Made by a program: the position numbers and the translations under genes
Shown: one piece after another, positions 1 to 64,000 of the stretch
Numbering within the stretch: position 1 is the first letter of the stretch
How the letters are laid out: each line of letters opens with the position of its first letter
Notes under the pieces: model-generated
Told to the model about the DNA's origin: nothing
Database searches by the model: none
The model's input: the letters and a program-made list of their open reading frames with translations, nothing else
Source of the DNA: Elusimicrobiota bacterium
GTDB lineage: Bacteria; Elusimicrobiota; Elusimicrobia; UBA1565
Reading direction: 5' to 3'
Length of the DNA stretch: 64,000 bases
Assembly: GCA_041660925.1 (NCBI GenBank)
Contig: JBAZVI010000010.1
Coordinates: forward strand, 41,519-105,518

Positions 1-2468
1 AGCTGCTCTCCGCCTGTCTGAAGCGGGCCGGCCATGAGACCGCGCTCGTCTACTCTCCGGGGCTCTTCGCCTCCTTCCGGCTCGACCTGCCGCGCTTCGA
101 GCGCGACGACGCCGCCCGCACGGCCGAACGGGCTCTCGCGCTGCGGCCCGACCTCGTCGCCTTCTCCGTCGAGTCCGACCGCTTCCCCTGGGCCGCCCGC
201 GTCGCCGCCGCCCTGCGCGAGCGCTCCCGGGTCCCGACGGTGTTCGGCGGCGTGCACCCGAGCGCCGTGCCCTCCCGCGTCCTGGAAGCTCCGGGCGTCG
301 ACTACGTCTGCGTGGGCGAGGGGGAGGACGCGCTCGTCGAGCTCGCCGACGCGCTCGCGAAGGGGGGGGACGGCCGTGCGGTCGCCGGACTCCAGGGCCG
401 GGACTTCCGCAATCCTCCCCGGTCCCCGCGCGAGGACCTCGACGCGCTGCCCTTCCCGGACAAAGAGCTCTTCGCCCGCGAGTGGCCCGGCTTCACGGAC
501 CGCGCCTACTCGACCGTGACGGGACGCGGCTGCTCGAACGCCTGCGTCTACTGCTCGAACAGCGCTGCGCGCGCCCTCCACGGGAAGGCCGCGCGCCGCC
601 GCCGGCGCAGCCCCGAGAGCGTTCTGCGCGAGCTCGAAGAGGCGAAGACGCGGTACGGCTTCCAGCGCGTGAGCTTCTGCGACGACCTCTTTACCGAGGA
701 TGCGGCCTGGCTGCGCGCCTTCCTCCCCGGCTACCGCACGCGCGTCGGTCTGCCCTTCTACTGCCAGGTCCACCCCAGCCACGCCGACGAGGAGCGCGTG
801 CGGCTCCTCTCCGAGGGCGGCTGCACGGTCGTCAACCTCGGCATCCAGACCGTCGACGAGGACTACCGCCGCCGCGTCCTGCGCCGTCCGGGCTCGAACG
901 CCGAGGTCGAGCGCGCGCTCGGCCTCTTCGCGGGGACCCGCATCTTCCTGTACACGAACTTCATCTTCGGCCTGCCCGGCCAGAGCGAGGCCGAGCTCGA
1001 GGAGATCGTCCGCTTCTGCTCCCGGCATCCGGCCGACTTCCACGACGTGAACTGGCTGCGCTACTACCCGGGCACCGAGGCCGTCGCGCTCGGGCTCTCC
1101 TGCGGAGCGCTCGATGCGGGCGCGGTCGCGGCGCTCGAGGGCGGCTGCGAGTTCCGGCCCTACGCGCACGGCGGCCACGCCCGAACTCCGGAGCGCTCGC
1201 GCCTGCGCAACCTCGTCTTCCTGACCTCCTTCCTGCCGGGCGCCTGGACCCGCGCGCTCCTGCGGCCGAGTCTGCGCCGCTTCGTCCCGACCTCCGACCT
1301 GCGGATGCCGCTCATCGTCCTGCGCGTGCTCTGGAGGAAGCGGTTCGCGGGCCGCTCCCAGCCCTATCCCAACGCGTCCATCGCCGACACCCTGCGCTGG
1401 TACGCGCACTACCTCCTGCCCCGGCCGGAGAGCCCGCTCCCGCGCCTGCGCCGGGCGCTGAGGACGACTCTGAGCGCGCTCCTCATGGCGCGGAGCATCC
1501 TCGGTCCGCGCGCGGCCCTGCGCTTCCTGCGCTACGGCCTGCGCCGCCGCCTGCTCGGTCGCCCCGTGCCCGGCACCGCCATCCTCGCGGTGACCTTCGA
1601 CTGCCCCTGCTCCTGCGGCTGCTGCTCCTCGGGAGTGCTCAAGCGCTTCGGGACCGGCGCGCCGCTCGACACGGCGGGCTTCCTGCGCCGCATCGACCGG
1701 CTCGCGGAGCTCGGCGCGCCGCGCCTGCACTTCACGGGCGGGGAGCCGCTGCTGCGCGCCGACCTGCCCGAGCTCGCCGCGCGCGCGAGCAGCCACGGCA
1801 TGCTCGTCTTCGTCGAGACCAACGGCCTGCTCCTCGATGAGGGCATGGTCCGGCGGCTGAAGGCCGCCGGGGTCTCGAGCGTGAACGTGAGCCTCGACAG
1901 CGCGGACGCGGCCGAGCACGACCGCCTGCGCGGCGTACCCGGCTGCTTCGCGAAGGCGACGGAGGCGCTGCGGATCTGCGTCCGGCTCGGCCAGCCCTGC
2001 ATGGTCTCGACCTACGCGACGCGCGAGCGCATCGCGGACGGAGGCGTCGCGCGTCTGACCGCGCTCGCGCGCGAGCTCGGCTGCGCGGGCATGCGCCTGC
2101 TCCCGCCCCAGGCCTCCGGCGCCTGGCTCGAGCGCGGCGACGTCGTCCTCACGGCCGCGGAGGCCGAGGCCGCGGAGGCCCAGCTCCCGCTGCTCTTCCC
2201 CGTCTTCAACCGCACGGCGCAGATCCGCTGTCCGATGAAGGACGGCTACAAGGTCTTCATCCTGCCCGACGGGACGCTCGCGCCCTGCGAGCACCTTCCC
2301 TTCGTGTTCAAGGATTCCCGCGAGCTCGACCTCGGACGGCTCGTCGAGCGCACCCGCGCGGTCGAGATGCTCGCCGGGGACTGGGACTGCATGCCGCGCG
2401 ACCCGGCGTTCCGCGCGCGCTACCTGGACGGACGCGTCCCGAAGGACGGGAGGCCGGTCGAGGTATGA
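1..2468 (+). CDS. B12-binding-domain radical SAM protein fused to a second radical SAM/SPASM-like domain (5' end outside window)
   Basis: Frame 3 is open from nt 3 (LLSACLKRAGHETALVYSPG...VFGGVHPS, cobalamin-binding-type N-domain). First cluster is GRGCSNACVYC. Second cluster is FDCPCSCGCC, followed by HFTGGEPLL, ETNGLLL, VSLDS..HDRLRG and the C-terminal Cys motif CPMKDGYKVFILPDGTLAPC. ATGA overlap with the next gene. Confidence 0.85.
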   Translation, partial: LLSACLKRAGHETALVYSPGLFASFRLDLPRFERDDAARTAERALALRPDLVAFSVESDRFPWAARVAAALRERSRVPTVFGGVHPSAVPSRVLEAPGVDYVCVGEGEDALVELADALAKGGDGRAVAGLQGRDFRNPPRSPREDLDALPFPDKELFAREWPGFTDRAYSTVTGRGCSNACVYCSNSAARALHGKAARRRRRSPESVLRELEEAKTRYGFQRVSFCDDLFTEDAAWLRAFLPGYRTRVGLPFYCQVHPSHADEERVRLLSEGGCTVVNLGIQTVDEDYRRRVLRRPGSNAEVERALGLFAGTRIFLYTNFIFGLPGQSEAELEEIVRFCSRHPADFHDVNWLRYYPGTEAVALGLSCGALDAGAVAALEGGCEFRPYAHGGHARTPERSRLRNLVFLTSFLPGAWTRALLRPSLRRFVPTSDLRMPLIVLRVLWRKRFAGRSQPYPNASIADTLRWYAHYLLPRPESPLPRLRRALRTTLSALLMARSILGPRAALRFLRYGLRRRLLGRPVPGTAILAVTFDCPCSCGCCSSGVLKRFGTGAPLDTAGFLRRIDRLAELGAPRLHFTGGEPLLRADLPELAARASSHGMLVFVETNGLLLDEGMVRRLKAAGVSSVNVSLDSADAAEHDRLRGVPGCFAKATEALRICVRLGQPCMVSTYATRERIADGGVARLTALARELGCAGMRLLPPQASGAWLERGDVVLTAAEAEAAEAQLPLLFPVFNRTAQIRCPMKDGYKVFILPDGTLAPCEHLPFVFKDSRELDLGRLVERTRAVEMLAGDWDCMPRDPAFRARYLDGRVPKDGRPVEV

Positions 2469-3490
2469 TCGAACTCCTCGAGGACCCCGAGGCCCCGCTC
2501 CCCGCGGGCGCGAGCTACGCCCTCCAGCCCGCATGGGCGCGCATGTGCCGCCGCGCCTTCGGCTGGGAGCTGCGGCGCTGGCGCGTCGTCGAGGACGGCG
2601 CGAGCGTCGGGGTCTTCGCGCTCGCGCAGGTGCGCTCCCGACTCTTCGGCACGCGGCTCTTCGGCCTGCCCCACTGCGACGAGAGCCCGCTCGCGCTCGA
2701 GCCCGGCGCGCTCGCGGGCGAGTCGCGCCGGCGGGCGCTCGGCGGCGAGATCCTCGGCCTGCTCGACCGCGAGGGGAGCGCGAGCGGCGCGCTCTACGCC
2801 GAGCTCCGCGGGCTCGAGCCCCTGCCGGGCTCCGGCCTGCGCTGCGAGACCCCTTACTGCCGCTTCGTGCTCGACCTCGCTCCCGATTACTCGCGCCTGC
2901 GCGCGGCCTTCGACACGAACATCCACAAGAACCTCAAGAAGGCGGAGCGCACGGTCTCCGTGCAGGAGCGGCGGAGCTACGATGAGGAGCTCCACCGGAT
3001 CTACCTCGCGCAGATGCGCGTCTTCGGCTCGCCGCCGCTGCCGCCCGCGTACTTCACCGGGCTCCTGGAGGGCCGGCTCGCGCGCCTGTTCACCGCGACG
3101 GTGGAGGGGAAGACGGCGGCGTTCCTCTTTCTCGTCGTGCACGACGGGGTCTGGCACGCGGACGTCAACGCGGGCCTGCCGCGCTGGGACGCCTTCTTCC
3201 CCAAGGTGCGGCTCTTCGACGAGACCATCCACCGTGCCCGCGCCGAGGGAGCGCGCGCTTACGACTTCATGCGCACGCGGCCGAACTCCGGGGTCTGGGA
3301 CCACAAGCGCAAGTGGGGCGGCCGCGAGGTCCCCATCCACTACCACTGGCGGGTCTATCGCGACGGCGGCAACCTCGACGCCGACCCGGAGCAGGCGCGC
3401 TACCGATTGCCGCGGCTGCTGTTCCGCTGGATGCCGGAGGCGCTCGCGCGGCGGCTGGGGCCGCCGCTGCGCGCGGGGCTGGCGAAGTGA
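2465..3490 (+). CDS. FemAB-like / GNAT-fold acyl(aminoacyl)transferase family protein
   Basis: ATGA start/stop overlap upstream and GTGA downstream. The C-terminal YDFMRTRPNSGVWDHKRKWGGREVPIHYHW resembles the FemAB/BioF2-like acetyltransferase signature, recognised from memory. Confidence 0.6.
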   Translation: MIELLEDPEAPLPAGASYALQPAWARMCRRAFGWELRRWRVVEDGASVGVFALAQVRSRLFGTRLFGLPHCDESPLALEPGALAGESRRRALGGEILGLLDREGSASGALYAELRGLEPLPGSGLRCETPYCRFVLDLAPDYSRLRAAFDTNIHKNLKKAERTVSVQERRSYDEELHRIYLAQMRVFGSPPLPPAYFTGLLEGRLARLFTATVEGKTAAFLFLVVHDGVWHADVNAGLPRWDAFFPKVRLFDETIHRARAEGARAYDFMRTRPNSGVWDHKRKWGGREVPIHYHWRVYRDGGNLDADPEQARYRLPRLLFRWMPEALARRLGPPLRAGLAK

Positions 3491-4788
3491 ACCGGCGCGA
3501 GCGGCTCGTCACCTCCGTCGGCGAGTTCCTCCAGCCGGGCTTTCGCGAGGCCGTCGAGGCCCCGGCGCGCGCCGTGACCGACGAGGAGCGCCTCGCCCGC
3601 TTCCGGGTCGTCTTCCATCACGCCTGGGACCGCGTGCCCTTCCATCACGCGAAGTACGCCGCCGCCGGACTCGGACCGGAGTCCGTTCGCTCGCTGAGCG
3701 CGCTGGGCGAGGTGCCGTTCTTGACGAAGGAGGAGCTCCTCGGCGCGGCCCCGCTCGACGCGCGGCGCCGCCCGCTCGTCGCGCTGGCGAGCGGAGGGAC
3801 CGGCGGCGCTCAGGCGCGCACGCGCCTCGACCTCGACGCGGTGCTCAAGCGCTACCGGCGCCTGCTCGCCATACTCCGCGGGCTCGGCTGGCGCATGGGC
3901 GAGCCGGTCGCGGCCTTCCATCCGGTCGAGTACTCGCTGGGACGGATGCTCAAGAACGCCCTGCGCGAGGCCTCGCCGGTCCGCGCCGGCTTCGAGCTCG
4001 CTCAGCAGGTCCTGCTCTACCGACTCCTCCATAACCGTCTCAACCTCTACTACGACGGGAGCGCGTTCGAGGAGGACGCCGCGGCCGACTTCGTCTCGGC
4101 CCTGCGCCGCCGCCCGCCCGCGCTCGTGCTCTCGCGGCCCGACGCGCTCTTCGCGCTCGCGCGGGGCGCGCGCCGCGCCGGCCTTCATTGGCCGTCGGTC
4201 CGCCGCGTCGTCTGCGTCGGGGCCCAGCTCACCGAGGGGATGCGCCTCGAGCTCGAGGACGATTTCGCCTGCCAGGTCCGCAACCTCTACGCCTCCACGG
4301 AGCTCGGCTACGTCGGCCTGAGCTGCGAGGCCTCCGGAACGGCCGTGCACGTCGACGAGGAGCGCTGTCTCGTCGAGGTCGACCCCTCGGGCGAACTCGT
4401 CGTCACTGACTTCGAGAACCTCTGCATGCCGATGATCCGCTACCGGACCGGGGACCTCGGGGAGTGGGTCGGGCACTGCTCCTGCGGCCGGCCCGGACGT
4501 CTGCTGCGCCTGCACGGCCGCGTCCGCGCGCACGCCGCTCCGGCGGGGGGGAGCTCGCTTCGGGAGGAGGACCTCGTCGAGTTCCTCGCTTCCCGGCACG
4601 AGCTTCAGGCGCTCCAGCTGCGCCTGTGGGCCGACGGCGCGCATCTCTCGCTGCGGCCGCACGGGCTCGAGCCCGCGCGCAAGGCCGCCGTCCGCGACGC
4701 CTTCATCGCGCGCTTCGGCTTCGCGCCCGCGCTCGACGCGGACGCCTTCGCGCGGACGCCGTCCGGAAAGCACGCCTACATCGTCTAG
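3487..4788 (+). CDS. PaaK/CapK/F390-synthetase-like adenylate-forming ligase
   Basis: GTG start overlaps the upstream stop. RFRVVFHHAWDRVPFHHAKYAAAGL...LGEVPFLTKEEL is a PaaK-like N-terminus. Adenylation motifs LYASTELGYVG and IRYRTGDLGEW are present. Confidence 0.8.
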   Translation: MNRRERLVTSVGEFLQPGFREAVEAPARAVTDEERLARFRVVFHHAWDRVPFHHAKYAAAGLGPESVRSLSALGEVPFLTKEELLGAAPLDARRRPLVALASGGTGGAQARTRLDLDAVLKRYRRLLAILRGLGWRMGEPVAAFHPVEYSLGRMLKNALREASPVRAGFELAQQVLLYRLLHNRLNLYYDGSAFEEDAAADFVSALRRRPPALVLSRPDALFALARGARRAGLHWPSVRRVVCVGAQLTEGMRLELEDDFACQVRNLYASTELGYVGLSCEASGTAVHVDEERCLVEVDPSGELVVTDFENLCMPMIRYRTGDLGEWVGHCSCGRPGRLLRLHGRVRAHAAPAGGSSLREEDLVEFLASRHELQALQLRLWADGAHLSLRPHGLEPARKAAVRDAFIARFGFAPALDADAFARTPSGKHAYIV

Positions 4789-6257
4789 AGCTCGGAGGTC
4801 TCGCGTTCGAGGCGGGCGAGGATGGACTCGCGCGCGCCGAGGCGCGAGGAGGCCAGGCCCCTCAGCAGGACGAGGCCGATGCGGGCCATGTTGAGGACGC
4901 CGAAGTGCCGGAGCAAACCCCAGACCTTCGAGGGCGTGGAGTGCGCGATGAAGAGCGCCCGGCGCTGGAGCTTGAGCAGGTCGGCCGGCGCGAGTCCGCC
5001 GACCTCCATCATCCCGCCCGCGTAGCGCGAGAAGCGGCGCAGGTCCCCCTGCAGGAGCTTGAGCCCGTGGCGTCCCTCCGCGGCCATCGCGTGGAGCTCG
5101 GTGCCGGGGTAGGGGATGGCGATCGAGAAGGGCGAGTACATGATCTCGGGCGTGTCGCGCACGAAGCGCGCGGTCGCCAGCACCGTCTCGACGGTGTCGC
5201 CGGGGTTCCCGATCATGGCGGAGACCTGGGTCGCGACGCCGAGCTCCCGGCAGGCGCGCAGGGCGGTGCGGAGCTCGTCGGTGCTCACGCCCTTGCGCGC
5301 GAGGCGCAGGACCTCGGGGTCGGCGCTCTCGAGTCCGAGGGTGAGGCGCACGAGGCCGGCCCGCCTCATGAGGGCGAGCAGCTCGGGGTCGAGGATGTTC
5401 GCGCGCGTCTGGCCCTCGAAGGTGACGCCGGCGCGGCGGGCGATGAGCTCCGAGCAGAAGGCCTTCACGTGCTCGCGGTCGGCGGTGAGCGTCGAGGCGA
5501 GCATGGAGAAGTGGTCGGTGCCCCAGCGCTCCTTCATGCCGAGCATCTCGTCGACGATCCGGCGCGGCGAGCGCTTGCGCAGGCGGCTGCCGACGTTGAG
5601 CCGCTCCGCGCAGAAAACGCAGTGGAAGGGACAGCCGCGGGAGAACTCGACGGTCGGCACGGGCACGACGCCCTTGCCCGGGACCTCGAAGGCGTAGCGC
5701 GAGGGCGGGACCTTCTCGCGCGAGGGGAAGGGGAGGACATCGAGGTCCTCGATGAAAGGACGCGGGCGGTTGACGCGCGGCGAGCCGTCGGCGGCGCGGT
5801 GGATGAGGCCGTCCACCTTCGCGAAGTCCCGGCCGCCCTCGAACTCCCGCGCGAACTCCGGGAAGGTGCGCTCGCCTTCGTTCATCACCGCGAAGTCGAC
5901 GTCCGGGCCGAGCGCCGCCTCCCGGACCGCCGTGACGTGCGGTCCGCCCAGGACGATGGGGAGGCCGAGGCGCTTCTTGAGCGCCTTCGCGTACGCCTCC
6001 GCGAGGGGGGCGACGGGGGTGGTGGCGGTGAGTCCGACGACGTCGGCCTTGAAGGCGCGGATCCGCTCGCAGAGCGCGGCGAGCTCCACGGGCTCCGCGT
6101 CGAGGTCGATGAGGTCCACGGGGTGCCCGGCCTCCTCCATGGCGGCGCTCAGACTCATCAGACCGAGCGGGGGGAAGACGGTGTAGGACTTGTAGACGGC
6201 GGCGTACTCGCCTTCGGAGGCCTCGGTCCAGGGCGTCTGAATGAGGGCGACTCTCAT
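4785..6257 (-). CDS. B12-binding-domain radical SAM protein
   Basis: MRVALIQTPW...FPPLGLMSLSAAMEEAGHPVDLIDLD is a cobalamin-binding-type N-domain. The rSAM cluster is SRGCPFHCVFCAE. Confidence 0.85.
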   Translation of the reverse strand: MRVALIQTPWTEASEGEYAAVYKSYTVFPPLGLMSLSAAMEEAGHPVDLIDLDAEPVELAALCERIRAFKADVVGLTATTPVAPLAEAYAKALKKRLGLPIVLGGPHVTAVREAALGPDVDFAVMNEGERTFPEFAREFEGGRDFAKVDGLIHRAADGSPRVNRPRPFIEDLDVLPFPSREKVPPSRYAFEVPGKGVVPVPTVEFSRGCPFHCVFCAERLNVGSRLRKRSPRRIVDEMLGMKERWGTDHFSMLASTLTADREHVKAFCSELIARRAGVTFEGQTRANILDPELLALMRRAGLVRLTLGLESADPEVLRLARKGVSTDELRTALRACRELGVATQVSAMIGNPGDTVETVLATARFVRDTPEIMYSPFSIAIPYPGTELHAMAAEGRHGLKLLQGDLRRFSRYAGGMMEVGGLAPADLLKLQRRALFIAHSTPSKVWGLLRHFGVLNMARIGLVLLRGLASSRLGARESILARLERETSEL

Positions 6258-6263
6258 GTAGGG

Positions 6264-6314
6264 CTAGGAGCGTGTCCCGAGGGTCGCAGCGTCATCGTCG
6301 GGACACGCTCCTAG
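6264..6314 (-). promoter_or_regulatory. intercistronic 17-bp perfect stem-loop between two rSAM genes
   Basis: CTAGGAGCGTGTCCCGA (6264-6280) and TCGGGACACGCTCCTAG (6298-6314) with a 17-nt loop. The stem includes the stop codon of 6311..7384. Confidence 0.6.
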
Positions 6315-7384
6315 ATGGCTATGTGGGACTGGGCCTTGATCCGGTCGGCGTAGTGCTCGTGCATGCACTCGTCGTTGAGCGGGCAGTCGTGGCTGGTCGT
6401 GTGGCCCGGGAAGAGCTTCGCGGCCCACAGGCGCCGCACGATGGGCTTGAGCGCCTCCGTGCGCACGTTGCCGAAGCTGAGGGGGAGGTAGCAGCAGGGC
6501 ATGACATCCCCGTAGGCGGAGATGGCGAACTGGTTGCGCAGCTTCGCGCCGCACAGGTAGGGGATGTCGGGGGAGCTGAGGTAGTCGGCGCTGCGGAACG
6601 CGCGCTCCTTGCTCAGCAGCGAGTGCAGGAGCCCGAGCTCCTCCATCGTGAGGGGGATGTCCTTGCGGTCCCACCACTTGCCGCTGCGGATGGGCGCGAG
6701 GATGCGGACCTTGGTCCCCAGCGACTCCGCGAGCCGGAGCATGTCGCGCATCTCGTCGTTGCGGAGGTTCTCCTTCGTGGCGACCGTGGAGATGTAGCAG
6801 GGGATGCCGTGGCGGACGCAGAGCCGGACGCCCTCCACCGCCTTCGCGAAGAGGCCGGGCATGGCGCGGATCTCGTCGTGCTTCTCCGGGATGGGGCTGT
6901 CCAAGCTGACGCCGATCTGGTCGATGCCCGCCTCCTTGAGGGAGAGGAGCATGGGCTCGTCGAGCAGGAGCCCGTTGGTGTCCAGCGTGGACTTCATGCT
7001 GTTCTTGCGGGTGTGGCGCACGAGCGCGGGCAGGTCGGGGTAGATGAGCGGCTCGCCGCCGAAGAGGTGGACCTCCTGGCAGGCCAGCGCTCCGAGGTCC
7101 TCGATGAGCTTGAGGAGCTCCGCGTGCGAGAGCTCCTTGTCCTTCTCCTTCTTGTAGAAGTCGATGCCGCAGTGGCGGCAGCGGCACTGGCAGCGGTAGG
7201 TCAGGAGGATGACCGCCGCGGCGCCGTAGAGCGGCAGGAAGCGGCGCACGGCGGGCACGACGTGGGAGAAATAGGCGCGCACGAGGCGCATGAAGGCGGC
7301 GCGGCGGTAGTAGTCGAGGGGCTTGCGCTTGAACCAGAAGGTCAGCGAGTTGACCGCGTCGAGGGCGGCGGACTTGATGCTCAT
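6311..7384 (-). CDS. radical SAM/SPASM-like protein (CxCxCxxC cluster paralog)
   Basis: Contains LTYRCQCRCRHCG, HLFGGEPLIY, DTNGLLL, VSLDSPIPEKHDEIRA and the C-terminal YLCGAKLRNQFAISAYGDVMPCCYLP...HDCP. Paralog of 9378..10448 and of the C-terminal half of ORF 1..2468. Confidence 0.85.
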   Translation of the reverse strand: MSIKSAALDAVNSLTFWFKRKPLDYYRRAAFMRLVRAYFSHVVPAVRRFLPLYGAAAVILLTYRCQCRCRHCGIDFYKKEKDKELSHAELLKLIEDLGALACQEVHLFGGEPLIYPDLPALVRHTRKNSMKSTLDTNGLLLDEPMLLSLKEAGIDQIGVSLDSPIPEKHDEIRAMPGLFAKAVEGVRLCVRHGIPCYISTVATKENLRNDEMRDMLRLAESLGTKVRILAPIRSGKWWDRKDIPLTMEELGLLHSLLSKERAFRSADYLSSPDIPYLCGAKLRNQFAISAYGDVMPCCYLPLSFGNVRTEALKPIVRRLWAAKLFPGHTTSHDCPLNDECMHEHYADRIKAQSHIAI

Positions 7385-7493
7385 GGCTTACGCCTATAAT
7401 ACCATTCCCGTCGTCAGGAACCGCTTATTTACGCGGCCTGAAAAATCCGGCGCAAAGACCGAGGACTTTCGTCAGGGCGCCGGATTTCCCAGG

Positions 7494-7838
7494 TCAACGT
7501 TTGCGGCGCATCTGGCGGGACAGATGCTTAAGGGTGGAGTACAGGAGTCCGCGCTCCGAGGGGGTCCGGTCGCGGAGCAGGCCGCCGACTTTCGAGCTCC
7601 AGTCGTCGTCGGCGGAAGGGTTCGGCAAGGGGTCGTCGAGGAGCGCGCCCATGCGCACGGCGAGGGCCTTGGCCAGGCGCTGGAGCGCGGCGAGGCTGAT
7701 CTTCTTCGTCCCGCGCTCGATCTGCCCGATATAAGAGGGGTGCATCCCGGCGCGCTCCCCCAGCTCTTCCTGGGTCCAGCCGCGCCGGTGGCGCTCGCCT
7801 CTCACCCGTCGGCCGATCCCGTCATAGACGCCGCTCAT
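7494..7838 (-). CDS. XRE-family helix-turn-helix transcriptional regulator
   Basis: WTQEELGERAGMHPSYIGQIERGTKKISLAALQRLAKAL is a canonical Cro/C1-type HTH. Confidence 0.85.
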   Translation of the reverse strand: MSGVYDGIGRRVRGERHRRGWTQEELGERAGMHPSYIGQIERGTKKISLAALQRLAKALAVRMGALLDDPLPNPSADDDWSSKVGGLLRDRTPSERGLLYSTLKHLSRQMRRKR

Positions 7839-7841
7839 TTA

Positions 7842-8131
7842 GGAGTCCGTCCGAGTAATAGCGTATTCCCCGGAGGCCCTCAGCCTGAGTCGTGCGCAAG
7901 GCGCGACGAGCGAGCATAGCGCCGCTATGTGAGCGAGGAGCAACGCGGCGCACGACCGGGATGGGGCCTCCCGCTCCGCCCCATCTCCTCGTAGGAGGAG
8001 CGGGTCGCGCGCTATCGGGCTGCGCCTTCGTCGTTCGTCGCTTACGATGCCCTGCATCGCCGCGCTCCTCTCTCCTCGGCTCGCTCCAACAGCGCGCGAC
8101 CGGAGAACACGCTATTACTCGGACGGACTCC
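7842..8131. repeat. 290-bp multi-stem palindromic element E1
   Basis: Perfect 23-bp termini GGAGTCCGTCCGAGTAATAGCGT (7842-7864) and the reverse complement (8109-8131), extendable to about 32 bp. Internal hairpins include GTCGTGCGC...GCGCACGAC, GATGGGG...CCCCATC and CTCCTCGTAGGAGGAG. Confidence 0.8.
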
Positions 8132-8239
8132 AGGGCGTGATTCTATAGCAAACAGGGGGCAGGGGACAGATTCCAAAGGGTGTGAACGAAAAAACCCTGT
8201 AGTATTGACCGAACAGGACAATCATGCTATCCTGGGGGT

Positions 8240-8575
8240 ATGCTCGCCTATGTGCTCGACGACGATCCCGCCCAGCTCTGCCTCGCCTCGCGGATGCTCG
8301 TACGGCTGGGCTGGGAGACGAGGGGGGCGCCGGACTGCGATTCCCTCCATCGGCTGTGCGCGCAGACGCCGCCGGACCTGGCGCTCTGCGACGTGAACGT
8401 GGGGAGGGAGGACGGCATCGAGTTCTGCCGGAAGCTCCGGGAACTCTGTCCGTCCATGCGCTGCGTCATCATGAGCGGGGACCCGGAGAACGAGGAGCGC
8501 GCGGTCCGCGCGGGCTTCCGCGTCTTCCTTCGCAAGCCCTTCGCGCTGGAAGACCTCGCGCAGCTAGTCCAATAG
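8240..8575 (+). CDS. stand-alone response-regulator receiver domain protein
   Basis: VLDDDP, the DLALCDVNV phospho-acceptor context and FLRKPF. 111 aa with no output domain. Confidence 0.8.
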   Translation: MLAYVLDDDPAQLCLASRMLVRLGWETRGAPDCDSLHRLCAQTPPDLALCDVNVGREDGIEFCRKLRELCPSMRCVIMSGDPENEERAVRAGFRVFLRKPFALEDLAQLVQ

Positions 8576-9289
8576 AGAGGCGGCCCAGGCGAGCGGACCC
8601 CACCAGCCCGGGACGTAGACGACGCTCTCTCCCCGGGAGAGGCCGGAGCGCAGGGCGCGGCAGGCCTCGTCGAGCGGGGTCACGCGCGGCGGGACCTTCA
8701 CCATGCCCCAAGGGCGGATGCGCTCGGAGAGCTCGGTGCGCACGAAGGCGGGGCGCACCTCGGTGACGGTGATGGGGAAGCCGCTCTCCTTGGCGCGTCG
8801 GCGCAGGCCGCGCAGATAGAGCGACATGTAGGTCTTGGAGGCGGCGTAGGCGGGGGCCTCGGGGTCCCCGCGGCCGACGGAGACGGTGGTGAGCGCGGCG
8901 AGGTGGCCGCCCCCGGCCTCGACGAAGCGGCGCCAGGCGAGGTTCGCGGCCGCGGTGAAGCCGAGCACGTTGACCGCGAGTTCCTCGCGCTCGAGCTCCC
9001 AATCGAGCTCGGGGTCGTGCGCGGTATGCCCGGCGGCGATCACGAAGAGCGAGCACCCGCCGAGCCCGTCGAGCAGGGATTCGAGCGCGGCGCGCGCCTC
9101 GTCCGGTCGGGCGAGGTCGAGGACGCAGGGCACGGCACGCGCGCCGTGCGCGGCCCGGAGCTCCTCGAGGCGCTCGCGGCGGCGGGCGCAGACGCCCACG
9201 GTCCAGCCCTCGGCGAGGAGGAGCTCGGAGAGCCCCCGCCCCATGCCGGAGCTCGCGCCGACCACGACCGCGGTGCGTTCGGAAGTCAT
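8564..9289 (-). CDS. short-chain dehydrogenase/reductase (SDR)
   Basis: TAVVVGASSGMGRG (TGxxxGxG) and the YAASK catalytic YxxxK. Its 3' end overlaps the 3' end of the convergent receiver gene by 12 nt. Confidence 0.85.
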   Translation of the reverse strand: MTSERTAVVVGASSGMGRGLSELLLAEGWTVGVCARRRERLEELRAAHGARAVPCVLDLARPDEARAALESLLDGLGGCSLFVIAAGHTAHDPELDWELEREELAVNVLGFTAAANLAWRRFVEAGGGHLAALTTVSVGRGDPEAPAYAASKTYMSLYLRGLRRRAKESGFPITVTEVRPAFVRTELSERIRPWGMVKVPPRVTPLDEACRALRSGLSRGESVVYVPGWWGPLAWAASLLD

Positions 9290-9338
9290 GTAGGGATTGT
9301 AGCAATACGTATCCCTATGCGCGCGCGCGCGCGCGAAA

Positions 9339-9347
9339 TGGCATAAT
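9339..9347 (+). promoter_or_regulatory. candidate extended -10 promoter element for the 10-gene rSAM operon
   Basis: TGgCATAAT lies about 30 nt upstream of ATG 9378. It is preceded by a 17-nt alternating GC tract (9319-9335) and the inverted repeat TAGGGAT/ATCCCTA (9291-9317). Confidence 0.3.
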
Positions 9348-9377
9348 CAACACACGCGGGCCCGCCCCGCCGCCGAG

Positions 9378-10448
9378 ATGACGAGCGTCCATCCCATCCA
9401 TCGCGCCTCCTACGCCCTGCGCCGCGTCTTCCGGCGGTTCTACGGCCACCCCGTCTTCGTCTTCCTCCTGCGCCTCTATTTCCGGCATATCCTCGGGCTT
9501 CTCCGCCTCTTCTCGCCGCTCTTCGGCGCGACCGCGGTCTTCTCGGTGACCTACCGCTGCCAGTGCAGCTGCGTGCACTGCGGCGCGGGCCTCTTCCGCA
9601 AGGACGCGCAGCGCGAGCTGACCCCCGAGGAGGTCCGCGCCTTCATCGACGATCTCGCGCGCCTGGGGGCCTCCGGCATCCACTTCTTCGGCGGAGAGCC
9701 GCTCGTCGCCCCCGGCATCGTCGACTACGTGCGCCACGCGAAGGCGAAGGGGCTCTTCGCCTCGCTCGACTCCAACGGGCTGCGCCTCGACGAGGCGATG
9801 GTCCTCGAGCTCCAGGGCGCCGGCATCGACCTCCTGCGCGTGAGCATCGACAGCCCCGACGCGGCGACGCACGACCGCCTGCGCGGGGTGGCCGGCACCT
9901 TCGAGAAGGCCCTCGAGGCCCTGCGGGCCTGCGTGCGCCACGGCGTGCCCTGCTTCATGTCGCTCTACGCGACCCGCGAGAACCTCGCCGACGGGACCCT
10001 GCGGCGCTCCATCGCGCTGGCGCGCTCCATCGGCGCGCGGGTCCGCATCCTCTCGGCGATCCAGACGGGCAAGTGGATCGGCCGCGAGGGCATCGGACTC
10101 TCCGGGGCGGAGCTCAAGGAGCTGCGCTCGCTGCTCGACCCGGACTGGGTCTGCTGGGAGACCGAGTTCCTCAACAGCGCCGAGGTCCCTTTCTGGTGCA
10201 ACTCGATGATCCGCAACAAGTTCGACGTCTCCGCCTACGGCGACGTGATGGCCTGCTGCTACATGCCGCTGACCTTCGGCAACATCCGCGAGGAGCCGCT
10301 CGAGAAGGTCGTGCACCGGATGTGGCGCTCGGAGCTCTTCGCGAGCCATCAGGAGCACTTCGACTGCCCCATGAACGATCCGCGCTTCATGGAGCGCTAC
10401 GGGGAGAAGCTCCGCGCCGCCGGCGGGTGCGGAGCGCGCGGGGAGTGA
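9378..10448 (+). CDS. radical SAM/SPASM-like protein (CxCxCxxC cluster paralog)
   Basis: Contains VTYRCQCSCVHCG, HFFGGEPLV, DSNGLRL, VSIDSPDAATHDRLRG and FWCNSMIRNKFDVSAYGDVMACCYMP...FDCP. Confidence 0.85.
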   Translation: MTSVHPIHRASYALRRVFRRFYGHPVFVFLLRLYFRHILGLLRLFSPLFGATAVFSVTYRCQCSCVHCGAGLFRKDAQRELTPEEVRAFIDDLARLGASGIHFFGGEPLVAPGIVDYVRHAKAKGLFASLDSNGLRLDEAMVLELQGAGIDLLRVSIDSPDAATHDRLRGVAGTFEKALEALRACVRHGVPCFMSLYATRENLADGTLRRSIALARSIGARVRILSAIQTGKWIGREGIGLSGAELKELRSLLDPDWVCWETEFLNSAEVPFWCNSMIRNKFDVSAYGDVMACCYMPLTFGNIREEPLEKVVHRMWRSELFASHQEHFDCPMNDPRFMERYGEKLRAAGGCGARGE

Positions 10449-10511
10449 AGCGCCCGGCGGCCGTCCCGCCGCGGCGCGTCGTGGCCGTTCCGAAACCCTT
10501 GGGAGGCGCTC

Positions 10512-11537
10512 GTGCGTAGAGACGCCGCCGCTGAGCCGGTCGAGATCGCCCTGGACCTCACGTACCGCTGCAACCAGTCCTGCCGCTTCTGCTTCCTGCC
10601 CGACAACCCCGCGCTCAAGCGCGGCCGGGGGGAGCTGACGCTCCCGCGCTGGAAGGCGCTCGTCGACGCCTTCGCGGGTCGTCCCCGCACCTTCCTTCTG
10701 ACGGGGGGAGAGCCGCTGCTGCGCCGCGACCTGCCCGCCCTCATCGAGTACATCAAGAGCCGCGGGCACCGCGCCGTGCTGAGCACCAACGGCACCCTCC
10801 TCGACGAGAAGACCGCCGTCCGGCTCGTCGAGGCGGGGGTCGACGAGGTCGCGGTCTCCCTGCACGGCGACCGGTCGATCCATGACCATTACACGCGCCG
10901 CAGGGGCTCCTACGACAAGGCCATCGTCGGCCTGCGCTGCATGCTGCGCGCGCGCGCGGGCACCGAGACGCGCGCCGTCGTCCGCTGCACGATCCACCCG
11001 GGCAACCACCGCGTCCTCCACCGCCTCGCCCGCTCGCTCGTCGCGCTCAAGCCCGACGGGATCTCCTTCGGCCACCTCGAGTACTGCACGCGCGGAGCGC
11101 TGACGCTCAGCGCGAAGGCCGTGCGCGACTGCAAGGCGGGGAAGGTCTCCCTGCGCCCTTCGGAGGGCCGCGCCAAGGGCATCGACCCGCGCGTCGTCTG
11201 CGAGCAGGTCGCGCGCATCAGCTCGCTCGGGCGCCGCGACGTCGCCTTCTACCCGGATCTCGACGACTCCGGCATCCTGCGCTGGTACGACCCGAAGCTC
11301 CCCTCCGAGCGCCGCGGCGGCTGTCCGGCGCAGTGGGGCAGCCTGTGGCTGTCTCCCGCCGGAGAGGTGCTCACCTGCCAGCCATTGGCCCTGCCGATGG
11401 GGAGCGGGAAGGGCGCCGCGTGGCGCGCGTCCTGGGAAGGCGCGCGCTACCGCCGCTTCCGCGAGGCCCTGCGCGGCATGGGAGGCTGCCTTCCCATGTG
11501 CGCGCGCTGCGGACGCGAACAAGGGGAGCGCGCGTGA
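10512..11537 (+). CDS. radical SAM/SPASM-domain protein
   Basis: GTG start. Contains LTYRCNQSCRFCF, LLTGGEPLL, STNGTLL, VSLHGDRSIHD and the C-terminal CPAQWGSLWLSPAGEVLTC...CLPMCARCG. Confidence 0.8.
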   Translation: MRRDAAAEPVEIALDLTYRCNQSCRFCFLPDNPALKRGRGELTLPRWKALVDAFAGRPRTFLLTGGEPLLRRDLPALIEYIKSRGHRAVLSTNGTLLDEKTAVRLVEAGVDEVAVSLHGDRSIHDHYTRRRGSYDKAIVGLRCMLRARAGTETRAVVRCTIHPGNHRVLHRLARSLVALKPDGISFGHLEYCTRGALTLSAKAVRDCKAGKVSLRPSEGRAKGIDPRVVCEQVARISSLGRRDVAFYPDLDDSGILRWYDPKLPSERRGGCPAQWGSLWLSPAGEVLTCQPLALPMGSGKGAAWRASWEGARYRRFREALRGMGGCLPMCARCGREQGERA

Positions 11538-12376
11538 ACGCGGAGGCCCCCGCCCGGACCCGGCCGGAGGCCGGGCGCGGGAACGCGGCCTGCGCGCTGA
11601 GCGTCGACGTCGAGGAATGGTGCCAGACGGTGCTCTTCGAGGGCGGGCCGCGCGACGACGGAGCGCGCACCCGCCTGCCGGAGAGCGTCTCCGGGCTCCT
11701 CGCCCTCCTCGAGCGCCGCGGCGTGAAAGCCACCTTCTTCTTCGTCGGCGCGCTCGTCGAGAAGTACCCGGAGACCGTGCTCCTCGTCGCCGCGCGCGGG
11801 CACGAACTCGCCAGCCACGGCTGGCGCCACCGCCTCGTCCACCGCATGGGCGCCGCCGAGTTCGAGGAGGACGTGCGCCGCTCCGTCGAAGCCCTGCGCC
11901 GGGTCTCCGGCGCCGAGGTCGTCGGCTACCGCGCGCCCACCTGGTCGCTGGGCCGGCACAAGGCGCTGGCCGCGGCGCTGCTCCCGCGGCTCGGGCTGCG
12001 CTACGACTCGAGCCTCTACCCTCTCGGCTTCCGGCCCGACGCCGAGCGCTTCCCGCGGACGCTCCCCGGCGGCCTCCTCGAGTTCCCGCCCTCGACCTTC
12101 CGCCTCCTCGGGGCGAACCTCCCTTTCGCCGGCGGGACCTTCCTGCGCTGCGCGCCCACCGGCTTCATCCTCGAGCGTCTGCGCGCCCTGCGCGCCGCCG
12201 GCCGGCCGGTCCACGCCTTCGCGCACAGCTGGGAGCTCGAGGGCCCGGCGCCCGAGGGCCTGCCGGCGTGGAAGCGCTGGGTCCAGTACGGGAACGTCGC
12301 GGGCGTGCGCGGCAAGCTCGAGGCCCTGCTCGAGGCCTTCCCTTTCTCTCCCGTGAGGGAGTGCCTCGGGCTATGA
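11534..12376 (+). CDS. polysaccharide deacetylase family protein (DUF3473/PEP-CTERM-locus type)
   Basis: GTG start with GTGA overlap. LSVDVEEWCQT...GVKATFFFVGALVEKYPE...GHELASHGWRH...GYRAPTW is typical of the NodB-fold deacetylase subfamily found in EPS loci. Confidence 0.75.
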   Translation: MNAEAPARTRPEAGRGNAACALSVDVEEWCQTVLFEGGPRDDGARTRLPESVSGLLALLERRGVKATFFFVGALVEKYPETVLLVAARGHELASHGWRHRLVHRMGAAEFEEDVRRSVEALRRVSGAEVVGYRAPTWSLGRHKALAAALLPRLGLRYDSSLYPLGFRPDAERFPRTLPGGLLEFPPSTFRLLGANLPFAGGTFLRCAPTGFILERLRALRAAGRPVHAFAHSWELEGPAPEGLPAWKRWVQYGNVAGVRGKLEALLEAFPFSPVRECLGL

Positions 12377-13284
12377 GCGCGCGCCGCGTCGACATCAAGG
12401 TCGGCTTCCAGTGCAACAACCTCTGCCACTTCTGCGTGCAGGGAGACAAGCGCGACCGCTTCCCCGACCGGCCCCTGCCGCGCATCCTCGCCGACCTGCG
12501 CCGCGCGCGCCGCGAGGGCATCGACGGGGTCGTGTTCACCGGCGGCGAGCCCACGCTGCACCGCGGGCTCCTCGACGCCGTCGCCGCGGCCCGGACGCTG
12601 GGATTTCGCGGCATCCAGATCCAGACCAACGGACGCAGCGCCGCCTACCCCGACTTCTGCCGGCGCCTCAAGGCCGCGGGCGCGACCGAGTTCTCGCCGG
12701 CGCTGCACGGTCCCGACGCGAAGACGCACGACGGCCTCACGCGCGCCCCCGGCAGCTTCAGGCAGACCGTGCAGGGCATCCGCAACGCCGTCGCCTGCGG
12801 GCTCTCCGTCATCACCAACAGCGTCGTGACCTCGAGCAACTACCGCAAGCTCCCCGCGCTGGCCCGCCTGCTCGTGGGTCTCGGCGTGCGCCAGTACCAG
12901 TTCGCCTTCATCCACATCGTCGGGCGGGCCTGGGAGAACCGGAGCTGGATCGTCCCGCGCAAGAGCGACGCCATGCCCTTCGTCCGCAAGGGGCTCGACG
13001 TCGGCCTGCGCGCCGGGGTCCGCTGCTACACCGAGGCCATCCCCTACTGCCTGATGAAGGGCTATGAGGCGTGCGTCGCCGAACGCATCATCCCCGACGG
13101 CCCCGTCGTGGACGCCGAGGAGACGCTCAAGAGCTTCCGCGCCTATCGGCAGGCGCACGGCAAGGCCAAGCGAGCCGAGTGCCGACGCTGCCGCTGGGAC
13201 CCGGTCTGCGAGGGCCCCTGGAAGGAGTACCCGGAGATCCACGGCTGGGACGAGTTCGTCCCGGTGAGGGGGCGCGCGCGATGA
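12373..13284 (+). CDS. radical SAM protein R1 (CNNxCxFC type)
   Basis: ATGA overlaps on both sides. Contains GFQCNNLCHFCV, VFTGGEPTL, QTNGR and the C-terminal CRRCRWDPVCEGPWKEY. Confidence 0.8.
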   Translation: MSARRVDIKVGFQCNNLCHFCVQGDKRDRFPDRPLPRILADLRRARREGIDGVVFTGGEPTLHRGLLDAVAAARTLGFRGIQIQTNGRSAAYPDFCRRLKAAGATEFSPALHGPDAKTHDGLTRAPGSFRQTVQGIRNAVACGLSVITNSVVTSSNYRKLPALARLLVGLGVRQYQFAFIHIVGRAWENRSWIVPRKSDAMPFVRKGLDVGLRAGVRCYTEAIPYCLMKGYEACVAERIIPDGPVVDAEETLKSFRAYRQAHGKAKRAECRRCRWDPVCEGPWKEYPEIHGWDEFVPVRGRAR

Positions 13285-14210
13285 GCCTGGGACTCCTCTC
13301 GCTGCTCAAGCCCGAGGATCCGCGCTGCTGCGACCTGCTCGGCGTGCTCGCCGGGGTCAAGCCCATGCTCCACGCGAGCGTGCGCGAGGAGGAGGCGCCG
13401 CGCTGGGACGCGCTCTGCCGGCGGCTCTCCCTGCGCCAGGCGCGACCGCTCATGCGCCCGGACCGGGGGACGGCCTTCCAGGACGGCGCGCGCATCGTCT
13501 TCGTCTCCCGCCGGGAGGGCGTCCTCAAGGCGGGCCTGCGCGCCTGGGCGCTGCCCCGCATCCCCGACAGCAACCGCGCGCTCGGGCGCCTGCTCGGCTA
13601 TCCGGAGTGCTGCGTGCGCGCCTATCTGCGCTGGGCGCCGCGGCCGGGGAAGAAGGAGGAGGACCTCGTGCGCGCCCTCGCGGACCGCACCCCGCGGGCC
13701 GACGATCCCCTGCCCTTCCTCCTCAACGACCTCTTCACCTTCGCCTCCACCCCGCTGCGCGCGCAGAGGGGGGAGGACAAGCTCTACGCGCGCCTCGCGC
13801 GCGAGAACCGGGGGGAAGGGACGCTGGAGCGGGGCGTCGTCTCCTGGCACCCCTGCTCCTACCGCTGCGCGCCGAGCCTGCGCTCCGCGCGGGCCGTCTT
13901 CTCGCTCATGAAGCGCTTCTTCCCGGGCGACGCCCGGGCGCTGAGAGCGTTCCTGAGCCGGCCCGTGCTCTACTTCGACCGCTTCGCCTTCGCGGCGCTC
14001 GACGGCGCCCGCTTCTCGCGCGGGGAGCGCGGCGCCCGCGAGGTCCGCTTCTCTTCGGTCGGCGCTCCGCGGGCCCCGCTCCCGGCCGCCCTGCGGCGGC
14101 GCCTGGCCGGCGGGGAGCTTTCCGTCTCCCGCGGCGCCGTGCGCGCGGGAGGCCGCCGGCTGGCCGGGGCCCCGCTGCTGCTCGACTTCTCGGAGGGAAC
14201 GGATGCCTGA
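13281..14210 (+). CDS. five-Cys GYPECC / WHPCxYRC protein P1 (uncharacterised; possibly DUF483-like)
   Basis: Contains CCDLLGVLAGVKPML, LLGYPECCVRAYLRW, PLPFLLNDLF and SWHPCSYRCAPSL. Paralog of 15105..16076 and 17254..18240. Confidence 0.65.
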   Translation: MSLGLLSLLKPEDPRCCDLLGVLAGVKPMLHASVREEEAPRWDALCRRLSLRQARPLMRPDRGTAFQDGARIVFVSRREGVLKAGLRAWALPRIPDSNRALGRLLGYPECCVRAYLRWAPRPGKKEEDLVRALADRTPRADDPLPFLLNDLFTFASTPLRAQRGEDKLYARLARENRGEGTLERGVVSWHPCSYRCAPSLRSARAVFSLMKRFFPGDARALRAFLSRPVLYFDRFAFAALDGARFSRGERGAREVRFSSVGAPRAPLPAALRRRLAGGELSVSRGAVRAGGRRLAGAPLLLDFSEGTDA

Positions 14211-15108
14211 CATCGCCCTCTGGCACCGCTGCAACAACAACTGCGTGATGTGCACGAACCCCGACGAGTTCTTCGAGGCGGCGGGGAAGAGCTACACGCT
14301 GGCGCGCCAGCGCGAGAAGCTCGAGCGCTACCTCTCCGGGGAGTTCGACGTCTACTTCAAGAACACCCGGCTCGACGACTACTTCCTGCTCACGGGCGGG
14401 GAGCCGACGCTGCACCCGCAGGTCCTCGAGCTCATGGCCTTCTTCCGGCGCCGCGCCGGCTCGCGCGAGCTGCGCGTGCTCAGCAACGGCCGGCGCTTCT
14501 GCTACCGCGACTTCACCGCCGAGTTCCTGCGACGCGCGGGACGGCCGCTGCTGACGGCGGTCGCGCTGCACGCGGCGACCGCGCGCGCCCACGACGCGGT
14601 GACCCGGGTGCGCGGGAGCTTCGCGCAGACCGCGGCGGGCCTGCGCAACCTCCTCGAGCTGCGCGGCCGCGGCCAGGAGGTCGAGGTCCGCGTCATCCTG
14701 CACGCGAAGACCCTGGCCGGCCTCCCCGCCCTGCTCCGCTTCCTGCGCCGGGGCTTCGGCGACCCCTCGGCGTACCGGCTCACGCTCATCTACTTCGAGG
14801 TGGAGGGGCAGTCGGAGAAGAACCTCCGGCGCCTCTTCGTCCCGCTCTCCCGCGTCGCGCGCGTCCTCGCGAAGCAGCGGGGCCTCCTGGCCGCCTTCCC
14901 GCGCCTGGAGCTCTACCATTTCCCGCTCTGCGTGCTTGCGGCGGAGCTGCGGCCGAACGCCCGCGTGACCCTGCCGCGCTCCGACCGCGTCTATCCGCCG
15001 GTCTGCCGGCGCTGCCCGGCGAAGAGCCGCTGCTTGGGACTGATGAAGTGGTACGAGGCGCTCCACGGCGACGGGGAGCTTTCCGCCTTGAAGAGAGGAG
15101 AAGCATGA
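14203..15108 (+). CDS. radical SAM protein R2 (CNNxCxxC type)
   Basis: 8-nt overlap upstream and ATGA downstream. Contains WHRCNNNCVMCT, LLTGGEPTL, LSNGRR and the C-terminal CRRCPAKSRCLG. Confidence 0.75.
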   Translation: MPDIALWHRCNNNCVMCTNPDEFFEAAGKSYTLARQREKLERYLSGEFDVYFKNTRLDDYFLLTGGEPTLHPQVLELMAFFRRRAGSRELRVLSNGRRFCYRDFTAEFLRRAGRPLLTAVALHAATARAHDAVTRVRGSFAQTAAGLRNLLELRGRGQEVEVRVILHAKTLAGLPALLRFLRRGFGDPSAYRLTLIYFEVEGQSEKNLRRLFVPLSRVARVLAKQRGLLAAFPRLELYHFPLCVLAAELRPNARVTLPRSDRVYPPVCRRCPAKSRCLGLMKWYEALHGDGELSALKRGEA

Positions 15109-16076
15109 AGAAGGCCCTGCGACTCGCCGCGAAGAAGCTCGAGCTGCGCGACTACGACCCGCACCTCTGCGACCTCATGGGGGTGCTCGCCGGCGTGAAG
15201 CCGGTGCTCTACACCGACATCGTCCCCCGCGACGAGCGCTACATCCAGGACCTCTGCCGCGTCTTCAGCCTCCGCTACCGCCTGCCCGAGCGCGAGAAGG
15301 GCCGGCAGTTCCATGCGCAGCGCAAGACGATGGTGCTCATGGGGCGCCGGGACGAGGACCTCCGCGCCGCCGAGGAGAGCTGGCGCGGGCTCAACGAGCG
15401 CGACGCGAAGGTCTCGGCGAAGGCCAACATCGACTGGGGCGTACTGCTCGGCTACCCCGAGTGCTGCGTGAAGGCCTACCTGCGCTGGCGCACGGGCAGC
15501 GGCTGCGGCCGCCGCGGCGGGCACCTGGTGGGAGCCATCGCGGAGGAGACGCCCCTCGGAGGGCCGCTCCCCTTCCTCCTCAACAACGTCTTCAACTACT
15601 TCTCCCTCATCGGCGCCGGCGCCCGCGACGTCGAGCGCTACCGCCGCTTCATGCGGCTCAACCGCGACAAGGGGCTCGCCGTCTACAACGCGATCTCCTG
15701 GCACCCCTGCCAGTATCGCTGCAAGGAGAGCCTCTACCGGGCCGGCGTCGTCTACGGGCTCATGCGCCACTACTTCCCGGCGTGGGCGGACGCGATGCGC
15801 GAGAAGCTCGCGCGGCCGATGCTCTGTCTGGGCAAGTACGAGTTCGCGGTGTTCTCGACGGCGCGCGCGCGCCGGACCTCCTCCGGCGGCCTCGAGGTCG
15901 AGGTCGGCGAGGTCGCGGAGCCGCGCTCGCTGCTCTCGGCGGCCTTCGCCTCGCGGCTCGTGCGCGCCGGCGGCTTCACCCTGAAGGGCGGCCGGCTGAG
16001 CGTGGCGGGGAAGAAGGTCCCGCTCTCGGAGCCGGCGTACTGGCTGGACTTCCGCGGCCTGCAGGGGGCCGATTGA
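15105..16076 (+). CDS. five-Cys GYPECC / WHPCxYRC protein P2
   Basis: Contains LCDLMGVLAGVKPVLYTD, LLGYPECCVKAYLRW, PLPFLLNNVF and SWHPCQYRCKESL. Closest to P3 by eye. Confidence 0.65.
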   Translation: MKKALRLAAKKLELRDYDPHLCDLMGVLAGVKPVLYTDIVPRDERYIQDLCRVFSLRYRLPEREKGRQFHAQRKTMVLMGRRDEDLRAAEESWRGLNERDAKVSAKANIDWGVLLGYPECCVKAYLRWRTGSGCGRRGGHLVGAIAEETPLGGPLPFLLNNVFNYFSLIGAGARDVERYRRFMRLNRDKGLAVYNAISWHPCQYRCKESLYRAGVVYGLMRHYFPAWADAMREKLARPMLCLGKYEFAVFSTARARRTSSGGLEVEVGEVAEPRSLLSAAFASRLVRAGGFTLKGGRLSVAGKKVPLSEPAYWLDFRGLQGAD

Positions 16077-17257
16077 AGGACGCCGCGCTCGACGCGGGGG
16101 TCCGCGCCGCCGCCGCCGTCCTCTTCCTCCTCTGGGGCTGGCGCGCCGCGCGCGAGGACCTCGCGACCAAGCGCATCCCCAACCGGAGGGTGCTCCAGGG
16201 CTTCGCCCTCTGCGGGGCTCTGCTCGCCTGGGAGCTCGCGCTCACGGGGCTGGGCAACGCCGGGCGCGTCGAGCGCTTCCTCCTCTGGAACTTCTACGGG
16301 GACTTCGCCCGGCACCTCTCGCTCTGCGTGGTCGGCGGGCTCACGCTCTGGGTGGGCGGGGTCTGGCCGGCCGGCGACGCGAAGCTCTTCATGGCCTGCG
16401 CGGCCCTGCTGCCGCTGCTCCGCCCGGACCTGCGCCTCTTCCCGCACTCCCTCTTCCTCGGCATCCTCGTCAACATCTTCATCCCCGCGGCCGTCGTGCT
16501 CTTCACGGCCGGGCTGCGGCACCGGGCGACGGCGCCCTCCGACGGGACCTCGCTGCTCTTCCGCGCGGGGAAGGCCTTCGCCGCATGGCGCGCGGCGGCG
16601 CCGGAGACGCTCAAGCAGGTCCCGGCGTACGCCGTCAACCTCGCCGCCATCTTCCTCGTCCAGGCGCTGCTCTCGGAGGCGATGAGCGGCGGGCTCGCCC
16701 GCGTGCTGCGCCGCCCCACGCTCCTCTATTTCCTCCTCTTCTTCCTCTGGGAGCGCGCCTCCGTCTGGCTGCGCGACCGCCGCGCGGCCCGGGCCTCGCT
16801 CGTCCTGCTCGCCGTCTACCTGCTCTCCGCGTGGCTGCGCGAGCCGCGCCTGCTGGGCGTGCTGGGACTCTCGCTCGTGCGGATGCTCGAGTTCAGCCTC
16901 TTCTTCTTCCTCGGCCGCGTCGTCATCTCCGCCATCCTCGAGGGGCGCGCGACGCGCTGGATCATGCCCGAGGACCTGCGGCCGGGGATGGTGCTCACCC
17001 CGCGTCAGCTCGACATCCTTCGCTCCGACGAGGACTTCTTCGCCGAGCACTTCGAGCCCCTCTTCGTGGAGGGGGTCACCGAGGAGCAGGCCGCGGCGCT
17101 GCGCCAGTGGATGGCGACCCATCCGGTGAAGGACGCGCGCGTCGAGGTCAGCGAGGGGGAGCCCTTCGGGCTCTGGATCGTCGTCGGCTCGGCGCTCACC
17201 CTCCTGCTGGGCGGGGACCTGATCGGGCCGCTGCGGCGGCTGCTGGGGGGCGCGTGA
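16073..17257 (+). CDS. A24-family (prepilin/TadV-CpaA-like) aspartyl peptidase-like polytopic membrane protein with extra C-terminal domain
   Basis: Putative TTG start (TTGA overlap). AAREDLATKRIPN matches the DxxxxRIPN first-Asp motif and WPAGDAKLFMACAALL matches the GDxKL second-Asp motif. There are multiple hydrophobic helices and a roughly 100-aa soluble tail (MPEDLRPGMVLTPRQLDIL...). The start codon is uncertain. Confidence 0.55.
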   Translation: MKDAALDAGVRAAAAVLFLLWGWRAAREDLATKRIPNRRVLQGFALCGALLAWELALTGLGNAGRVERFLLWNFYGDFARHLSLCVVGGLTLWVGGVWPAGDAKLFMACAALLPLLRPDLRLFPHSLFLGILVNIFIPAAVVLFTAGLRHRATAPSDGTSLLFRAGKAFAAWRAAAPETLKQVPAYAVNLAAIFLVQALLSEAMSGGLARVLRRPTLLYFLLFFLWERASVWLRDRRAARASLVLLAVYLLSAWLREPRLLGVLGLSLVRMLEFSLFFFLGRVVISAILEGRATRWIMPEDLRPGMVLTPRQLDILRSDEDFFAEHFEPLFVEGVTEEQAAALRQWMATHPVKDARVEVSEGEPFGLWIVVGSALTLLLGGDLIGPLRRLLGGA

Positions 17258-18240
17258 AGACCGAGCTGGCCAAGGTCCCTCTGCGGCCGCAGGACCCGCA
17301 CCTCTGCGACCTCTTCGGGGTGCTCGCGGGGGTCAAGCCCGTCCTTTATACGGACGTGCTGCCTTCGGAGGAGGTCTACATCCGCGACCTCTGCCGGGCG
17401 CTGGGGCTGCGCTGGCTCAAGCCGGAGCGGCCGTCCGGGAAGCATTTCCACTTCCAGAAGAAGGCCATGTTCCTCGTGGGACGCCGCGCGGGGGACCTCG
17501 CGGCGGCGGCGCGCTGCTGGCGGGGACTGCTCGCGCCCCCGGCCGGCGGGCCGCGGGGACCGAGCGCGTCTTTGCGCAACAACTTCGACTGGGGCTGCTG
17601 GCTCGGCTACCCGGAATGCTGCGTGCGCGCCTACCTGCGCTGGCGCGACGAGCGCGACGCCGGCGCGGCGAGCGCCGACCTGGTGCGCGCGACCGCCGAG
17701 GCCACCCCCGCGGGAGGGCCGCTCCCCTTCCTGCTCAACGACGTGTTCAACCACTTCTCGCTGCTCTCGACGGCCGCCCGCGCTCAGGACAAGCGGCGCT
17801 ACGAGCGCTTCATCGCCCTCAACCGCGGCCTCATGCTGCCCTCGCTCAACGCCGTCTCCTGGCATCCGTGCACCTACCGCTGCGAGGAGAGCCTCTATAA
17901 GGCCGGCGTCGTCTACGGCCTCATGCGCCGCTACGCGCCGGACTGGGCGCGGCGCATCCGCGAGGGGCTGGCGCGGCCCGTGCTCCACTTCGGGAAGTAC
18001 GAGTTCGCGGTCTTCGAGGACGCGCGCTCGCGCCGGGGCCCCGCCGGGGCCCTGCGTGTCCGGGCCGGGAAGCTGCGCGCTCCGCGCTCGCTGCTCTCCC
18101 CGGGGCTGCGGACGCGGCTGACACGCGCAGGGGGCTTCGAACTCCGCGCCGGGGCGCTCGTCGTCGGCGGCAAGGCGGTCGCGCGGCCGGAGCCGCCGCT
18201 CTGGCTCGACTTCCGCGGGACCCAGGGGTGCGTCGCATGA
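17254..18240 (+). CDS. five-Cys GYPECC / WHPCxYRC protein P3
   Basis: GTG start with GTGA overlap. Contains LCDLFGVLAGVKPVLYTD, WLGYPECCVRAYLRW, PLPFLLNDVF and SWHPCTYRCEESL. Confidence 0.65.
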   Translation: MKTELAKVPLRPQDPHLCDLFGVLAGVKPVLYTDVLPSEEVYIRDLCRALGLRWLKPERPSGKHFHFQKKAMFLVGRRAGDLAAAARCWRGLLAPPAGGPRGPSASLRNNFDWGCWLGYPECCVRAYLRWRDERDAGAASADLVRATAEATPAGGPLPFLLNDVFNHFSLLSTAARAQDKRRYERFIALNRGLMLPSLNAVSWHPCTYRCEESLYKAGVVYGLMRRYAPDWARRIREGLARPVLHFGKYEFAVFEDARSRRGPAGALRVRAGKLRAPRSLLSPGLRTRLTRAGGFELRAGALVVGGKAVARPEPPLWLDFRGTQGCVA

Positions 18241-19187
18241 GCGCCGCGCGGGTCAAGAAGGTCGTCGTCTTCACCGACTACCGCTGCAACAACCGCTGCG
18301 TCTTCTGCATCGACGCCTGCAAGCGGGACCTCCCCGCGCGCGGGACGAAGGAGGTGCTCCGGGACGTCTACCGCGCCGCCCGCGAGGGGGCCGGCTATCT
18401 CGAGCTCATCGGCGGCGAGGCGCCCATCCGGCCGGACTTCCTCCAGCTCGTACGCACCGCCCGCCGGCTCGGCATCCCGAAGATCGTCACCGCGACCAAC
18501 GGGCGGGCCTTCGCGCTGCGCTCCTTCGCCGGGGCGGCCGTGCGCGCGGGGCTCACCGACGTGATGTTCTCCCTGCACGGCGACACCGCGGCGGTCCACG
18601 ACCGGGCGACGCGCAGCCCGGGAAGCTTCCGCCAGCTCCTCGCGGGCATCGCGAACCTGCGTCGGCTCGGCTTCAGTCGCATCCACGGCAACACCACGGT
18701 CTATAAAGGGAACCTCGCGCGGGTGCCGGCGATCGCCCGACTCTACGCGCGCCTGGGCGTCGAGTTCGTGGAGTACATCTTCGTCGACCCCACCTACGGA
18801 GGGGCCCACGACGACTTCGCGCGCCTCGTCCCGCGCATCTCCCGGGCGGCCCCGCGCATGCGCTCGGCGCTCGAGGTCGGCCGCCGGGCCGGGTACCGGG
18901 AGTGGCTGGTCCGCTACGTCCCGCTCTGCCACTTCCAGGGCTGGGAGGAGCAGGTCAGCGAGCGGGTCGAGCGCCGCCTCTTCCACACCCGGCACTGGGC
19001 GCCGGATTTCCGCAACGAGGACGTGAGCTCCTCCCGGGCCCGGATCGCCCGGCGCAAGCCTCCGCGCTGCCGCCCCTGCGCTCTATACAAGGAATGCGAG
19101 GGCATCTGGACCGAGTACCTGCGCCGCTACGGTGACGCCGAACTCCACCCGGTCTTGAAGTCCAAGCGCGCTAAAAAGCAAATATAA
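18237..19187 (+). CDS. radical SAM protein R3 (CNNxCxFC type)
   Basis: ATGA overlap with P3. Contains DYRCNNRCVFCI, ELIGGEAPIR, ATNGR and the C-terminal CRPCALYKECEGIWTEY. Confidence 0.8.
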   Translation: MSAARVKKVVVFTDYRCNNRCVFCIDACKRDLPARGTKEVLRDVYRAAREGAGYLELIGGEAPIRPDFLQLVRTARRLGIPKIVTATNGRAFALRSFAGAAVRAGLTDVMFSLHGDTAAVHDRATRSPGSFRQLLAGIANLRRLGFSRIHGNTTVYKGNLARVPAIARLYARLGVEFVEYIFVDPTYGGAHDDFARLVPRISRAAPRMRSALEVGRRAGYREWLVRYVPLCHFQGWEEQVSERVERRLFHTRHWAPDFRNEDVSSSRARIARRKPPRCRPCALYKECEGIWTEYLRRYGDAELHPVLKSKRAKKQI

Positions 19188-19355
19188 CGCTCATTTTGCG
19201 TTTGGCTCCCGCTCACGCGGCTGAAAACGCGTTTTATTGTTTTTTCGCTGAAAAGCGAGTCTTCCCGTCGGAGAAAGGCCCCCGGAGGCCTCCAAAATTT
19301 ATATCATGAGACCTCGTAAACAGGGCTCCGGCCCTATCTTGGAGGAGTAAACCTC

Positions 19356-21536
<2,181 letters not shown>

Positions 21537-21559
21537 TTGGGACTCCTTTCCTTCCTTAA

Positions 21560-21596
21560 CTCCCCTTCCCGCGGGAAGGGGGAGGGGAAGGGGGAA
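21560..21596 (+). repeat. C-rich/G-rich hairpin plus G-run motif, copy A (copy B at 24030-24066)
   Basis: CTCCCCTTCCCGCGGGAAGGGGGAGGGGAAGGGGGA versus CTCCCCTTCCTGCGGGAGGGGGAAGGGGGAGGGGGGA. Both lie 3' of plus-strand genes. Confidence 0.6.
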
Positions 21597-21624
21597 TGGC
21601 CGGACCTGATCCGCAAGGAGACGC

Positions 21625-23739
21625 TTGCCCCACCGCTTCAAGGACGAGTGGCTCGTTCGCGCGGCCCTGACCCTTCCCGGGATGAACGGGAAGGAGCTCG
21701 AGTGCATGCGCGAGAGCGGCAAGCCCTGGCTGGCCCACCTGATCATCGAGGCGGGGCGCGCCTCTCCCGACGAGCTCCTGAAGGCCGTTCAGTCGGTGCA
21801 TTGCGTCGATTCCGCCGACCCCGGCCCGGGAGAGATCGACAAGATGGCGCTCGGGCTCATCCCCGAGAAGGTCTGTCGGGCCCGGACGGTCCTGCCCTAT
21901 CGCGCTCACGGCGACTCCATCGAGGTCCTGACCTGCGCCCCCATCGACATGGACCTGCTGCAGGACGTGCAGGCGGTCTGCGGGCGTCAGCCGCGCGCCC
22001 TCTATGTCCTGCCCGAGCGGCTGCTCGCGCTCATCGACGGGGTCTATAAAGGAGATTCCGTCGTCTTCGAGCTGCTCAAGCGGGTCGAGGAGAAGGACAA
22101 GGTCGAGGTCGTCGACGCGGTCCAGGCGGCCGCCGGGGCGGAGTCCCCGGTCATCCGGCTCGTCGACTCCCTCATCGCCCGCGCCGTGCGCATGGGCGCT
22201 TCCGACATCCACGTCGAGCACGAAGAGACCTCGAGCGTCGTGCGCATGCGCGTCGACGGGATCCTGAAGACGGTGCTGACGCTCCCGCGCGTCCTCGCCG
22301 CCGGGGCCGTGGTCTCGCGCATCAAGATCATGGCGAACCTCGACGTGGCCGAACACCAGCAGCCCCAGGACGGGCGGGCCAAGCTGCGCGTGGGCGGCGT
22401 CGACATCGGCCTGCGCGTCTCGACTCTGCCGACGACCTGGGGCGAGAAGGTCGTGCTGCGCGTCCTCGACCGGCGCACGGCCGAGGTCCCGCTCGGGAAG
22501 CTGGGTCTGCGGCCCGACCTCATCGAGCGCCTCAAGAAGCTGCTCGCACTGCCTCAAGGCCTCCTCTTCGTGACCGGCCCGACCGGCTCGGGCAAGACCA
22601 CGACGCTCTACTCCATCCTCAGCTCCATGAAGACGGGCGACACGAACATCGTGACGGTCGAGGACCCCGTCGAGTACCGGCTCGAGGGGATCAACCAGGT
22701 CCAGGTCAACGAGAAGCGCGGCCTGACCTTCGCCGGCATCCTGCGCTCCGTGCTGCGCCAGGACCCCGACATCATCCTCGTCGGCGAGGTCCGCGACCAT
22801 GAGACGGCCGACATCGCGCTGCAGGCGGCGCTGACCGGGCACGTCGTCCTCTCCTCGCTGCACACCAACGACGCCGTCGGCGCCGTCCCGCGCCTCGCGG
22901 ACATGGGCGCCGAGCGCTTCAAGATCGCCTCGGGCCTCGTCGGGGTGCTCGCCCAGCGCCTCGTGCGCCGGCTCTGTCCCGACTGCCGGACGAAGGGCGA
23001 CCCGTCGAAGCTCGACGCGGACCTGCGAGCGCTCATGGAGAAGTGGAAGATCGCGCCCGCCTTCATGGAGGCGAAGGGCTGCCTCAAGTGCGATTTCTCC
23101 GGTTATAAGGGACGCCTGCCGCTCCTCGAACTCTTCGAGGTCGACGCCGGGATGCGTGAGAAGATCTCCGTCGGGATGAGCGAGGGGGCGCTGCGTCAGG
23201 AAGCGCTGAATTCGGGGATGCTCTCGCCTTTGAGCCGCGACGCCGCCTGGCATGTCGCCGGCGGCGACACCTCCGTCGTGGAGGCGCTGCCGTTCCTCGG
23301 TCTTGAAGCGTCGCGGCCTTCTGAAGCGAAGGCGCCGGCGGAGTCCGCTCCGGTGCCGTCCCTCAAGAAGCGCGTGCTCGTCGCCGACGACGATGCGGTC
23401 GTGCGCGTGATCATGCGGCAGGTCCTCGTCAAGGAGGGCTACGAGGTCGAGGAGGCCGTCGACGGAGTGAAGGCCCTCGAGCGCGTCGCGGCCTGGCAGC
23501 CGGACCTGCTCGTCTGCGACCTCAACATGCCGAACCTCGACGGCTTCGGCGTCATCCGCAGCGTGCGCGAGAACCTCGGCCGCGGCGACCTGCCCATCAT
23601 CGTGATGACCGCCGAGACCGACGACCGCAGCCAGGAGACGGCCCTCGCGCTCGGCGCCGACGACTACATCGTCAAGCCGACGAAGCCGCCCATCATCCTC
23701 GCCCGCATCCGCGGGATCTTTCGGCGCTTAGAGAAATAG
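21625..23739 (+). CDS. GspE/PilB-family secretion ATPase with C-terminal response-regulator receiver domain
   Basis: T2SSE_N-like N-domain (LIPEKVCRARTVLPY), Walker A GPTGSGKTTTLYS, ILVGEVRD, tetracysteine CPDC...CLKC, then KRVLVADDDAVV...LLVCDLNMPNLDG...IVKP (REC). The true start may be ATG 21682 or 21706. Confidence 0.85.
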   Translation: MPHRFKDEWLVRAALTLPGMNGKELECMRESGKPWLAHLIIEAGRASPDELLKAVQSVHCVDSADPGPGEIDKMALGLIPEKVCRARTVLPYRAHGDSIEVLTCAPIDMDLLQDVQAVCGRQPRALYVLPERLLALIDGVYKGDSVVFELLKRVEEKDKVEVVDAVQAAAGAESPVIRLVDSLIARAVRMGASDIHVEHEETSSVVRMRVDGILKTVLTLPRVLAAGAVVSRIKIMANLDVAEHQQPQDGRAKLRVGGVDIGLRVSTLPTTWGEKVVLRVLDRRTAEVPLGKLGLRPDLIERLKKLLALPQGLLFVTGPTGSGKTTTLYSILSSMKTGDTNIVTVEDPVEYRLEGINQVQVNEKRGLTFAGILRSVLRQDPDIILVGEVRDHETADIALQAALTGHVVLSSLHTNDAVGAVPRLADMGAERFKIASGLVGVLAQRLVRRLCPDCRTKGDPSKLDADLRALMEKWKIAPAFMEAKGCLKCDFSGYKGRLPLLELFEVDAGMREKISVGMSEGALRQEALNSGMLSPLSRDAAWHVAGGDTSVVEALPFLGLEASRPSEAKAPAESAPVPSLKKRVLVADDDAVVRVIMRQVLVKEGYEVEEAVDGVKALERVAAWQPDLLVCDLNMPNLDGFGVIRSVRENLGRGDLPIIVMTAETDDRSQETALALGADDYIVKPTKPPIILARIRGIFRRLEK

Positions 23740-23750
23740 CCGTTTTCCTA

Positions 23751-24028
23751 AGAGCACCTAAAATAGCCTGGGGCGGCCTTGGCGGGGCCGAGTTTGGCCC
23801 GAATGCGCGGCGTCCGCGGCGCGGGCATACCCGAAGGTATGTACGCGTCGCGGCAACAACGCAGGCGGGTCGAAATCGGCCCCGCCCGAAGGGAAGCCCC
23901 GATATAGGGCCGATACCATTGTTGGGCCGCCGGGTACATAGCGCTGCGGCTATGCCCCCGGCATCCCGTCGCGGTCTCGACCCTATCTCGGGGCTTCCAA
24001 GGCCACCCCAGGTTATTTTAGGTGCTCT
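23751..24028. repeat. 278-bp Y-shaped palindromic element E2
   Basis: 23-bp termini AGAGCACCTAAAATAGCCTGGGG / CCCCAGGTTATTTTAGGTGCTCT (1 mismatch), extended by GGCCTTGG/CCAAGGCC. Two internal long-range stems: GGCGGGGCCGA/TCGGCCCCGCC and GAAGCCCCGATATAGGG/CCCTATCTCGGGGCTTC. Confidence 0.8.
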
Positions 24029-24185
24029 GCTCCCCTTCCTGCGGGAGGGGGAAGGGGGAGGGGGGATTTCTGTTGTCGAAGATTCCCTCCACCCTGCCCT
24101 ATCCGCCGCCTGCCGCGCCGGGACATGGAGGCAGCGGGAGTGGGGAGGGGGGGCGGAGGGGATTCCCTAACTCTCAGGGAATCCG

Positions 24186-25505
24186 CTACGCGGATTCCCT
24201 GCCCCGCACGACGGTGCCGGCCCAGAGGTCGTGCCAGCCGCGGCGGTCGCGCTCCCAGAGCGCCCAGAGGTAGCCGAACATCACCGCGTAGCCGGAGATG
24301 AGGGAGAAGAGGGAGCGTACGAAGGCGTCCTTCCAGTCGAAGGCGGCGCCGTCCATGCGGGCGACCTCGAGCTTGAGCACGCGCTTGCCCGGGGTGGCCT
24401 TCCAGAGGCCGAGGAAGAGCGTCGAATAGAGGAGCCAGAAGAGGGGGAAGGCGACGTTCTTCCTGCGGCGCTCCGTGCGCACCGAGACGCCGTCCTCGTC
24501 GTAGAGCGTCGTGGAGTCCTCGTCGTCCTCGTCCGCGCGCTTCGACCGATGTGCGTCGACCTGAACGCCCGTCTTGTCGAGCGCGACCTTCGCGTTCTTC
24601 GCGTCGACCCGGATGCCGCCCTTGCCCAGCGTGACCTTCGTGCCGTCGTCGCCCTCGACGTGCAGACCGTCCTTGCCGAGCTGGACCTTCGTGCCGTCCT
24701 CGCCGATGACGGTCCGCCCTTCGGCGAGCTGCGCGAGGGGGTCGTCCTTCGGGGCTTTGTAGCCGACATGCACCCGCTCGCTCTCGCCGCCGGTGAGGAT
24801 GCCCACGAGCATGCCCACGAGGACGAGGTCGATGAGGACGGCGACGCCCCGGCGCCACAGAGGAGGGCGCCCGGAGGCTCCGGAGGGGACGGGGTAGGCC
24901 TTCGGCTCGGGCCCCGCGGGAGCGCCGCGCAGGGCGCTGAAGAAGCCGGCGGGACGCGGGAGGCTCTCGCCGCTGCCGACCGGGCTCTCCTTGCGCACCT
25001 TGTAGACGCGGACCTTCTCGGGGATCCCCTTGAGCTGGAGGAGGCCGACCTCGCTGGAGGGCACCTCGGTCTTGTTCATGGCGAGGTAGACGGCTTCGGT
25101 GAAGAAGACCTCGCCGGCCTTGGCGATGCTCTCGATGCGGGCGGTGATGTTGACCGGCTCGCCGAAGACGTCGTTTTCGGCGAGGTTGACCTCGCCGGCG
25201 TTGATGGCGATGCGCACCTCGATGCGGTCGTCCTCGGGGATCTCGGCGTTGTGCTTGGAGAGGACCTCCTGGACGGCGATTCCCGCGAGGACGGCGTCGG
25301 TGGGGCTCTCGAAGACCATGAGGAAGGCGTCGCCGATCGTTTTGATGAGTCGTCCGCCGCGCCCCTCGAGGGTCGGGAGCACGAGCTCACGGTGCTTGTC
25401 GAGGAGGGCCTGGATGTCCGAACGGCTGCGCCGGGAGGTCTTGTCGGTGAAGCCCTTGATGTCGGTGAGGAGGATGGTGAGGTGGCGGGTGACGGGCTGG
25501 GACAT
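24186..25505 (-). CDS. class III adenylate/guanylate cyclase domain fused to RDD-family membrane domain
   Basis: Cyclase part: LTILLTDIKGFT, KTIGDAFLMVF, GEPVNITARIES. RDD part: RRGVAVLIDLVLVGMLV ... GKRVLKLEV...GWHDLWAGTVV. Confidence 0.8.
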   Translation of the reverse strand: MSQPVTRHLTILLTDIKGFTDKTSRRSRSDIQALLDKHRELVLPTLEGRGGRLIKTIGDAFLMVFESPTDAVLAGIAVQEVLSKHNAEIPEDDRIEVRIAINAGEVNLAENDVFGEPVNITARIESIAKAGEVFFTEAVYLAMNKTEVPSSEVGLLQLKGIPEKVRVYKVRKESPVGSGESLPRPAGFFSALRGAPAGPEPKAYPVPSGASGRPPLWRRGVAVLIDLVLVGMLVGILTGGESERVHVGYKAPKDDPLAQLAEGRTVIGEDGTKVQLGKDGLHVEGDDGTKVTLGKGGIRVDAKNAKVALDKTGVQVDAHRSKRADEDDEDSTTLYDEDGVSVRTERRRKNVAFPLFWLLYSTLFLGLWKATPGKRVLKLEVARMDGAAFDWKDAFVRSLFSLISGYAVMFGYLWALWERDRRGWHDLWAGTVVRGRESA

Positions 25506-25636
25506 GGAGGCCTCTCTTAAGGGGAATCTTACTTAGTTTCGGGCGCCCGGTGCCTAGCTCCCCTCCCTCTTCGAGGGAGGGATCCGAATAGCGGACGGCA
25601 CCGGGAACTTTATCGCTCCTCGATCGTAACCTCTGC

Positions 25637-27868
25637 ATGGGAGCGGCGGAGACGGACGGACGGATCCTCCGGGGAGGGGCGGAGTGCGCGGCCCTCGCGG
25701 TCGCGCGCAAGCTCCTGACGCGCTCGCGCCGCGCTCCGCGCCGGCGCCGGCTCGAGCTCGCGCTGCTCGCGAGCGCCGACCTTGCGGGCCTGCCGCTCTC
25801 GTCGCTGCCGCGCTGGCGGGTCTGGGGCGCGCCGGGAGAGGGGCCGCGCGCGCAGCGCGCCCGGGAGGCTCAGGAGGCGCTCGACGGCCTGCGCCGCCTG
25901 CTCAGGGAGCTCTGCCGACTCTATAGGGTCCCGCTCGAGGAGGAGGGCCCGGAGAGGGCGGTGACGGCCCTTCGGCTGAGCTCGGGGCTTCGGATGAGTT
26001 CGCTGCGGGGGTGGACGGCTCCTCCGGGCCGCGCCCGCGCCGCGGCGCCGGAGCGCGCCGACCTCGAGTACCTGCTCTGGCTCGTCTTCGGGAAGCCCGC
26101 CTTCCGGCCCGGGCAGGCCGAGGCGGTCTCCCGCCTGCTGAGGGGAGAGGACGTCTTCGCGGTGCTGCCGGCCGGCGGAGGGAAGTCGCTGGTCTACCAG
26201 CTCGCGGGCCTGCTGCGGCCGGGCGCCGCGCTCGTCCTCGAGCCCACCCTCGCGCTCATAGAGGACCAGCTGAGGACGCTCGCCGGAGCCGGCATCGACT
26301 CCGCCGAGGCCCTCACCGGGGAGTCCAGCGGCTCGCCGGAGGGGGCGCGCGCGCTCGCGCGGCTGCTGCGCGGCGACTGCTCCTTCTTCTTCGTCTCCCC
26401 CGAGCGCCTGCAGACGCCGGGCTTCCGCCGCGTCCTCGCGCGCGTCGCGGCCGGCCCGGGCCTCGCGCTGGCGGCCGTCGACGAGGCGCACTGCGTCTCG
26501 GAGTGGGGGCACGACTTCCGCGTCCCCTACCTGCGCATCGCCGCCGCACTCGGCGAGCGCCCGCCGCTGGCCGCTCTCAGCGCGACCGCTCCCGCGCCCG
26601 TGCGCGCCGACGTCCTGCGCCGGCTGGCGATGGCTCCGGGGAGCGTCGTCGAAGCGGCCGGTCCCGGCGCCGCCCTCCCGCGCGTGCGCATCCTGCGCTG
26701 CCGCGAGGACGAGAAGCCCGCGCGGCTGCGCGCCATCCTGGGCGGGGGCGGAGGGGGGATCGTCTTCTGCCCCCACGCGCTCGGAGCGCACGGCGCCGCC
26801 GGCGTCGCGGGCGCCCTGCGCGCGGAGGGCTTCGCGCCGCTCCTCTACCACGGGCGTCCGCCGGCCGGCGTCGAGGTTCCGGCCTGGCGCGCGGAGCTGC
26901 GCGCGGCGTCCGCCGCCTTCGGCTCGGGCGAGGAGGCGCTGCTCGTCGCGACGAAGGCGTTCGGCCTGGGAGTGGACCGGCCGGGCGTGCGGCGCACCGT
27001 GCACTACGGGCTGCCCTCCTCGCCCGAGGCCTTCCGGCAGGAGGCCGCGCGGGCCGGGCGCGACGGGCGCGTCCCCGAGGCCTGGGTGCTCTTCCGCGTG
27101 GACGGGGAGCGGCGCGCGCGGCGCTGGCTCGACCCGGCGTTCCCGCATGCGCGTTTGCGGGCGGAGGTGGAGGCGGCCGATCCCGCGCGGGACGACGACG
27201 TCCTGCGCCTGCTGCGCCTGCATCTGGGCGGGTTCCGGGGAGCGGACCGCGAGCTCGACGACGTGCGCGAGCTCCTCGAGCGGCTCGGGGAGCCCTTCCG
27301 CGCGGGGCCGCGGCGGCTGCGTCTGCCGGGGCAGCACCGGCCGCTCGTCGAGCGCGCTCTTCAGCGGCTGCTCGAGGGCGGGGCGGCCGTCGACTGGCTC
27401 GTCGACTACCGGCGCGAGGAGTACCGCGTCGTCCTCGGCGGGGCGGCCCCGGCGGAGCTCGAGGCCGCGCTCGCGCGCGAGGCGCAGCTGCTGGGGACGA
27501 CGCCTCCCCCCGCGGGGGGCTGGCCCGCGGAGCCGCGGGCGCGGGCGCAGGAGGCGGCGCGGCGCGCGGCGGGGCTGGTCTACGCGGTCGTGGAGCCGGC
27601 GCGGCGGGCGGCGCTGGGGGCGGCGGTGCGGGCCTGTCTGGAGGAGGACGCGGGGGCCCTGCTGGGGGCTCAGATCCCGGCGGCGGCGCGGGAGAAGAAG
27701 TCGGTCGGGTCCGAGGAGGAGCCGAGGTCCGGCGGCTCGGCCGGCGGCTTCACCTTCCAGCCGAGGTCGTGGAGCATCTGGAAGAAGGCGTTGAAGAACG
27801 CGGCGATGAGGGGCTGGAGCATGAAGCCGACGTTCTCGAAGTTGTTGTTCTCCGCGTTCGAGGTGTAG
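25637..27868 (+). CDS. RecQ-family DEAH-box DNA helicase-like protein
   Basis: Contains FRPGQAEAV, LPAGGGKSLVYQL, DEAHCVSEWGHDFR, LSATA and FRQEAARAGRDG. The 3' tail runs about 199 nt into the convergent PLD gene. Confidence 0.8.
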   Translation: MGAAETDGRILRGGAECAALAVARKLLTRSRRAPRRRRLELALLASADLAGLPLSSLPRWRVWGAPGEGPRAQRAREAQEALDGLRRLLRELCRLYRVPLEEEGPERAVTALRLSSGLRMSSLRGWTAPPGRARAAAPERADLEYLLWLVFGKPAFRPGQAEAVSRLLRGEDVFAVLPAGGGKSLVYQLAGLLRPGAALVLEPTLALIEDQLRTLAGAGIDSAEALTGESSGSPEGARALARLLRGDCSFFFVSPERLQTPGFRRVLARVAAGPGLALAAVDEAHCVSEWGHDFRVPYLRIAAALGERPPLAALSATAPAPVRADVLRRLAMAPGSVVEAAGPGAALPRVRILRCREDEKPARLRAILGGGGGGIVFCPHALGAHGAAGVAGALRAEGFAPLLYHGRPPAGVEVPAWRAELRAASAAFGSGEEALLVATKAFGLGVDRPGVRRTVHYGLPSSPEAFRQEAARAGRDGRVPEAWVLFRVDGERRARRWLDPAFPHARLRAEVEAADPARDDDVLRLLRLHLGGFRGADRELDDVRELLERLGEPFRAGPRRLRLPGQHRPLVERALQRLLEGGAAVDWLVDYRREEYRVVLGGAAPAELEAALAREAQLLGTTPPPAGGWPAEPRARAQEAARRAAGLVYAVVEPARRAALGAAVRACLEEDAGALLGAQIPAAAREKKSVGSEEEPRSGGSAGGFTFQPRSWSIWKKALKNAAMRGWSMKPTFSKLLFSAFEV

Positions 27869-30756
27869 TTGTAGGAGCCCGAGGCCACCAGCCGTCCGTC
27901 GACGATGACGAACTTGTTGTGGTTCTTCTCGAACATCCAGGGCCCGTGCGGGTCGGGGCCGGCGAGGAGCTTGACGTCGAAGCCGTAGTAGGCGAACCAC
28001 TCGTCGAGCTTCATCATCTTCGCCTGCGAGGCGTCGAGCACGACGCGGACCGCCACGCCCCGCTCCTTGGCCTGCAGCAGGGCCTCGGCGATGGACTTCG
28101 AGTAGAAGGTGAACATCGAGAGGTCGATCGTCGACTTCGCCGCGCCGATCGCGCGGATGATCGCGCCCTCGATGCCGCCGTCCGGGGAGGCCATCGTGCG
28201 CGGGAAGCGCTCGCCGTTGAACTCGACGGCGAGGTCGGGGTCGGCGGGGACGGGGGTCGCGGGGTCCTGTCCCGTCCACTGCTCGGCCTGGTCGACCGGC
28301 AGCGAGAGCCCCTTCATCCACTCCCAGTAGGCCTCGAGGAAGCGCACGCGCTCGACCTCGTCGGTGAAGAGGATGTTCTCGAAGTGGTTGTACTCGGCGG
28401 TGTCGGTCCAATTGAAGGAGCCGAAGAGCGTGAGGGCGTGGTCGAAGACGGCGATCTTGTTGTGCATGATGCCGTACTTGCCGGCGCCGCGGAGCGCGTG
28501 GACCGTGAAGCCCTCGTCGATGAGGGCCTGGATCTGCGCCTTGCGCTGGGGCCTGTCCCCGTCGGGGTCCTTCCCCTGCGGGAAGAGGTGCGACCAGTCG
28601 AGGATGATCTCGATGTCCACGCCGCGCGCCTTGGCGCGCCGCAGGGCCGCGAGGATCTCGTCGAGCGTGAACTCGTAGAGGGCGATGCGCAGATGGTGCT
28701 TCGTGGCGTCGATGGCCTTGGCGATGAGCGGGGCGATGGGCGACTGGGGGCGCACCGCGGCGGCGGGCAGCTCGACCCCGTTGAAGACGACCTTGCCCGG
28801 GTCCGGCAGCCGCGGGATCGCGGGCGCGGGGGGCAGCGGCGCGTGCTCGATCTGGAGCTCGGCGAGCAGCTCGGCGTCGGTCGGCAGGACGGGCTCCGCG
28901 GAGGGCGCCGCGAGCTTCGTCGCCCGGCGCATCCGGTAGAGGTCCGCGAAATAGGCGGCGAAGAGCTCGACGTCCTCCTTCTCGGTCAGGAAGTGGCCGT
29001 TCTCGAAGCTCATGCTGAAGCCGTTCTTCGTCCAGTTCATCGAGCCCGACTGCAGGAGGCTCCCGTCGATCACCATGAACTGGTTGTTGTTGCGGCCCGG
29101 GTTCTTGGGGTCGGTCGTGGGGCCGGCGATGACCTTCACCGCCGCGCCGTGGTAGGCGAGCCACTGGGCGTAGGGCTTCATGTACTCGCGCTCGGCCTGG
29201 CCCTTGTCCAGGAGGAGGCGGACCTTCACCTGGCGGTCGAGCGCGCGCTTGAGCGCCTCGGCGACCCGGGTCGAGCGGAGGGTGAACATGGCGACGTCGA
29301 TGCTCTCCTGGGCGGCGTCGATGGCCTTCACGGTCCAGTCCTCGGCCTCGCCGCCGGGGGAGAAGAAGTACGCGGGCAGCGAGGTCCCGTTGAACTTCAC
29401 CGGGAGGGAGGCGTCTTTGGGCGGCGCCGGGGCCGTCTTCGGCCACTTCCAGTCGTGCGCCTTCTCATAAGGGAGGGACTGGGAGATCATGTAGTCCCAG
29501 AAGCGGCGCAGGCCTTCGACGCGGTGGGGGTCGTCGGAGAACTGGGTGGCGTCGAACTCGTTGCCCTCGGAGTCGGGGATCCAGCGGCCGGAGCCGAAGA
29601 CCGCGAGCTTGTCGTCGACGACCGCGAACTTGCTGTGCTGGAGGCCGTAGACCCAGAGGCCCGAGACCACCGAGATGTCGAAGTCCTCGTTGGCCAGGAG
29701 CTGGAGCTGGGTGTCGCGGCGCGAGGCCCACTCGGGGTGGCCGGGCCTGGTCGGGAACATGTTGTCGACGGCGACGATGATGCGGACCTTCACTCCGCGG
29801 GCCTTGGCCCGGCGCAGGGCGCGGAAGACGCCGTGCATGCGGAACTCGGCGAAGGCGATGACGACCTCGGTCTGCGCGGCGTCGATGGCCTCGACGATCT
29901 TGGACTCGAGCTTTCCCGAAGGGCGCAGCGCGACGGCCGGGAAGTCGTGCCCGTTGTAGGTGACCGTGCGCGCCTCGTAGACCGGGGCGACGGCCTCGGG
30001 GTCGAGGCTCTGCTCGACGACGCCGCGGCGGTTCGCGCCGCTGTAGGCGCGCAGCCCGGGGGCGCGGCGCTCCGAGAGCGTCCCGAAGGAGCTTCGGGAA
30101 CCCCCGCGCGAGTCCGAGACGGCGACCGTTCCCTCCAGGGTGCCGGCCTCGCTGAAGACCTTGCGCTCGAAGTAGCGCTCGGCGCCGGCGCGCTGGGCGG
30201 TGAGGGAGTCGTCGGAGGAGGGGAGGGCGAGCTGGGCGCCCAGGCGGCCGAGCGCGGGCAGGAAGCGCCGCGCGGAGAGGACTCCCGAGAGCGCGGCGGA
30301 GATCTGCGTCATCCGGCGGCTCACGGAGCTCCGGCGGACCGGGGAGACGCGCAGCTGGTCGGGATGGACGGGGGAGGCCTCGGGGTTCGGGGCCGCGGTC
30401 GGGGACTGAGAGTCCCCGACCCCCTCACCCCCCGCTACCCCCTCTCCCATGGGATGGGCGAGGGGGCCGGAGGGGATGGACGCGGCCGAGGCGGCGGGCT
30501 GGGCGGCGGTGTTCAGGGCGGGGGCGGCCGGCAGCTCGATAGAGGGGGAGACGGCGAGGTTCGGAGCGGGGAGAGCGAGGGGGGTTCCGGCGCCGGAGAT
30601 GTTCAGGGGGACGCTCAGCGCGGTCCCGGCGGCGACGGGAACGACCCCCGCGACGGAGCTCGGGGCCGTCGGGGCGATGGAGCGCGCGAGCTGGGCCGGA
30701 GCGGCGGACTCCAGCAGCAGGACGAGCGCGAGGGAGAGCGACAGAATGCGCCTCAT
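27670..30756 (-). CDS. secreted phospholipase D-superfamily protein with four HKD-type modules
   Basis: Start chosen at the MRRILSLSLALVLLLESAAPA signal peptide. HKD motifs are LQHSKFAVVDD, degenerate NNNQFMVIDG, MHNKIAVFD and NHNKFVIVDG, each followed by GS.N.T. Confidence 0.8.
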   Translation of the reverse strand: MRRILSLSLALVLLLESAAPAQLARSIAPTAPSSVAGVVPVAAGTALSVPLNISGAGTPLALPAPNLAVSPSIELPAAPALNTAAQPAASAASIPSGPLAHPMGEGVAGGEGVGDSQSPTAAPNPEASPVHPDQLRVSPVRRSSVSRRMTQISAALSGVLSARRFLPALGRLGAQLALPSSDDSLTAQRAGAERYFERKVFSEAGTLEGTVAVSDSRGGSRSSFGTLSERRAPGLRAYSGANRRGVVEQSLDPEAVAPVYEARTVTYNGHDFPAVALRPSGKLESKIVEAIDAAQTEVVIAFAEFRMHGVFRALRRAKARGVKVRIIVAVDNMFPTRPGHPEWASRRDTQLQLLANEDFDISVVSGLWVYGLQHSKFAVVDDKLAVFGSGRWIPDSEGNEFDATQFSDDPHRVEGLRRFWDYMISQSLPYEKAHDWKWPKTAPAPPKDASLPVKFNGTSLPAYFFSPGGEAEDWTVKAIDAAQESIDVAMFTLRSTRVAEALKRALDRQVKVRLLLDKGQAEREYMKPYAQWLAYHGAAVKVIAGPTTDPKNPGRNNNQFMVIDGSLLQSGSMNWTKNGFSMSFENGHFLTEKEDVELFAAYFADLYRMRRATKLAAPSAEPVLPTDAELLAELQIEHAPLPPAPAIPRLPDPGKVVFNGVELPAAAVRPQSPIAPLIAKAIDATKHHLRIALYEFTLDEILAALRRAKARGVDIEIILDWSHLFPQGKDPDGDRPQRKAQIQALIDEGFTVHALRGAGKYGIMHNKIAVFDHALTLFGSFNWTDTAEYNHFENILFTDEVERVRFLEAYWEWMKGLSLPVDQAEQWTGQDPATPVPADPDLAVEFNGERFPRTMASPDGGIEGAIIRAIGAAKSTIDLSMFTFYSKSIAEALLQAKERGVAVRVVLDASQAKMMKLDEWFAYYGFDVKLLAGPDPHGPWMFEKNHNKFVIVDGRLVASGSYNYTSNAENNNFENVGFMLQPLIAAFFNAFFQMLHDLGWKVKPPAEPPDLGSSSDPTDFFSRAAAGI

Positions 30757-30922
30757 CCTTATTAGGGTAGCCCACGATGGGGGAGGCCCACAGGTGCCGA
30801 GGGCCCATTCAAGGGTAGGCAGACGGCCCAAGCCGGCCTGGGCCTTTCAGATGGCTATCCTCATACGCATCAAATGCTTTAAAACAGGGTGGTTTTTTGA
30901 CATGATGGATATCTAGGAGGCC

Positions 30923-32308
30923 GTGATGAACTGGGAGTGGAAGACGATCATCGAGCCGTTCAAGATCAAGTGCGTGGAGCCCCTCGGCTTCACGACCCGC
31001 GCCGAGCGCGACGGCATCCTCCGCGAGGCGGGCTACAACCTCTTCAACGTCCCGGCCGACAAAGTCCTCATCGACCTCCTGACCGATTCCGGCACCTCCG
31101 CCATGTCCGCCGAGCAGTGGGCGGGCATCATGCGCGGCGACGAGTCCTACGCGGGCGCCCGCAGCTTCTTCGTCTTCGAGCGCGCCGTGCGCGAGCTGAC
31201 CGGCCTGCGCGAGGTCATCCCCGTCCACCAGGGCCGCGCGGCCGAGCGCATCCTCTTCTCCATCCTCGGCGGCAAGGGCAAGACGGTCATCGCGAACTCC
31301 CACTTCGACACGACCCGCGCCAACGTCGAGGTCTCGGGCGCCGAGGCCCTCGACCTCCCCGCCCCCGGGGCCCTGCGCTTCGACCAGCCGGGCGCCTTCA
31401 AGGGCGACATGGACGTCCACGCGCTCGAGACGAAGATCCGGGAGATCGGCGTCGCGAAGATCCCGATGGTCATCATGACGGTGACCAACAACTCGCTGGG
31501 CGGCCAGCCGGTCTCCATGCGCAACCTGCGCGAGGTCTCCGAGATCTGCCGGCGCCACCGCATCCCGGTCTTCCTCGACTGCGCCCGCTTCGCCGAGAAC
31601 GCCTGGTTCATCAAGAAGCGCGAGCCCGGCTACTCCACCCGCTCGGCGCGCGAGATCGCGCGCGAGATGTTCTCCTACGTCGACGGCTGCATGATGAGCG
31701 CCAAGAAGGACGCGCTCGTCAACATGGGCGGCTTCCTCGCGCTCAACGACCCCGACCTCGCGCGCCGCTGCCGCGAGGTGCTCATCATCGGCGAGGGCTT
31801 CCTCACCTACGGCGGGCTCTCCGGCCGCGACCTCGAGGCCATGGCCATCGGCCTCCATGAGGTGCTCGACGAGGAATACCTCCAGTACCGCATCCGCTCG
31901 ACCGAGTACCTCGGCGACGGCCTGCGCAAGGCCGGCATCCCCATCGTCGAGCCCCCCGGCGGCCACGGCGTCTACATCGACGCCAAACGCCTGCTGCCCC
32001 ACATCCCGCCCTCCCAGTTCCCGGCGCAGACGCTGACCTGCGAGCTCTACCTCGCCGGCGGCATCCGCGGCGTCGAGATCGGCTCGCTGATGTTCGGGCA
32101 CGAGAAGGACGGGGTCTTCCAGGGCGCCCCGATGGAGCTCGTGCGCCTCGCCATCCCGCGGCGCGTGTACACCCAGAGCCACATCGACTACGTCATCGAG
32201 GTGGGCGCCGACATCGCGAAGCGCGCCAAGAGCCTCAAGGGGCTGCGCCTCGTCGACGCGCCCGAGCACCTGCGCCACTTCATGGCGCGCCTGGCGGTGG
32301 CGGCCTGA
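30923..32308 (+). CDS. beta-eliminating lyase: tryptophanase / tyrosine phenol-lyase family (PLP)
   Basis: Collinear by eye with TPL/TnaA: EPFKIKCVEP, DLLTDSGTSAMS..QWAG, YAGARSF, HQGRAAE, GGQPVSM, SAKKDALVNMGGF, GGLSGRDLEAMAIGL. AGGAGG Shine-Dalgarno site. TPL versus TnaA cannot be resolved by eye. Confidence 0.9.
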   Translation: MMNWEWKTIIEPFKIKCVEPLGFTTRAERDGILREAGYNLFNVPADKVLIDLLTDSGTSAMSAEQWAGIMRGDESYAGARSFFVFERAVRELTGLREVIPVHQGRAAERILFSILGGKGKTVIANSHFDTTRANVEVSGAEALDLPAPGALRFDQPGAFKGDMDVHALETKIREIGVAKIPMVIMTVTNNSLGGQPVSMRNLREVSEICRRHRIPVFLDCARFAENAWFIKKREPGYSTRSAREIAREMFSYVDGCMMSAKKDALVNMGGFLALNDPDLARRCREVLIIGEGFLTYGGLSGRDLEAMAIGLHEVLDEEYLQYRIRSTEYLGDGLRKAGIPIVEPPGGHGVYIDAKRLLPHIPPSQFPAQTLTCELYLAGGIRGVEIGSLMFGHEKDGVFQGAPMELVRLAIPRRVYTQSHIDYVIEVGADIAKRAKSLKGLRLVDAPEHLRHFMARLAVAA

Positions 32309-32312
32309 AACG

Positions 32313-34367
32313 ATGAAGCCGCGCGTCCTCCTCCTCAGCCCCGACAAGGCCCTCGCCGAGGCCTGCGCCAAGACCTGCGAGGTCCGCGGCGCGCTCTTCG
32401 AGGCCGCCGCCGACGCGGCGACCGCTCGGCGGCTGTGGCAGAAGGAGGATTCGAAGCTCGTGGGCGTGCTCGCGGACGCGGCGGGCATGCGTCTGGAGGA
32501 CCGCCGCGCGCTCATCGGGCTGCACATGGAGCCGGGCGCGCCCCCGCTCGCGCTGCTCGAGCCGCCCGTCGTCCCCGACCCCATGGCGCCGACGGAATCG
32601 GTGCAGACGCTGCGCTGGCCCATCGAGCAGTCCACGCTCGACGCCCTGCGCGGGCTCGACGCCGTCCCGACGCTCTTCCTCACCGACCCGACGCTCCATG
32701 TGACGGGGATGCTCCAGGCCCGCCTCCAGTCGGTCGGCCTGCAGACCCTCATCATGGAGACCGTCATCGGCGTCGGCGAGGTCCTCAAGCAGTCGGCCGC
32801 GGCGATGCCGGAGAAGCCGACCGAGAAGGGCGGAGGGGTCTTCGCGCGGCTCATGGGGAACAGGCCCGCGGAGGGCGCCGCCTCCAGCGGCTTCGCGAAC
32901 TTCGTCGTCGCTCCGTGGAAGGGAGACGTCTTCGAGGCCGAGGTCGTCGAGTACCGCCTGCGCGCCGAGATCCCCGCGGTGAGGGTCTTCCTCGTCACGG
33001 CGATGGGGCCGGTGCACGCGGCCGAGCGCAACCTGCGCCACAACCGCCCGGCCTTCGTGCCGCGCGGGGACTTCGGCCCGGCGATCGACCTCCTTCTCGG
33101 GCGGCCCACCGACGATCCGCGCTCCCAGGGACGCGTGCTCTACTGCGACAACTTCAAGCCTTCGCTCATCCAGGTCTCCGCCGGGCTCATGGCCGACGGC
33201 TACGAGGTCTCGGCGATGATGAAGGCCGAGGAGGCGCTCGAGGCCGCGCAGACCGACCGCTACCACATCGCGGTCGTCGGCGCCGCCCTCGCCTACGCCC
33301 AGCACACCGGCATCGAACTCGCCCAGAAGATGCGCGAGCACGACCCGGACCTGCGCATGATCCTCATGGTGGACCGCTATCCGCTCAACACGGCCCTGCA
33401 GGGGGTCAGCCAGGTCGTCGAGGTCGGCCTCGACGACTGCCTCCTCAAGCCCGTCGAGCCCTCGCGGCTCAAGTTCTCGATCTCCCGCGCGCTCGAGCGC
33501 CGGCGCCTGCTCCTCGAGAACGCGCGCCTGCTCGACGAGCTGAAGCTCACCAACGCCCAGCTCGAGCAGCTCAACAGCTTCCAGAACAAGTTCTTCGCCA
33601 CGGTGGCCCACGACGTCAAGAACCCGCTGACCGCCATCCGCGGCTACGCCGAGCTCCTCTCCTGGAAGATCAAGGAGGCGGAGCTGCTCAAGTGCGTGAA
33701 CCACATCATGTCCTCCTCGAAGACGCTCGAGGCCCTCATCAGCGACCTCGTCGACTTCGCCGCCATCGAGTCCGGCAAGCTGCGCGTGAACGTACAGGAG
33801 ATGGACCTCGCGGCGGTGGTCGCCGAGGTCCGCTCGCGCGTGCAGGTCGTCGCCGACAAGCGCCAGATCGAGTTCCAGGTCAGCGTCCCCGACGACCTCC
33901 CCAAGTTCAACGGCGACCCGCTGCGCGTCGGCCAGGTCATCCAGAACCTCTGCACGAACGCCATCCAGTACACCCCGGAGAAGGGGAAGGTCTACCTTCA
34001 CGTGCAGCGCTCGGCCGCGGTCGTCACGGTGAGCGTCCGCGACACCGGCATCGGCATCTCGAAAGAGGACCTGCCCAAGATCTTCAACCGCTTCTTCCAG
34101 GCCCAGAACGCCCAGCAGATGCGCCGGGCCGGCTTCGGCCTGGGACTCAAGATCGCGCAGGAGATCGTCAAGGCGCACGGCGGCGGCATGGGCGTGGATT
34201 CCGAGCTCGGCAAGGGCTCGGTCTTCTACTTCACCCTCCCCGTCCCGACCGCGCCGGCGGGGACCGCCGCGACCCCGCCGCCCATGCCGGGCGCCGCGCC
34301 GGGGCTCCCGACGTTCGGCGGCCCGTACACGCCTCCGCCGCAGAAGCCGCCGCCGACGAAGCTCTGA
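32313..34367 (+). CDS. sensor histidine kinase with N-terminal receiver-like domains and Pro-rich tail
   Basis: H-box FFATVAHDVKNPLTAIRGY. HATPase motifs NLCTNAIQYTP, DTGIGI and GFGLGLKIA. Confidence 0.85.
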   Translation: MKPRVLLLSPDKALAEACAKTCEVRGALFEAAADAATARRLWQKEDSKLVGVLADAAGMRLEDRRALIGLHMEPGAPPLALLEPPVVPDPMAPTESVQTLRWPIEQSTLDALRGLDAVPTLFLTDPTLHVTGMLQARLQSVGLQTLIMETVIGVGEVLKQSAAAMPEKPTEKGGGVFARLMGNRPAEGAASSGFANFVVAPWKGDVFEAEVVEYRLRAEIPAVRVFLVTAMGPVHAAERNLRHNRPAFVPRGDFGPAIDLLLGRPTDDPRSQGRVLYCDNFKPSLIQVSAGLMADGYEVSAMMKAEEALEAAQTDRYHIAVVGAALAYAQHTGIELAQKMREHDPDLRMILMVDRYPLNTALQGVSQVVEVGLDDCLLKPVEPSRLKFSISRALERRRLLLENARLLDELKLTNAQLEQLNSFQNKFFATVAHDVKNPLTAIRGYAELLSWKIKEAELLKCVNHIMSSSKTLEALISDLVDFAAIESGKLRVNVQEMDLAAVVAEVRSRVQVVADKRQIEFQVSVPDDLPKFNGDPLRVGQVIQNLCTNAIQYTPEKGKVYLHVQRSAAVVTVSVRDTGIGISKEDLPKIFNRFFQAQNAQQMRRAGFGLGLKIAQEIVKAHGGGMGVDSELGKGSVFYFTLPVPTAPAGTAATPPPMPGAAPGLPTFGGPYTPPPQKPPPTKL

Positions 34368-34419
34368 CCGGGTCGGGGAGCCTCGGCGGACGAGGGGAGG
34401 CTGGGATTTCCGAACCTGC

Positions 34420-36426
34420 ATGAGAGACTGCTCGTCGCTCAAGAAGCTCCTTCCGGGCCGCGCCTTCGACGGTGAGGCCGACCTCCTGACCTATTCCTAC
34501 GACGCGGCGCTCGAGCGCGCCCGGCCGGACGCCGTGGTCCTCGCCGAGAGCGTCGAGGACGTGCGCGCGGCCGTGCGCTGGTGTTCGGAGAACCGCGTCC
34601 CCTACGTCGCCCGCGGCGCCGGGACCAACCTCAGCGGCGGCTGCGCTCCCCTGCGGGGCGGGGTCGTGGTCTCGACGGCCCGCTTGAAGCGGATCGTCTC
34701 CGTGGACACGCGCGAGGGCTCCGTCGTCGTCGAGCCGGGGGTCGTCAACCTCGACTTGCAGAAGCGTCTGGAGGCCTGCGGCTGGTTCTACGCGCCCGAC
34801 CCCGCCTCCTACAAGGTCTGCACGCTGGGGGGGAACCTCGGCGAGAACGCCGGCGGCCCGCGCTGCCTCAAGTACGGCGTCACGACCAACCACCTGCGAG
34901 CGCTCGACGTCGTCATGCCCGACGGCGCGCTCGAGCATCTCGACCTCAAGGACCCCGGACTGGAGCTCGCGAGCCTGCTCTGCGGCTCCGAGGGCACGCT
35001 CGGCGTCATCACGAAGGCCTGGCTCGACATCACGCCGATGCCGACCTCCATCGCGACCCTGCTCGTCGCCTTCAAGTCGCTCGAGGACGCGATGGCCTGC
35101 GTCGCCGGGACCATCGCCGCGGGCGTGCTCCCGCGCGTCATGGAGGCCATGGACCGGCTCACCGTCGATTCCATCGAGGCGTACGTTCCCGCGGGCTACC
35201 CGCGCGCCGAGGCCGTCCTGCTCATCGAGCTCGAGGGCGCGGGCCGCGTGCTCGAGGCCGAACTCGAGAAGGTGTCGGAGCTCTGCCGCCGCCACGGCGC
35301 GACCGAGATGAGGACGGCGAAGGACGAGGCCGAGCGCGAGCGTCTGTGGGAAGGCCGGCGCAGCGCCTACGCGGCGCTCGCGCGCCTTGCGCCCAACGTC
35401 TCGGTCGAGGACGGCGTCGTGCCGCGCAGCCGCCTGCCCGAGGCCGCGCGCCGCACCCGCGAGATCTGCGCGTCGTACAAGGCCGAGGCGGGCCTGCTCT
35501 TCCATGCCGGCGACGGGAACCTCCATCCCAACGTCATCTTCGACGAGCGCGACCGCGCCCAGACCGAGCGGGTGCGCCGCGCCGGGCGCGAGGTCCTGCG
35601 CGCCTGCGTCGAGCTCGGCGGCTCCATCTCGGGCGAGCACGGCATCGGCGCCGAGAAGCGCGCCGCGATGACCTGGCTCTTCAGCCCCGAGACCCTGACG
35701 CTCTTCCGCCGCGTCAAGGAGGCGCTCGACCCCGAGGGGCTCGCGAACCCGGACAAGCTCCTGCCCCTGCCGGGCGAGGTCCTGGAGGGCGAGCCGCGCC
35801 CGAAGGCCCGGCCGCTCTCTCCCGCCGCGCAGGCCCTCGTCGACGCGGTGCGCGAGCGCGTCCGCGCGAAGCGGCCCTTCTCCGTCTTCGGCTCCCGCAC
35901 CCGCCTTCCCGGCGAGGTCGCCGCCGTCCATAAGGCCGGCGCGCTCACGACGCGCGGGCTCGACGCGGTCCTCGAACTCGAACGCGCGGACTTCGTCGCC
36001 GTCGTCGAGGCGGGCATCCCGGTCCGGGAGCTGCGCCGGCGCCTGGAGGCCGAAGGCCTCTACGCGCCCCTGCCCGAGGACGGCGGGACGCTCGGCGGCG
36101 CCCTCATGACGAAGGCGCACCCGCCGCTGCGCGACGCGCTGCTGGGCCTGCGCGTGCTGCTCGCCGACGGCTCCGTCTGCGAGCTGGGCGCCAAGGTCGT
36201 CAAGAACGTGGCCGGCTACGACGTGCCGCGCCTGCTCCTCGGCTCCTGGGGGACGCTCGCCGTGGTCCTCGAGGTCACGCTGAAGCTCTCCGCGATCCGT
36301 CCGCTCGGGCCCGCCGCCGCCGAGGCCCCGCGGCCGCCGCGCATGGGCTCCTGGCATCGCCGCCTCAAGCACGGGCTCGACCCGCACGCCCTGCTCAATC
36401 CCTGGTACGCGCAACGCTATGGGTAG
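34420..36426 (+). CDS. glcD: FAD-linked oxidase, fused GlcD-like and GlcE-like glycolate oxidase subunits
   Basis: N-terminal part: VPYVARGAGTNLSGG and HGIGAEKR (GlcD-like). A second FAD-binding PCMH-type region follows: GGTLGGALMT...VKNVAGYDVPRLLLGSWGTLAV (GlcE-like). Confidence 0.8.
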   Translation: MRDCSSLKKLLPGRAFDGEADLLTYSYDAALERARPDAVVLAESVEDVRAAVRWCSENRVPYVARGAGTNLSGGCAPLRGGVVVSTARLKRIVSVDTREGSVVVEPGVVNLDLQKRLEACGWFYAPDPASYKVCTLGGNLGENAGGPRCLKYGVTTNHLRALDVVMPDGALEHLDLKDPGLELASLLCGSEGTLGVITKAWLDITPMPTSIATLLVAFKSLEDAMACVAGTIAAGVLPRVMEAMDRLTVDSIEAYVPAGYPRAEAVLLIELEGAGRVLEAELEKVSELCRRHGATEMRTAKDEAERERLWEGRRSAYAALARLAPNVSVEDGVVPRSRLPEAARRTREICASYKAEAGLLFHAGDGNLHPNVIFDERDRAQTERVRRAGREVLRACVELGGSISGEHGIGAEKRAAMTWLFSPETLTLFRRVKEALDPEGLANPDKLLPLPGEVLEGEPRPKARPLSPAAQALVDAVRERVRAKRPFSVFGSRTRLPGEVAAVHKAGALTTRGLDAVLELERADFVAVVEAGIPVRELRRRLEAEGLYAPLPEDGGTLGGALMTKAHPPLRDALLGLRVLLADGSVCELGAKVVKNVAGYDVPRLLLGSWGTLAVVLEVTLKLSAIRPLGPAAAEAPRPPRMGSWHRRLKHGLDPHALLNPWYAQRYG

Positions 36427-36560
36427 AGGAAGATCTTTTATGAAGCAGCGATCCTCCCTCTCCCTGCCCACGCCGCCGCCTTCGGCGCCGGGATCGCACG
36501 CGGTAAGGAATCTGATAGTGCGAACTCCCGAAGGGGGAGGCAACAGGGGACGCATCCCCC

Positions 36561-37850
36561 ATGTCTGAACAGCTCGGGAAGCTCCTCACCTCCCTAGGGG
36601 AACGGTCGGATTACGACGCGGTCAGCCAGTGCAGCCGCTGCGGCTACTGCGAACAGGCCTGCCCCACCTACGTCGCCTCCGGGCGCGAGGCGTACTCGGC
36701 GCGCGGACGCAATCAGCTCGTGCGCCTCATGCTGGAGGGGAAGGTCGAGCGTACGGCTTGCGCGCAGGAGGCTTTCTCGACCTGCCTGCTCTGCGGGGCG
36801 TGCACGGAGGTCTGTCCCGCGCACGTGCCGACCGCCGACATCGTGCTCGAGGGCCGGCGCGAGCTCGCGGGGAGCGCGCCGGGCTGGCTCTGGAAGGGGC
36901 TCTCGGCGCTCCTGCTCGGGCCGCGCGTCCGCCTCGAGCGGGTCCTGGGGCTCGCCTACTTCTTCAAGCGCCTGGGCTTCTCGCGGCTGGCGGGGCGCCT
37001 CGGGCTGCTGCGCCTCCTCGGCCTGCGCGCTCTCGAGGAGGCCGACCGGCACGTCGAAGAGGTCCCCGACTCCCTGTTGGGCCCGCTCCTGCGCGCGGAC
37101 CCCGAGCTCGCCCCGCGCGCCGACGCGAGACACCACTATTTCGCCTCCTGCGGCCCGGACTTCCTTTTCCCGCGCGTGGGCCTGGCGACGACGAGGATCC
37201 TCAAGACCCTCGGGCCCGCCGACTACCGGGGGAACCCCTGCTGCGGCCTGCTCGCCTACAACTACGGCGACCTGGCCACGGCCCGGGAGCTCGCGCGCCG
37301 CAACATCGTCCTCTTCGAACAGGCGGACGACGGGGCGCCGGTCGTCGCGGACTGCTCCTCCTGCGCGGCTTTCCTCAAAAGCTACCCTCAGCTCTTCCTC
37401 GATGACGCCGAGTGGCGGCCGCGCGCCGAGCGCTTCGCCGGGAGCGTGCTCGACGCCGTCGAGCTCGAGCCCTCGCTGCCCCCGCGGACGCTGAAGGGGA
37501 CCCTCGCCTTCCACGATTCCTGCCGGGCGAGCCACGGGCAGGGCCTGCGCGCGCAGCCGCGCCGCGTCCTCGCGCCGGCGGCGGAGGCGGTCCGCGAGAT
37601 GCCGGATTCCGACGTCTGCTGCGGGGGCGCCGGCCTCTTCGCCTTCAAGCATCCCGAGCTCTCGGAGAAGCTCCTGCTGCGCAAGGTCTCGGCCGCCGCG
37701 CACGTCCAGGCGCGCGTCGTGAGCGCGTCGGGGACCTCGTGCCTGCTCCAGCTTGCGCGGGGACTGAGGAAGTATTATCCTGAGGCACGGGTCGCACACT
37801 GGTCGGAACTGGTCTGCGAAGCGCTGGATATGGATAAAGCTCATGGGTAG
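36561..37850 (+). CDS. glcF: glycolate oxidase iron-sulfur subunit GlcF-like ((Fe-S)-binding, CCG domains)
   Basis: CSRCGYCEQACPTY and CLLCGACTEVCPAHV ferredoxin motifs. CCG-type motifs PCCG and DVCCGGAG. Confidence 0.85.
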   Translation: MSEQLGKLLTSLGERSDYDAVSQCSRCGYCEQACPTYVASGREAYSARGRNQLVRLMLEGKVERTACAQEAFSTCLLCGACTEVCPAHVPTADIVLEGRRELAGSAPGWLWKGLSALLLGPRVRLERVLGLAYFFKRLGFSRLAGRLGLLRLLGLRALEEADRHVEEVPDSLLGPLLRADPELAPRADARHHYFASCGPDFLFPRVGLATTRILKTLGPADYRGNPCCGLLAYNYGDLATARELARRNIVLFEQADDGAPVVADCSSCAAFLKSYPQLFLDDAEWRPRAERFAGSVLDAVELEPSLPPRTLKGTLAFHDSCRASHGQGLRAQPRRVLAPAAEAVREMPDSDVCCGGAGLFAFKHPELSEKLLLRKVSAAAHVQARVVSASGTSCLLQLARGLRKYYPEARVAHWSELVCEALDMDKAHG

Positions 37851-38973
37851 ACGGCAGGAGCTCGAGCGCAGACAGATGCTGCTGGCGCGCTTCGGCCGCC
37901 GCATCGCGACCGAGACGCGCATCGACAGCCTCCTCACCATCATCGCCGAGGAGGTCCGCCACATCCTCGGCGCCGACCGCTGCTCCGTCTTCCTCATCGA
38001 CAACGAGAAGAACGAGCTCTGGACCAAGGTCGCCCTCGGCGTCGGCGAGAAGGTCCTGCGCATCCCCATGGGCCAGGGCATCGCCGGCTTCGTCGCCAAG
38101 ACCGGCTCGGCCGTCAACATCCGCGATGCCTACCGCGACCGCCGCTTCACCCAGGACCTCGACCGCCTCACGGGCTATCAGACCAAGAGCCTGCTCGCCG
38201 TCCCGCTCAAGGACCGCGAAGGCCGCGGGCTCGGCGTCTTCGAGGTGCTCAACAAGGCCAAGGGCCCCTTCAACGACGAGGACGAGGGCTTCCTCCGCAT
38301 ACTCGCCACCATCGCCTCCTCCTCCATCGAGAACGCGCGGCTCTACGAGAACCTGCGCCGCTCGCACCTCGAGACCATCTACCGGCTGGCCATGGTTGCG
38401 GAATACCGCGACCAGCAGGACACCGCCTCGCACCTGCGGCGCATCTCCAAGTACACGGCCATCGTGGCCGCCCAGCTCGGCCTCGCCTACGACCTCGTCG
38501 AAGACCTCCGCTACGCGAGCCCGCTGCACGACATCGGCAAGGTCGCCATCCCGGACGCCATCCTGCTGAAGCCGGGCAAGCTCACCCCCGACGAGTACGA
38601 GGAGATGAAGAAGCACCCCGTCTACGGGGCGCGCATGCTCGAGGGCGCCGAGTCGCGGCTCCTCAAGCTCGCGCGCAACATCGCGCTCGCGCACCACGAG
38701 CACTGGGACGGCACCGGCTACCCGCACGGGCTCAAGGGCGAAGAGATCCCGCTCGAGGCCCGCATCGTCTCCGTCGTGGACGTCTTCGACGCCCTCACGA
38801 CCCGCCGCGTTTACAAGGGCGCCTGGACGATGGACGAGACCTTCAAGTACATGATGGACCAGTCCGGCCGCCTCTTCGACCCCTCCGTCGTCGAATCCTT
38901 CCTCAAGGCCCGCGACCAGGTCAGCGAGCTCTGCCTCGACGAGCGGGCCAAGGGCGTCGAAGCCCGGGTATAG
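37843..38973 (+). CDS. GAF-domain HD-GYP phosphodiesterase (c-di-GMP signalling family)
   Basis: 8-nt overlap with glcF. GAF part: GIAGFVAKTGSAVNIRDAY. HD-GYP part: HDIGKVAIPD, HHEHWDGTGYPHGL, VVDVFDALT. Confidence 0.85.
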   Translation: MGRRQELERRQMLLARFGRRIATETRIDSLLTIIAEEVRHILGADRCSVFLIDNEKNELWTKVALGVGEKVLRIPMGQGIAGFVAKTGSAVNIRDAYRDRRFTQDLDRLTGYQTKSLLAVPLKDREGRGLGVFEVLNKAKGPFNDEDEGFLRILATIASSSIENARLYENLRRSHLETIYRLAMVAEYRDQQDTASHLRRISKYTAIVAAQLGLAYDLVEDLRYASPLHDIGKVAIPDAILLKPGKLTPDEYEEMKKHPVYGARMLEGAESRLLKLARNIALAHHEHWDGTGYPHGLKGEEIPLEARIVSVVDVFDALTTRRVYKGAWTMDETFKYMMDQSGRLFDPSVVESFLKARDQVSELCLDERAKGVEARV

Positions 38974-39030
38974 TCGGGCCATTTCCGTTTTTGCTAATAT
39001 AACCCCCGTCGCACCCAGGCCGTTCTTTCT

Positions 39031-39104
39031 GCGGGCGTGGTTCAATGGTAGAACGCTACCTTGCCAAGGTAGAGACGGCGGTTCGATTCCGCTCGCCCGC
39101 TCCA
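39031..39104 (+). tRNA. tRNA-Gly (anticodon GCC), CCA encoded
   Basis: The acceptor GCGGGCG/CGCCCGC, D-arm GTTC..GAAC, anticodon stem CTACC/GGTAG with loop TTGCCAA, and T-arm GGCGG-TTCGATT-CCGCT fold by hand. Confidence 0.9.
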
Positions 39105-39152
39105 GTTTAAGCACGAAGGGCTCCGCGTAAGCGGGGCCCTTCGTGCTTAAAC
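39105..39152 (+). terminator. 17-bp stem hairpin directly after tRNA-Gly
   Basis: GTTTAAGCACGAAGGGC ... GCCCTTCGTGCTTAAAC is a perfect inverted repeat. Confidence 0.55.
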
Positions 39153-39381
39153 TGGTCTGGATGTCCGGAATCGAACCGCTTTCCTCCCAGGGGAGGTTAC
39201 AGTGCGGCGCGACCGACTGCCCGCGCGCCGACACGCCATAGGAGGGGGGCGGGCCCCCCTCCTGTGGGGAGCCGCCGAGCCGCGCCCACGCTAGTGACTA
39301 TTCCTCTGCGCGGCGAGGGCACCTGCGGCCCTCCTGCCCGATTATCGATCGGGCGAGAGGCCGCAGGCGGCGACAGGGGGT

Positions 39382-39404
39382 GGTTCGATTCCGCTCGCCC
39401 GCTC
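39382..39404 (+). repeat. 23-nt copy of tRNA-Gly 3' end (att-like scar)
   Basis: GGTTCGATTCCGCTCGCCCGCTC is identical to 39080-39102. Confidence 0.8.
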
Positions 39405-39430
39405 ATTTAGGGCCCTTCCTCTGTCTGGCG

Positions 39431-39814
39431 ATGACGGAGATGGAACTTTTCGAACCCCTCGGCCGTTATCCGAGTATGGGGGATGAACTCGCGCTTGAGG
39501 CTCTGGGACGGAAGATCCATGTCCTGCGTGGGCACCGGATCATGCTCGATGAGGACCTGGCTCCTCTTTACGGCGTGACAATCAAGCGCCTGAACCAACA
39601 GGTACACCGCAATCTGAAGCGGTTCCCCGCGGACTTCATGTTCCAGCTGGATGCTCCCGAGAGGGATTCTCTAAGGTTGCAGAACGCAACCTTAGAGAGT
39701 GGACGCGGACGTTATCGTAAATGGGGCGCCTATTCAGGGGTGGCGCCCGTTACCCACCACTATTATGGCCCGGTTCGTCGGGATCTCAAGGGCCGAGGTG
39801 TTGAGAGTTGTTAA
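39431..39814 (+). CDS. ORF6N/KilA-N-type DNA-binding protein, probably truncated or decaying
   Basis: LRGHRIMLDEDLAPLYGVTIKRLNQQVHRNLKRFPADFMFQL is the ORF6N signature. The C-terminus diverges, and an IMARFV-like remnant of the usual C-terminus sits in another frame. Confidence 0.6.
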   Translation: MTEMELFEPLGRYPSMGDELALEALGRKIHVLRGHRIMLDEDLAPLYGVTIKRLNQQVHRNLKRFPADFMFQLDAPERDSLRLQNATLESGRGRYRKWGAYSGVAPVTHHYYGPVRRDLKGRGVESC

Positions 39815-39926
39815 GGTCCAGCGGGAAATCTGGGTGTCTGTCTCCCTGATTCTCCGACGGAAGCTCGTCGGAGGCTTTGCGGCTTTATGTTTATTATGTG
39901 TGAATGATTACCTTGCAAGATTCCTA

Positions 39927-39955
39927 TTGACACAATCTCTGGTTTGCGTTATAAA
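39927..39955 (+). promoter_or_regulatory. near-consensus sigma70-type promoter
   Basis: TTGACA, a 17-nt spacer, then TATAAA, about 270 nt upstream of the HEAT-repeat gene. Confidence 0.45.
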
Positions 39956-40226
39956 CATCAGCGGAAGCTCGGGCGGTCGTGACCGCGGACATGCGCGCGG
40001 TCGTGATGGATCGACGCAGACGCACACGGCGCGAAGCAGCAGCGGACGGCGCCGGGCAGCACATCTTCCGGCCTCAGAGGTGTGGCTTGTTCGCGCCGAG
40101 GAACATTACGCCGAATTGTAATTGCACCCCTGCTTATTCCTGCGACCGCGGGAATACTACTTCCTCATCTCACTCATTCCGGCAAGTTCATTTCTGGGCC
40201 ATTAGCTCAGACGGAGATCTCATTCA

Positions 40227-41327
40227 ATGAAGAGTATCCTCGGCATTCTCATCGCCATTGTATTGGCGGGCCAATTCGCGAACGTGACATATTCGCAGCA
40301 GAATGTTGCAGGCGGATTGTGCGAACGATTAAAAATGTATGGCGATGCAAAAACGGATAGAGAGCGTGCCGCGGGGTATAACGGGTTAAGAAGTGCGTCG
40401 GTCGATACTCCTAAGGATCTCGCATGTCTTAGGAAGTCCCTTCTTCAGAAGCAAGCAGATGAAGTGCTTTCGGGTGGTGTTCGAGACCTGGTTTTTAAAA
40501 TCAATAAGCCAAAAGACCTTGAGCAGTTGATTGACGTGGTGGAGAGGGGTCTGCCTCTATTGCGTAAAAGTGCAGGCAAGGAATTGTCAGAGGCCGACGC
40601 GGCAGTCTTAGAGAATCAGCAAATGATTATTGTCCGTGTGATACAAAGGCTTGGGGAGTTGAAGGTTGGGAAGGCAATCCCAATCCTGAGGCAATGTCTC
40701 GAGTTCGAGGGGACTGAGCCGGAGGCATCTACCGCTCTTGCTCTTTTTGGAGACACTACATCATCGTATCCAGCAATGGAGAAGATGGTTCGTGACCTTG
40801 AAGATCAGACTCTACAGGCCAAGTGGCCAGAATTAGCACAGCAGATGATTCGTATTCATGATAAAAGAGCTAAGCCCTATTTATTGAAATTGACTCAGCA
40901 TGAGGATTTTTACGTTGGTAATTATGCTGCAAGGGCATTCGTAAACCTGGTCGAAGAGGGGGATTTCGTCGCACTTAAAGGCATGACGAGAAATCCAAAT
41001 CCGAGTGTGCGTAGTTGTTCTATTCGAGGGATTGGGAAAATCCAATCTTCGGCGTATGACGACATTCTGGTTGAGATGCTTCGTGAAGATGCGGACGAGA
41101 ACGTTAGAGCGGAGGCCGCAGATGAATTGGGCCGCAAGAATGTAAGGAAGGCGATTCCCGATTTAAAGAACGCTTTGAAAAGCAAGGATTTGCGAATACG
41201 AGCCAATGCATTCGTTGCGTTATACCTCTTAACGGGGACAAAATTCGATTTTGAGGGAAGATCGGCCCGAGACGATGATAGGGCGGAGCAAGAGGTTCGG
41301 CTTCGCCTGCGCATGGGCAGCAAGTGA
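40227..41327 (+). CDS. secreted HEAT/PBS-lyase-like repeat protein
   Basis: Signal peptide MKSILGILIAIVLAGQFA. HEAT-like repeats NPNPSVRSCSIRGIGKI and DENVRAEAADELGRKNVRKAIPDLKNALKSKDLRIRANAFVAL. Confidence 0.7.
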   Translation: MKSILGILIAIVLAGQFANVTYSQQNVAGGLCERLKMYGDAKTDRERAAGYNGLRSASVDTPKDLACLRKSLLQKQADEVLSGGVRDLVFKINKPKDLEQLIDVVERGLPLLRKSAGKELSEADAAVLENQQMIIVRVIQRLGELKVGKAIPILRQCLEFEGTEPEASTALALFGDTTSSYPAMEKMVRDLEDQTLQAKWPELAQQMIRIHDKRAKPYLLKLTQHEDFYVGNYAARAFVNLVEEGDFVALKGMTRNPNPSVRSCSIRGIGKIQSSAYDDILVEMLREDADENVRAEAADELGRKNVRKAIPDLKNALKSKDLRIRANAFVALYLLTGTKFDFEGRSARDDDRAEQEVRLRLRMGSK

Positions 41328-41328
41328 T

Positions 41329-44300
41329 ATGGCAAGAAATTTTATACTTACGCTTTTTTTCGTGGCGGTTTTTTGTGTGCCGAGCGCAGCATTCTGGAGT
41401 GTCACGACAGATGGGATGAGTACTCATAAGAAATTGTCTATAAGTGCTGAACAAATGCTGGACGATGAATATCCAGATTTTTTCATTGAGAAATATTACA
41501 GAAAGCGTGTTGCGGGGTGGACATCAGGTTATAGAGACGATTGTGATGCGCATGATGGGAACTGCTCGGCGAACGATGGGAATATTTTTAATCATTGGCG
41601 AAATGCGGGGCTTGCCTATGCCAAAGGTCAATTTGCTGCTGCATATCGGAGTATAGCGCTAATCCTTCACTTGGTTGAAGATCGAGCGGTCCCTGCTCAT
41701 GTGAAGATGATTAGCCATGGGTTCCCACCGCGGATGGACAATCTTGAGGAGATGGCGCATAGGAATTATAGGCCACTTTTCCGAGGGATATTAGGCTCAT
41801 TAGATTCATTATCGCATCATGCGGATATGGATGCTCTCACAAAAGCTTTGATAGGCGATGATTATTGGAAGCAATATTGGATCGATGGTGCGTATGGGGA
41901 GAATGATTCTGATTCCTTCCCGCCTTATTGGTTTATCGCTGGGACGGCAGAACGCACTCTTCTGAGAAATCTGCTTGGTAGCGCCGCGGGCCATGCGGCG
42001 GGGATGTTAATGGCCGTTTCGAAATCTCTTCCCCCAGTAATTATGGATTTGCGGATTAACCGTTTTATGAGTGGCCCCGCTAATCCGCTGATCGTAAACT
42101 TTCATGTTTTAGAAAATAGGAAAAAGGACATCACTATTACAGTTAAAATTTTAAATTCCGTTGGAGTGGACACGGGGCGTCTGGCGGTAAATAGTTATGT
42201 ATATCCGCTGAAGGCTGGGGTAGTTATCCCATGGGAAGATAATGTTACGTTGACATGGAATGGCACTCCGGCGAATGGCGGGACATTGGAAGATGGGGAG
42301 TATAAACTAGAAGTCTGGGCAATCGATGCGGATGAGAAATCCAGTAGTGAAACGACAACAAGCTTCATTCTCGATCGCAATCCTCCCCAAATCACGCTGA
42401 AAAACTCGAAAGACGTCAGTGTGCTTTCTGATTTCAGCGGAGTCGGCCTGCCGGGAGATGTCATTGTCACGACGGACCCGAACCTCACCTTGACTGCGGA
42501 AGATAATCCCTCGGGCATCAAGTCGTTCCGGCTTTATCGCTTGGGTGGAGCTGATAGCAGCCCCCCGACCGAATTCGGAGCGCCGAAATTTAGTCTTCAG
42601 CAGTCGCTCCCGTCGCTCCGTGACGGTGATTATGTCCTCGAAGTCGTCGATGCTGCAGGAAACATCACCTCCCACCGGATTCAGATTGTCGCCAACGCAA
42701 CCAGGATCGTCGTCAGGAAGCCCACGGACGACACCTCCGCGCCCTCCATCATCGATACGCGTCTCAGGCATTTGAGCGGGGTTACCGGAAGCCGGTCGAT
42801 TTCGATTGCTATGGAGAATACCATCGTCGGTCTTTCCCATTATTCAGTGATGTTGGGGGAGACGCTCATATCTTCTCAGGGATTCAGCGGTGCTCCGCAG
42901 AGCTATTCGGAAACACTCTCCGACCTTGCTTATGGGATCTACTCGATAAAGGTCCTTGATGCAGAGAATCGCGAGCTTGCCACGACGCTTTCGATAGGCG
43001 AGGTTATCCTCCAGCTCTCAACAGAGACGGCGACGACGCGATATGACGAGACGAATGGGGTCTTCCTCGCGACGCTCGATGCCAAGGTGCGAGTCGGGGG
43101 AGGGCTGAAATCAATCGAACTGTATTATGCGAACCCTGACGTCACTCGCGTTCGTGCATATGCGTACACGGGAGAAACGACGGATATCGTGCGTTCGATG
43201 ACGGATTTGCCTTCCGGTGATTATTATCTCGTTGCGCGAGCGGCGAGCGGCGAATCCTATGCGACCAATTTCTCCTTGAAAACTGACCAGTATGAGGTCG
43301 GAATCGACCCGTCTGAGAGCGGCTCTTCGCTCCAAAATGTCGTGACCGGGGGGCAATGGGGACTTACGTTGGCGACAGAGGGGAATCTCTTTGCTTCCGC
43401 GGGATCGTTCACTAGCCCGGTCAAGAAATTCAAGTTGGCTGGGACCGAGAGCAATCGGCTTTTCCTGGGCGGATATATCGAGCAGTACAAGGATGGAGAT
43501 TTTTGCCATTACAACGCAGGGAATGTTTCTGCTATCGATCCTCTTTTGGCTGACCGCTCGGTCAGTTTGGTGACGCCATTGCGCACCGGCTTTCTGGGGA
43601 AGAACAAAACGGCCTATCGGACGGGGAACACCAACGAGCTCGTTTCGGCATTCCAGACGCTTGCGGAGAACAATGTCTGGACCTCCCAGCCATTGGGATG
43701 CAATGGGGCTTGTTGGGAGCCCAAGGTGACAAATTTCAATGAGACGTGCCCCTCGGGGAAGCTGACAGTCGGGCGATACATCCAGTATCGGACGGAGAAG
43801 GAGGCTCAGCCCGCCGATATAACCAACAACTGCGTCTTGGGCGAAGATGGGAATTGCGCAACAGATATCATGGGCCATCCCGCGCGATATTGGGGGGGAG
43901 CCGGCTATAACGGTCTCCTTACTGCGACGGGACAAGGTCTAGACTATGATCCGTTGAATGTGACAGTGAACTCGTTGCAGCTCATCAGCCCGACAGGGAG
44001 TAACGTTGCGCTCTTCCCTGGTGGGGAAGCAGTCTTCGATACCCCGACAACCCCGTTCAATTTCTCGATAAATCCAGCGAATGTGCCGGATCTCCCGGGG
44101 TTCAAGTCGTTGGTGAAGTCTGAGGCGAGTTGCCCAGGCAATTTTTCAGCGATAACGCTGACTTTTAACATCCCCAATCTTCCTGAAGGGGCGCAAATCA
44201 GACACGTCATCAACCCTGCAACTGGAGCATCTGAGGACATCACAACGGGGAAAACGAGTAACAGCATCACTGGGAGAGCGAGTTCATGCTCGCCATTTCT

Positions 44301-47300
44301 GGTCGTATATCCTGAATTCAGCATGCTTTTGAGCACCCCCATGGCAGGTGGCACCCCAGAGGCGGCGCTGGCATCGGGACTGACCGATATCCAACTCGTT
44401 GAAGCCGATACCACTACGGCGTCGTTTGTGGATTTCCTCTCCAGCATGACGGCGCAGGGACTTCGGCGCGTTGGTGGTATCTACAGGTTCGATCCGGAAT
44501 CAGCGGTATTCGTCCCGTCGGCTACCTTTGTTCTGCACTATAACGCTGATGATTTGGGGGCTCTTGATAGTGTTGCCGCCAACCTTGTCATCGCGAATTT
44601 TGACCCAATCGCTGGGTGGGTAGTCGTTCCTGTCGGGCAGAGCAATGATACGGTGACTAGCCAGCTCGCCCTTGGGATTTCACATGCCTCGGGGTACTAT
44701 GGAGTTTTTGCGCGTCCGAACGACAGGACGCCGCCGACCACGCAGATCGTGTTGAAGGAGCCTGTTTTCAGCATCTGGGATGGGCCGACCTTTGTTTCAA
44801 CTGCGACCAAAATCACCCTGGTCGCTGTTGATACTGGGACATTGGGGGGGCCGATATCTGGGGTCGCGAATTCATATTACATGGCCCGAGAATCCAGGAG
44901 TTCATTCCCATCGGCGTTCAATGCTCAGACAATCGGAGAGTTCACGGCATACTCACAGCAGCCATTCCAACTCGTCGCAGGAGGCTCGGCGACAGTGGCT
45001 TATGCGAGCCTCGATCATGCCAGCAACTACGGGGTCCTTTCCTTTAAGGATGTGTTCGTCGATACCGTTCCTCCGCGCAGTAGCATCTATTCGGATGGCG
45101 AACTCATTGCGTCGGCCGGGGCGACTTTTCACATTCAGGCTTCGTCAGGTATTTCATTCGATGCTGACGATATAATCGCTGCGGGGAATGCCTCAGGGGT
45201 GGATAGCGTCGAGTATTCCATCGACAATGAACCATACCAGCAGGCTTTGGAGGTGTTCTTCCTCAGCCCAGGCAGCCATACCATCGTTTACCGCGGCGTC
45301 GATAATGTCGGGAACGTCGAAGAGCCTCATTCTCAGGACTTCTTCGTTGAGGTGTTCGCGGACACGGCGGCTCCAGTGACCACCATGGGAATCGAAGGGC
45401 CTTCAACGACGACTGCTGCGGGTCGGGTCTACATTTCCACTCATTCTCGGATCGTGCTCCAGGCGATTGCCCCTGCAATCCCTCCTGGAGATTTCTCGGG
45501 TGTAGCGACCACCTACTTCCTCGTTGACGTAACCCCGCAAGCATGCGGCTTCGAAGATGGGGAGCCCATCGTTTACAGCACCATGCCAGTCGGGAGCTGT
45601 CAGAACCCGGTCTATGTCTCTTCTTTCACCCTGACCGTTGGAACCCACACGCTCTATTACATGAGCGTGGACATGGCTGGGAATGCCGAACAGCTTCAGA
45701 TGGTGAACTTGGCGGTGGACGGCGACGCGCCGCTTGCGGCGTTCCAGTCCCCCGTGGAGCGCGGCTGGCTGGGCGCCGGCAGCCATGACGCCAGCCTGAC
45801 CCTGACGGACCCGCCGGTTTGGGGCTTCCCCGGGGCGGGCGTGGACACCACGACGGTCCATCTCCTGCTCGACAACAACGCGCTTTCGGGGCTTTCCTTC
45901 TCCGGGAGCAGCGTCACGGCTTCCCTTGGATCTCCCTCCCATGGTCAGCACATCCTTGAGGCCCGTTTTGCCGACTTCGTAGCCAACAGCAGTTCGGCCT
46001 TCGTCTCATTCGGGGTCGATACCATCCCGCCTGATCTGACTGTAGCCCCGACCGGGCCTTACGTGCTCGAAGCTCGGCCGGTGCTCACCGCGTTGCTCAG
46101 CGACCACGACTCTGGAGCCTCCTCTTCCACGCTGAAGCTTCGCCTGGACGGGAACCAGCTCGCGGCGGAAGTGTATATCCCGAGCGGCGGCGGGGCGCCT
46201 GGTCCGTGGCAGGCCGCAGCCGATATGCCCGGCATGCATATGCAGGCTGCCTCCGTGATGTCGAACGGGCGCCTCTACGTGGCGGGCGGTATCAACGAGA
46301 GCTGGGGCATCACGAGCGTCGTCCGTTACGCTCAGGTCCTGCCCGAGGGCGGGGTGGGGGAGTGGCATGTCGGGCCGCCGCTTCTGACGGCGGTGACCGG
46401 CGCGCGCATGGTGGCATCGGGGAATCGGATCTATGTCCTGGGCGGCAACAACGGCTCCTCGATGAGCCGACAGGTATTCTATTCCGAGGTGGCCGGTGAC
46501 GGGACGATGGGGGCCTGGCAGCCGCTCCCCGACATGCCCTTCGACGGCGGCACCGGGTATTTCGGCGTCGCATCGGTCGGCGGCTACATCTACGTGATGG
46601 GCGGCAACAACTGGAGCTGTCAGCTCCACAACAAGGTCTATTTCGCGAAGATCTGCGCGGACGGGCTCTGCTATCCCGGAAACGAGAGCGAGCATGCCGC
46701 TCCCTGGGCGCCCACCACGGTCCTCCCCCTGGGCATCACCGCGTTCTCGAGCGCGGCCTCGGAGGAAGGGCTCTACGTCTACGTCCCCGGCGGCGCGGCG
46801 GGCTGCGGTACCGGCGCCCAGAGCCAGGTCTACTACAACCCCATCAACTCGAACGGAACGCTGAGCGACTGGCACGAGACCTCGTCTTTGCCCCGCGCGC
46901 TGACCAACCACCTCGTTCTGGCTTCGGGCGGCTACCTCTTCGCGATGGGCGGAAACGACGGTGGGGCCTACTTCAACTCGGTCTACTACGCGAAGATGAA
47001 GGCCGACTACTCGCTCGAGGCGTGGGAGACCGCCGAGAATGTCCTGCCCGCCAACATGAACGGCATCGCCGGCGGCGCGTGGGGCGGACGCCTCTACATC
47101 GCCGGCGGCGCGGCGGAAGGCTACCCGAGCGCACAGGTCCACTGGAGCCAGCTGCCCATAGGGGACGCCCACTCGGTCGCGGCGCGCTTCCTCCCGATGG
47201 AGGATATCGTCGAGGGGTCCCACCAGCTCTCGGCGGAAGGCGCGGACTTCGCGGGGAACACGAGCAACGCCCAGGCGTCGTTCACTTTGGATCTCCATCC

Positions 47301-50300
47301 CCCGACGCTTGCCGTGCTCATCGATGGGGTGCGCCATGCGCTCTCGGGGTACGCGGCGGTCCGCTCCGAGCGCCCAGTCCTCCGCCTGGAGTATTCCGAC
47401 GCGGGGAGCGGGGTGAATCCCGCGACCGCGCGCATCCTCGTGGACGGGAACGATCTGAGCAATCAACTCGCTTTCGACGGCGGGGGGGCTCAGCTCGTCG
47501 TGAGCACCCCGCTCGCCCAGGGCAAGCACACGCTGGAGGCAGCGGTCTCCGACCATGCCGGCCGCAACGCCTCCATGCGGCTCGACCTCCTCCTGGACTC
47601 CCTGGCGCCGCAGGTCGCGGTGAGCACGCCGACGGACGGCAGCTTCGTCTCGACGCGCACGCCGGCCATGATGGCGGGCTATTCCGATGAGGGCTCAGGG
47701 CTCGTCCAGCAGAGCATCCAGCTCCTCTTAGACGGCGCCACGGTCGCGGCCCAGGTCTCCCTGGTGGGAGCAGGCAGCGGCGGTACGCCGGGGCCTTGGA
47801 CGCCTACGACGACGATGCCGGGCTCGCACGCCCAGCCGGCCTATGCCACGCTCGATGGGCACCTTTACATCGCGGGCGGCATCGATGAGAACTGGGCGCT
47901 CTCGAACAAGATCCGCTTCGCGCCGATCATGCCGGGCGGCGGTCTGGGCGCCTGGCAGCGCGGTCCGGACATCCCCTTCTCGGTGACCGGGGCGCGCATG
48001 GTCGCGACCGCGCATCGGCTCTTCCTGCTCGGCGGCAACCCCGGCGGGGGGATGTTGAGCCAGGTGTACTACAGCGACATCGATTCGCAGGGTATGCCGA
48101 CGGGCTGGCATGACCTTCCGTCTATGCCGTTCGCGGGCGGGGTCGGCTACTTCGGCGCCGCCGCGGCCGGCGGGTACATCTACGTCATGGGCGGTCACGA
48201 CGCGAGCTGTACGGTCCATAATGCGGTCTACTACACGAAGGTCTGCGATGCGGGGCTCTGCAACCCCAAGGGCAGCGGCTCGAACGTCTGGGAGCTCACC
48301 GAGGCGCTCCCCCTGGGCATCACCTTCTTCTCGAACGCGGCCTCCGACGACGGCCTCTACGTCTATGTGCCCGGCGGGGCGACGGGCTGCGGCGGCGGGC
48401 TAAGGAGCGACGTCTGGTACAGCGCGCCCGGCACCGACGGCGCGCTCGGGGAATGGACGGCGACGACCCCGCTCCCGCACGCCCTCTCGAACCACCTCGT
48501 GTTGACCTCGGGCGAATATCTCTACGCGATGGGCGGAAACGAAGGCGCGAGCTACTTCGACACGGTCTTCTACGCGAAGATGGACGCGACGAACCACTCC
48601 CTGGGCGCTTGGGAGACCGCCGCGAACGCCCTGCCGGGCCGGATGAACGGCATCGGCGGCGGTGCGTGGGATGGACGGCTCTACATCGCGGGCGGGGCCG
48701 TGGACGGCTATGTGAGCGGCAATGCGTACTTCTCGGAACTGCCGACGGGCAAGGTGGTCTCCGCCTCGGCGACCTACACGCCGCCCACGCCGCTGCTCGA
48801 GGGCCGCTACGAGTTGCGCGCCGAAGCCTTGGACCTGGTGGGTAACCTCGGCCTTGCGACCTCGACCTTCCGACTCGACCTCACGCCGCCTTTGAGCACG
48901 CTCGCGGCGCTGGGGACCTCGCGCACGCATGACGGGACCCTCTATGTCGGACTCGGCGGCAGCGTCACGGTCTCGGCGACGGATCTTCCGCTCAGCTCGG
49001 GCTCCGGGGTGGCGGCGAGCTACCTGGGAGTCGGCGAGGAGGAGATGCTGCTCTCCTCGGCGCCTTTACGGCTGGCCGACGGCCTGCATGCCTTCTCCTT
49101 CTACAGCATGGACTTTGCGGGCAATGCCGAATCCACCAAGACCGCACAGGCATACTTCGACAGCTACCCGCCCGCGACGGTCAACGACCTGTCCATTGCC
49201 TCCGTCTTCGAGTCCTCCATCACCTTGAGCTGGAGTGAGCCGACCGACCAGGGTGCCGGACTCGAGTCTTTCATGCTGGCCCGCGCGAGCGAGGCGCTCA
49301 CCGAGGCGAACTTCATCTACGCGAGCACGGTGTCCGTCCCCAGCCCGGTCGCGCCCGGGACGCGGCACTATGTGACCTTGGAAGGGGTGGGCTCGTCCGC
49401 TTACGCCGCCCTCAAGGCGATGGACAAGGCGGGGAACCTCTCCGCGCTGAGCGGCGTCATGTCCTTCGTGCGCAGCACGGTGACGGTCGGCGGCGCGCCG
49501 GAGCTGGGCTTCACGGCGAATCAGCCGGTGACCGCGGCCTTGGTCGAGACGACGCAGTCCACCGGAGTCGTCGTGCTCGCCGCGGCCGTGGAGCAGCGGC
49601 TCGAGCCGGTGGCCTCGATCTACAACCTCGGACCCGAAGGCGCGACCTTCGACCCGCCGGCCATGCTCGTCTTCCGCTATTCGACGCAGACGCTGGCCGA
49701 CATGGGCCTCACGCCCTCCGACGTCGCCATCTACCACTACGAGAACGGCACGCTCGTGCGCGTGGAGCCGCAGACCCGCGATGAAGTCGCTCAGACGGTG
49801 AGCGCGCCCATCTCGCACATCGCCTCCATCTTCATGCTGGCCGGCATGTCGGGCGGGCACTTCGCGCTCTCTACCGGGCCCATCGGGATGCCCTTCACGC
49901 TCACAGGCAGCGGCTTCGGCACTTACGACGGGGCCAACACCCGGGTCAAGTTCGGGACGACGCTCGCTCCGCTCTCGCTCTGGAACGACACGACCATCGC
50001 GGGCACGGTGCCCGGCCTCGCGGCCGGGGTCTACGCCGTGCGCATCGAGCGCCAGAGCGGCTCGACGACGACGAGCGTCTCGGGCGGGAACTTCACCGTC
50101 CTGACGCCCTCCGTGGCCTCGCTTGCGCCCTCCTCCGCGCCCATCGGTGCGCCCTTCACGCTCACCGGAACGGCATTCGGGCCCTATAACGGCGCGAACA
50201 CGGTGGCGCTCTTCAACGGGACGACGGCATCGCTCTCGGTGTGGAACGACACCACCATCACGGGCACGGTGCCCGGCATCGTCCCCGGGGCCGTAGAGAT

Positions 50301-52782
50301 CGTCCTCGTGCGTCGCACCTCGGACGGAGGCAGCGTCACGAGCGCGCCGATGGATTTCACGGTCGTCGCCCCTTCCATCGAGAGCGTGGTGCCCTCCTCG
50401 GGCCCCATCGGGATCACCCTCAACGTCATCGGGACGGGTTTCGGGCCCTATGACGGGGCAGCTACCGTGCTCCTCGTGGGCGGGACGCCGGCGCCGCTCT
50501 CGCTCTGGAACGACACGACCATCACGGGCACCGTGCCCGGCCTCACGGCCGGCCAGCACGGAGTCGTCGTACGGCGCACTACCGCCGACGGCGGGCTCAT
50601 CGAGAGTTCCACCGTCTACTTCCAGGTCACCGACGGCAGCGTGGCCTCGCTCATGCCTTCGACCGGGCCCGTCGGCGTCCCCTTCACCATTACGGGGACC
50701 AGCTTCGGCGCCTACGACGGGGCCAACACGCGGGTCCGCTTCGGGACGACGCTGGCGCCCCTCTCGGTGTGGAACGACACCACCATCACGGGGACCATCC
50801 CCGGGCTCACTGTCGGCAGCTACGCGGTCACCGTGGAGCGCCAGCAGGGTGAGAGCGTCGGCTCGGCCGGGGCCGGGACCTTCATCGTGCAGAATCCGGT
50901 CGTCTCCGCGGTGAGTCCGTCCTCCGCTCCGATCGGGTCGGCGTTCACGCTCACTGGCGCGGGCTTCGGGCCCTACAACGGCTCGGCGACCCAGGTCCTG
51001 TTCGGCGGGGTCGCGGCTTCCTTGTCGGTCTGGAACGATACCACCATCACGGGGGTCATCCCTGGCGCGCTCTCGACCGGGCAGCAGACCGTCGTGGTCC
51101 GGCGCACGACCGGGGACGGCGGCAGCAGCGAGAGCGCCCCGGTCAGCTTCCTTGTGACGGGTGCGGCCATCGCGGGCATGACGCCCTCCGCGGCGCCCAT
51201 CGGGACGCCCTTCACCATCACCGGGAGCGACTTCGGCGCTTACGATGGGGCCAACACGAGGGTTAAGTTCGGGGCGACCCTCGCGGCGCTCTCGGTCTGG
51301 AACGACACCACCATCTCAGGCACGGTCCCGGGCATCTCGACGGGGACCTGCGAGGTGGTCGTCGAGCGCCAGCAGGGCGGCGGGGTTACGGCGAGCAACG
51401 CCTTCAGCTTCACGCGCAACAGCCCGGCCGTGACGGACCTTGCGCCTTCCTCGGCGCCCATCGGCGCGCCCTTCACCATCACGGGCAGCGGGTTCGGTCC
51501 CTACAACGGCGCGAACACGCGGGTCCGCTTCGGGGACCTGGTGGCTGCGCTCTCAGTCTGGAACGACACGACTATCTCGGGCACGGTGCCCGGGGCGGCG
51601 GCCGTCGGTGCGACGACGCTCCTGGTCGAGCGGCTGACCGCGGACGGCGGCTACTCGGCTGCCGAGCCGCAGGCCTTCGAGGTCCTCGCGCCGCACATCG
51701 ACGTGATGGACCCGCTCGGCGGGTTGGGGGGGACGGCCTTCTCGCTCACCGGCGGGGGGTTCGGACCCTATTCCGGTGCGGCCACCCGCGTGCTCTTCGA
51801 CGGCGCGCCGGCGGCGCTCAGCGTCTGGCAGGACCACCGGATCGTCGGCGTCGTGCCGGATGGGCTCAGCACCGGCGAACATCAGGTCCTCGTCGAGCGC
51901 GCGCCCACCGGAGGGGTCGTCCAGAGCAACGCGGTCGTCTTCACCGTGGGAACGCCCGTCGGCGGTGCGGCCCTGGGCTCGACCAGCGCGGCGCCGCTCA
52001 GCGCCCGCCCGGCCTGGCACTTCGAGGCCCGCCTGCCCGTGACCGCCGCCGAGGGCGGCCGGGTCGAAGCCCCGGTGCGCGCGGCCGTGCAGGTCGCGCC
52101 CGACGCGCTCGAGGCGGACAAGGAACTGACCATCGCCAAGGGCCGCACGGACAGCGCGCAGGAAGGGGTCCGCATGGCCGCTCAGTCCAAGCGGGACATC
52201 GCCCCGGCCGGCCCGGCCATCGAGTTCGGACCCGAGGGGACGCAGTTCAAGGCCCCCGTGCTCATCGAGCTGCCCTACTCGCCCAAGGACCTGGCGCCCG
52301 GGCAGAGCGAGGACGGGGTCGCCGTCCACTATTGGGACCCGGCCGCGAAGGACTGGGTGGCGCTCCTGAGCGAGGTGGACAAGGTCAACAAGCGGGTGCG
52401 CGCCCGCACCAACCACTTCTCGCTCTATCAGCCCATGGCGGCCGCTCTGCGGCCCTCGGCTGCGAGCGAGGAGTTCGCCCTGCGCGACGTCTACGTCTTC
52501 CCGAACCCGGCCCGTGCCGGCGCGAAGCCGACCTTCCATGTGGAGACCGGGCTGGCGGATACGCTCGGCATCCGGATATACGACGTCTCGGGTAAGCTCG
52601 TCCATGAGCATGAGCTGGCCGGACCTCCGGGCGTCGTAGATGACGGCGCCGGGCCGGAGTACGCTTTCGAGTACGTTTGGGAAGGCCGCATCCCGAGCGG
52701 GGTCTACTTCTACGCCATCGAGGCGAAGAAAGCGGGCCAGGGGAGCTTGCGCAAGACAGGCAAGCTCGGGGTGGTGAGGTAG
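41329..52782 (+). CDS. 3817-aa secreted multidomain surface protein: Zn-PLC/S1-P1-like N-domain, Ig-like domains, 2 Kelch propellers, FN3, 8 IPT/TIG repeats, T9SS-type C-terminal domain
   Basis: The ATG lies 1 nt after the HEAT gene stop. Signal MARNFILTLFFVAVFCVPSAAF|W. The mature N-terminal W...THKK...HLVEDRAVPAH is Zn-PLC-like. Kelch-like LYVAGG/IYVLGG/IYVMGG blades occur twice. FN3: ITLSWSEPTD. Eight IPT/TIG repeats of about 87 aa: GPIGxPFTxTGxGFGxYxGA...LSVWNDTTI.GTVPG. CTD: VYVFPNPAR...IRIYDVSGKLV...SGVYFYAIE. Confidence 0.85.
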   Translation: MARNFILTLFFVAVFCVPSAAFWSVTTDGMSTHKKLSISAEQMLDDEYPDFFIEKYYRKRVAGWTSGYRDDCDAHDGNCSANDGNIFNHWRNAGLAYAKGQFAAAYRSIALILHLVEDRAVPAHVKMISHGFPPRMDNLEEMAHRNYRPLFRGILGSLDSLSHHADMDALTKALIGDDYWKQYWIDGAYGENDSDSFPPYWFIAGTAERTLLRNLLGSAAGHAAGMLMAVSKSLPPVIMDLRINRFMSGPANPLIVNFHVLENRKKDITITVKILNSVGVDTGRLAVNSYVYPLKAGVVIPWEDNVTLTWNGTPANGGTLEDGEYKLEVWAIDADEKSSSETTTSFILDRNPPQITLKNSKDVSVLSDFSGVGLPGDVIVTTDPNLTLTAEDNPSGIKSFRLYRLGGADSSPPTEFGAPKFSLQQSLPSLRDGDYVLEVVDAAGNITSHRIQIVANATRIVVRKPTDDTSAPSIIDTRLRHLSGVTGSRSISIAMENTIVGLSHYSVMLGETLISSQGFSGAPQSYSETLSDLAYGIYSIKVLDAENRELATTLSIGEVILQLSTETATTRYDETNGVFLATLDAKVRVGGGLKSIELYYANPDVTRVRAYAYTGETTDIVRSMTDLPSGDYYLVARAASGESYATNFSLKTDQYEVGIDPSESGSSLQNVVTGGQWGLTLATEGNLFASAGSFTSPVKKFKLAGTESNRLFLGGYIEQYKDGDFCHYNAGNVSAIDPLLADRSVSLVTPLRTGFLGKNKTAYRTGNTNELVSAFQTLAENNVWTSQPLGCNGACWEPKVTNFNETCPSGKLTVGRYIQYRTEKEAQPADITNNCVLGEDGNCATDIMGHPARYWGGAGYNGLLTATGQGLDYDPLNVTVNSLQLISPTGSNVALFPGGEAVFDTPTTPFNFSINPANVPDLPGFKSLVKSEASCPGNFSAITLTFNIPNLPEGAQIRHVINPATGASEDITTGKTSNSITGRASSCSPFLVVYPEFSMLLSTPMAGGTPEAALASGLTDIQLVEADTTTASFVDFLSSMTAQGLRRVGGIYRFDPESAVFVPSATFVLHYNADDLGALDSVAANLVIANFDPIAGWVVVPVGQSNDTVTSQLALGISHASGYYGVFARPNDRTPPTTQIVLKEPVFSIWDGPTFVSTATKITLVAVDTGTLGGPISGVANSYYMARESRSSFPSAFNAQTIGEFTAYSQQPFQLVAGGSATVAYASLDHASNYGVLSFKDVFVDTVPPRSSIYSDGELIASAGATFHIQASSGISFDADDIIAAGNASGVDSVEYSIDNEPYQQALEVFFLSPGSHTIVYRGVDNVGNVEEPHSQDFFVEVFADTAAPVTTMGIEGPSTTTAAGRVYISTHSRIVLQAIAPAIPPGDFSGVATTYFLVDVTPQACGFEDGEPIVYSTMPVGSCQNPVYVSSFTLTVGTHTLYYMSVDMAGNAEQLQMVNLAVDGDAPLAAFQSPVERGWLGAGSHDASLTLTDPPVWGFPGAGVDTTTVHLLLDNNALSGLSFSGSSVTASLGSPSHGQHILEARFADFVANSSSAFVSFGVDTIPPDLTVAPTGPYVLEARPVLTALLSDHDSGASSSTLKLRLDGNQLAAEVYIPSGGGAPGPWQAAADMPGMHMQAASVMSNGRLYVAGGINESWGITSVVRYAQVLPEGGVGEWHVGPPLLTAVTGARMVASGNRIYVLGGNNGSSMSRQVFYSEVAGDGTMGAWQPLPDMPFDGGTGYFGVASVGGYIYVMGGNNWSCQLHNKVYFAKICADGLCYPGNESEHAAPWAPTTVLPLGITAFSSAASEEGLYVYVPGGAAGCGTGAQSQVYYNPINSNGTLSDWHETSSLPRALTNHLVLASGGYLFAMGGNDGGAYFNSVYYAKMKADYSLEAWETAENVLPANMNGIAGGAWGGRLYIAGGAAEGYPSAQVHWSQLPIGDAHSVAARFLPMEDIVEGSHQLSAEGADFAGNTSNAQASFTLDLHPPTLAVLIDGVRHALSGYAAVRSERPVLRLEYSDAGSGVNPATARILVDGNDLSNQLAFDGGGAQLVVSTPLAQGKHTLEAAVSDHAGRNASMRLDLLLDSLAPQVAVSTPTDGSFVSTRTPAMMAGYSDEGSGLVQQSIQLLLDGATVAAQVSLVGAGSGGTPGPWTPTTTMPGSHAQPAYATLDGHLYIAGGIDENWALSNKIRFAPIMPGGGLGAWQRGPDIPFSVTGARMVATAHRLFLLGGNPGGGMLSQVYYSDIDSQGMPTGWHDLPSMPFAGGVGYFGAAAAGGYIYVMGGHDASCTVHNAVYYTKVCDAGLCNPKGSGSNVWELTEALPLGITFFSNAASDDGLYVYVPGGATGCGGGLRSDVWYSAPGTDGALGEWTATTPLPHALSNHLVLTSGEYLYAMGGNEGASYFDTVFYAKMDATNHSLGAWETAANALPGRMNGIGGGAWDGRLYIAGGAVDGYVSGNAYFSELPTGKVVSASATYTPPTPLLEGRYELRAEALDLVGNLGLATSTFRLDLTPPLSTLAALGTSRTHDGTLYVGLGGSVTVSATDLPLSSGSGVAASYLGVGEEEMLLSSAPLRLADGLHAFSFYSMDFAGNAESTKTAQAYFDSYPPATVNDLSIASVFESSITLSWSEPTDQGAGLESFMLARASEALTEANFIYASTVSVPSPVAPGTRHYVTLEGVGSSAYAALKAMDKAGNLSALSGVMSFVRSTVTVGGAPELGFTANQPVTAALVETTQSTGVVVLAAAVEQRLEPVASIYNLGPEGATFDPPAMLVFRYSTQTLADMGLTPSDVAIYHYENGTLVRVEPQTRDEVAQTVSAPISHIASIFMLAGMSGGHFALSTGPIGMPFTLTGSGFGTYDGANTRVKFGTTLAPLSLWNDTTIAGTVPGLAAGVYAVRIERQSGSTTTSVSGGNFTVLTPSVASLAPSSAPIGAPFTLTGTAFGPYNGANTVALFNGTTASLSVWNDTTITGTVPGIVPGAVEIVLVRRTSDGGSVTSAPMDFTVVAPSIESVVPSSGPIGITLNVIGTGFGPYDGAATVLLVGGTPAPLSLWNDTTITGTVPGLTAGQHGVVVRRTTADGGLIESSTVYFQVTDGSVASLMPSTGPVGVPFTITGTSFGAYDGANTRVRFGTTLAPLSVWNDTTITGTIPGLTVGSYAVTVERQQGESVGSAGAGTFIVQNPVVSAVSPSSAPIGSAFTLTGAGFGPYNGSATQVLFGGVAASLSVWNDTTITGVIPGALSTGQQTVVVRRTTGDGGSSESAPVSFLVTGAAIAGMTPSAAPIGTPFTITGSDFGAYDGANTRVKFGATLAALSVWNDTTISGTVPGISTGTCEVVVERQQGGGVTASNAFSFTRNSPAVTDLAPSSAPIGAPFTITGSGFGPYNGANTRVRFGDLVAALSVWNDTTISGTVPGAAAVGATTLLVERLTADGGYSAAEPQAFEVLAPHIDVMDPLGGLGGTAFSLTGGGFGPYSGAATRVLFDGAPAALSVWQDHRIVGVVPDGLSTGEHQVLVERAPTGGVVQSNAVVFTVGTPVGGAALGSTSAAPLSARPAWHFEARLPVTAAEGGRVEAPVRAAVQVAPDALEADKELTIAKGRTDSAQEGVRMAAQSKRDIAPAGPAIEFGPEGTQFKAPVLIELPYSPKDLAPGQSEDGVAVHYWDPAAKDWVALLSEVDKVNKRVRARTNHFSLYQPMAAALRPSAASEEFALRDVYVFPNPARAGAKPTFHVETGLADTLGIRIYDVSGKLVHEHELAGPPGVVDDGAGPEYAFEYVWEGRIPSGVYFYAIEAKKAGQGSLRKTGKLGVVR
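49855..51957 (+). repeat. eight tandem ~261-bp coding repeats (IPT/TIG-like) inside the giant gene
   Basis: The peptide pattern S..P..GPIG.PFT.TG.GFG.Y.GA.T.V.F......LSVWNDTTI.G.VPG recurs eight times. Confidence 0.8.
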
Positions 52783-52784
52783 CC

Positions 52785-53705
52785 ATGAAACACTTCAAGC
52801 TCCTCCTCCTGGTCGCCTTCCTGGCCGAGCCGGCCTCGGCCGCGCTGAATTCCGGCGCCGCGTTCCTCAAGATCGGCACCGGGGCCCGCCCTGAGGCCAT
52901 GGGCGGGGCCTACACGGCCTTGGCCGACGACGTCAACGCGCTCTACTACAACCCGGGCGGGCTCTCGGGGCTGGGGAAGCGCGAGGTCGGATTCACTCAT
53001 ACGCAGTGGCTCATGGACACGACCTTCGACTTCTTCGGCTTCGCCCAGCCGCTCAAGTTCGGGACGCTGGGTGTGAGCGCCGCGCGCCTGGGCAGCGGGA
53101 ACTTCGAGGGCCGCGACGAGAACCGCAGGCTCACCAGCGGATTCACGGCCTCGGATACCGCGCTCACCCTCGGCTTCGGCCGGATGTTCAAGGGCTTCAC
53201 CAGCCACGGGGACACCGGCTTCGGCATGAACGTGAAGTACCTCGAGAGCGCCATCGGCTCGGACAAGGCCTCGACCTTCGCGGCCGACTTCGGGGCGGTG
53301 CATCGCTTCGACGCCACGCCGCTCTCGCTGGGCGTCTCGGTCTTGAACGTGGGCCAGGGGATGAAGTTCCTTGACCAGCGCGATCCGCTGCCGCTCTCCG
53401 TCTCGGTGGGGGCGGCTTATCGGCTCGTCGGGGCTCTCAGCATCGCCATAGACGTGCGCCAGGAGCCCAACGACGGGGGGACGAGCGTCGGGGTGGGCAC
53501 CGAGTACTCGCTCATCCAGGGTTTCGCCCTGCGCGCCGGCTACGCCAGCCAGGCCGCGCGGACCGCCACCGGCGGCGGCTCGCCGCTGGGCGGAATCGGG
53601 GGCGGCTTCGGCCTCAAGATCCGCAACTACCGCGCCGACTACACCTTCACGCCCTTCGGAGAGCTCGGCAACGTGCAGCGCATCTCCGTCGGCGCCAGGT
53701 TCTGA
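52785..53705 (+). CDS. PorV/PorQ-family outer-membrane beta-barrel protein
   Basis: Signal MKHFKLLLLVAFLAEPASA. GTGARPEAMGGAYTALADDVNALYYNPGGL is the family N-terminal signature. The rest has an alternating beta-strand pattern and ends in F. Confidence 0.6.
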   Translation: MKHFKLLLLVAFLAEPASAALNSGAAFLKIGTGARPEAMGGAYTALADDVNALYYNPGGLSGLGKREVGFTHTQWLMDTTFDFFGFAQPLKFGTLGVSAARLGSGNFEGRDENRRLTSGFTASDTALTLGFGRMFKGFTSHGDTGFGMNVKYLESAIGSDKASTFAADFGAVHRFDATPLSLGVSVLNVGQGMKFLDQRDPLPLSVSVGAAYRLVGALSIAIDVRQEPNDGGTSVGVGTEYSLIQGFALRAGYASQAARTATGGGSPLGGIGGGFGLKIRNYRADYTFTPFGELGNVQRISVGARF

Positions 53706-53765
53706 TATAACGGTGGGGAAACCTTTTTCGGGTGGCAGTCGTAATCTATCAGAGGAGTTATCATA

Positions 53766-54392
53766 ATGGCAGAAGAAGATCAGCAGACTTCAGGTTGTCT
53801 TGAGCATCAAGGGGACCACCATATTGCAAAAATCGCTGTCGATTCATCGACCGGAAAGGTTGCAGCGGGCGGCATCTACAACTTCTCCGAGAATGCGGGG
53901 GCGATGCTTCAGGTCAGAGGTGGCAAGGTCGAGGGGACTATCGCCCACTCAGGGGACAACCATCGGCTTCAGTTGAACGTCGCCTCGAATGGCAAGTTTG
54001 AGGGGACGTATGTGGATGCTCGCGGGATTGAGGTCGAGTTCAAAGGGGGCGTCGCAACCCTGACTAAGGGCCAGATCCCTGCCGGCGGCATCAAAATCAA
54101 AGGTGACCACCATTCGGTGACGTTGGAAAATGATGCCAACGGGAAACTCCGGGGAACAATCACGTCAGATTGTCCGAACAGCACCTTTCAGCTTGATCTT
54201 GTAGACAACAAGATTGGCGGGAAAATCGTTTACAAGGGAGATGGGCACGAGACAGCTTTTTCTCTAGGAACTGGCGGATCGTGGGGGGCATCGGTTTCCG
54301 TCGGCAAAGGTGATGCGAAGTTTACCTTCAGTTTTGAGAAGGGCCGTGGCGGAGAGGTGAAGGGTGCTGCTGGATTGAAGCTGAAGTTCTGA
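53766..54392 (+). CDS. hypothetical all-beta repeat protein (four GDxH-initiated repeats), no signal peptide
   Basis: GAGGAG Shine-Dalgarno site. Repeats are HQGDHHIAKIAV..GKV, HSGDNHRLQLNV..GKFEGT, KGDHHSVTLEN..GKLRGT and KGDGHETAFSL. Lies in the low-GC region. Confidence 0.55.
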   Translation: MAEEDQQTSGCLEHQGDHHIAKIAVDSSTGKVAAGGIYNFSENAGAMLQVRGGKVEGTIAHSGDNHRLQLNVASNGKFEGTYVDARGIEVEFKGGVATLTKGQIPAGGIKIKGDHHSVTLENDANGKLRGTITSDCPNSTFQLDLVDNKIGGKIVYKGDGHETAFSLGTGGSWGASVSVGKGDAKFTFSFEKGRGGEVKGAAGLKLKF

Positions 54393-54460
54393 GCGGTACT
54401 CCAACAGTGGGTCCCGAGTATTGCGCGCTTTGGGATCAAGTGTTACACTATTTGCAAGGC

Positions 54461-55171
54461 ATGAGCAGCGCCGACGAAGTCTACCCCAAATCACCTCTCA
54501 TAGAAGTAGTTTTCGAGATTCGCTTCCCGGGGAATCTCGTTGTTGAGTGCCATCGAGACGAGTTGTCTGAATTCCTCCGGCCGTCGATGCCTGTTCTGCG
54601 AGTCCCCGAGATTGCAGCGGGTGAGAGCTTTAAATTCAGGACGTACCACTTTGTCTCTGAGGACAATGCCTTCACTGTTATGGCTGGGATGAATTTGCTC
54701 GCATTTTCCAGCAAGAAATATGAGGGTTTTGGTGGATTCCAGGAGAGGTTGTCCCCAATTTTCGATTTTTTCTGCAAACGCTTTAGCGTAACGAAGTTGC
54801 GAAGGGTGGGGTTGCGATATATTAACGCAATCCCGTTCGCACGAGAGGGCGGATCGATCCCAGTGGGGCGTTTCTTGAAGTCTCAATTCCTCCTTGCTCC
54901 AGGGCTGGGTGAGAAATTCGATCTCTGTTCGGTCGGGTTCGTGCAGAATCTCGGGACTGGGCACATAACGACACGCATTGAGGGCATACGCGAGCAGAAT
55001 TCTTCTGAAGAGGCCTTGCTGCTCGACTTTGATTATTTCAAAACTGAGAATCTGCATGCTGGGGAATGGAATGCGTATCTTGAAGAGAGTCATGGTCAGA
55101 CGAAGAACTTCTTCGAGAAAATTATCACTGACCAATATCGGGATTTCTTGAGAGGGAAGCCACTTCTATGA
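54461..55171 (+). CDS. TIGR04255-like family protein (uncharacterised)
   Basis: The N-terminus YPKSPLIEVVFEIRFPG matches the characteristic start of TIGR04255 proteins, from memory. The track ORF starts at GTG 54407, but ATG 54461 is preferred. Confidence 0.6.
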   Translation: MSSADEVYPKSPLIEVVFEIRFPGNLVVECHRDELSEFLRPSMPVLRVPEIAAGESFKFRTYHFVSEDNAFTVMAGMNLLAFSSKKYEGFGGFQERLSPIFDFFCKRFSVTKLRRVGLRYINAIPFAREGGSIPVGRFLKSQFLLAPGLGEKFDLCSVGFVQNLGTGHITTRIEGIREQNSSEEALLLDFDYFKTENLHAGEWNAYLEESHGQTKNFFEKIITDQYRDFLRGKPLL

Positions 55172-55572
55172 GCCCGGTCGCTGAGCTGGCTGAATTGAGT
55201 CCCTGTATCCCGGAACGCTATCAACGGGCAGAGCAGCCATCCTCATCAATGAGCGTTGGCAATGATGTTCCGAACCCATATCTTCTTGCCTCAGAGATGA
55301 TTGTCCCGCTGTGGGAATTAAGCATTGGGGACAATCTCGTCCGGCCCGCTGTTCCGATCGGCGTGAGAATCCGACGAGAGGGGAAGTATTTCTTTGCCGA
55401 AAACGAGGCGCTTTCGATATATGCACATGGGGATTCCCCCGAGGGCGCGGTTGAGGATTTTAAATCCATGGCGGCATTCTTCGCAGAGGAATATCGTTCT
55501 CTTGCGGAAGATTCTGTTGTCGGGTTGGGAGCACGTCTTAGGGAGACCTTCCAGAGGGTTTTCCCAGCCTAA
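55168..55572 (+). CDS. hypothetical protein with HicB-like antitoxin core
   Basis: ATGA overlap with the upstream gene. REGKYFFAENEALSIYAHGDSPEGAVEDFKSMAAFFAEEY resembles the HicB N-terminal fold motif (x-GxG-[DS]-x-EEA...). The assignment is weak. Confidence 0.4.
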   Translation: MSPVAELAELSPCIPERYQRAEQPSSSMSVGNDVPNPYLLASEMIVPLWELSIGDNLVRPAVPIGVRIRREGKYFFAENEALSIYAHGDSPEGAVEDFKSMAAFFAEEYRSLAEDSVVGLGARLRETFQRVFPA

Positions 55573-55580
55573 ACCCTCTG

Positions 55581-55868
55581 ATGCCCCTTCGGAAAAGTAT
55601 CGTAGAACGCGGGCTCAAGAATAAAGGTTTCCAAATCACAGATAAGAAGCACCGGATATTCAGATACTTTCTGAATGGGCAGTATACGGGATGCTGGACA
55701 ATGGTATCCCACGGCTCGGACTTCGATATTGACGACAGTCTGCTATCGGAGATGAAGAAGCAGTTGAAACTGCTCTCCCGCGATCAGGTGAAAGCTCTCT
55801 GCGAGTGCACATTGTCTCTGGAATCCTATAACGCAATTTTGCGACAAAGCGGACATCTCCCCCGCTAG
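55581..55868 (+). CDS. hypothetical protein, HicA/YcfA-like toxin candidate
   Basis: LKNKGFQITDKKHRIFRYF...TMVSHGSDFDIDDSLLSEMKKQLKL follows the HicA pattern (GF...H..F...t.v.H....l....l..i.kq..l). The assignment is weak. Confidence 0.35.
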   Translation: MPLRKSIVERGLKNKGFQITDKKHRIFRYFLNGQYTGCWTMVSHGSDFDIDDSLLSEMKKQLKLLSRDQVKALCECTLSLESYNAILRQSGHLPR

Positions 55869-56001
55869 ACACTTCGTTTGGTGTCCATCTGGTGTCCAAA
55901 CTCCATCCCAAAGCGTTAAAAGCCGTGAGCGGCGGGGAGGGGGAAAGGCCGGTTCTCCGACGGGGAACCGAAACGGTCAAGAAGGGTTAAGCTCTTCCGG
56001 A

Positions 56002-56049
56002 TACCTTGCCAAGGTAGAGACGGCGGTTCGATTCCGCTCGCCCGCTCCA
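56002..56049 (+). repeat. 48-nt exact copy of tRNA-Gly 3' part (attR-like)
   Basis: TACCTTGCCAAGGTAGAGACGGCGGTTCGATTCCGCTCGCCCGCTCCA equals 39057-39104. It starts inside the anticodon stem. Confidence 0.85.
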
Positions 56050-56099
56050 CTCTGAAAGTCGAAGGGGCTCCCGAAAGGGGGCCCCTTCGACTTTCAGAG
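56050..56099 (+). terminator. 19-bp stem hairpin after the attR-like repeat
   Basis: CTCTGAAAGTCGAAGGGGC ... GCCCCTTCGACTTTCAGAG. Confidence 0.5.
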
Positions 56100-56164
56100 G
56101 GTGGTGTGCCGGAATCGAACCGCCGCTCCTTTTAAACAACTCCGTTTGATATCCTGAGTAGGAC

Positions 56165-56908
56165 ATGACGACCCTCAAGAACCTCCTCGTCCTCCTCGGA
56201 GCCCTCTTCATCCCCCTGGTCGTCATGGTGGTCGGGTTCAACGGGTTCCACGCCGGTCCCGCTCCCGCCTACGCGGGATACGGCCTCCTGCTCGCGCTGG
56301 CGGCGGTCTTCGGCTTCAAGCGCAACTTCACGGCGATGGGCCTCTACCTGGGGAGCGTGTTCGTCCTCATGATCGTCTACCCCAAGCTGGCGGGGCTCGA
56401 GTCCTACGGGCGGGAAGGGCGGATGCTGGGGCAGCTCTCCGAGCTGCGCATGCATCTGGAGGAACTCAAGGCCGCGCAGGGAGCCTACCCGGCGACGGCG
56501 GAGGCTCTGGCCGCGAAGCCGCTCGACCTCCTCGACGGGCATTCCGTGACGAGCGCCGTCGAGAGCGTGCGCCTGCCGCCCGAAGCGTACCTCGCGCCTC
56601 CCTCCGCGCCGGAGACGGAGCTCCTCGCAGTGGTCGTCCGGGCGCAGGGGAGCGAGCGTGAATACCGCCGGTTCTGGAGCCGTGAGGAGCGGACGCCCAT
56701 CCTGCTCTATCCCGGCGGCACCTACGCGTACGAGGTCCGCCGGGGGCAGGGGGTCGCGTTCATCGCGAGCGGGACGGTGACGGTGCCGCTGCCGCCCGAC
56801 TTCAAGGTCGACGGCGGCGCCTACGTCTACGACTCCGCGACCGGACAGGTCTTCATCAACTGCACCCACGACCGCCGCCAGCAGGTCGAGCCCTGGTGGA
56901 CGTTCTGA
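56165..56908 (+). CDS. membrane protein with pseudopilin-like periplasmic segment
   Basis: Three N-terminal hydrophobic helices. LSELRMHLEELKAAQGAYPAT and YVYDSATGQVFINC resemble type II/IV pilin-fold signatures. Function unknown. Confidence 0.5.
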   Translation: MTTLKNLLVLLGALFIPLVVMVVGFNGFHAGPAPAYAGYGLLLALAAVFGFKRNFTAMGLYLGSVFVLMIVYPKLAGLESYGREGRMLGQLSELRMHLEELKAAQGAYPATAEALAAKPLDLLDGHSVTSAVESVRLPPEAYLAPPSAPETELLAVVVRAQGSEREYRRFWSREERTPILLYPGGTYAYEVRRGQGVAFIASGTVTVPLPPDFKVDGGAYVYDSATGQVFINCTHDRRQQVEPWWTF

Positions 56909-56910
56909 GC

Positions 56911-58320
56911 ATGCCTTCATCGCGCCGCTTGTCCCGCGCGCTCCTCGTCGTCTTCATCCTGGGCGCCGTCCCTTCGGAGCTCCGCGCCGAGCCGTTCGCC
57001 CGGGAGGACTGGGTCCTCTCGGTCGAGCCCACGCATCTCGACTATTTCGGCATCAACCACTGGGGCGTGACCAACTTCGACCTGGCGTTCCGCGGGGTCC
57101 AGCGCGGCAAACGCCAGCTCGAGAGCTCGTACGTCGACAACTGGCGCTTCGGCACCGAGACGGGCGGCCTGCGCGGGATCGGCATGCGCACGGCGAGCTC
57201 CATGCTCGATTTCGCCCTGTTCGTCGGGCCGCAGAACTTCGACCACGTCCTGGCCCACGACTCCCGGGCCCGGGAGCTCTCGCGCGACTATCCCGGCAGT
57301 CACCGGTTCGTCAGCAAGCGCTTCAGCCAGGTCCTGCCGGTCTATTTCGGCGGCAAGGAGCTGGACTCGCAGACCGAGAACAACACCAACGGTCGGGGCG
57401 GCGCGGACCTGGGGATGCTGACGAACAGCACGATCTGGGAGATGCACAACCAGTTCGCCTACTTCGCCGGCAAGAAGATCCTGGTCGAGGGGGAGGCGAA
57501 CTCCGCGCAGCTGACGGGCGTCATCTTCCACCGCCTGCTCATGCTGCAGACGGACTGGAGGGAGCCCGGTCAGGCCTGCGTGGCCTCCCACATGGGCGCG
57601 GGCGGGACGACGCCGGCGCAGTGCCTGGGGGACACCGGCAGCGCCGGGGACTACAGCAACTACCTCCTGGACCTCAACTCCGGCCGCTACGGGGTCGCGA
57701 ACGTCGAGGATTACCGACTCAAGATCGCCGACCTGAAGCGGGCCAACCGACTGCAGTTCCTCGACCCGGTCTTCCTCGTCGCGGCCTACCGCTACGGGGC
57801 GGACTACATCGGGCACGCGCAGAACCGCTCGCGCATCCCGATGATCCCGATCCCCGGTACGGAGCTGGGCTATCTGCCGGGCCTGCGGATCGACCTCTCG
57901 CCTTTCGGCATCGAGTACATCCAGGACAATTACTTCCGCTATAAGAAGACGCTTGTGAACCTGTTCTGGACCCGGGGCGACAACCGCTACGAACGGCGCC
58001 TGGGCGCCGGCGTCGACGTGGACGGCATCCCTCTCGGCGGGGGCGTCACCGGCGGGGTGTTCGGCCAGCTCTACAAGCAGCCGATGGTGAACCGGATCTC
58101 CGACACCTCGTCGCTGTCGGCCGCCGAGGTGGGGATCCTGCACAACGTCTACAATTATGGGGCCAGTCTGAGGGTGCCGGTGCGGAGCTTCGGCGACAAG
58201 GGCGACCCGAAGGAGTTCATCCTCACGCTCAAGGCCGGGCGCAAGAACACGGGCTGGGTCCCCGGCGAGTACATCCGGGGCTCCACGTACGTGGAGACGG
58301 GCATCGGTTTCCATCTCTAG
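56911..58320 (+). CDS. secreted or outer-membrane hypothetical protein
   Basis: The ATG lies 3 nt after the upstream stop. Signal MPSSRRLSRALLVVFILGAVPSELRA. No family recognised. Confidence 0.55.
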   Translation: MPSSRRLSRALLVVFILGAVPSELRAEPFAREDWVLSVEPTHLDYFGINHWGVTNFDLAFRGVQRGKRQLESSYVDNWRFGTETGGLRGIGMRTASSMLDFALFVGPQNFDHVLAHDSRARELSRDYPGSHRFVSKRFSQVLPVYFGGKELDSQTENNTNGRGGADLGMLTNSTIWEMHNQFAYFAGKKILVEGEANSAQLTGVIFHRLLMLQTDWREPGQACVASHMGAGGTTPAQCLGDTGSAGDYSNYLLDLNSGRYGVANVEDYRLKIADLKRANRLQFLDPVFLVAAYRYGADYIGHAQNRSRIPMIPIPGTELGYLPGLRIDLSPFGIEYIQDNYFRYKKTLVNLFWTRGDNRYERRLGAGVDVDGIPLGGGVTGGVFGQLYKQPMVNRISDTSSLSAAEVGILHNVYNYGASLRVPVRSFGDKGDPKEFILTLKAGRKNTGWVPGEYIRGSTYVETGIGFHL

Positions 58321-58480
58321 AGCCCATCCGAAAACCTATTTCTACTGCAATCGCGGCTTTCGGGCTGCGACATTGTTGCTCGGGGCTTGCGTAGCCCTGC
58401 TACGCCGCGCCCCTGCGCGCCGCGTCTCGCTCCGAAACCCGCGATTTCGTCACAAAAGAGGCTTCCGGATGGGCTCTAGA
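58316..58480. repeat. 165-bp imperfect long palindrome E3
   Basis: 15-bp perfect termini TCTAGAGCCCATCCG / CGGATGGGCTCTAGA. The arms stay partly complementary down to the central hairpin GCGTAGC-CCT-GCTACGC. The left terminus contains the stop codon of 56911..58320. Confidence 0.8.
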
Positions 58481-58539
58481 AGATTTGCTATCGTCGGGGT
58501 ACATCCGGCTCCGACGGAACCCCGGATGAGGAGCCTCGC

Positions 58540-60435
58540 ATGAACCGATCCCGCTGGACCTCCCTCCTCCTCGCTATGGCCATCCTAACCTCCCTGAGTT
58601 CGACGTCCGGCGCCGATGAGCGCGCCGGCGTCCCCGAGAAGTACAAGTGGAACACCGCCGACCTCTACGCGAACGAGGCGGCGTGGACCGCGCAGAAGGA
58701 CGACATCGCCGCCCGCATCCCCAAGCTCGCCGAGTTCCAGGGGAAGCTGGGCGTCTCGGCCGAGGGCTTCTTCACGGCCCTCTCGACCCTGATGGACCTC
58801 GACCGCGACCTCGCGCGGCTGCAGACCTACGCCTCGATGCGCAGCGACGAGGACACCCGGGAGAACCGGCCCCGCGAGATGAAGCAGGTCTCCGAGGACC
58901 TCGTCGTGAAGTTCGTGTCCGCGGCGGCGTACCTGCGTCCCGAAGTCCTCGCCCTGGGCGAGGCCAAGGTCCGCGGCTTCGTCGCGGCCGAGCCGCGCCT
59001 GAAGCCCTACGTCCCGTGGCTCGACGACATCCTGCGCGCCGCGCCCCACACGATGAGCGCCCCCGAGGAGAAGGTCGCGGCCGAGGCCGCGGCCATGGCG
59101 CAGGGCGCCTCCAACGTCTACAACACCTTCACCAACGCGGACATGCCGTACCCCGAGGTGACGCTCTCCTCGGGCAAGAAGGTCCGCCTCGACGCCTCGG
59201 CCTACACCGAGTACCGAGCCGCGACCGACCGCGGCGACCGCACCAAGGTCTTCCAGGCGTTCTGGGCGCGCCACAAGGACTTCGAGCGCACTCTGGGGAC
59301 GACGCTGGACGCCCACGTGAAGACGCACGTCTTCGACAAGATCGTCCACACGTTCTCGAGCTGCCTCGAGGCGGCGCTCTTCGGCTCCAACGTCCAGCCG
59401 AGCGTCTACACGCAGCTCATCGCGGACGTCCACAAGAACCTACCCACGCTGCACCGCTACCTCCAGCTGCGAAAGCGCATGATGGGGGTCGACGTGCTGC
59501 GCTACGAGGACCTCTACGCGCCGATCCTCAAGGAGATCGACCTCAAGTACAGCCCTGAGGAGGCCAAGGACCTCGTCCTGAAGGCCGTGGCGCCTCTGGG
59601 ACCGCAGTACGCCGCGGACCTCCAGACGAGCTACGAGAACCGCTGGGTGGACTTCATGCCGACGACGGGCAAGAAGGCCGGCGCCTACTCGACCGGCGCC
59701 TACGGCGTGCACCCCTACCAGCTCCAGAACTTCACCGGGAGCTACGAGGAGGTCTCGACGCTGGCCCACGAATCCGGGCATTCGATGCACACCTTCCTCT
59801 CGGACAAGCACCAGCCCTATCCGACCCACGACTACCGCATCTTCGTGGCGGAGGTGGCCTCGACCTTGAACGAGAACCTGCTCCTCCACCACATGCTCAC
59901 GAAGACCAAGGACAAGGACACCCGCCTCTTCCTGCTCGGGAGCTACCTCGACGGGCTGCGCACGACGCTCTTCCGGCAGACGCTCTTCGCCGAGTTCGAG
60001 CTGCGCATCCACGAGCTCTCGGAGAAGGGCGAGCCGCTGACCGGCGAGAAGCTCACGGAGCTCTACCGCGGCCTGCTCAAGGAGTACTACGGCGACGCCG
60101 CGGGAGTCTGCAAGATCGACGACCTCTACGGCATCGAGTGGGCCTACATCCCGCACTTCTACTACGACTTCTACGTCTACCAGTACGCGACGAGCATCAC
60201 GGCCTCGGCGCAGATCGCGGCGAACATGCGGGCCGACGCCGCGGCGAAGAAGCCGACGACGAAGAGCCGCGACGCCTACCTCAAGATGCTCTCCTCGGGC
60301 TCGTCGAAGTACCCCATCGAGCTCCTCAAGGACGCCGGGGTGGACATGAACACCTCGGGCCCGTTCAACGCGGCCATCCAGGAGATGAACGCGACGATGG
60401 ACGAGATGGAGAAGCTGCTGGCCCAGAAGAAATAG
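58540..60435 (+). CDS. pepF: oligoendopeptidase F (M3B family), secreted or lipoprotein form
   Basis: Signal peptide, YKWNTADLY N-terminal motif, zinc site HESGHSMH and WAYIPHFY. Confidence 0.85.
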   Translation: MNRSRWTSLLLAMAILTSLSSTSGADERAGVPEKYKWNTADLYANEAAWTAQKDDIAARIPKLAEFQGKLGVSAEGFFTALSTLMDLDRDLARLQTYASMRSDEDTRENRPREMKQVSEDLVVKFVSAAAYLRPEVLALGEAKVRGFVAAEPRLKPYVPWLDDILRAAPHTMSAPEEKVAAEAAAMAQGASNVYNTFTNADMPYPEVTLSSGKKVRLDASAYTEYRAATDRGDRTKVFQAFWARHKDFERTLGTTLDAHVKTHVFDKIVHTFSSCLEAALFGSNVQPSVYTQLIADVHKNLPTLHRYLQLRKRMMGVDVLRYEDLYAPILKEIDLKYSPEEAKDLVLKAVAPLGPQYAADLQTSYENRWVDFMPTTGKKAGAYSTGAYGVHPYQLQNFTGSYEEVSTLAHESGHSMHTFLSDKHQPYPTHDYRIFVAEVASTLNENLLLHHMLTKTKDKDTRLFLLGSYLDGLRTTLFRQTLFAEFELRIHELSEKGEPLTGEKLTELYRGLLKEYYGDAAGVCKIDDLYGIEWAYIPHFYYDFYVYQYATSITASAQIAANMRADAAAKKPTTKSRDAYLKMLSSGSSKYPIELLKDAGVDMNTSGPFNAAIQEMNATMDEMEKLLAQKK

Positions 60436-60517
60436 GCCGAAGCTTCGGGTCCCGCGAGAAACGGCCCCTCATGGGGCCGTTTCTGTTTGTTACATTTACT
60501 GCTAAGCTCTCCAGAGG

Positions 60518-61672
60518 ATGGGACAGGAAACTCAGGGACTCTCCGGCGCGGCCCTCATCGTCGACGACGACCCCTCCATCCTCAAGTTCTGCCGGCGGGC
60601 CCTCGAGACGACGGGGCTGCGCGTATCGACGGCTTCGAAGACCGCGGAGGCCTGGGAGCTCCTCGGCCGAGAGGAGTTCGACTTCGTCCTGACCGACATC
60701 CAGCTCGAGGACGCCTCCGCGGGGGTGCGCTTCATCGAGGACCTTCACGCCCGCCGTCCGGAGCTGGACGTGGTGATGATGACCGGCGCGCCCTCGCTCG
60801 AGAGCGCCCTGCCGTCCTTGCGCAGCGGCGCCTTCGACTATCTCGTGAAGCCGTTCAAGCTCGACCATCTCCAGAACGTCGCGCGCCGCCTCCTGGAGCT
60901 GCGGCGCATGCGCCGCGAGCTCGACCGGGAGAAGGCGCTGCGCAGAGAGCTCGAGGACGCCTACGCCGAGCTGCGCAAGGTGGAGCGCGTGAAGACGGCG
61001 ATCCTCGCTCGCGTGAGCCACGAGCTCCGCACGCCGCTCTCGATCGCGGGCATGGCCGCCGAGCTCCTCGCCGGCGAGGCGGGGGGGGAGGGGCGGAAGC
61101 TCGCCGAGCAGCCCCGGGGAGCGCTCGCGCGCCTGCGCGGGAGCGTCGAGGACCTGCTCCTCTTCGCGCACGTGGCCGCCAGCGGCCTCGAGATCGAGCG
61201 TAAGGAGACGGACCTCTTCAAGCTCCTCGAGGAGGTCGTCGAAGAGAATCGCCCGGCGAGCGCGGAGCGGAACCTGAGCGTGGAGCTCTCCATGGGCGGA
61301 GAGCGCCGCCTGCTCTCGGCCGATGCCGGGCTGCTGCGTCAGGCCTTCAGCCGCCTCCTGCAGAACGCGGTCCGCTTCAACCATAACGATGGGAGCATCC
61401 GGGTCCGGCTCGAGCATTCTCCGGAGGATACCCGCGTCGCCTTCTTCAACACGGGCACGGAGATCCCGAAAGAGGAGCAGGACCGCGTCTTCGAGGGCTT
61501 CTATCAGGTCGCGGAGCATATGACGCGCGAGACCGGCGGCATGGGCGTGGGCCTGGCCATGGTGCGCCGCATCGTCGAAGCCCACGGGGGGAGCGTCGAG
61601 ATCCAGAGCTCCTCGGAGGGGGGGACCACGTTCGCCGTGCGGTTCCCCGCGCCGCCCGTCCGGACCGTCTGA
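60518..61672 (+). CDS. hybrid response regulator-histidine kinase (REC-HisKA-HATPase)
   Basis: LIVDDDPSIL...VLTDIQLED...LVKPF, then the H-box RVSHELRTPLS, then NAVRFN, NTGTEI and GGMGVGLAMV. Confidence 0.85.
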   Translation: MGQETQGLSGAALIVDDDPSILKFCRRALETTGLRVSTASKTAEAWELLGREEFDFVLTDIQLEDASAGVRFIEDLHARRPELDVVMMTGAPSLESALPSLRSGAFDYLVKPFKLDHLQNVARRLLELRRMRRELDREKALRRELEDAYAELRKVERVKTAILARVSHELRTPLSIAGMAAELLAGEAGGEGRKLAEQPRGALARLRGSVEDLLLFAHVAASGLEIERKETDLFKLLEEVVEENRPASAERNLSVELSMGGERRLLSADAGLLRQAFSRLLQNAVRFNHNDGSIRVRLEHSPEDTRVAFFNTGTEIPKEEQDRVFEGFYQVAEHMTRETGGMGVGLAMVRRIVEAHGGSVEIQSSSEGGTTFAVRFPAPPVRTV

Positions 61673-61774
61673 ACCCGGCGGCGGCCGGCTGTGACTTCGG
61701 TCACAGATTCCCCTTGCGCAAACCCGGGCCCGGGTCTATATATATGAGTGCGCGTTCGTGGTGGCGCGCGGCCC

Positions 61775-62878
61775 ATGGCCGAAAGACCGGACTCGCCTCT
61801 CATCCTGGTCGCCGAAGACCATGACCTCACGCGGCGCATGCTGGTGCGCTGCCTGAAGCCGCTCTCCCCGCGCGTGCTCGAAACCGGCAGCGGGGCCGAG
61901 CTCCTCGAACTCATCGCGCGCGAGGCGCCGGCGCTCGTCGCCCTCGACCTCGACCTCTCGGACGGTCCCCGGGGGGTCGCGCTCTGCCGGGCCGTGCGCG
62001 CGGCCGCGCGCGGCGCCTCCACCCGCATCATCGCCGGGACCACCTACGAGCACAACGTCCGGACCAAGATCGAGCTGCTGCAGGCGGGCGCGGACACCTA
62101 CTTCCAGAAGGACGAGCCCGTCGGCGAGCTGCTCATCGCGGCGCGCATGCTCCTCGAGCCCTCCCCGGCGGTCCGCCGGGAGCTGAGCGCGCCGACGGTC
62201 CTCCTCATCGACGACGACGAGGGGCAGCTCGAGGGGCTCTCGACGGCTTTCCGCCTGCAGGGCTTCGCGCCCCGCACGGCCCTGAGCGCGCCGATCGCCA
62301 TCCTCCACGTCCTCGAGGCCCGGCCCGACGCCGTGCTCCTCGACTACGCGATGCCCAAGCTCAACGGCCTCGAGGCGCTGCGCATCCTGCGCTCCCTGCC
62401 CGGCACGGGCGACGTGCCCATCCTCATGCTGACGGCGAAGGACGACCTGGACCTCGAGGCCCTCTGCCTGCGCGAGGGGGCCGACGGCTACCTCGTGAAA
62501 GGGAAGCAGGGCTGGGGGGACATCCCGACCGGCGTGCGCAACCTCCTGCGCCGGCTCAAGGAGGACGGGAACGCTCCGCTCAGCGCCCCGCGCCTCAGCG
62601 TGGACCCGCTGCGCCGCCTCGCCTTCGTGGACGGGGAGCCGGTGCGGCTCACCCGCCAGGACCTCGACTTCCTCTCCTACCTCATGCGCCGCAGCCCCCG
62701 CACGGTGACCTGGCGCGAGCTCCAGCTGGAGATCGGGGGCTTCGCTCAGTCGGAGCTCCGCGACGGCACGGTCCCCATCATCGAGACGGCGCTCGCGCGT
62801 CTGCGCACGAAGCTGGGACCCGTGAGCCACTACCTCGGCGTCGAGCGCAACGTCGGCGTCCTCTTCGTCCCCGGGTAG
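61775..62878 (+). CDS. response regulator with two receiver domains and OmpR/PhoB-type winged-helix output
   Basis: LILVAEDHD...ALDLDLSD, then VLLIDDDEG...LLDYAMPKLNG...LVKG, then the C-terminal LTRQDLDFLSYLMRRSPRTVTWRELQ. The track ORF starts at GTG 61748. Confidence 0.8.
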   Translation: MAERPDSPLILVAEDHDLTRRMLVRCLKPLSPRVLETGSGAELLELIAREAPALVALDLDLSDGPRGVALCRAVRAAARGASTRIIAGTTYEHNVRTKIELLQAGADTYFQKDEPVGELLIAARMLLEPSPAVRRELSAPTVLLIDDDEGQLEGLSTAFRLQGFAPRTALSAPIAILHVLEARPDAVLLDYAMPKLNGLEALRILRSLPGTGDVPILMLTAKDDLDLEALCLREGADGYLVKGKQGWGDIPTGVRNLLRRLKEDGNAPLSAPRLSVDPLRRLAFVDGEPVRLTRQDLDFLSYLMRRSPRTVTWRELQLEIGGFAQSELRDGTVPIIETALARLRTKLGPVSHYLGVERNVGVLFVPG

Positions 62879-62959
62879 CCGCGGATCCCCCGGGGGCATG
62901 CCGGGTCATAATGTCTATAATGCGCTCCGGACCCCGTGGGCGGGGTCCGGAGGGTCTTT

Positions 62960-63739
62960 ATGGGACTGCGGGTCTTGATCACCGGCGCGAGCTCGGGTTT
63001 CGGCCGCGAGCTGGCCGTCCAGCTCGGGCGGGAGGGCTGCCGGCTCGCGCTCACCGGCCGGCGCGCCGAGCGCCTGAGGGAGACCGCGGCCCTCGCGCGG
63101 GAGGCGGGCGCCTCCGAGGTGCTCGAGCTCGTCGGCGGCGTCGAGGACCGCGCGGCCGTCGCGCGCCACGGCGCGGCGGTCCGCGAGCGCTTCGGCGGGC
63201 TCGACTGGGCGATCCTCAACGCCGGGATCTCGAAGTCGGGCAGCGCGCGCGAGCGCTTCGCGGTCTCCGACTACCGCGAGGTCTACGAGACCAACGTCTT
63301 CGGCGTCCTGAACTGGATCGAGGAGGTCCTGCCCGGCATGCGCGCGGCGGGAGCGGGGGTCCTCGTCGGGGTCTCGAGCCTGGCGGGCTACCGCGGCCTG
63401 CCCCACTCCGGGCCCTACGGCTCGAGCAAGGCGGCGCTCACGGCCATCCTCGAGTCTCTGCGCACGGCCCTGCGCGGCACCGGCGTGGACGTCGTCACGG
63501 TCTGTCCCGGCTTCGTGCGCACGGAGCTGACCGCGCGCTGGAAACCCCAGGACATGCCCTTCCTCATGGAGCCCGCGGACGCCGTGCGCGTCATGATCAA
63601 AGGCATCAAGGCGCGGCGCACGGTCGTGCACTTCCCCTGGCCGTTCTCGCACTTCGTGAAGTACATCCTGAGGAACACCCCCGACTTCATCTTCGACCGC
63701 GTCGCCGCCAAGGCGACGCGCCGCCGGACGAAAGACTGA
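62960..63739 (+). CDS. short-chain dehydrogenase/reductase (SDR)
   Basis: VLITGASSGFGRE and YGSSKAAL. Start chosen at MGLRVLITG. Confidence 0.85.
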   Translation: MGLRVLITGASSGFGRELAVQLGREGCRLALTGRRAERLRETAALAREAGASEVLELVGGVEDRAAVARHGAAVRERFGGLDWAILNAGISKSGSARERFAVSDYREVYETNVFGVLNWIEEVLPGMRAAGAGVLVGVSSLAGYRGLPHSGPYGSSKAALTAILESLRTALRGTGVDVVTVCPGFVRTELTARWKPQDMPFLMEPADAVRVMIKGIKARRTVVHFPWPFSHFVKYILRNTPDFIFDRVAAKATRRRTKD

Positions 63740-63740
63740 A

Positions 63741-63777
63741 AAGAGAAGACGCCCGCTTTCGGCGGGCGTCTTCTCTT
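63741..63777. terminator. bidirectional hairpin terminator between SDR and secA
   Basis: AAGAGAAGACGCCCGC-TTTCG-GCGGGCGTCTTCTCTT, a 16-bp perfect stem flanked by A and T runs. Confidence 0.7.
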
Positions 63778-63793
63778 GGGGTCTGCGGCGAGG

Positions 63794-64000
<207 letters not shown>

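Follow-up and report, generated by a model that had tools for sequence, protein, structure and literature searches.

What does a bacterium make with a long run of radical-SAM (rSAM) genes lying almost side by side? The question is raised by positions 1..19187 of a 64,000-nucleotide stretch of DNA, hereafter the window, from an uncultured, free-living, high-GC Elusimicrobiota bacterium. A GC3 frame plot divides these positions into exactly 18 genes (G1 to G18, Table 1), and the same set emerges when genes are called independently on two overlapping Logan contigs. The preliminary description had counted nine CxxxCxxC clusters in eight of about 18 genes. All nine are found in the translations of 8 of the 18 genes and mark genuine Radical_SAM domains: each lies inside a Pfam Radical_SAM (PF04055) match of 43.6 to 155 bits (gathering cut-off, 29.5 bits), and GGEP-type SAM motifs are seen in the rSAM translations. 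A tenth CxxxCxxC, the C-terminal, auxiliary-type CLPMCARC of G10, completes the total for the 18 proteins. By comparison, 2000 residue shuffles give a mean of 0.10 such motifs and a maximum of 3, and none is present in the ORFs of the window's other 45 kb that pass the GC3 coding filter. The rSAM density is real and non-random.

Extent and organization of the island

The 18 genes belong to a single accessory, biosynthetic island, of which positions 1..19187 are the right-hand 72%. As the preliminary description had supposed, the locus begins before nt 1, which corresponds to nt 7537 of an overlapping contig, L002. The roughly 7.5 kb of leftward sequence adds five rSAM genes, a methyltransferase gene and an epimerase-type gene, so that the earlier rSAM count holds within the window and is an undercount for the locus. 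The whole island spans at least 26.7 kb (~27 kb), a lower bound whose left boundary is beyond the sequence seen, and contains 25 genes with 14 rSAM domains in 13 of them. At the other end, the closest relative (L064/L065), whose GlgP is 81% identical, retains synteny from window position ~19341 and has no rSAM cluster upstream of that point. Because this relative keeps the downstream genes yet lacks the island, the island is accessory, and when compared with L064 the block behaves as a unit, present in full or missing altogether.

Within the locus there are at least four transcription directions, and 4-bp start/stop overlaps join G1-G3 and G10-G18. Two regulators, an XRE-family protein (G6) and an orphan receiver (G7), are embedded mid-block, where they had been noted before; the acidic pocket, D51 and K105 of G7 can be read directly from its sequence. 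Measured against the curated cut-offs of named families, every protein in the island falls short. Since all named-family matches fall far below those cut-offs, the functional labels used here are all at the superfamily level.

Table 1. Features of the island within the window, with Cys motifs as read in the translations and profile scores in bits
Feature	Position	Strand	Motif	Match or basis
G1, B12-binding class-B rSAM fused to SPASM-family-like rSAM	3..2468	+	GRGCSNACVYC; FDCPCSCGCC	Pfam B12-binding 65; Radical_SAM 155, in two stretches
G2, FemAB-like GNAT transferase (Acetyltransf_6)	2465..3490	+		PF13480 43.7
G3, PaaK/CapK-like adenylate-forming enzyme, rare family	3487..4788	+
G4, B12-binding class-B rSAM	4785..6257	-	SRGCPFHCVFC	Pfam B12-binding 82.9; Radical_SAM 90.5
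G5, rSAM with SPASM domain	6311..7384	-	YRCQCRCRHC	Radical_SAM 92; SPASM 30.8
G6, XRE-family HTH regulator	7494..7838	-		HTH_3 54
G6/G7 divergent intergenic region, 401 bp	7839..8239	.
Sigma-70-like site, the locus's only one	8205-8233	+		consensus match only
G7, stand-alone receiver	8240..8575	+		Response_reg 63
G8, classical short-chain dehydrogenase/reductase (SDR)	8564..9289	-		adh_short 91
G9, rSAM with SPASM domain	9378..10448	+	YRCQCSCVHC	Radical_SAM 91.7; SPASM 30
G10, rSAM with C-terminal CLPMCARC	10512..11537	+	YRCNQSCRFC	Radical_SAM 77
G11, polysaccharide-deacetylase-family enzyme with DUF3473	11534..12376	+		PF01522 (Polysacc_deac_1) 73; PF11959 75.8
G12, HxsC4-like rSAM	12373..13284	+	FQCNNLCHFC	NF038332 166 (cut-off 500)
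G13, DUF483-like Cys-rich protein	13281..14210	+	GYPECC...WHPCxYxC	DUF483 21.6, below gathering
G14, HxsC-like rSAM	14203..15108	+	HRCNNNCVMC	TIGR03977 152 (cut-off 268)
G15, DUF483-like protein	15105..16076	+
G16, polytopic membrane protein, FlaK/PibD-type A24 (GxGD) aspartyl-peptidase homologue	16073..17257	+
G17, DUF483-like protein	17254..18240	+		59% identical to G15
G18, HxsC4-like rSAM, last gene of the island	18228..19187	+	YRCNNRCVFC	NF038332 131 (cut-off 500)
Right boundary of the island	19188..19340	.		edge at 19187-19340, from L064 synteny
Terminator-like hairpin	19215-19232	+		consensus match only

Two conserved cassettes

Cassette A extends from the upstream gene U1, on L002, to G11. 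It combines an NAD-dependent epimerase/dehydratase-type SDR with a recurrent pairing of a cobalamin-type (class B) rSAM and a SPASM/twitch rSAM, fused into one protein in the case of G1. Its accessory genes encode a SAM methyltransferase, a FemAB-like transferase (G2), a PaaK/CapK-like adenylating enzyme (G3), a classical SDR (G8) and a DUF3473 deacetylase (G11); profile matches bear out the last four, which had been named as companions of the rSAM genes from the start. The window cuts the 5' end of G1, whose full length in L002 is 837 aa. Fusions of the same type (852-853 aa, 46-48% identity) occur in loci L062 and L063, and in L067 the counterpart is two separate genes. G4 has BchE as its top NCBIfam match (171 bits vs 481) and AprD4 (6fd2, E = 1.2e-20) as its nearest solved structure; U4 matches the AprD4 family at 146 bits. 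Both domains of G5, a paralogue of G9 at 43%, score above gathering, and its nearest solved structure is BlsE (7vob, E = 5.6e-13). The SPASM score of G10, 20.9, is just below the cut-off of 21.5. For G3, a word-prefiltered search of 5.8 billion proteins retrieved about nine orthologue clusters.

Cassette B (G12-G18) is composed of three units, each an HxsC/HxsC4-like rSAM with a DUF483-like Cys-rich partner, plus a FlaK-type A24 peptidase homologue; rSAM and DUF483-like genes are thus adjacent three times within the window. G12 and G18 have orthologues in L003, L004 and L012 (60-61% and 59-63% identity, respectively), and G14 has orthologues in L004, L012 and L024 (45-48%). The nearest solved structure to G12 is again BlsE. 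G13 is 39-44% identical to G15 and G17. An AF2 model of G15 (pLDDT 86, pTM 0.85) matches no PDB fold at E < 0.001, and the family counts 1719 representatives at E <= 1e-3. The pairing in cassette B is backed by natural rSAM::DUF483 fusion proteins: over their full length, G12 is 30% identical to the rSAM part of one (P0292) and G18 is 31% identical to that of another (P0269). A phage 'rSAM module' with a DUF483 protein, described independently (bioRxiv 10.1101/2024.08.14.607894), points the same way. DUF483-like genes also occur without rSAMs, beside dihydropyrimidine-dehydrogenase-like and amidohydrolase genes. The peptidase homologue G16 scores 22.1 bits itself (cut-off, 26.5), and six of its nine homologues match Peptidase_A24 and the other three Arc_PepC; D29 and D102, the latter within WPAGDAK, are invariant across all nine. 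The DUF483-like proteins and G16 had been counted in the preliminary description and left undescribed. It had also missed the HxsC-like identity of the three rSAMs, their DUF483-like pairing, the Elusimicrobiota origin, the island-free closest relative and the published rSAM-rich loci of Elusimicrobia.

Judged by sequence comparison, both cassettes are conserved and colinear, and other uncultured microbes have them too; scattering in relatives, which the preliminary description had named as a refuting outcome, is not what is seen. The order U4-U6-U7-G1-G2-G3 is kept in L067 (41-58% identity). L062 and L063 share U6, U7, G9, G5, the G1 fusion, G3 and G2 together with an epimerase gene, and the P0026 contig carries the same gene set plus two DUF3473 deacetylases, one GT1 and one GT2. 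In L062, L063 and L067, orthologues of G2 (46-49% identity) adjoin those of G3, and G9 orthologues are 53-58% identical. L068 places an SDR, a DegT-like aminotransferase and G10-, G11- and HxsC-like genes divergent from U1-U2-U3-U4; there the G8-like SDR is divergent from the adjoining U1 epimerase, the G10-like gene adjoins the G11-like gene, and the G11 orthologue is 50% identical. Cassette B is found again in L003, L004 and L012 (37-63%), each time next to a secreted 'YYPAPYGxY' protein whose N-terminus is of RRG/hydrophobic type; DPANN archaea have an expanded version of the cassette.

What the island may make

The preliminary description held that the product cannot be deduced, and this is still so. 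We tentatively favour an oxygen-independent tailoring of a sugar-derived envelope molecule, although this reading carries well under an even chance. Several leads point to sugars. The U1-like protein best matches HpnA and LegB, the L068 DegT-like protein matches PseC and DesI, G11 is of deacetylase type, and GT1, GT2 and PMT_2 glycosyltransferases are present in related loci; to these are added the U4-AprD4 score and the AprD4 and BlsE structures, nearest solved structures being weak evidence because the PDB is sparsely sampled. We infer the substrate class and every chemical step of the tailoring line. Possible scaffolds are an NDP-(amino)sugar, a sugar-nucleoside or a carrier-linked glycan, which the SDR enzymes and the deacetylase would convert to an amino or keto sugar. 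G3 may make an acyl-adenylate from a carboxylate, with G2 transferring the acyl group; class-B rSAMs would C-methylate unactivated carbons, and SPASM rSAMs might carry out decarboxylation, dehydration or cross-linking. A late role is proposed for cassette B, whose target or partner would be an exported or protein component, and the mid-island XRE regulator and orphan receiver would control expression.

The nearest solved structures by sequence come from aminoglycoside and nucleoside antibiotic rSAMs (AprD4 with its SDR partner AprD3, BlsE, GenK-type class B methylases), and those pathways share SDR, aminotransferase (in L068), deacetylase, methyltransferase and acyl-transfer functions with the island. 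However, the E-values here are only 1e-13 to 1e-20, the island lacks core scaffold genes (2-deoxy-scyllo-inosose synthase, a nucleoside-forming enzyme), and products of this kind are not known from the host phylum. An exopolysaccharide/PEP-CTERM affinity had also been suggested. The resemblance stands at the family level, in that XrtA/PEP-CTERM loci bring together the same three superfamilies (TIGR03019 FemAB, TIGR03006 deacetylase and AMP-ligase), but membership does not: all three fall below equivalog cut-offs (G2, 120 of 260 bits; G11, 184.5 of 276), and G3 best matches a different ligase family (DVU_1553 family ligase NF045666, 92 of 300). The absence of glycosyltransferase, flippase and exosortase domains from the 18 genes, reported earlier, is upheld; the window's own part of the island has no polymerase or sugar-nucleotide synthase, and PEP-CTERM proteins and export genes are likewise absent from the island. 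PEP-CTERM loci are not known to be rSAM-rich. Identity with a PEP-CTERM/exosortase locus is rejected, given the missing exosortase and the sub-cut-off family scores.

Alternatives to sugar tailoring

The SPASM/HxsC-type rSAMs and the A24 peptidase fit a protein or peptide substrate at least as naturally. The main rival, which we regard as possible if rather unlikely, is protein or RiPP maturation: the rSAMs would modify a ribosomal peptide or secreted protein, such as a pilin-like or HxsA-like effector, by C-methylation, cross-linking or epimerisation, G16 would cut an N-terminal class-III-type leader, and G2 and G3 would add acyl or aminoacyl groups. For G12, G14 and G18 the closest resemblance is to HxsC/HxsC4. 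In the antiphage system HXS (HxsABCD), two rSAMs, HxsB and HxsC, mature the periplasmic protein effector HxsA, with N-terminal processing included (PMC13128918), a step for which the A24 peptidase could be an analogue. Orthologues in Elusimicrobia GWC2_64_44 adjoin a true HxsB (477 bits, cut-off 370) and HxsD, and the orthologous cassette of L004 and L012 includes bona fide HxsB and HxsD. G16 retains both A24 catalytic Asp motifs, ApyD and RiPP C-methyltransferase families are among the further matches of the class-B rSAMs, and the 'YYPAPYGxY' protein offers a secreted candidate beside cassette B. Against this, no precursor, HxsA, HxsB, HxsD, PqqD/RRE or pilin-like ORF is found in the window or L002, the rSAMs lack N-terminal RRE-sized extensions, and cassette A contains sugar-type accessory enzymes. 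Identity with HXS itself is rejected on the sub-cut-off scores of the three rSAMs (Table 1) and the missing HxsA, HxsB and HxsD; moreover, the island has an HxsC-like gene in triplicate together with three DUF483-like partners and a peptidase not found in HXS, and HXS is 99.7% Pseudomonadota. An improbable alternative is a tetrapyrrole-derived cofactor pathway, as proposed for the nitrogenase-like NflHDK loci (group VI) of Elusimicrobia. Meheust et al. 2020 (ISME J; bioRxiv 10.1101/765248) noted rSAM-rich loci in groundwater Elusimicrobia, where group VI NifH/D/K paralogues are surrounded by as many as 13 rSAM genes, B12-binding ones included; phylum, density (13 genes and 14 domains here) and B12-binding types are alike, and the function of those loci is still unknown in 2026 (PMC13474568). 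L007, which contains a NifH-like fusion and an NflD-like gene beside the best genome match of the DUF483-like family, shares HxsC-like rSAM and DUF483-like components with the island, and AhbD, NirJ and BchE are the top NCBIfam names of the SPASM/B12 rSAMs. Yet NifH/NflD/NflK homologues are absent from the 64-kb window and the 7.5 kb upstream, and a NifH-type P-loop protein is absent from all related loci except L007. Genes for tetrapyrrole synthesis are missing from the island, the AhbD and BchE scores come to just a quarter to half of the respective cut-offs, and the available portion of bioRxiv 10.1101/765248 mentions neither FemAB-like/PaaK-like/deacetylase nor rSAM-DUF483-A24 cassettes.

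Lipid tailoring, that is, methylation, ring formation or side-chain rearrangement of a hopanoid-like, isoprenoid or membrane-spanning lipid, is the most doubtful of the readings. The best matches include the HpnJ, HpnR and 'ladderane-type' B12-rSAM families, the U1-like protein stands closest to HpnA, SdmB and OleD, weak tetraether synthase matches occur, and L062 and L063 have a gene of the FAD amine-oxidase/desaturase family flanking cassette A. But every score is far below cut-off, squalene, isoprenoid and fatty-acid synthesis genes are absent, and FemAB-like, PaaK-like and deacetylase enzymes have no role in known lipid tailoring except in the sugar part of hopanoid side chains. It is very unlikely that unrelated rSAM-containing pathways lie side by side by chance. 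The several transcription directions would allow it, as would the separation of the cassettes in some genomes (A only in L062, L063 and L067; B in L004 and L012, where a single B12-rSAM gene is the sole resemblance to cassette A). Nevertheless, A-type and B-type genes occur together in the window, L003 and L068, the G10-G11-HxsC-like order is retained in L068, and both the all-or-none distribution relative to L064 and the mid-block regulators argue for one unit. That distribution would also suit a strain-variable defence or modification island acting on nucleosides, nucleotides or nucleic acids, possibly antiviral, a reading of low probability. HXS is an antiphage system, BlsE acts on a cytosine nucleoside, and the rSAM-free DUF483-like genes have neighbours of pyrimidine-catabolism type. 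PADLOC, however, yields only generic viperin-level rSAM similarity, nuclease, methylase, kinase and other nucleotide-handling genes are absent, and 13 rSAM genes far exceed any known defence system. The independent report cited above describes the same rSAM and DUF483 partnership as a three-gene phage and prophage 'rSAM module', seen in the Thermus phages Cumys and phiMa, and DUF483 and rSAM modules near deazapurine DNA-modification genes (bioRxiv 10.1101/2024.08.14.607894). Unlike the phage module, the island has three tandem pairs, set among 25 genes and accompanied by an A24 peptidase homologue.

Extent and boundaries of the island

The G+C content of the window averages 68% and is 70-74% in the first 19 kb, high enough to fill raw ORF lists with artefacts. 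A third-position GC frame plot nevertheless resolves exactly 18 genes (G1 to G18) in 1..19187, and the same genes emerge when two overlapping Logan contigs are called independently. The preliminary description placed the start of the locus to the left of window nt 1. This is indeed so: the overlapping contig L002, whose nt 7537 corresponds to window nt 1, carries further island genes upstream (U1 to U7), all on the same strand and in most cases with overlapping stop and start codons. With this left extension, the island comprises at least 25 genes in ~26.7 kb and contains 14 radical-SAM (rSAM) domains in 13 genes, five of which are the upstream additions. Start/stop overlaps of 4 bp connect G1-G3 and G10-G18, and a terminator-like hairpin (a consensus match only) lies 3' of G18. 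The sole sizeable intergenic gap has no coding signal.

Directly downstream of the island lies a glucan phosphorylase gene (glgP), whose best ~30 named homologues (60-81% identity) all come from Elusimicrobiota MAGs. In the closest relative (L064/L065) this protein is 81% identical, and the order GlgP, PilB-like ATPase with receiver domain, DEAD helicase, PLD protein and beta-eliminating lyase is retained. Similarity to the relative begins at window ~19341; upstream of that point the relative has no rSAM gene but topoisomerase VI, a kinase and a GT2. Thus, the right edge falls between 19187 and 19340, and the comparison indicates that the island is accessory. From 19.3 to 39 kb the genes are housekeeping or signalling genes unrelated to the island. 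Rfam finds a single tRNA and no rRNA in the window, so the taxonomic placement draws on the GlgP homologues.

Features of the island, its surroundings and related loci
Feature	Sequence	Position (strand)	Description
U1	L002, upstream of window		NAD-dependent epimerase/dehydratase-type gene, 3' end only
U2	L002		SPASM rSAM (rSAM + SPASM domains)
U3, U4	L002		two B12-rSAMs
U5	L002		SAM methyltransferase
U6	L002		B12-rSAM
U7	L002		rSAM
G1	window, L002		837 aa in full, full length read on L002
Intergenic gap	window	7839-8239
glgP	window	19356-21533	glucan phosphorylase
Secretion ATPase	window	21625-23739 (+)	type II/IV (MshEN + T2SSE), fused to C-terminal receiver domain
Cyclase gene	window	24186-25532 (-)	adenylate/guanylate cyclase with RDD domain
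tRNA-Gly(GCC)	window	39031-39104
HEAT-repeat protein	window	40227-41327	before the giant ORF
Giant ORF	window	41251-52782 (+)	3843 aa
UPF0164-family gene	window	52677-53705	after the giant ORF
LTTYYPAPYGxY protein	L004	761-1588	secreted
LTTYYPAPYGxY protein	L012	~717-1541	secreted
LTTYYPAPYGxY protein	L003	121-468 (-)	secreted
NifH-like fusion	L007	2619-6450	845 aa
Two adjacent ORFs	L007	7456-9224 (-)	274 and 313 aa
Match to the L007 ORF pair	L003	13120-13426 (-)	47%, at contig end
Peptidase_U32 gene	L063	6166-7344 (-)	Pfam match, related rSAM cluster
DUF483-like locus	L058	10001-14870	with dihydropyrimidine-dehydrogenase-like fusion and amidohydrolase
DUF483-like loci	L060, L061	10001-14786	same arrangement

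Radical-SAM paralogues and the two cassettes

Nine Radical_SAM domains (PF04055) are present in eight window genes at 43.6-155 bits (cut-off 29.5), each with a CxxxCxxC [4Fe-4S] motif. The nine motifs quoted in the preliminary description all occur in the translations, each within a domain above gathering, and its assignments of FemAB-like, PaaK-like, DUF3473-deacetylase, SDR, XRE and receiver genes are each borne out by family searches. The 18 window proteins contain 10 CxxxCxxC motifs, whereas 2000 residue shuffles average 0.10 and never exceed 3, and the motif is absent from GC3-filtered coding ORFs across the rest of the window (45 kb). None of the island proteins reaches the curated cut-off of an NCBIfam equivalog, and none of its rSAM proteins is a member of a curated family with a functional name.

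All-against-all BLASTP sorts these enzymes into sets of paralogues. Five are of the B12-binding type (U3, U4, U6, G4 and G1-N, the N-terminal half of the G1 fusion). The B12-binding domain (PF02310, cut-off 32.1) scores 65 bits in G1-N and 82.9 bits in G4, and U3, U4 and U6 likewise combine it with the rSAM core, so that all five have the domain content of class B (cobalamin-binding) enzymes and are predicted to use cobalamin. A second set, of the SPASM type, consists of G5, G9, U7 and G1-C (the C-terminal half of G1), with G10 more distant. G5 (30.8) and G9 (30.0) pass the SPASM gathering threshold (PF13186, 21.5 bits) and G10 (20.9) lies slightly under it; G1-C has no SPASM match, yet is 34-38% identical to G5 and G9. 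U2 shows no BLASTP paralogy to this set at E <= 1e-5. The third set comprises three HxsC-like rSAMs, G12, G14 and G18. A B12-rSAM followed by a SPASM-rSAM is repeated as U6-U7, as the fused G1-N::G1-C and as G4-G5.

Genes scattered among relatives would have spoken against a functional unit. Instead, two cassettes (A, from U1 to G11, and B, from G12 to G18) recur clustered or colinear in related loci. The G3 (PaaK-like) family of cassette A is rare, with ~9 orthologue clusters in a word-prefiltered search of 5.8 billion proteins, and every orthologue with readable context lies in the same kind of cluster. One such locus, L067, has U4-U6-U7-G1(N)-G1(C)-G2-G3 colinear with the window at 41-58% identity, G1 being two separate genes. 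An Elusimicrobia MAG (L062) and L063 have orthologues of U6, U7, G9, G5, G3 and G2 plus an epimerase, and G1 is fused in both (852-853 aa). The contig of a further library protein, P0026, adds two DUF3473 deacetylases, a methyltransferase, a GT1 and a GT2. A metagenome scan with U2 returned a single relative (46%), in L068, where an SDR, a DegT-like aminotransferase and G10-, G11- and HxsC-like genes diverge from U1-U2-U3-U4. This divergent arrangement suggests that the left operon begins with U1, and the presence of both gene types in L068 shows that genes of the A and B types travel together.

Cassette B has a wider distribution. Orthologues of G12, G14, G16 and G18 (37-63% identity) occur with DUF483-like genes in L003 and in Elusimicrobia GWC2_64_44 and STC_50 (L004, L008, L012); in L004 and L012 they are adjoined by a bona fide HxsB (477 bits vs. 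a cut-off of 370) and by HxsD (Pfam, in L004). In DPANN-type archaeal MAGs the cassette is enlarged: L037 has about eight HxsC-like rSAMs, four DUF483 proteins and an A24 peptidase with Arc_PepC, together with two PMT_2 glycosyltransferases, a carbamoyltransferase, a B12-rSAM and a SPASM rSAM.

The DUF483-like proteins G13, G15 and G17 are 39-59% identical to one another. G13 (21.6) and G15 (20.3) score below the PF04467 gathering threshold of 25 bits and G17 has no match; homologues retrieved with the family profile clear that threshold (P0269 at 57 bits, for example), and the GYPECC motif is shared. Across the family, the motifs GYPxCC and WHPCxYxC are invariant; the invariant residues of G15 are C120, C121, H200, C202 and C206. 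The AF2 model of G15 (pLDDT 86, pTM 0.85) gives no Foldseek match in the PDB at E < 0.001 and has weak, partial likeness only to 2guk and NleE, so function cannot be read from the fold. A profile search recovers 1719 representative clusters (E <= 1e-3), among them natural fusions of an N-terminal HxsC4-like rSAM to one or two DUF483 domains, such as P0269 (842 aa) and P0292 (602 aa) of the representative library. Their rSAM parts are homologous over the full length to G18/G12 (30-31% identity, E = 1e-43 to 1e-52). In addition, an rSAM+DUF483 module has been reported independently in Thermus phages (bioRxiv 10.1101/2024.08.14.607894). Together, the fusions, the phage module and the three side-by-side pairs of the window make it probable that DUF483-like proteins are direct partners of HxsC-type rSAMs.

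Some members of the DUF483-like family carry N-terminal TPR repeats. Its genes are not linked solely to rSAMs: other Elusimicrobia copies adjoin dihydropyrimidine-dehydrogenase-like and amidohydrolase genes. In L058, L060 and L061 the DUF483-like gene is immediately followed by a fused dihydropyrimidine-dehydrogenase-like gene of 819-852 aa and by an amidohydrolase, surrounded by purine and histidine catabolism genes and with no rSAM nearby.

G16, the remaining cassette B protein, is a polytopic membrane protein. Residues D29 (DLATKRIPN) and D102 (WPAGDAK) are invariant across nine G16 homologues. Six of the nine match Peptidase_A24 (PF01478; best E = 3.6e-10) and three match each of the Arc_PepC types; G16 itself scores 22.1 vs. 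a cut-off of 26.5. Because most homologues match Peptidase_A24 and archaeal A24 C-terminal domains, G16 is assigned by homology to the FlaK/PibD type. A profile search of PDB sequences with the G16 homologues recovered no A24 peptidase, only a spurious SemiSWEET match. In at least ten lineages, a DUF483(-like) gene has an A24-like gene no more than 10 kb away. Adjoining cassette B in three loci is a gene for a secreted protein with an 'RRG/hydrophobic' N-terminus and a conserved LTTYYPAPYGxY, ending in CCKL in L004. This protein may be a substrate of the A24-like peptidase. Small-ORF searches, which are crude, found neither it nor pilin-like or class-III-signal substrates in the window or L002.

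Candidate products and comparison with named systems

The island is thus a conserved, co-inherited and translationally coupled set of anaerobic radical enzymes, among which are embedded an SDR, an epimerase, a deacetylase, a methyltransferase, an adenylating enzyme, an acyl/aminoacyl transferase, two regulators and a membrane peptidase homologue. We tentatively favour a sugar-derived scaffold as the substrate. Epimerase/dehydratase, the DegT-like aminotransferase of L068, SDR and NodB-type deacetylase are enzymes of amino- and deoxy-sugar pathways; GT1, GT2 and PMT_2 glycosyltransferases occur in related loci; and among solved structures, BlsE and AprD4, both sugar-tailoring rSAMs, come nearest. 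All of these leads are at the superfamily level. An XrtA/PEP-CTERM locus was rejected, since G2 (120.2 vs. 260.35, TIGR03019) and G11 (184.5 vs. 276.2, TIGR03006) score half of the cut-offs and an exosortase is absent: no exosortase, PEP-CTERM, glycosyltransferase or export gene was found in the 18 window genes, the Pfam-annotated left-extension genes or the genes scanned to ~39 kb.

The main rival, maturation of a protein or peptide, we consider doubtful. HxsC-type enzymes of the HXS system mature a protein effector (PMC13128918), and both the Hxs kinship and the A24 peptidase fit such a role, but the crude small-ORF searches found no precursor, which may be encoded elsewhere, there is no PqqD or RRE Pfam match, and HxsA (the HxS-repeat effector), HxsB and HxsD have no match among the 18 window proteins. 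The HXS label itself was rejected on these absences and on HxsC scores that are too low (G14 152 vs. 267.9, G12 166 vs. 500, G18 131 vs. 500; HxsC TIGR03977 / HxsC4 NF038332). A tetrapyrrole cofactor is less likely than either. The island resembles, in being rich in rSAMs, the loci around group VI nitrogenase paralogues of groundwater Elusimicrobia described by Meheust et al. (2020; bioRxiv 10.1101/765248), still uncharacterised according to a 2026 review (PMC13474568), and L007 physically links island-type genes to nitrogenase-like (Nfl) loci. However, six-frame translations of the window and L002 contain no NifH-like P-loop (GKGGIGKS), tblastn with the NifH-like and NflD-like queries of L007 finds nothing in the window, and among all related loci examined only L007 has such genes. 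The Nfl label was therefore rejected, and the separation of the cassettes from nitrogenase-like genes weakens the tetrapyrrole reading for this island. Also less likely are nucleoside or DNA modification or defence, for which PADLOC models gave nothing specific, only generic viperin/rSAM similarity; lipid tailoring; and a chance juxtaposition of genes.

Beyond the sugar-scaffold reading, one can speculate, with little confidence, that free-living Elusimicrobia and DPANN archaea share a new O2-independent maturation machinery. In it, two-component enzymes (an HxsC-type rSAM with its DUF483 partner) would act alongside a FlaK-type peptidase and repeated B12-rSAM/SPASM-rSAM pairs to make cell-surface glycoconjugates or glycoproteins of a new class, heavily C-methylated or cross-linked, with DUF483 as a new obligate rSAM partner family.

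The finding is real and larger than first reported. Loci of this kind had been noticed earlier; this one is now divided into two defined cassettes. In the literature library searched, nothing addresses them beyond the 2020 Elusimicrobia paper, the 2026 review citing it, the 2026 HXS paper and the phage DUF483 note. Thirteen rSAM genes in 27 kb equal the count of the densest reported locus that we found (13, in the 2020 Elusimicrobia paper). A loose observation of many rSAM genes in Elusimicrobia thereby becomes defined, testable units: cassette A, colinear and diagnosed by a B12-rSAM::SPASM-rSAM fusion upstream of FemAB-like and PaaK-like genes, and cassette B, with an rSAM-DUF483 pairing that is new and supported by natural gene fusions. 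Both are now set apart from the nitrogenase-like genes of the first-reported loci. Identification of the product would probably reveal new radical chemistry and provide a function for DUF483 (~1700 representative clusters).

Further observations in related loci and the rest of the window

In L007 (Elusimicrobiales MAG TamC13-45), a protein with a NifH-like N-terminus (GKGGIGKST) and a long C-terminal region is followed by an NflD-like gene and then by the best genome match of the DUF483-like family. Two adjacent unannotated ORFs lie on the opposite strand to the NifH-like fusion; as a guess, they are candidate peptidase U32-like proteins. Members of U32 include UbiU/UbiV, hydroxylases that work without O2. 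L063 has a Peptidase_U32 gene and the window has none.

The secretion ATPase-receiver fusion, 2.4 kb from the A24-like gene, also lies beside glgP in L064/L065; since this relative lacks the island, the shared synteny speaks against any link between the fusion and the island. The cyclase/RDD gene, between the PilB-like and DEAD helicase genes, is absent at that position in the otherwise syntenic L064/L065. After tRNA-Gly(GCC), G+C drops sharply from ~0.70 to 0.49-0.57 (40000-46000), possibly an insertion or foreign segment at the tRNA. The 5' part of the giant ORF is low in G+C, and its seven IPT/TIG domains, Kelch repeats and Big_13 domains suggest that it probably encodes a giant surface protein.

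Follow-up and report, generated by a model that had tools for sequence, protein, structure and literature searches.

What do radical-SAM enzymes that alternate with cysteine-rich proteins around a membrane peptidase mature, and do they belong to a known system? These questions are raised by an operon in a 64,000-nt stretch of contig JBAZVI010000010.1 from an Elusimicrobiota bacterium, referred to here as the window; operon coordinates count from its first letter. The first-pass annotation read the locus as a candidate for a maturation system not yet described. That interpretation is partly supported by the present analysis: coupling of the radical-SAM and cysteine-rich proteins and membership of the peptidase stand, the locus is related to a known system, and a substrate role for the cysteine-rich proteins is unlikely.

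Operon layout and surroundings

Seven genes occupy 12373-19187 on the plus strand in the order R1-P1-R2-P2-A24-P3-R3, exactly as first annotated, and their proposed translational coupling is confirmed, all six junctions being 4- or 8-nt start/stop overlaps (from R1/P1 to P3/R3: ATGA, 8-nt ATG...TGA, ATGA, TTGA, GTGA and ATGA). A six-frame HMM scan of the window found exactly three P genes, three R genes and one A24-like gene. The limits originally set for the operon were too narrow, as coupling reaches further upstream. R1 overlaps (ATGA) with PDA (11534-12376, +), a polysaccharide-deacetylase homologue (Pfam Polysacc_deac_1 and DUF3473, 73.1 and 75.8 bits) that resembles the XrtA-associated type (TIGR03006, 184.5 bits, cut-off 276), and PDA overlaps (GTGA) with U2 (10512-11537, +), a radical SAM/SPASM-like gene (Pfam Radical_SAM, 77.1 bits), so the coupled unit spans at least 10512-19187. 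Upstream of U2, across a 63-nt gap, lies the probable first gene, U1 (9378-10448, +), a radical SAM/SPASM protein (Pfam Radical_SAM 91.7 bits, SPASM 30 bits) whose nearest curated families, AhbD, NirJ and PqqE, all score far under cut-off (best AhbD, 115.7 bits, cut-off 500). The transcription unit probably starts at 9378 and ends at a terminator-like hairpin and T-run directly 3' of R3 (19215-19232, +), called by a consensus scan only, which returned five sites against 3.7 expected in shuffled sequence.

The operon closes a cluster of at least 16 radical-SAM genes, several of them B12-binding, that also holds a FemAB-like gene, a CoA-ligase-like gene and an SDR. The Pfam scan, which covered a subset of the window's ORFs, found no nitrogenase paralogue. 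In the Elusimicrobia locus L073 the PDA-R1 adjacency is kept and a U2-like domain (253 bits) again lies ahead of it. The order R1-R2-A24-R3 is kept in loci L001, L074 and L099; as this is the ancestral order, with P genes interleaved, the mirror symmetry to which the first-pass annotation drew attention carries no special meaning.

HxsC-like enzymes and their DUF483-superfamily neighbours

The radical-SAM motifs first reported are present in R1 (12373-13284, +; CNNLCHFC), R2 (14203-15108, +; CNNNCVMC) and R3 (18237-19187, +; CNNRCVFC; alternative GTG start at 18228), the last gene of the operon, as is the small C-terminal cysteine motif, which reads CxxCx5C. By sequence, each R thus has a predicted CxxxCxxC SAM cluster and a C-terminal motif for a putative auxiliary cluster. 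The best NCBIfam matches of the family are HxsC4 and HxsC. R1 scores 165.9 bits against HxsC4 (NF038332, cut-off 500) and 82 bits against TIGR03977, R3 scores 130.1 bits against NF038332, and R2, the nearest of the three to canonical HxsC, scores 152 bits against TIGR03977 (cut-off 267.9). The curated NCBIfam cut-offs for HxsC and HxsC4 are reached by none of them, and at 166 and 130 bits against 500, R1 and R3 are not HxsC4. The nearest solved folds include SkfB (a RiPP maturase), a lipid synthase, BlsE (a nucleoside-sugar enzyme) and MoaA, a spread from which the substrate class is not readable.

R1-R3 are indeed paralogous, but anciently diverged: R2 is only 29% and R3 only 38% identical to R1, and each has a separate orthologue in other Elusimicrobia at 49-63% identity. 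Identity to the syntenic L001 genes is 61% (R1), 49% (R2) and 59% (R3); the L001 orthologue of R2 likewise precedes an A24-like gene, and R3 is 59-63% identical to its orthologues in L001 and L007. R1 is the best-conserved member of the module: a search at E<=1e-20 gives 1989 homologues, identity within Elusimicrobia is about 60%, archaeal orthologues score 276-317 bits, and its orthologue adjoins HxsB in L071 and L074. R1-R3 are three non-redundant HxsC/HxsC4-like enzymes.

The P proteins, by contrast, are a recent local expansion. P1 (13281-14210, +), P2 (15105-16076, +) and P3 (17254-18240, +) align over their full length, as paralogues should according to the first reading, but share six invariant cysteines instead of the five reported, and only four (CC...CxxxC) stay invariant in a set of 65 family members, in which YPxCC, N and (WH)PCxYxC are conserved throughout. 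P2 and P3, recent paralogues, are 59% identical (BLASTP), and P1 is 40% identical to P2 and 47% to P3 in the alignment; in a comparison with outside proteins, P3 (44%) and P2 (39%) come out as the nearest relatives of P1. Against outside proteins P3 reaches at most 47% and P1, strain-level orthologues excepted, at most 35%. The triplication is lineage-specific, and one copy lies beside each R. The suggested likeness to DUF483 (PF04467) is real, resting on the GYPxCC...HPCxxxC core, and 43 of the 65 family members match the model at E<=0.01, but P1, P2 and P3 (21.6, 20.3 and 15.5 bits) fall under the Pfam gathering score of 25 and differ in carrying extra N-terminal alpha/beta and C-terminal beta domains. 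P1 has no transmembrane segment, and the P proteins are divergent cytoplasmic members of the DUF483 superfamily with an invariant Cys4 (+His) site. An AF2 model of P2 (pLDDT 91.9, pTM 0.90) is a compact three-domain fold with no match in PDB or BFVD at E<=0.001. A word-indexed search for P2 homologues returned only 25 among 5.8 billion proteins, and a profile search 719 cluster representatives. The earlier statement that this protein type has no characterised function agrees with the lack of P matches in NCBIfam, PADLOC or PHROG and with an almost silent literature.

Functional coupling of R and P, an inference of the first reading, is upheld by natural fusions (P0107, in which two P domains follow a full-length R; P0125, R+P; P0130, R+R+GFO_IDH+P), by recurrent adjacency in both bacteria and archaea, including alternating R-P-R-P clusters such as L105, and by a confident joint AF2 model of the P0125 fusion (pLDDT 86.7, pTM 0.80). 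Cognate pairing of each R with its neighbouring P is plausible. Gene-neighbourhood co-occurrence is real but incomplete: an R lies within 400 nt of 10/44 P genes in GTDB genomes (23%) and 21/47 on metagenome contigs (45%), and roughly half to three quarters of the P genes found elsewhere lack an R within 5 kb. Locus L074 has a full R1-R5/A24 cluster without P, and in L001 a single P accompanies five R genes. Some R enzymes can therefore do without P, and not every P needs an R close by.

Relationship to His-Xaa-Ser systems

Haft and Basu, cited in PMC9062424, reportedly predicted the HXS (HxsA/B/C/D) His-Xaa-Ser system in 2011. It is anti-phage in E. coli; HxsC binds HxsD, HxsA is modified by HxsB and HxsC, and HxsA undergoes a non-canonical N-terminal cleavage by a protease that was not identified (PMC13128918). 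Further copies of the present module occur in Elusimicrobia and in tiny DPANN archaea and frequently have His-Xaa-Ser repeat peptides as neighbours, and bona fide HxsB and HxsD are found in Elusimicrobia, Woesearchaeota, Nanohaloarchaeota and others. HxsB exceeds its cut-off of 370 in L001 (477 bits) and L041 (477.6 bits), HxsD passes its own in L083 and L041, and HxsA4 exceeds its cut-off of 55 in L073 (63.9 bits) and L083 (63.8 bits), where the gene order is HxsD-HxsD-HxsB-HxsA4-P. HxsA-like peptides occur at 10 loci, 9 of which were fetched purely by P similarity. The HxsA4-type peptides of relatives consist of a basic leader, a transmembrane helix and a (His-Xaa-Ser)n tail, and in the leader KK, F, E and G do not vary, nor does a Gly directly ahead of the hydrophobic/transmembrane segment.

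With R1-R3 nearest to HxsC/HxsC4 and true HxsB, HxsD and HxsA4-type precursors in related clusters, the locus looks like a variant of the His-Xaa-Ser system and is not unrelated to known systems. Both systems pair a radical-SAM enzyme with a partner or small protein and with a substrate that is exported and processed at its N-terminus, the last being predicted here. The differences are considerable. Canonical HXS comprises four genes (D-B-C-A) with one HxsC, is 99.7% pseudomonadotal and lacks a DUF483 protein and a dedicated protease, whereas the present module has three HxsC-like paralogues (5-8 in relatives), 1-5 P per cluster and an A24-like intramembrane protease, frequently with sugar-modifying genes. 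Precursors in relatives are short and membrane-anchored with 5-20 HxS repeats, and the canonical precursor is a peptidoglycan-binding protein with 5 repeats. Furthermore, no HxsA-like, HxsB or HxsD gene or HxS-repeat ORF is present in the 64-kb window, nor is any Hxs component among the annotated genes of the roughly 7.5 kb upstream (L072), so the substrate has to be either a different kind of molecule or the product of a gene outside the window. The first-pass view was that this does not look like a classical RiPP cluster; in relatives the system is RiPP-like.

Variant Hxs models already exist in NCBIfam: HxsA4 (NF038313), HxsA3, HxsA2, HxsC4 (NF038332) and HxsD_rel (NF038315). The L073 and L083 matches to HxsA4, and HxsC4 as best model for R1 and R3, indicate that variant Hxs cassettes carrying additional HxsC-type enzymes had come to the curators' notice before. 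Neither P nor the A24-like protein is matched by any NCBIfam model, and no mention of HxsC4, HxsA4, HxsA3 or HxsA2 was found in the literature searched. Association and fusion of DUF483 with radical-SAM or methyltransferase domains has been noted, and the Thermus phages Cumys and phiMa carry radical-SAM and DUF483 gene modules, but the phage modules are treated there as concerned with DNA modification, and their surroundings lack HxsC-like, HxsA and A24 genes (10.1101/2024.08.14.607894). Groundwater Elusimicrobia were described as having 'extensive suites of radical SAM proteins' in the neighbourhood of group VI nitrogenase paralogues (10.1101/765248). Phylum and locus style are the same, and in L008 a P homologue directly follows NifH-like and NifD-like genes, but DUF483 proteins, peptidases and Hxs components are not described in that paper.

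The A24-like gene (16073-17257, +) encodes a polytopic membrane protein, predicted to be an aspartyl peptidase, that has about 8-9 transmembrane segments (Pfam, hydropathy). Like peptidase family A24, which comprises the PilD/TadV type IV prepilin peptidases and archaeal FlaK/PibD, it has one Asp close to the N-terminus and another within an (A/G)GD(A/V)K motif, and the putative substrates in relatives likewise show a basic leader, Gly and then a hydrophobic helix. Catalysis is proposed to depend on D29 (DLATKRIPN) and D102 (WPAGDAKLF), in what we take to be the A24 catalytic motifs; none of D29, W98, A100, G101, D102 and K104 varies among 11 homologues from bacteria and archaea. It differs from the family in its score (22.1 bits, Pfam Peptidase_A24 cut-off 26.5), in a C-terminal extension of some 250 residues that contains a soluble insert (residues ~295-360 by hydropathy analysis), and in lying in a radical-SAM operon instead of a pilus locus, with no pilin-type substrate in the window. 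It is 37% identical to an L001 orthologue in the same position, and A24-like genes lie within the R/P clusters of L037, L038, L041, L048, L071, L104, L115, L125 and L129. Conserved synteny and the invariance of both Asp motifs bear out its inclusion in the module.

Competing explanations and a model

The reading to which we give slightly better than even credence is an undescribed, expanded HXS-type maturation module in which P is a radical-SAM partner subunit and the A24-like protease removes a leader. It is doubtful, but worth serious consideration, that the module instead serves a non-peptide pathway (envelope sugar/glycan, lipid or tetrapyrrole-type cofactor), with the HxsC-like enzymes acting on a small molecule, P binding the substrate or serving as redox subunit, and the membrane protein being only an anchor or an unrelated processing enzyme. 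The recurrent coupling of R1 to a deacetylase homologue (here and in L073) and the position of the module at the end of the large radical-SAM cluster would fit such a pathway, as would the genes that flank R/P clusters elsewhere (glycosyltransferase-like, epimerase, DegT including a fusion, NodU-like and Agl23-like) and the joining of P to GFO/IDH/MocA oxidoreductase domains in P0124 and P0130. R1 also scores equally well against BlsE and HxsC, the nearest folds include BlsE, GDGT-MAS and MoaA, U1 and U2 resemble AhbC, AhbD and NirJ, and tetrapyrrole chemistry was proposed by Meheust et al. (10.1101/765248) for NifH/NifD-paralogue loci of the kind that adjoins P in L008. However, in several phyla these very clusters contain bona fide HxsB, HxsD and HxsA4 peptides, with HxsA4 adjoining P, the protease with its catalytic motifs intact is syntenic with R2 and R3, and the sugar genes are compatible with glycosylation of a Ser-rich peptide.

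That P is itself the target or scaffold, its cysteines cross-linked by the neighbouring R or a metallocofactor or protein-derived cofactor built upon it, is improbable. The 1:1 ratio and translational coupling of R and P, the invariant Cys, His, Lys, Asn and Ser residues, a cysteine-desulfurase-like Aminotran_5 gene adjoining P or R in L001, L007, L048 and L074, the NifH- and NifD-like neighbours in L008 and the lack of any other substrate within the window all speak for it, but the P-less R1-R5 cluster of L074 and the single P beside five R in L001 imply that the R enzymes have another substrate. Many orphan P genes lie far from any R, and a compact fold (pLDDT 92) fused to R, once in two copies, is commoner for a subunit than for a substrate. 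The remaining reading, an ordinary type IV pilus or type II secretion prepilin peptidase embedded among radical-SAM genes by chance, would draw on the weak but real Pfam A24 similarity and on a T2SSE/MshEN (GspE-type) ATPase gene 2.4 kb downstream (21625-23739). It is highly improbable given the 4-nt overlaps with both P2 and P3, orthologues kept between R2 and R3 in Elusimicrobia and inside archaeal R/P clusters, the distinctive C-terminal extension of the subfamily, the absence of a pilin-type GFTLIE motif anywhere in the 64-kb window, and the terminator-like site and glucan phosphorylase gene that part the operon from the ATPase gene.

In the favoured HXS-type model, each R would be complexed with a P subunit whose role would be to contribute a metal, Fe-S or sulfur-carrying centre or else to present the substrate. 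In the present operon P would occupy the place that HxsD holds beside HxsC in the canonical system; no homology between P and HxsD was seen, so this replacement is only what we infer. The R enzymes would modify in succession an exported, membrane-anchored peptide or protein, and the intramembrane GXGD-type protease would cut its N-terminal leader after the conserved Gly where the transmembrane segment begins, a step modelled on prepilin peptidases. The presence of a coupled deacetylase and of SPASM enzymes hints at additional (glyco)modification. Since the same module so often lies beside His-Xaa-Ser peptides, we regard it as a probable expanded relative, not described before, of the recently characterised HXS system, a branch that appears characteristic of Elusimicrobiota and DPANN-type archaea.

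Gene order and ancestry of the operon

Seven plus-strand ORFs fill positions 12373-19187 of the window, which has a G+C content of about 70%, and their coordinates, order and junctions match those claimed in the first-pass annotation. Three encode radical SAM (rSAM) enzymes, R1 (12373-13284, 303 aa), R2 (14203-15108, 301 aa) and R3 (18237-19187, 316 aa); three encode the Cys-rich proteins P1 (13281-14210, 309 aa), P2 (15105-16076, 323 aa) and P3 (17254-18240, 328 aa); and the A24-like gene between P2 and P3 (16073-17257, 394 aa) encodes a polytopic membrane aspartyl peptidase homologue. The six internal junctions comprise five 4-nt overlaps (ATGA, TTGA, GTGA) and one 8-nt overlap, and a terminator-like hairpin lies 3' of R3. 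The translational coupling proposed for the seven genes is borne out by all six overlaps and reaches further upstream: the gene for a polysaccharide-deacetylase homologue (PDA; 11534-12376, +) overlaps R1 at one end and the SPASM-type rSAM gene U2 (10512-11537, +) at the other, and a second SPASM rSAM gene, U1 (9378-10448, +), lies 63 nt upstream of U2. A six-frame HMM scan of all 64 kb found three P genes, three R genes and one A24-like gene and no more.

R1-R3 are Radical_SAM proteins by Pfam and carry the rSAM and C-terminal Cys motifs noted at first reading, i.e. CxxxCxxC as CNNLCHFC (R1), CNNNCVMC (R2) and CNNRCVFC (R3), followed by a C-terminal PxC...CxxCx5C (second-cluster Cys); both motifs are also found in natural R-P fusions. 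The best curated family is HxsC4 (NF038332, cut-off 500) for R1 (165.9 bits) and R3 (130.1 bits), and HxsC (TIGR03977, cut-off 267.9) for R2 (152 bits); judged by these sub-threshold scores, all three are relatives, not members, of HxsC/HxsC4. Homologues of R1 number 1989 proteins at E<=1e-20, with about 60% identity throughout the Elusimicrobia, and the window R1 matches its archaeal orthologues at 276-317 bits. For each R of the window an orthologue elsewhere is 49-63% identical, while identity to R1 is only 29% for R2 and 38% for R3, which indicates that the three are old, functionally distinct paralogues. P1, P2 and P3 are one another's closest relatives, as P2 and P3 are 59% identical against at most 47% to outside proteins, and P1 and P3 are 44% identical against at most 35% outside, sister strain excepted. 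The P triplication was therefore local and placed one P beside each R. The strain of the window also occurs in the datasets JGI Ga0172379 and Logan SRR18595301.

Synteny with Elusimicrobia GWC2_64_44 (locus L001) supports this history. There the order is HxsD, HxsB, HxsD-like, a Cys-rich secreted protein, R1, R2, A24-like, R3, R4, P (~40%), R5, Aminotran_5, a large membrane protein and a B12-rSAM, R4 and R5 being further R-type genes, and identity to the window genes is 61% for R1, 49% for R2, 37% for the A24-like protein and 59% for R3. R1-R2-A24-R3 is therefore the ancestral order, into which the P genes of the window were interleaved, and the mirrored layout remarked on in the first-pass annotation is incidental.

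The same components recur in archaea. Three loci of an uncultured archaeon (L037, L038, L125) have eight R, two to four P and one A24-like gene, and the set is also present in Woesearchaeota (L041), Nanohaloarchaeota (L048) and Aenigmatarchaeota (L040) and on the metagenome contigs L104, L105 (alternating R-P-R-P), L111-116 and L129. Counts were restricted to P genes flanked by at least 1.5 kb on either side: an R lay within 400 nt of 10 of the 44 from GTDB genomes and 21 of the 47 from metagenomes. The remaining P genes are orphans, often in genomes with an R cluster elsewhere. Co-occurrence of R and P recurs in bacteria and archaea as anticipated, but most P genes stand alone and one cluster (L074: HxsB, R1, HxsB, R2, A24, R3, an rSAM, R4, R5) has no P at all.

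Several features outside the operon were also recorded. A tRNA-Gly(GCC) gene at 39031-39104 precedes a stretch (40000-46000) with a G+C content of 0.49-0.57 against about 0.70 elsewhere, which looks like an island integrated at the tRNA, and a second low-G+C patch lies at 54000-56000 (0.52 in a background of 0.67-0.71). A 32-nt inverted repeat (7842-7873 and 8100-8131, 94% complementary, 226 nt apart) sits between a divergent HTH regulator gene (7494-7838, -) and a stand-alone receiver-domain gene (8240-8575, +) and could represent a regulatory or a mobile element. At 27670-30846 (-) lies the gene for a 1058-aa protein bearing four PLD-like (PLDc_2) domains, and at 21625-23739 one for a GspE/T2SSE-type ATPase that combines an MshEN domain with a response-regulator receiver domain at the C terminus.

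P proteins and their association with HxsC-like enzymes

The resemblance of the P proteins to DUF483 (PF04467), suggested in the first-pass annotation, is real but weak, since P1, P2 and P3 score 21.6, 20.3 and 15.5 bits, under the gathering threshold of 25, and the GYPECC stretch alone aligns. Relatives found with a P profile do pass the threshold (P0107 57.2, P0154 40.4, P0062 26.7 bits) and 43 of 65 family members match DUF483 at E<=0.01, so P is a divergent branch of the DUF483 superfamily and not a member by the curated test. P1-P3 align from end to end, in keeping with their description as paralogues, with six invariant cysteines and not the five first counted. Across all 65 members Y117, P118, C120, C121, N160, C202 and C206 are invariant and K32, W199, H200 (58/65), P201, Y204 and S209 nearly so, and the YPxCC and HPCxxxC motifs of DUF483 are present; this pattern of conservation amounts to a Cys4(+His) site plus polar residues. 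A word-indexed search returned 25 P relatives, mostly from Elusimicrobia MAGs, and a profile search of 1.84 billion cluster representatives returned 719 at E<=1e-3.

That the P type has no characterised function was upheld. P matched nothing in NCBIfam, PADLOC or PHROGs, and a P profile run against PDB sequences gave chance GAPDH matches alone, so that no solved structure was matched by sequence. The AF2 model of P is confident and has three domains (pLDDT 91.9, pTM 0.90); Foldseek found nothing in the PDB at E<=0.001, the best matches being 2guk and NleE (E ~0.02-0.07, about one third of P covered), and no significant match in BFVD. Neither P nor R has a transmembrane segment. P was also considered as a homologue of HxsD, the partner protein of HXS, and rejected (hhalign profile-profile probability 0.1%). 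In the literature, rSAM + DUF483 modules are reported from Thermus phages with no function given, and DUF483 is found fused with rSAM or methyltransferase domains (10.1101/2024.08.14.607894).

Natural fusions join R and P in a single chain. In P0107 two P domains follow a full-length R, P0125 is an R+P fusion, P0130 reads R+R+GFO/IDH/MocA+P, and others occur on a Myxococcales contig (L068) and in L129. HxsD, an R1 orthologue and an A24-like gene are likewise encoded at the P0125 locus, together with an HxsB-like rSAM in which Pfam identifies Radical_SAM + SPASM. P0125 was modelled by AF2 as one confident body (pLDDT 86.7, pTM 0.80, with ~56 N-terminal residues of the P-only alignment rows misplaced), as would be expected of a defined R-P interface, and its rSAM half alone matches solved structures (SkfB, GDGT-MAS, BlsE, MoaA and viperin).

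Links to the His-Xaa-Ser system

In the His-Xaa-Ser system (HXS), HxsB and HxsC, both of them rSAM enzymes, act with HxsD on the precursor HxsA. Its action as an anti-phage barrier was demonstrated in 2026 for a form of four genes that is nearly exclusive to Pseudomonadota (99.7%); in E. coli HxsC binds HxsD, HxsB and HxsC are both needed for the +8 Da modification and non-canonical N-terminal cleavage of HxsA, and the matured effector blocks phage DNA entry from the periplasm (PMC13128918). The variants HxsC4, HxsA4, HxsA3 and HxsA2 find no mention in the literature searched.

Relatives of the window operon are linked to this system by curated families. HxsB (TIGR03978, cut-off 370) is passed in L001 (477 bits) and L041 (477.6 bits), and HxsD (TIGR03976 / PF27806, cut-off 50) in L083 (58.3 bits) and L041 (50.6 bits). 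Short peptides with long (His-Xaa-Ser)n tails are encoded at 10 loci, nine of which were fetched solely through a P relative; those of L073 (63.9 bits) and L083 (63.8 bits) pass the NCBIfam HxsA4 cut-off of 55, and the order in L083 is HxsD-HxsD-HxsB-HxsA4-P. In the leader of these HxsA4-like peptides KK, F, E and G are invariant, as is a Gly immediately ahead of the hydrophobic (transmembrane) helix, which the HxS array follows. Such a layout would suit cleavage at the cytoplasmic face by an A24-type enzyme.

The A24-like protein has ~8-9 hydrophobic segments and scores 22.1 bits against Pfam Peptidase_A24 (cut-off 26.5; residues 17-137, profile positions 2-102 of 104). A word-indexed search returned one real relative, and the family was assembled from the loci instead; NCBIfam, PADLOC and PHROGs gave no match. 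Across 11 bacterial and archaeal homologues, D29 (in D-x4-[KR]-I-x-N) and D102 (in WPAGD[AV]K) do not vary, and we take them to be the counterparts of the catalytic aspartate pair of A24/GXGD proteases.

Within the window, the CxxxCxxC and second-cluster cysteines of HXS enzymes are present, while a curated HxsC score, HxsB, HxsD and HxsA are all absent. The best phmmer hit for HxsB was 18 bits and U1 and U2 do not match TIGR03978; a six-frame scan with an HMM of nine cluster-associated sequences found no HxsD; and no ORF had three or more H-x-S/T motifs in 40 residues, the leader motif or an HxsA-like HMM match. There is no room for a precursor ORF between the overlapping genes of 10512-19187, and small ORFs in the 7840-8240 gap are unconvincing. 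The earlier judgement that this is not a classical RiPP cluster holds, as no precursor ORF adjoins the maturase genes and no HxsA-like ORF occurs in the window.

Other protein families were seen at related clusters. One lies at the R/P cluster edge in two Elusimicrobia and a Nanohaloarchaeon (L001 761-1588; L007 1-474, -; L048 34-528); its L001 and L007 copies have a basic N-terminal stretch, Gly (RG), a hydrophobic helix and a TYYPAPYG motif, and these and the N-terminally incomplete L048 copy have in common a G(I/V)G(T/V)..P...LDV-type motif. This YYPAPYG family, absent from the window, is possible alternative cargo of the A24-like protease. Cys-rich proteins of ~300-370 aa with a hydrophobic N-terminal segment are encoded 3' of an HxsA-like peptide in L041 (1258-2151, 11684-12646) and L073 (16523-17623), and 3' of HxsB/HxsD genes in L001 (3799-4884); the L001 and L073 proteins are 33% identical, a recurrent component without counterpart in the window, where no homologue of the L001 protein was found.

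Competing readings and significance

On balance we lean towards reading the R/P/A24 operon as an elaborated HXS-type rSAM maturation module with R-P complexes and leader removal by the A24-like protease. Each R would form a complex with a P subunit, whose Cys4(+His) centre may bind a metal or Fe-S cluster or carry sulfur; cysteine-desulfurase-like genes adjoin P or R in four lineages. R1-R3 would act in turn on one exported substrate, each making a different radical modification, the A24-like protease would remove the leader at the conserved Gly, and the substrate in this organism would be encoded elsewhere or be unlike HxsA4. The canonical system has four genes, whereas its counterpart in Elusimicrobia and DPANN archaea comprises as many as eight rSAM paralogues together with glycan-type enzymes and an intramembrane protease, and the version in the window is furthermore precursor-less and P-tripled. 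On this reading the finding is an elaboration of the HXS type, not categorically new, and such variants are in part already covered by curated models (HxsA4, HxsC4). The module is not explained by any described system. PADLOC-DB 2.0, which predates the HXS publication, contained no matching defence-system model, and the R proteins showed generic rSAM similarity to viperins alone (<=57.7 bits). Four aspects appear to be undescribed, namely the DUF483-type P as a partner that recurs with HxsC-like enzymes and is in some cases fused to them, a dedicated A24-like protease in such modules, the multi-paralogue architecture common to Elusimicrobia and DPANN archaea, and the precursor-less, P-tripled form of the window.

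The main rival, which we consider unlikely, is a non-peptide glycan, small-molecule or cofactor pathway. Sugar-type genes do lie near R/P clusters, including the PDA-R1 pair in the window and L073, a DegT-rSAM fusion, GFO/IDH/MocA fusions, epimerase, NodU-like and Agl23-like genes and, judged by eye, GT2/GT4-like genes; they could serve either a non-peptide product or glycosylation of a Ser-rich peptide, and a GT-B-like protein, also judged by eye, adjoins the HxsA4 peptide in L073. Glycosyltransferase-like/epimerase genes beside HxsA4-type peptides or in R/P clusters were recorded at L073 15034-16503 and L105 2712-4434 and 14242-15375, and the Ser-rich repeats may be glycosylated. That P is itself the substrate or scaffold for R is improbable; the lack of an adjacent precursor would suit it, and the fusions of P to R would suit a partner subunit. 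The idea of the A24-like protein as an incidental pilus peptidase, serving as prepilin peptidase for the GspE locus downstream, was considered and rejected and can be given very little credence: no class III (prepilin-like) substrate is found near the A24-like gene and no pilin-type motif anywhere in the window.

The surroundings bear on one further reading. The 7.5-kb stretch upstream of the window (L072) contains a further seven rSAM genes, of which four are B12-binding, plus a methyltransferase, and the left end of the window (3-7384) encodes a B12/double-rSAM protein, a FemAB-like protein (TIGR03019, 120 bits), a DVU_1553-like CoA ligase, a B12-rSAM and a SPASM rSAM. Together they form a supercluster with five B12-binding rSAM proteins, one with two rSAM domains, and several SPASM rSAMs. 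The R/P/A24 operon stands at its end, and with the operon counted at least 16 rSAM genes lie in ~27 kb. P might be a new carrier/scaffold class, on which the HxsC-like enzymes build or modify a cofactor that contains metal or sulfur, or one derived from protein, without HxsA; the tripled R-P pairs would act with the AhbC/AhbD/NirJ-like SPASM enzymes and the supercluster to produce the cofactor postulated for the group VI nitrogenase-like enzymes of groundwater Elusimicrobia. We regard this as a long shot. As a separate observation, Elusimicrobiales TamC13-45 (L008 / L011 2652-7474) has a P homologue immediately downstream of genes for an 834-aa NifH-like fusion and an Oxidored_nitro (NifD/K-like) protein, the kind of locus with reported group VI nitrogenase paralogues, rSAM genes and a U32 peptidase. 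The rSAM cluster around the operon of the window resembles the rSAM 'suites' of groundwater Elusimicrobia (10.1101/765248).

Under the favoured reading of an elaborated HXS-type module, DUF483, a domain without known function, gains a concrete, testable role as partner subunit of HxsC-like rSAMs, and HXS is extended to a larger, more elaborate form in Elusimicrobia and DPANN archaea. For the unexplained step in which HxsA-type precursors are cleaved near the N-terminus, the A24-like protease becomes a candidate enzyme. If borne out, the module would establish a new peptide family, of membrane-anchored, heavily modified (glyco)peptides with His-Ser repeats, in lineages that are little studied and mostly uncultured, and would open a way into the 'extensive suites of radical SAM proteins' of the Elusimicrobia.
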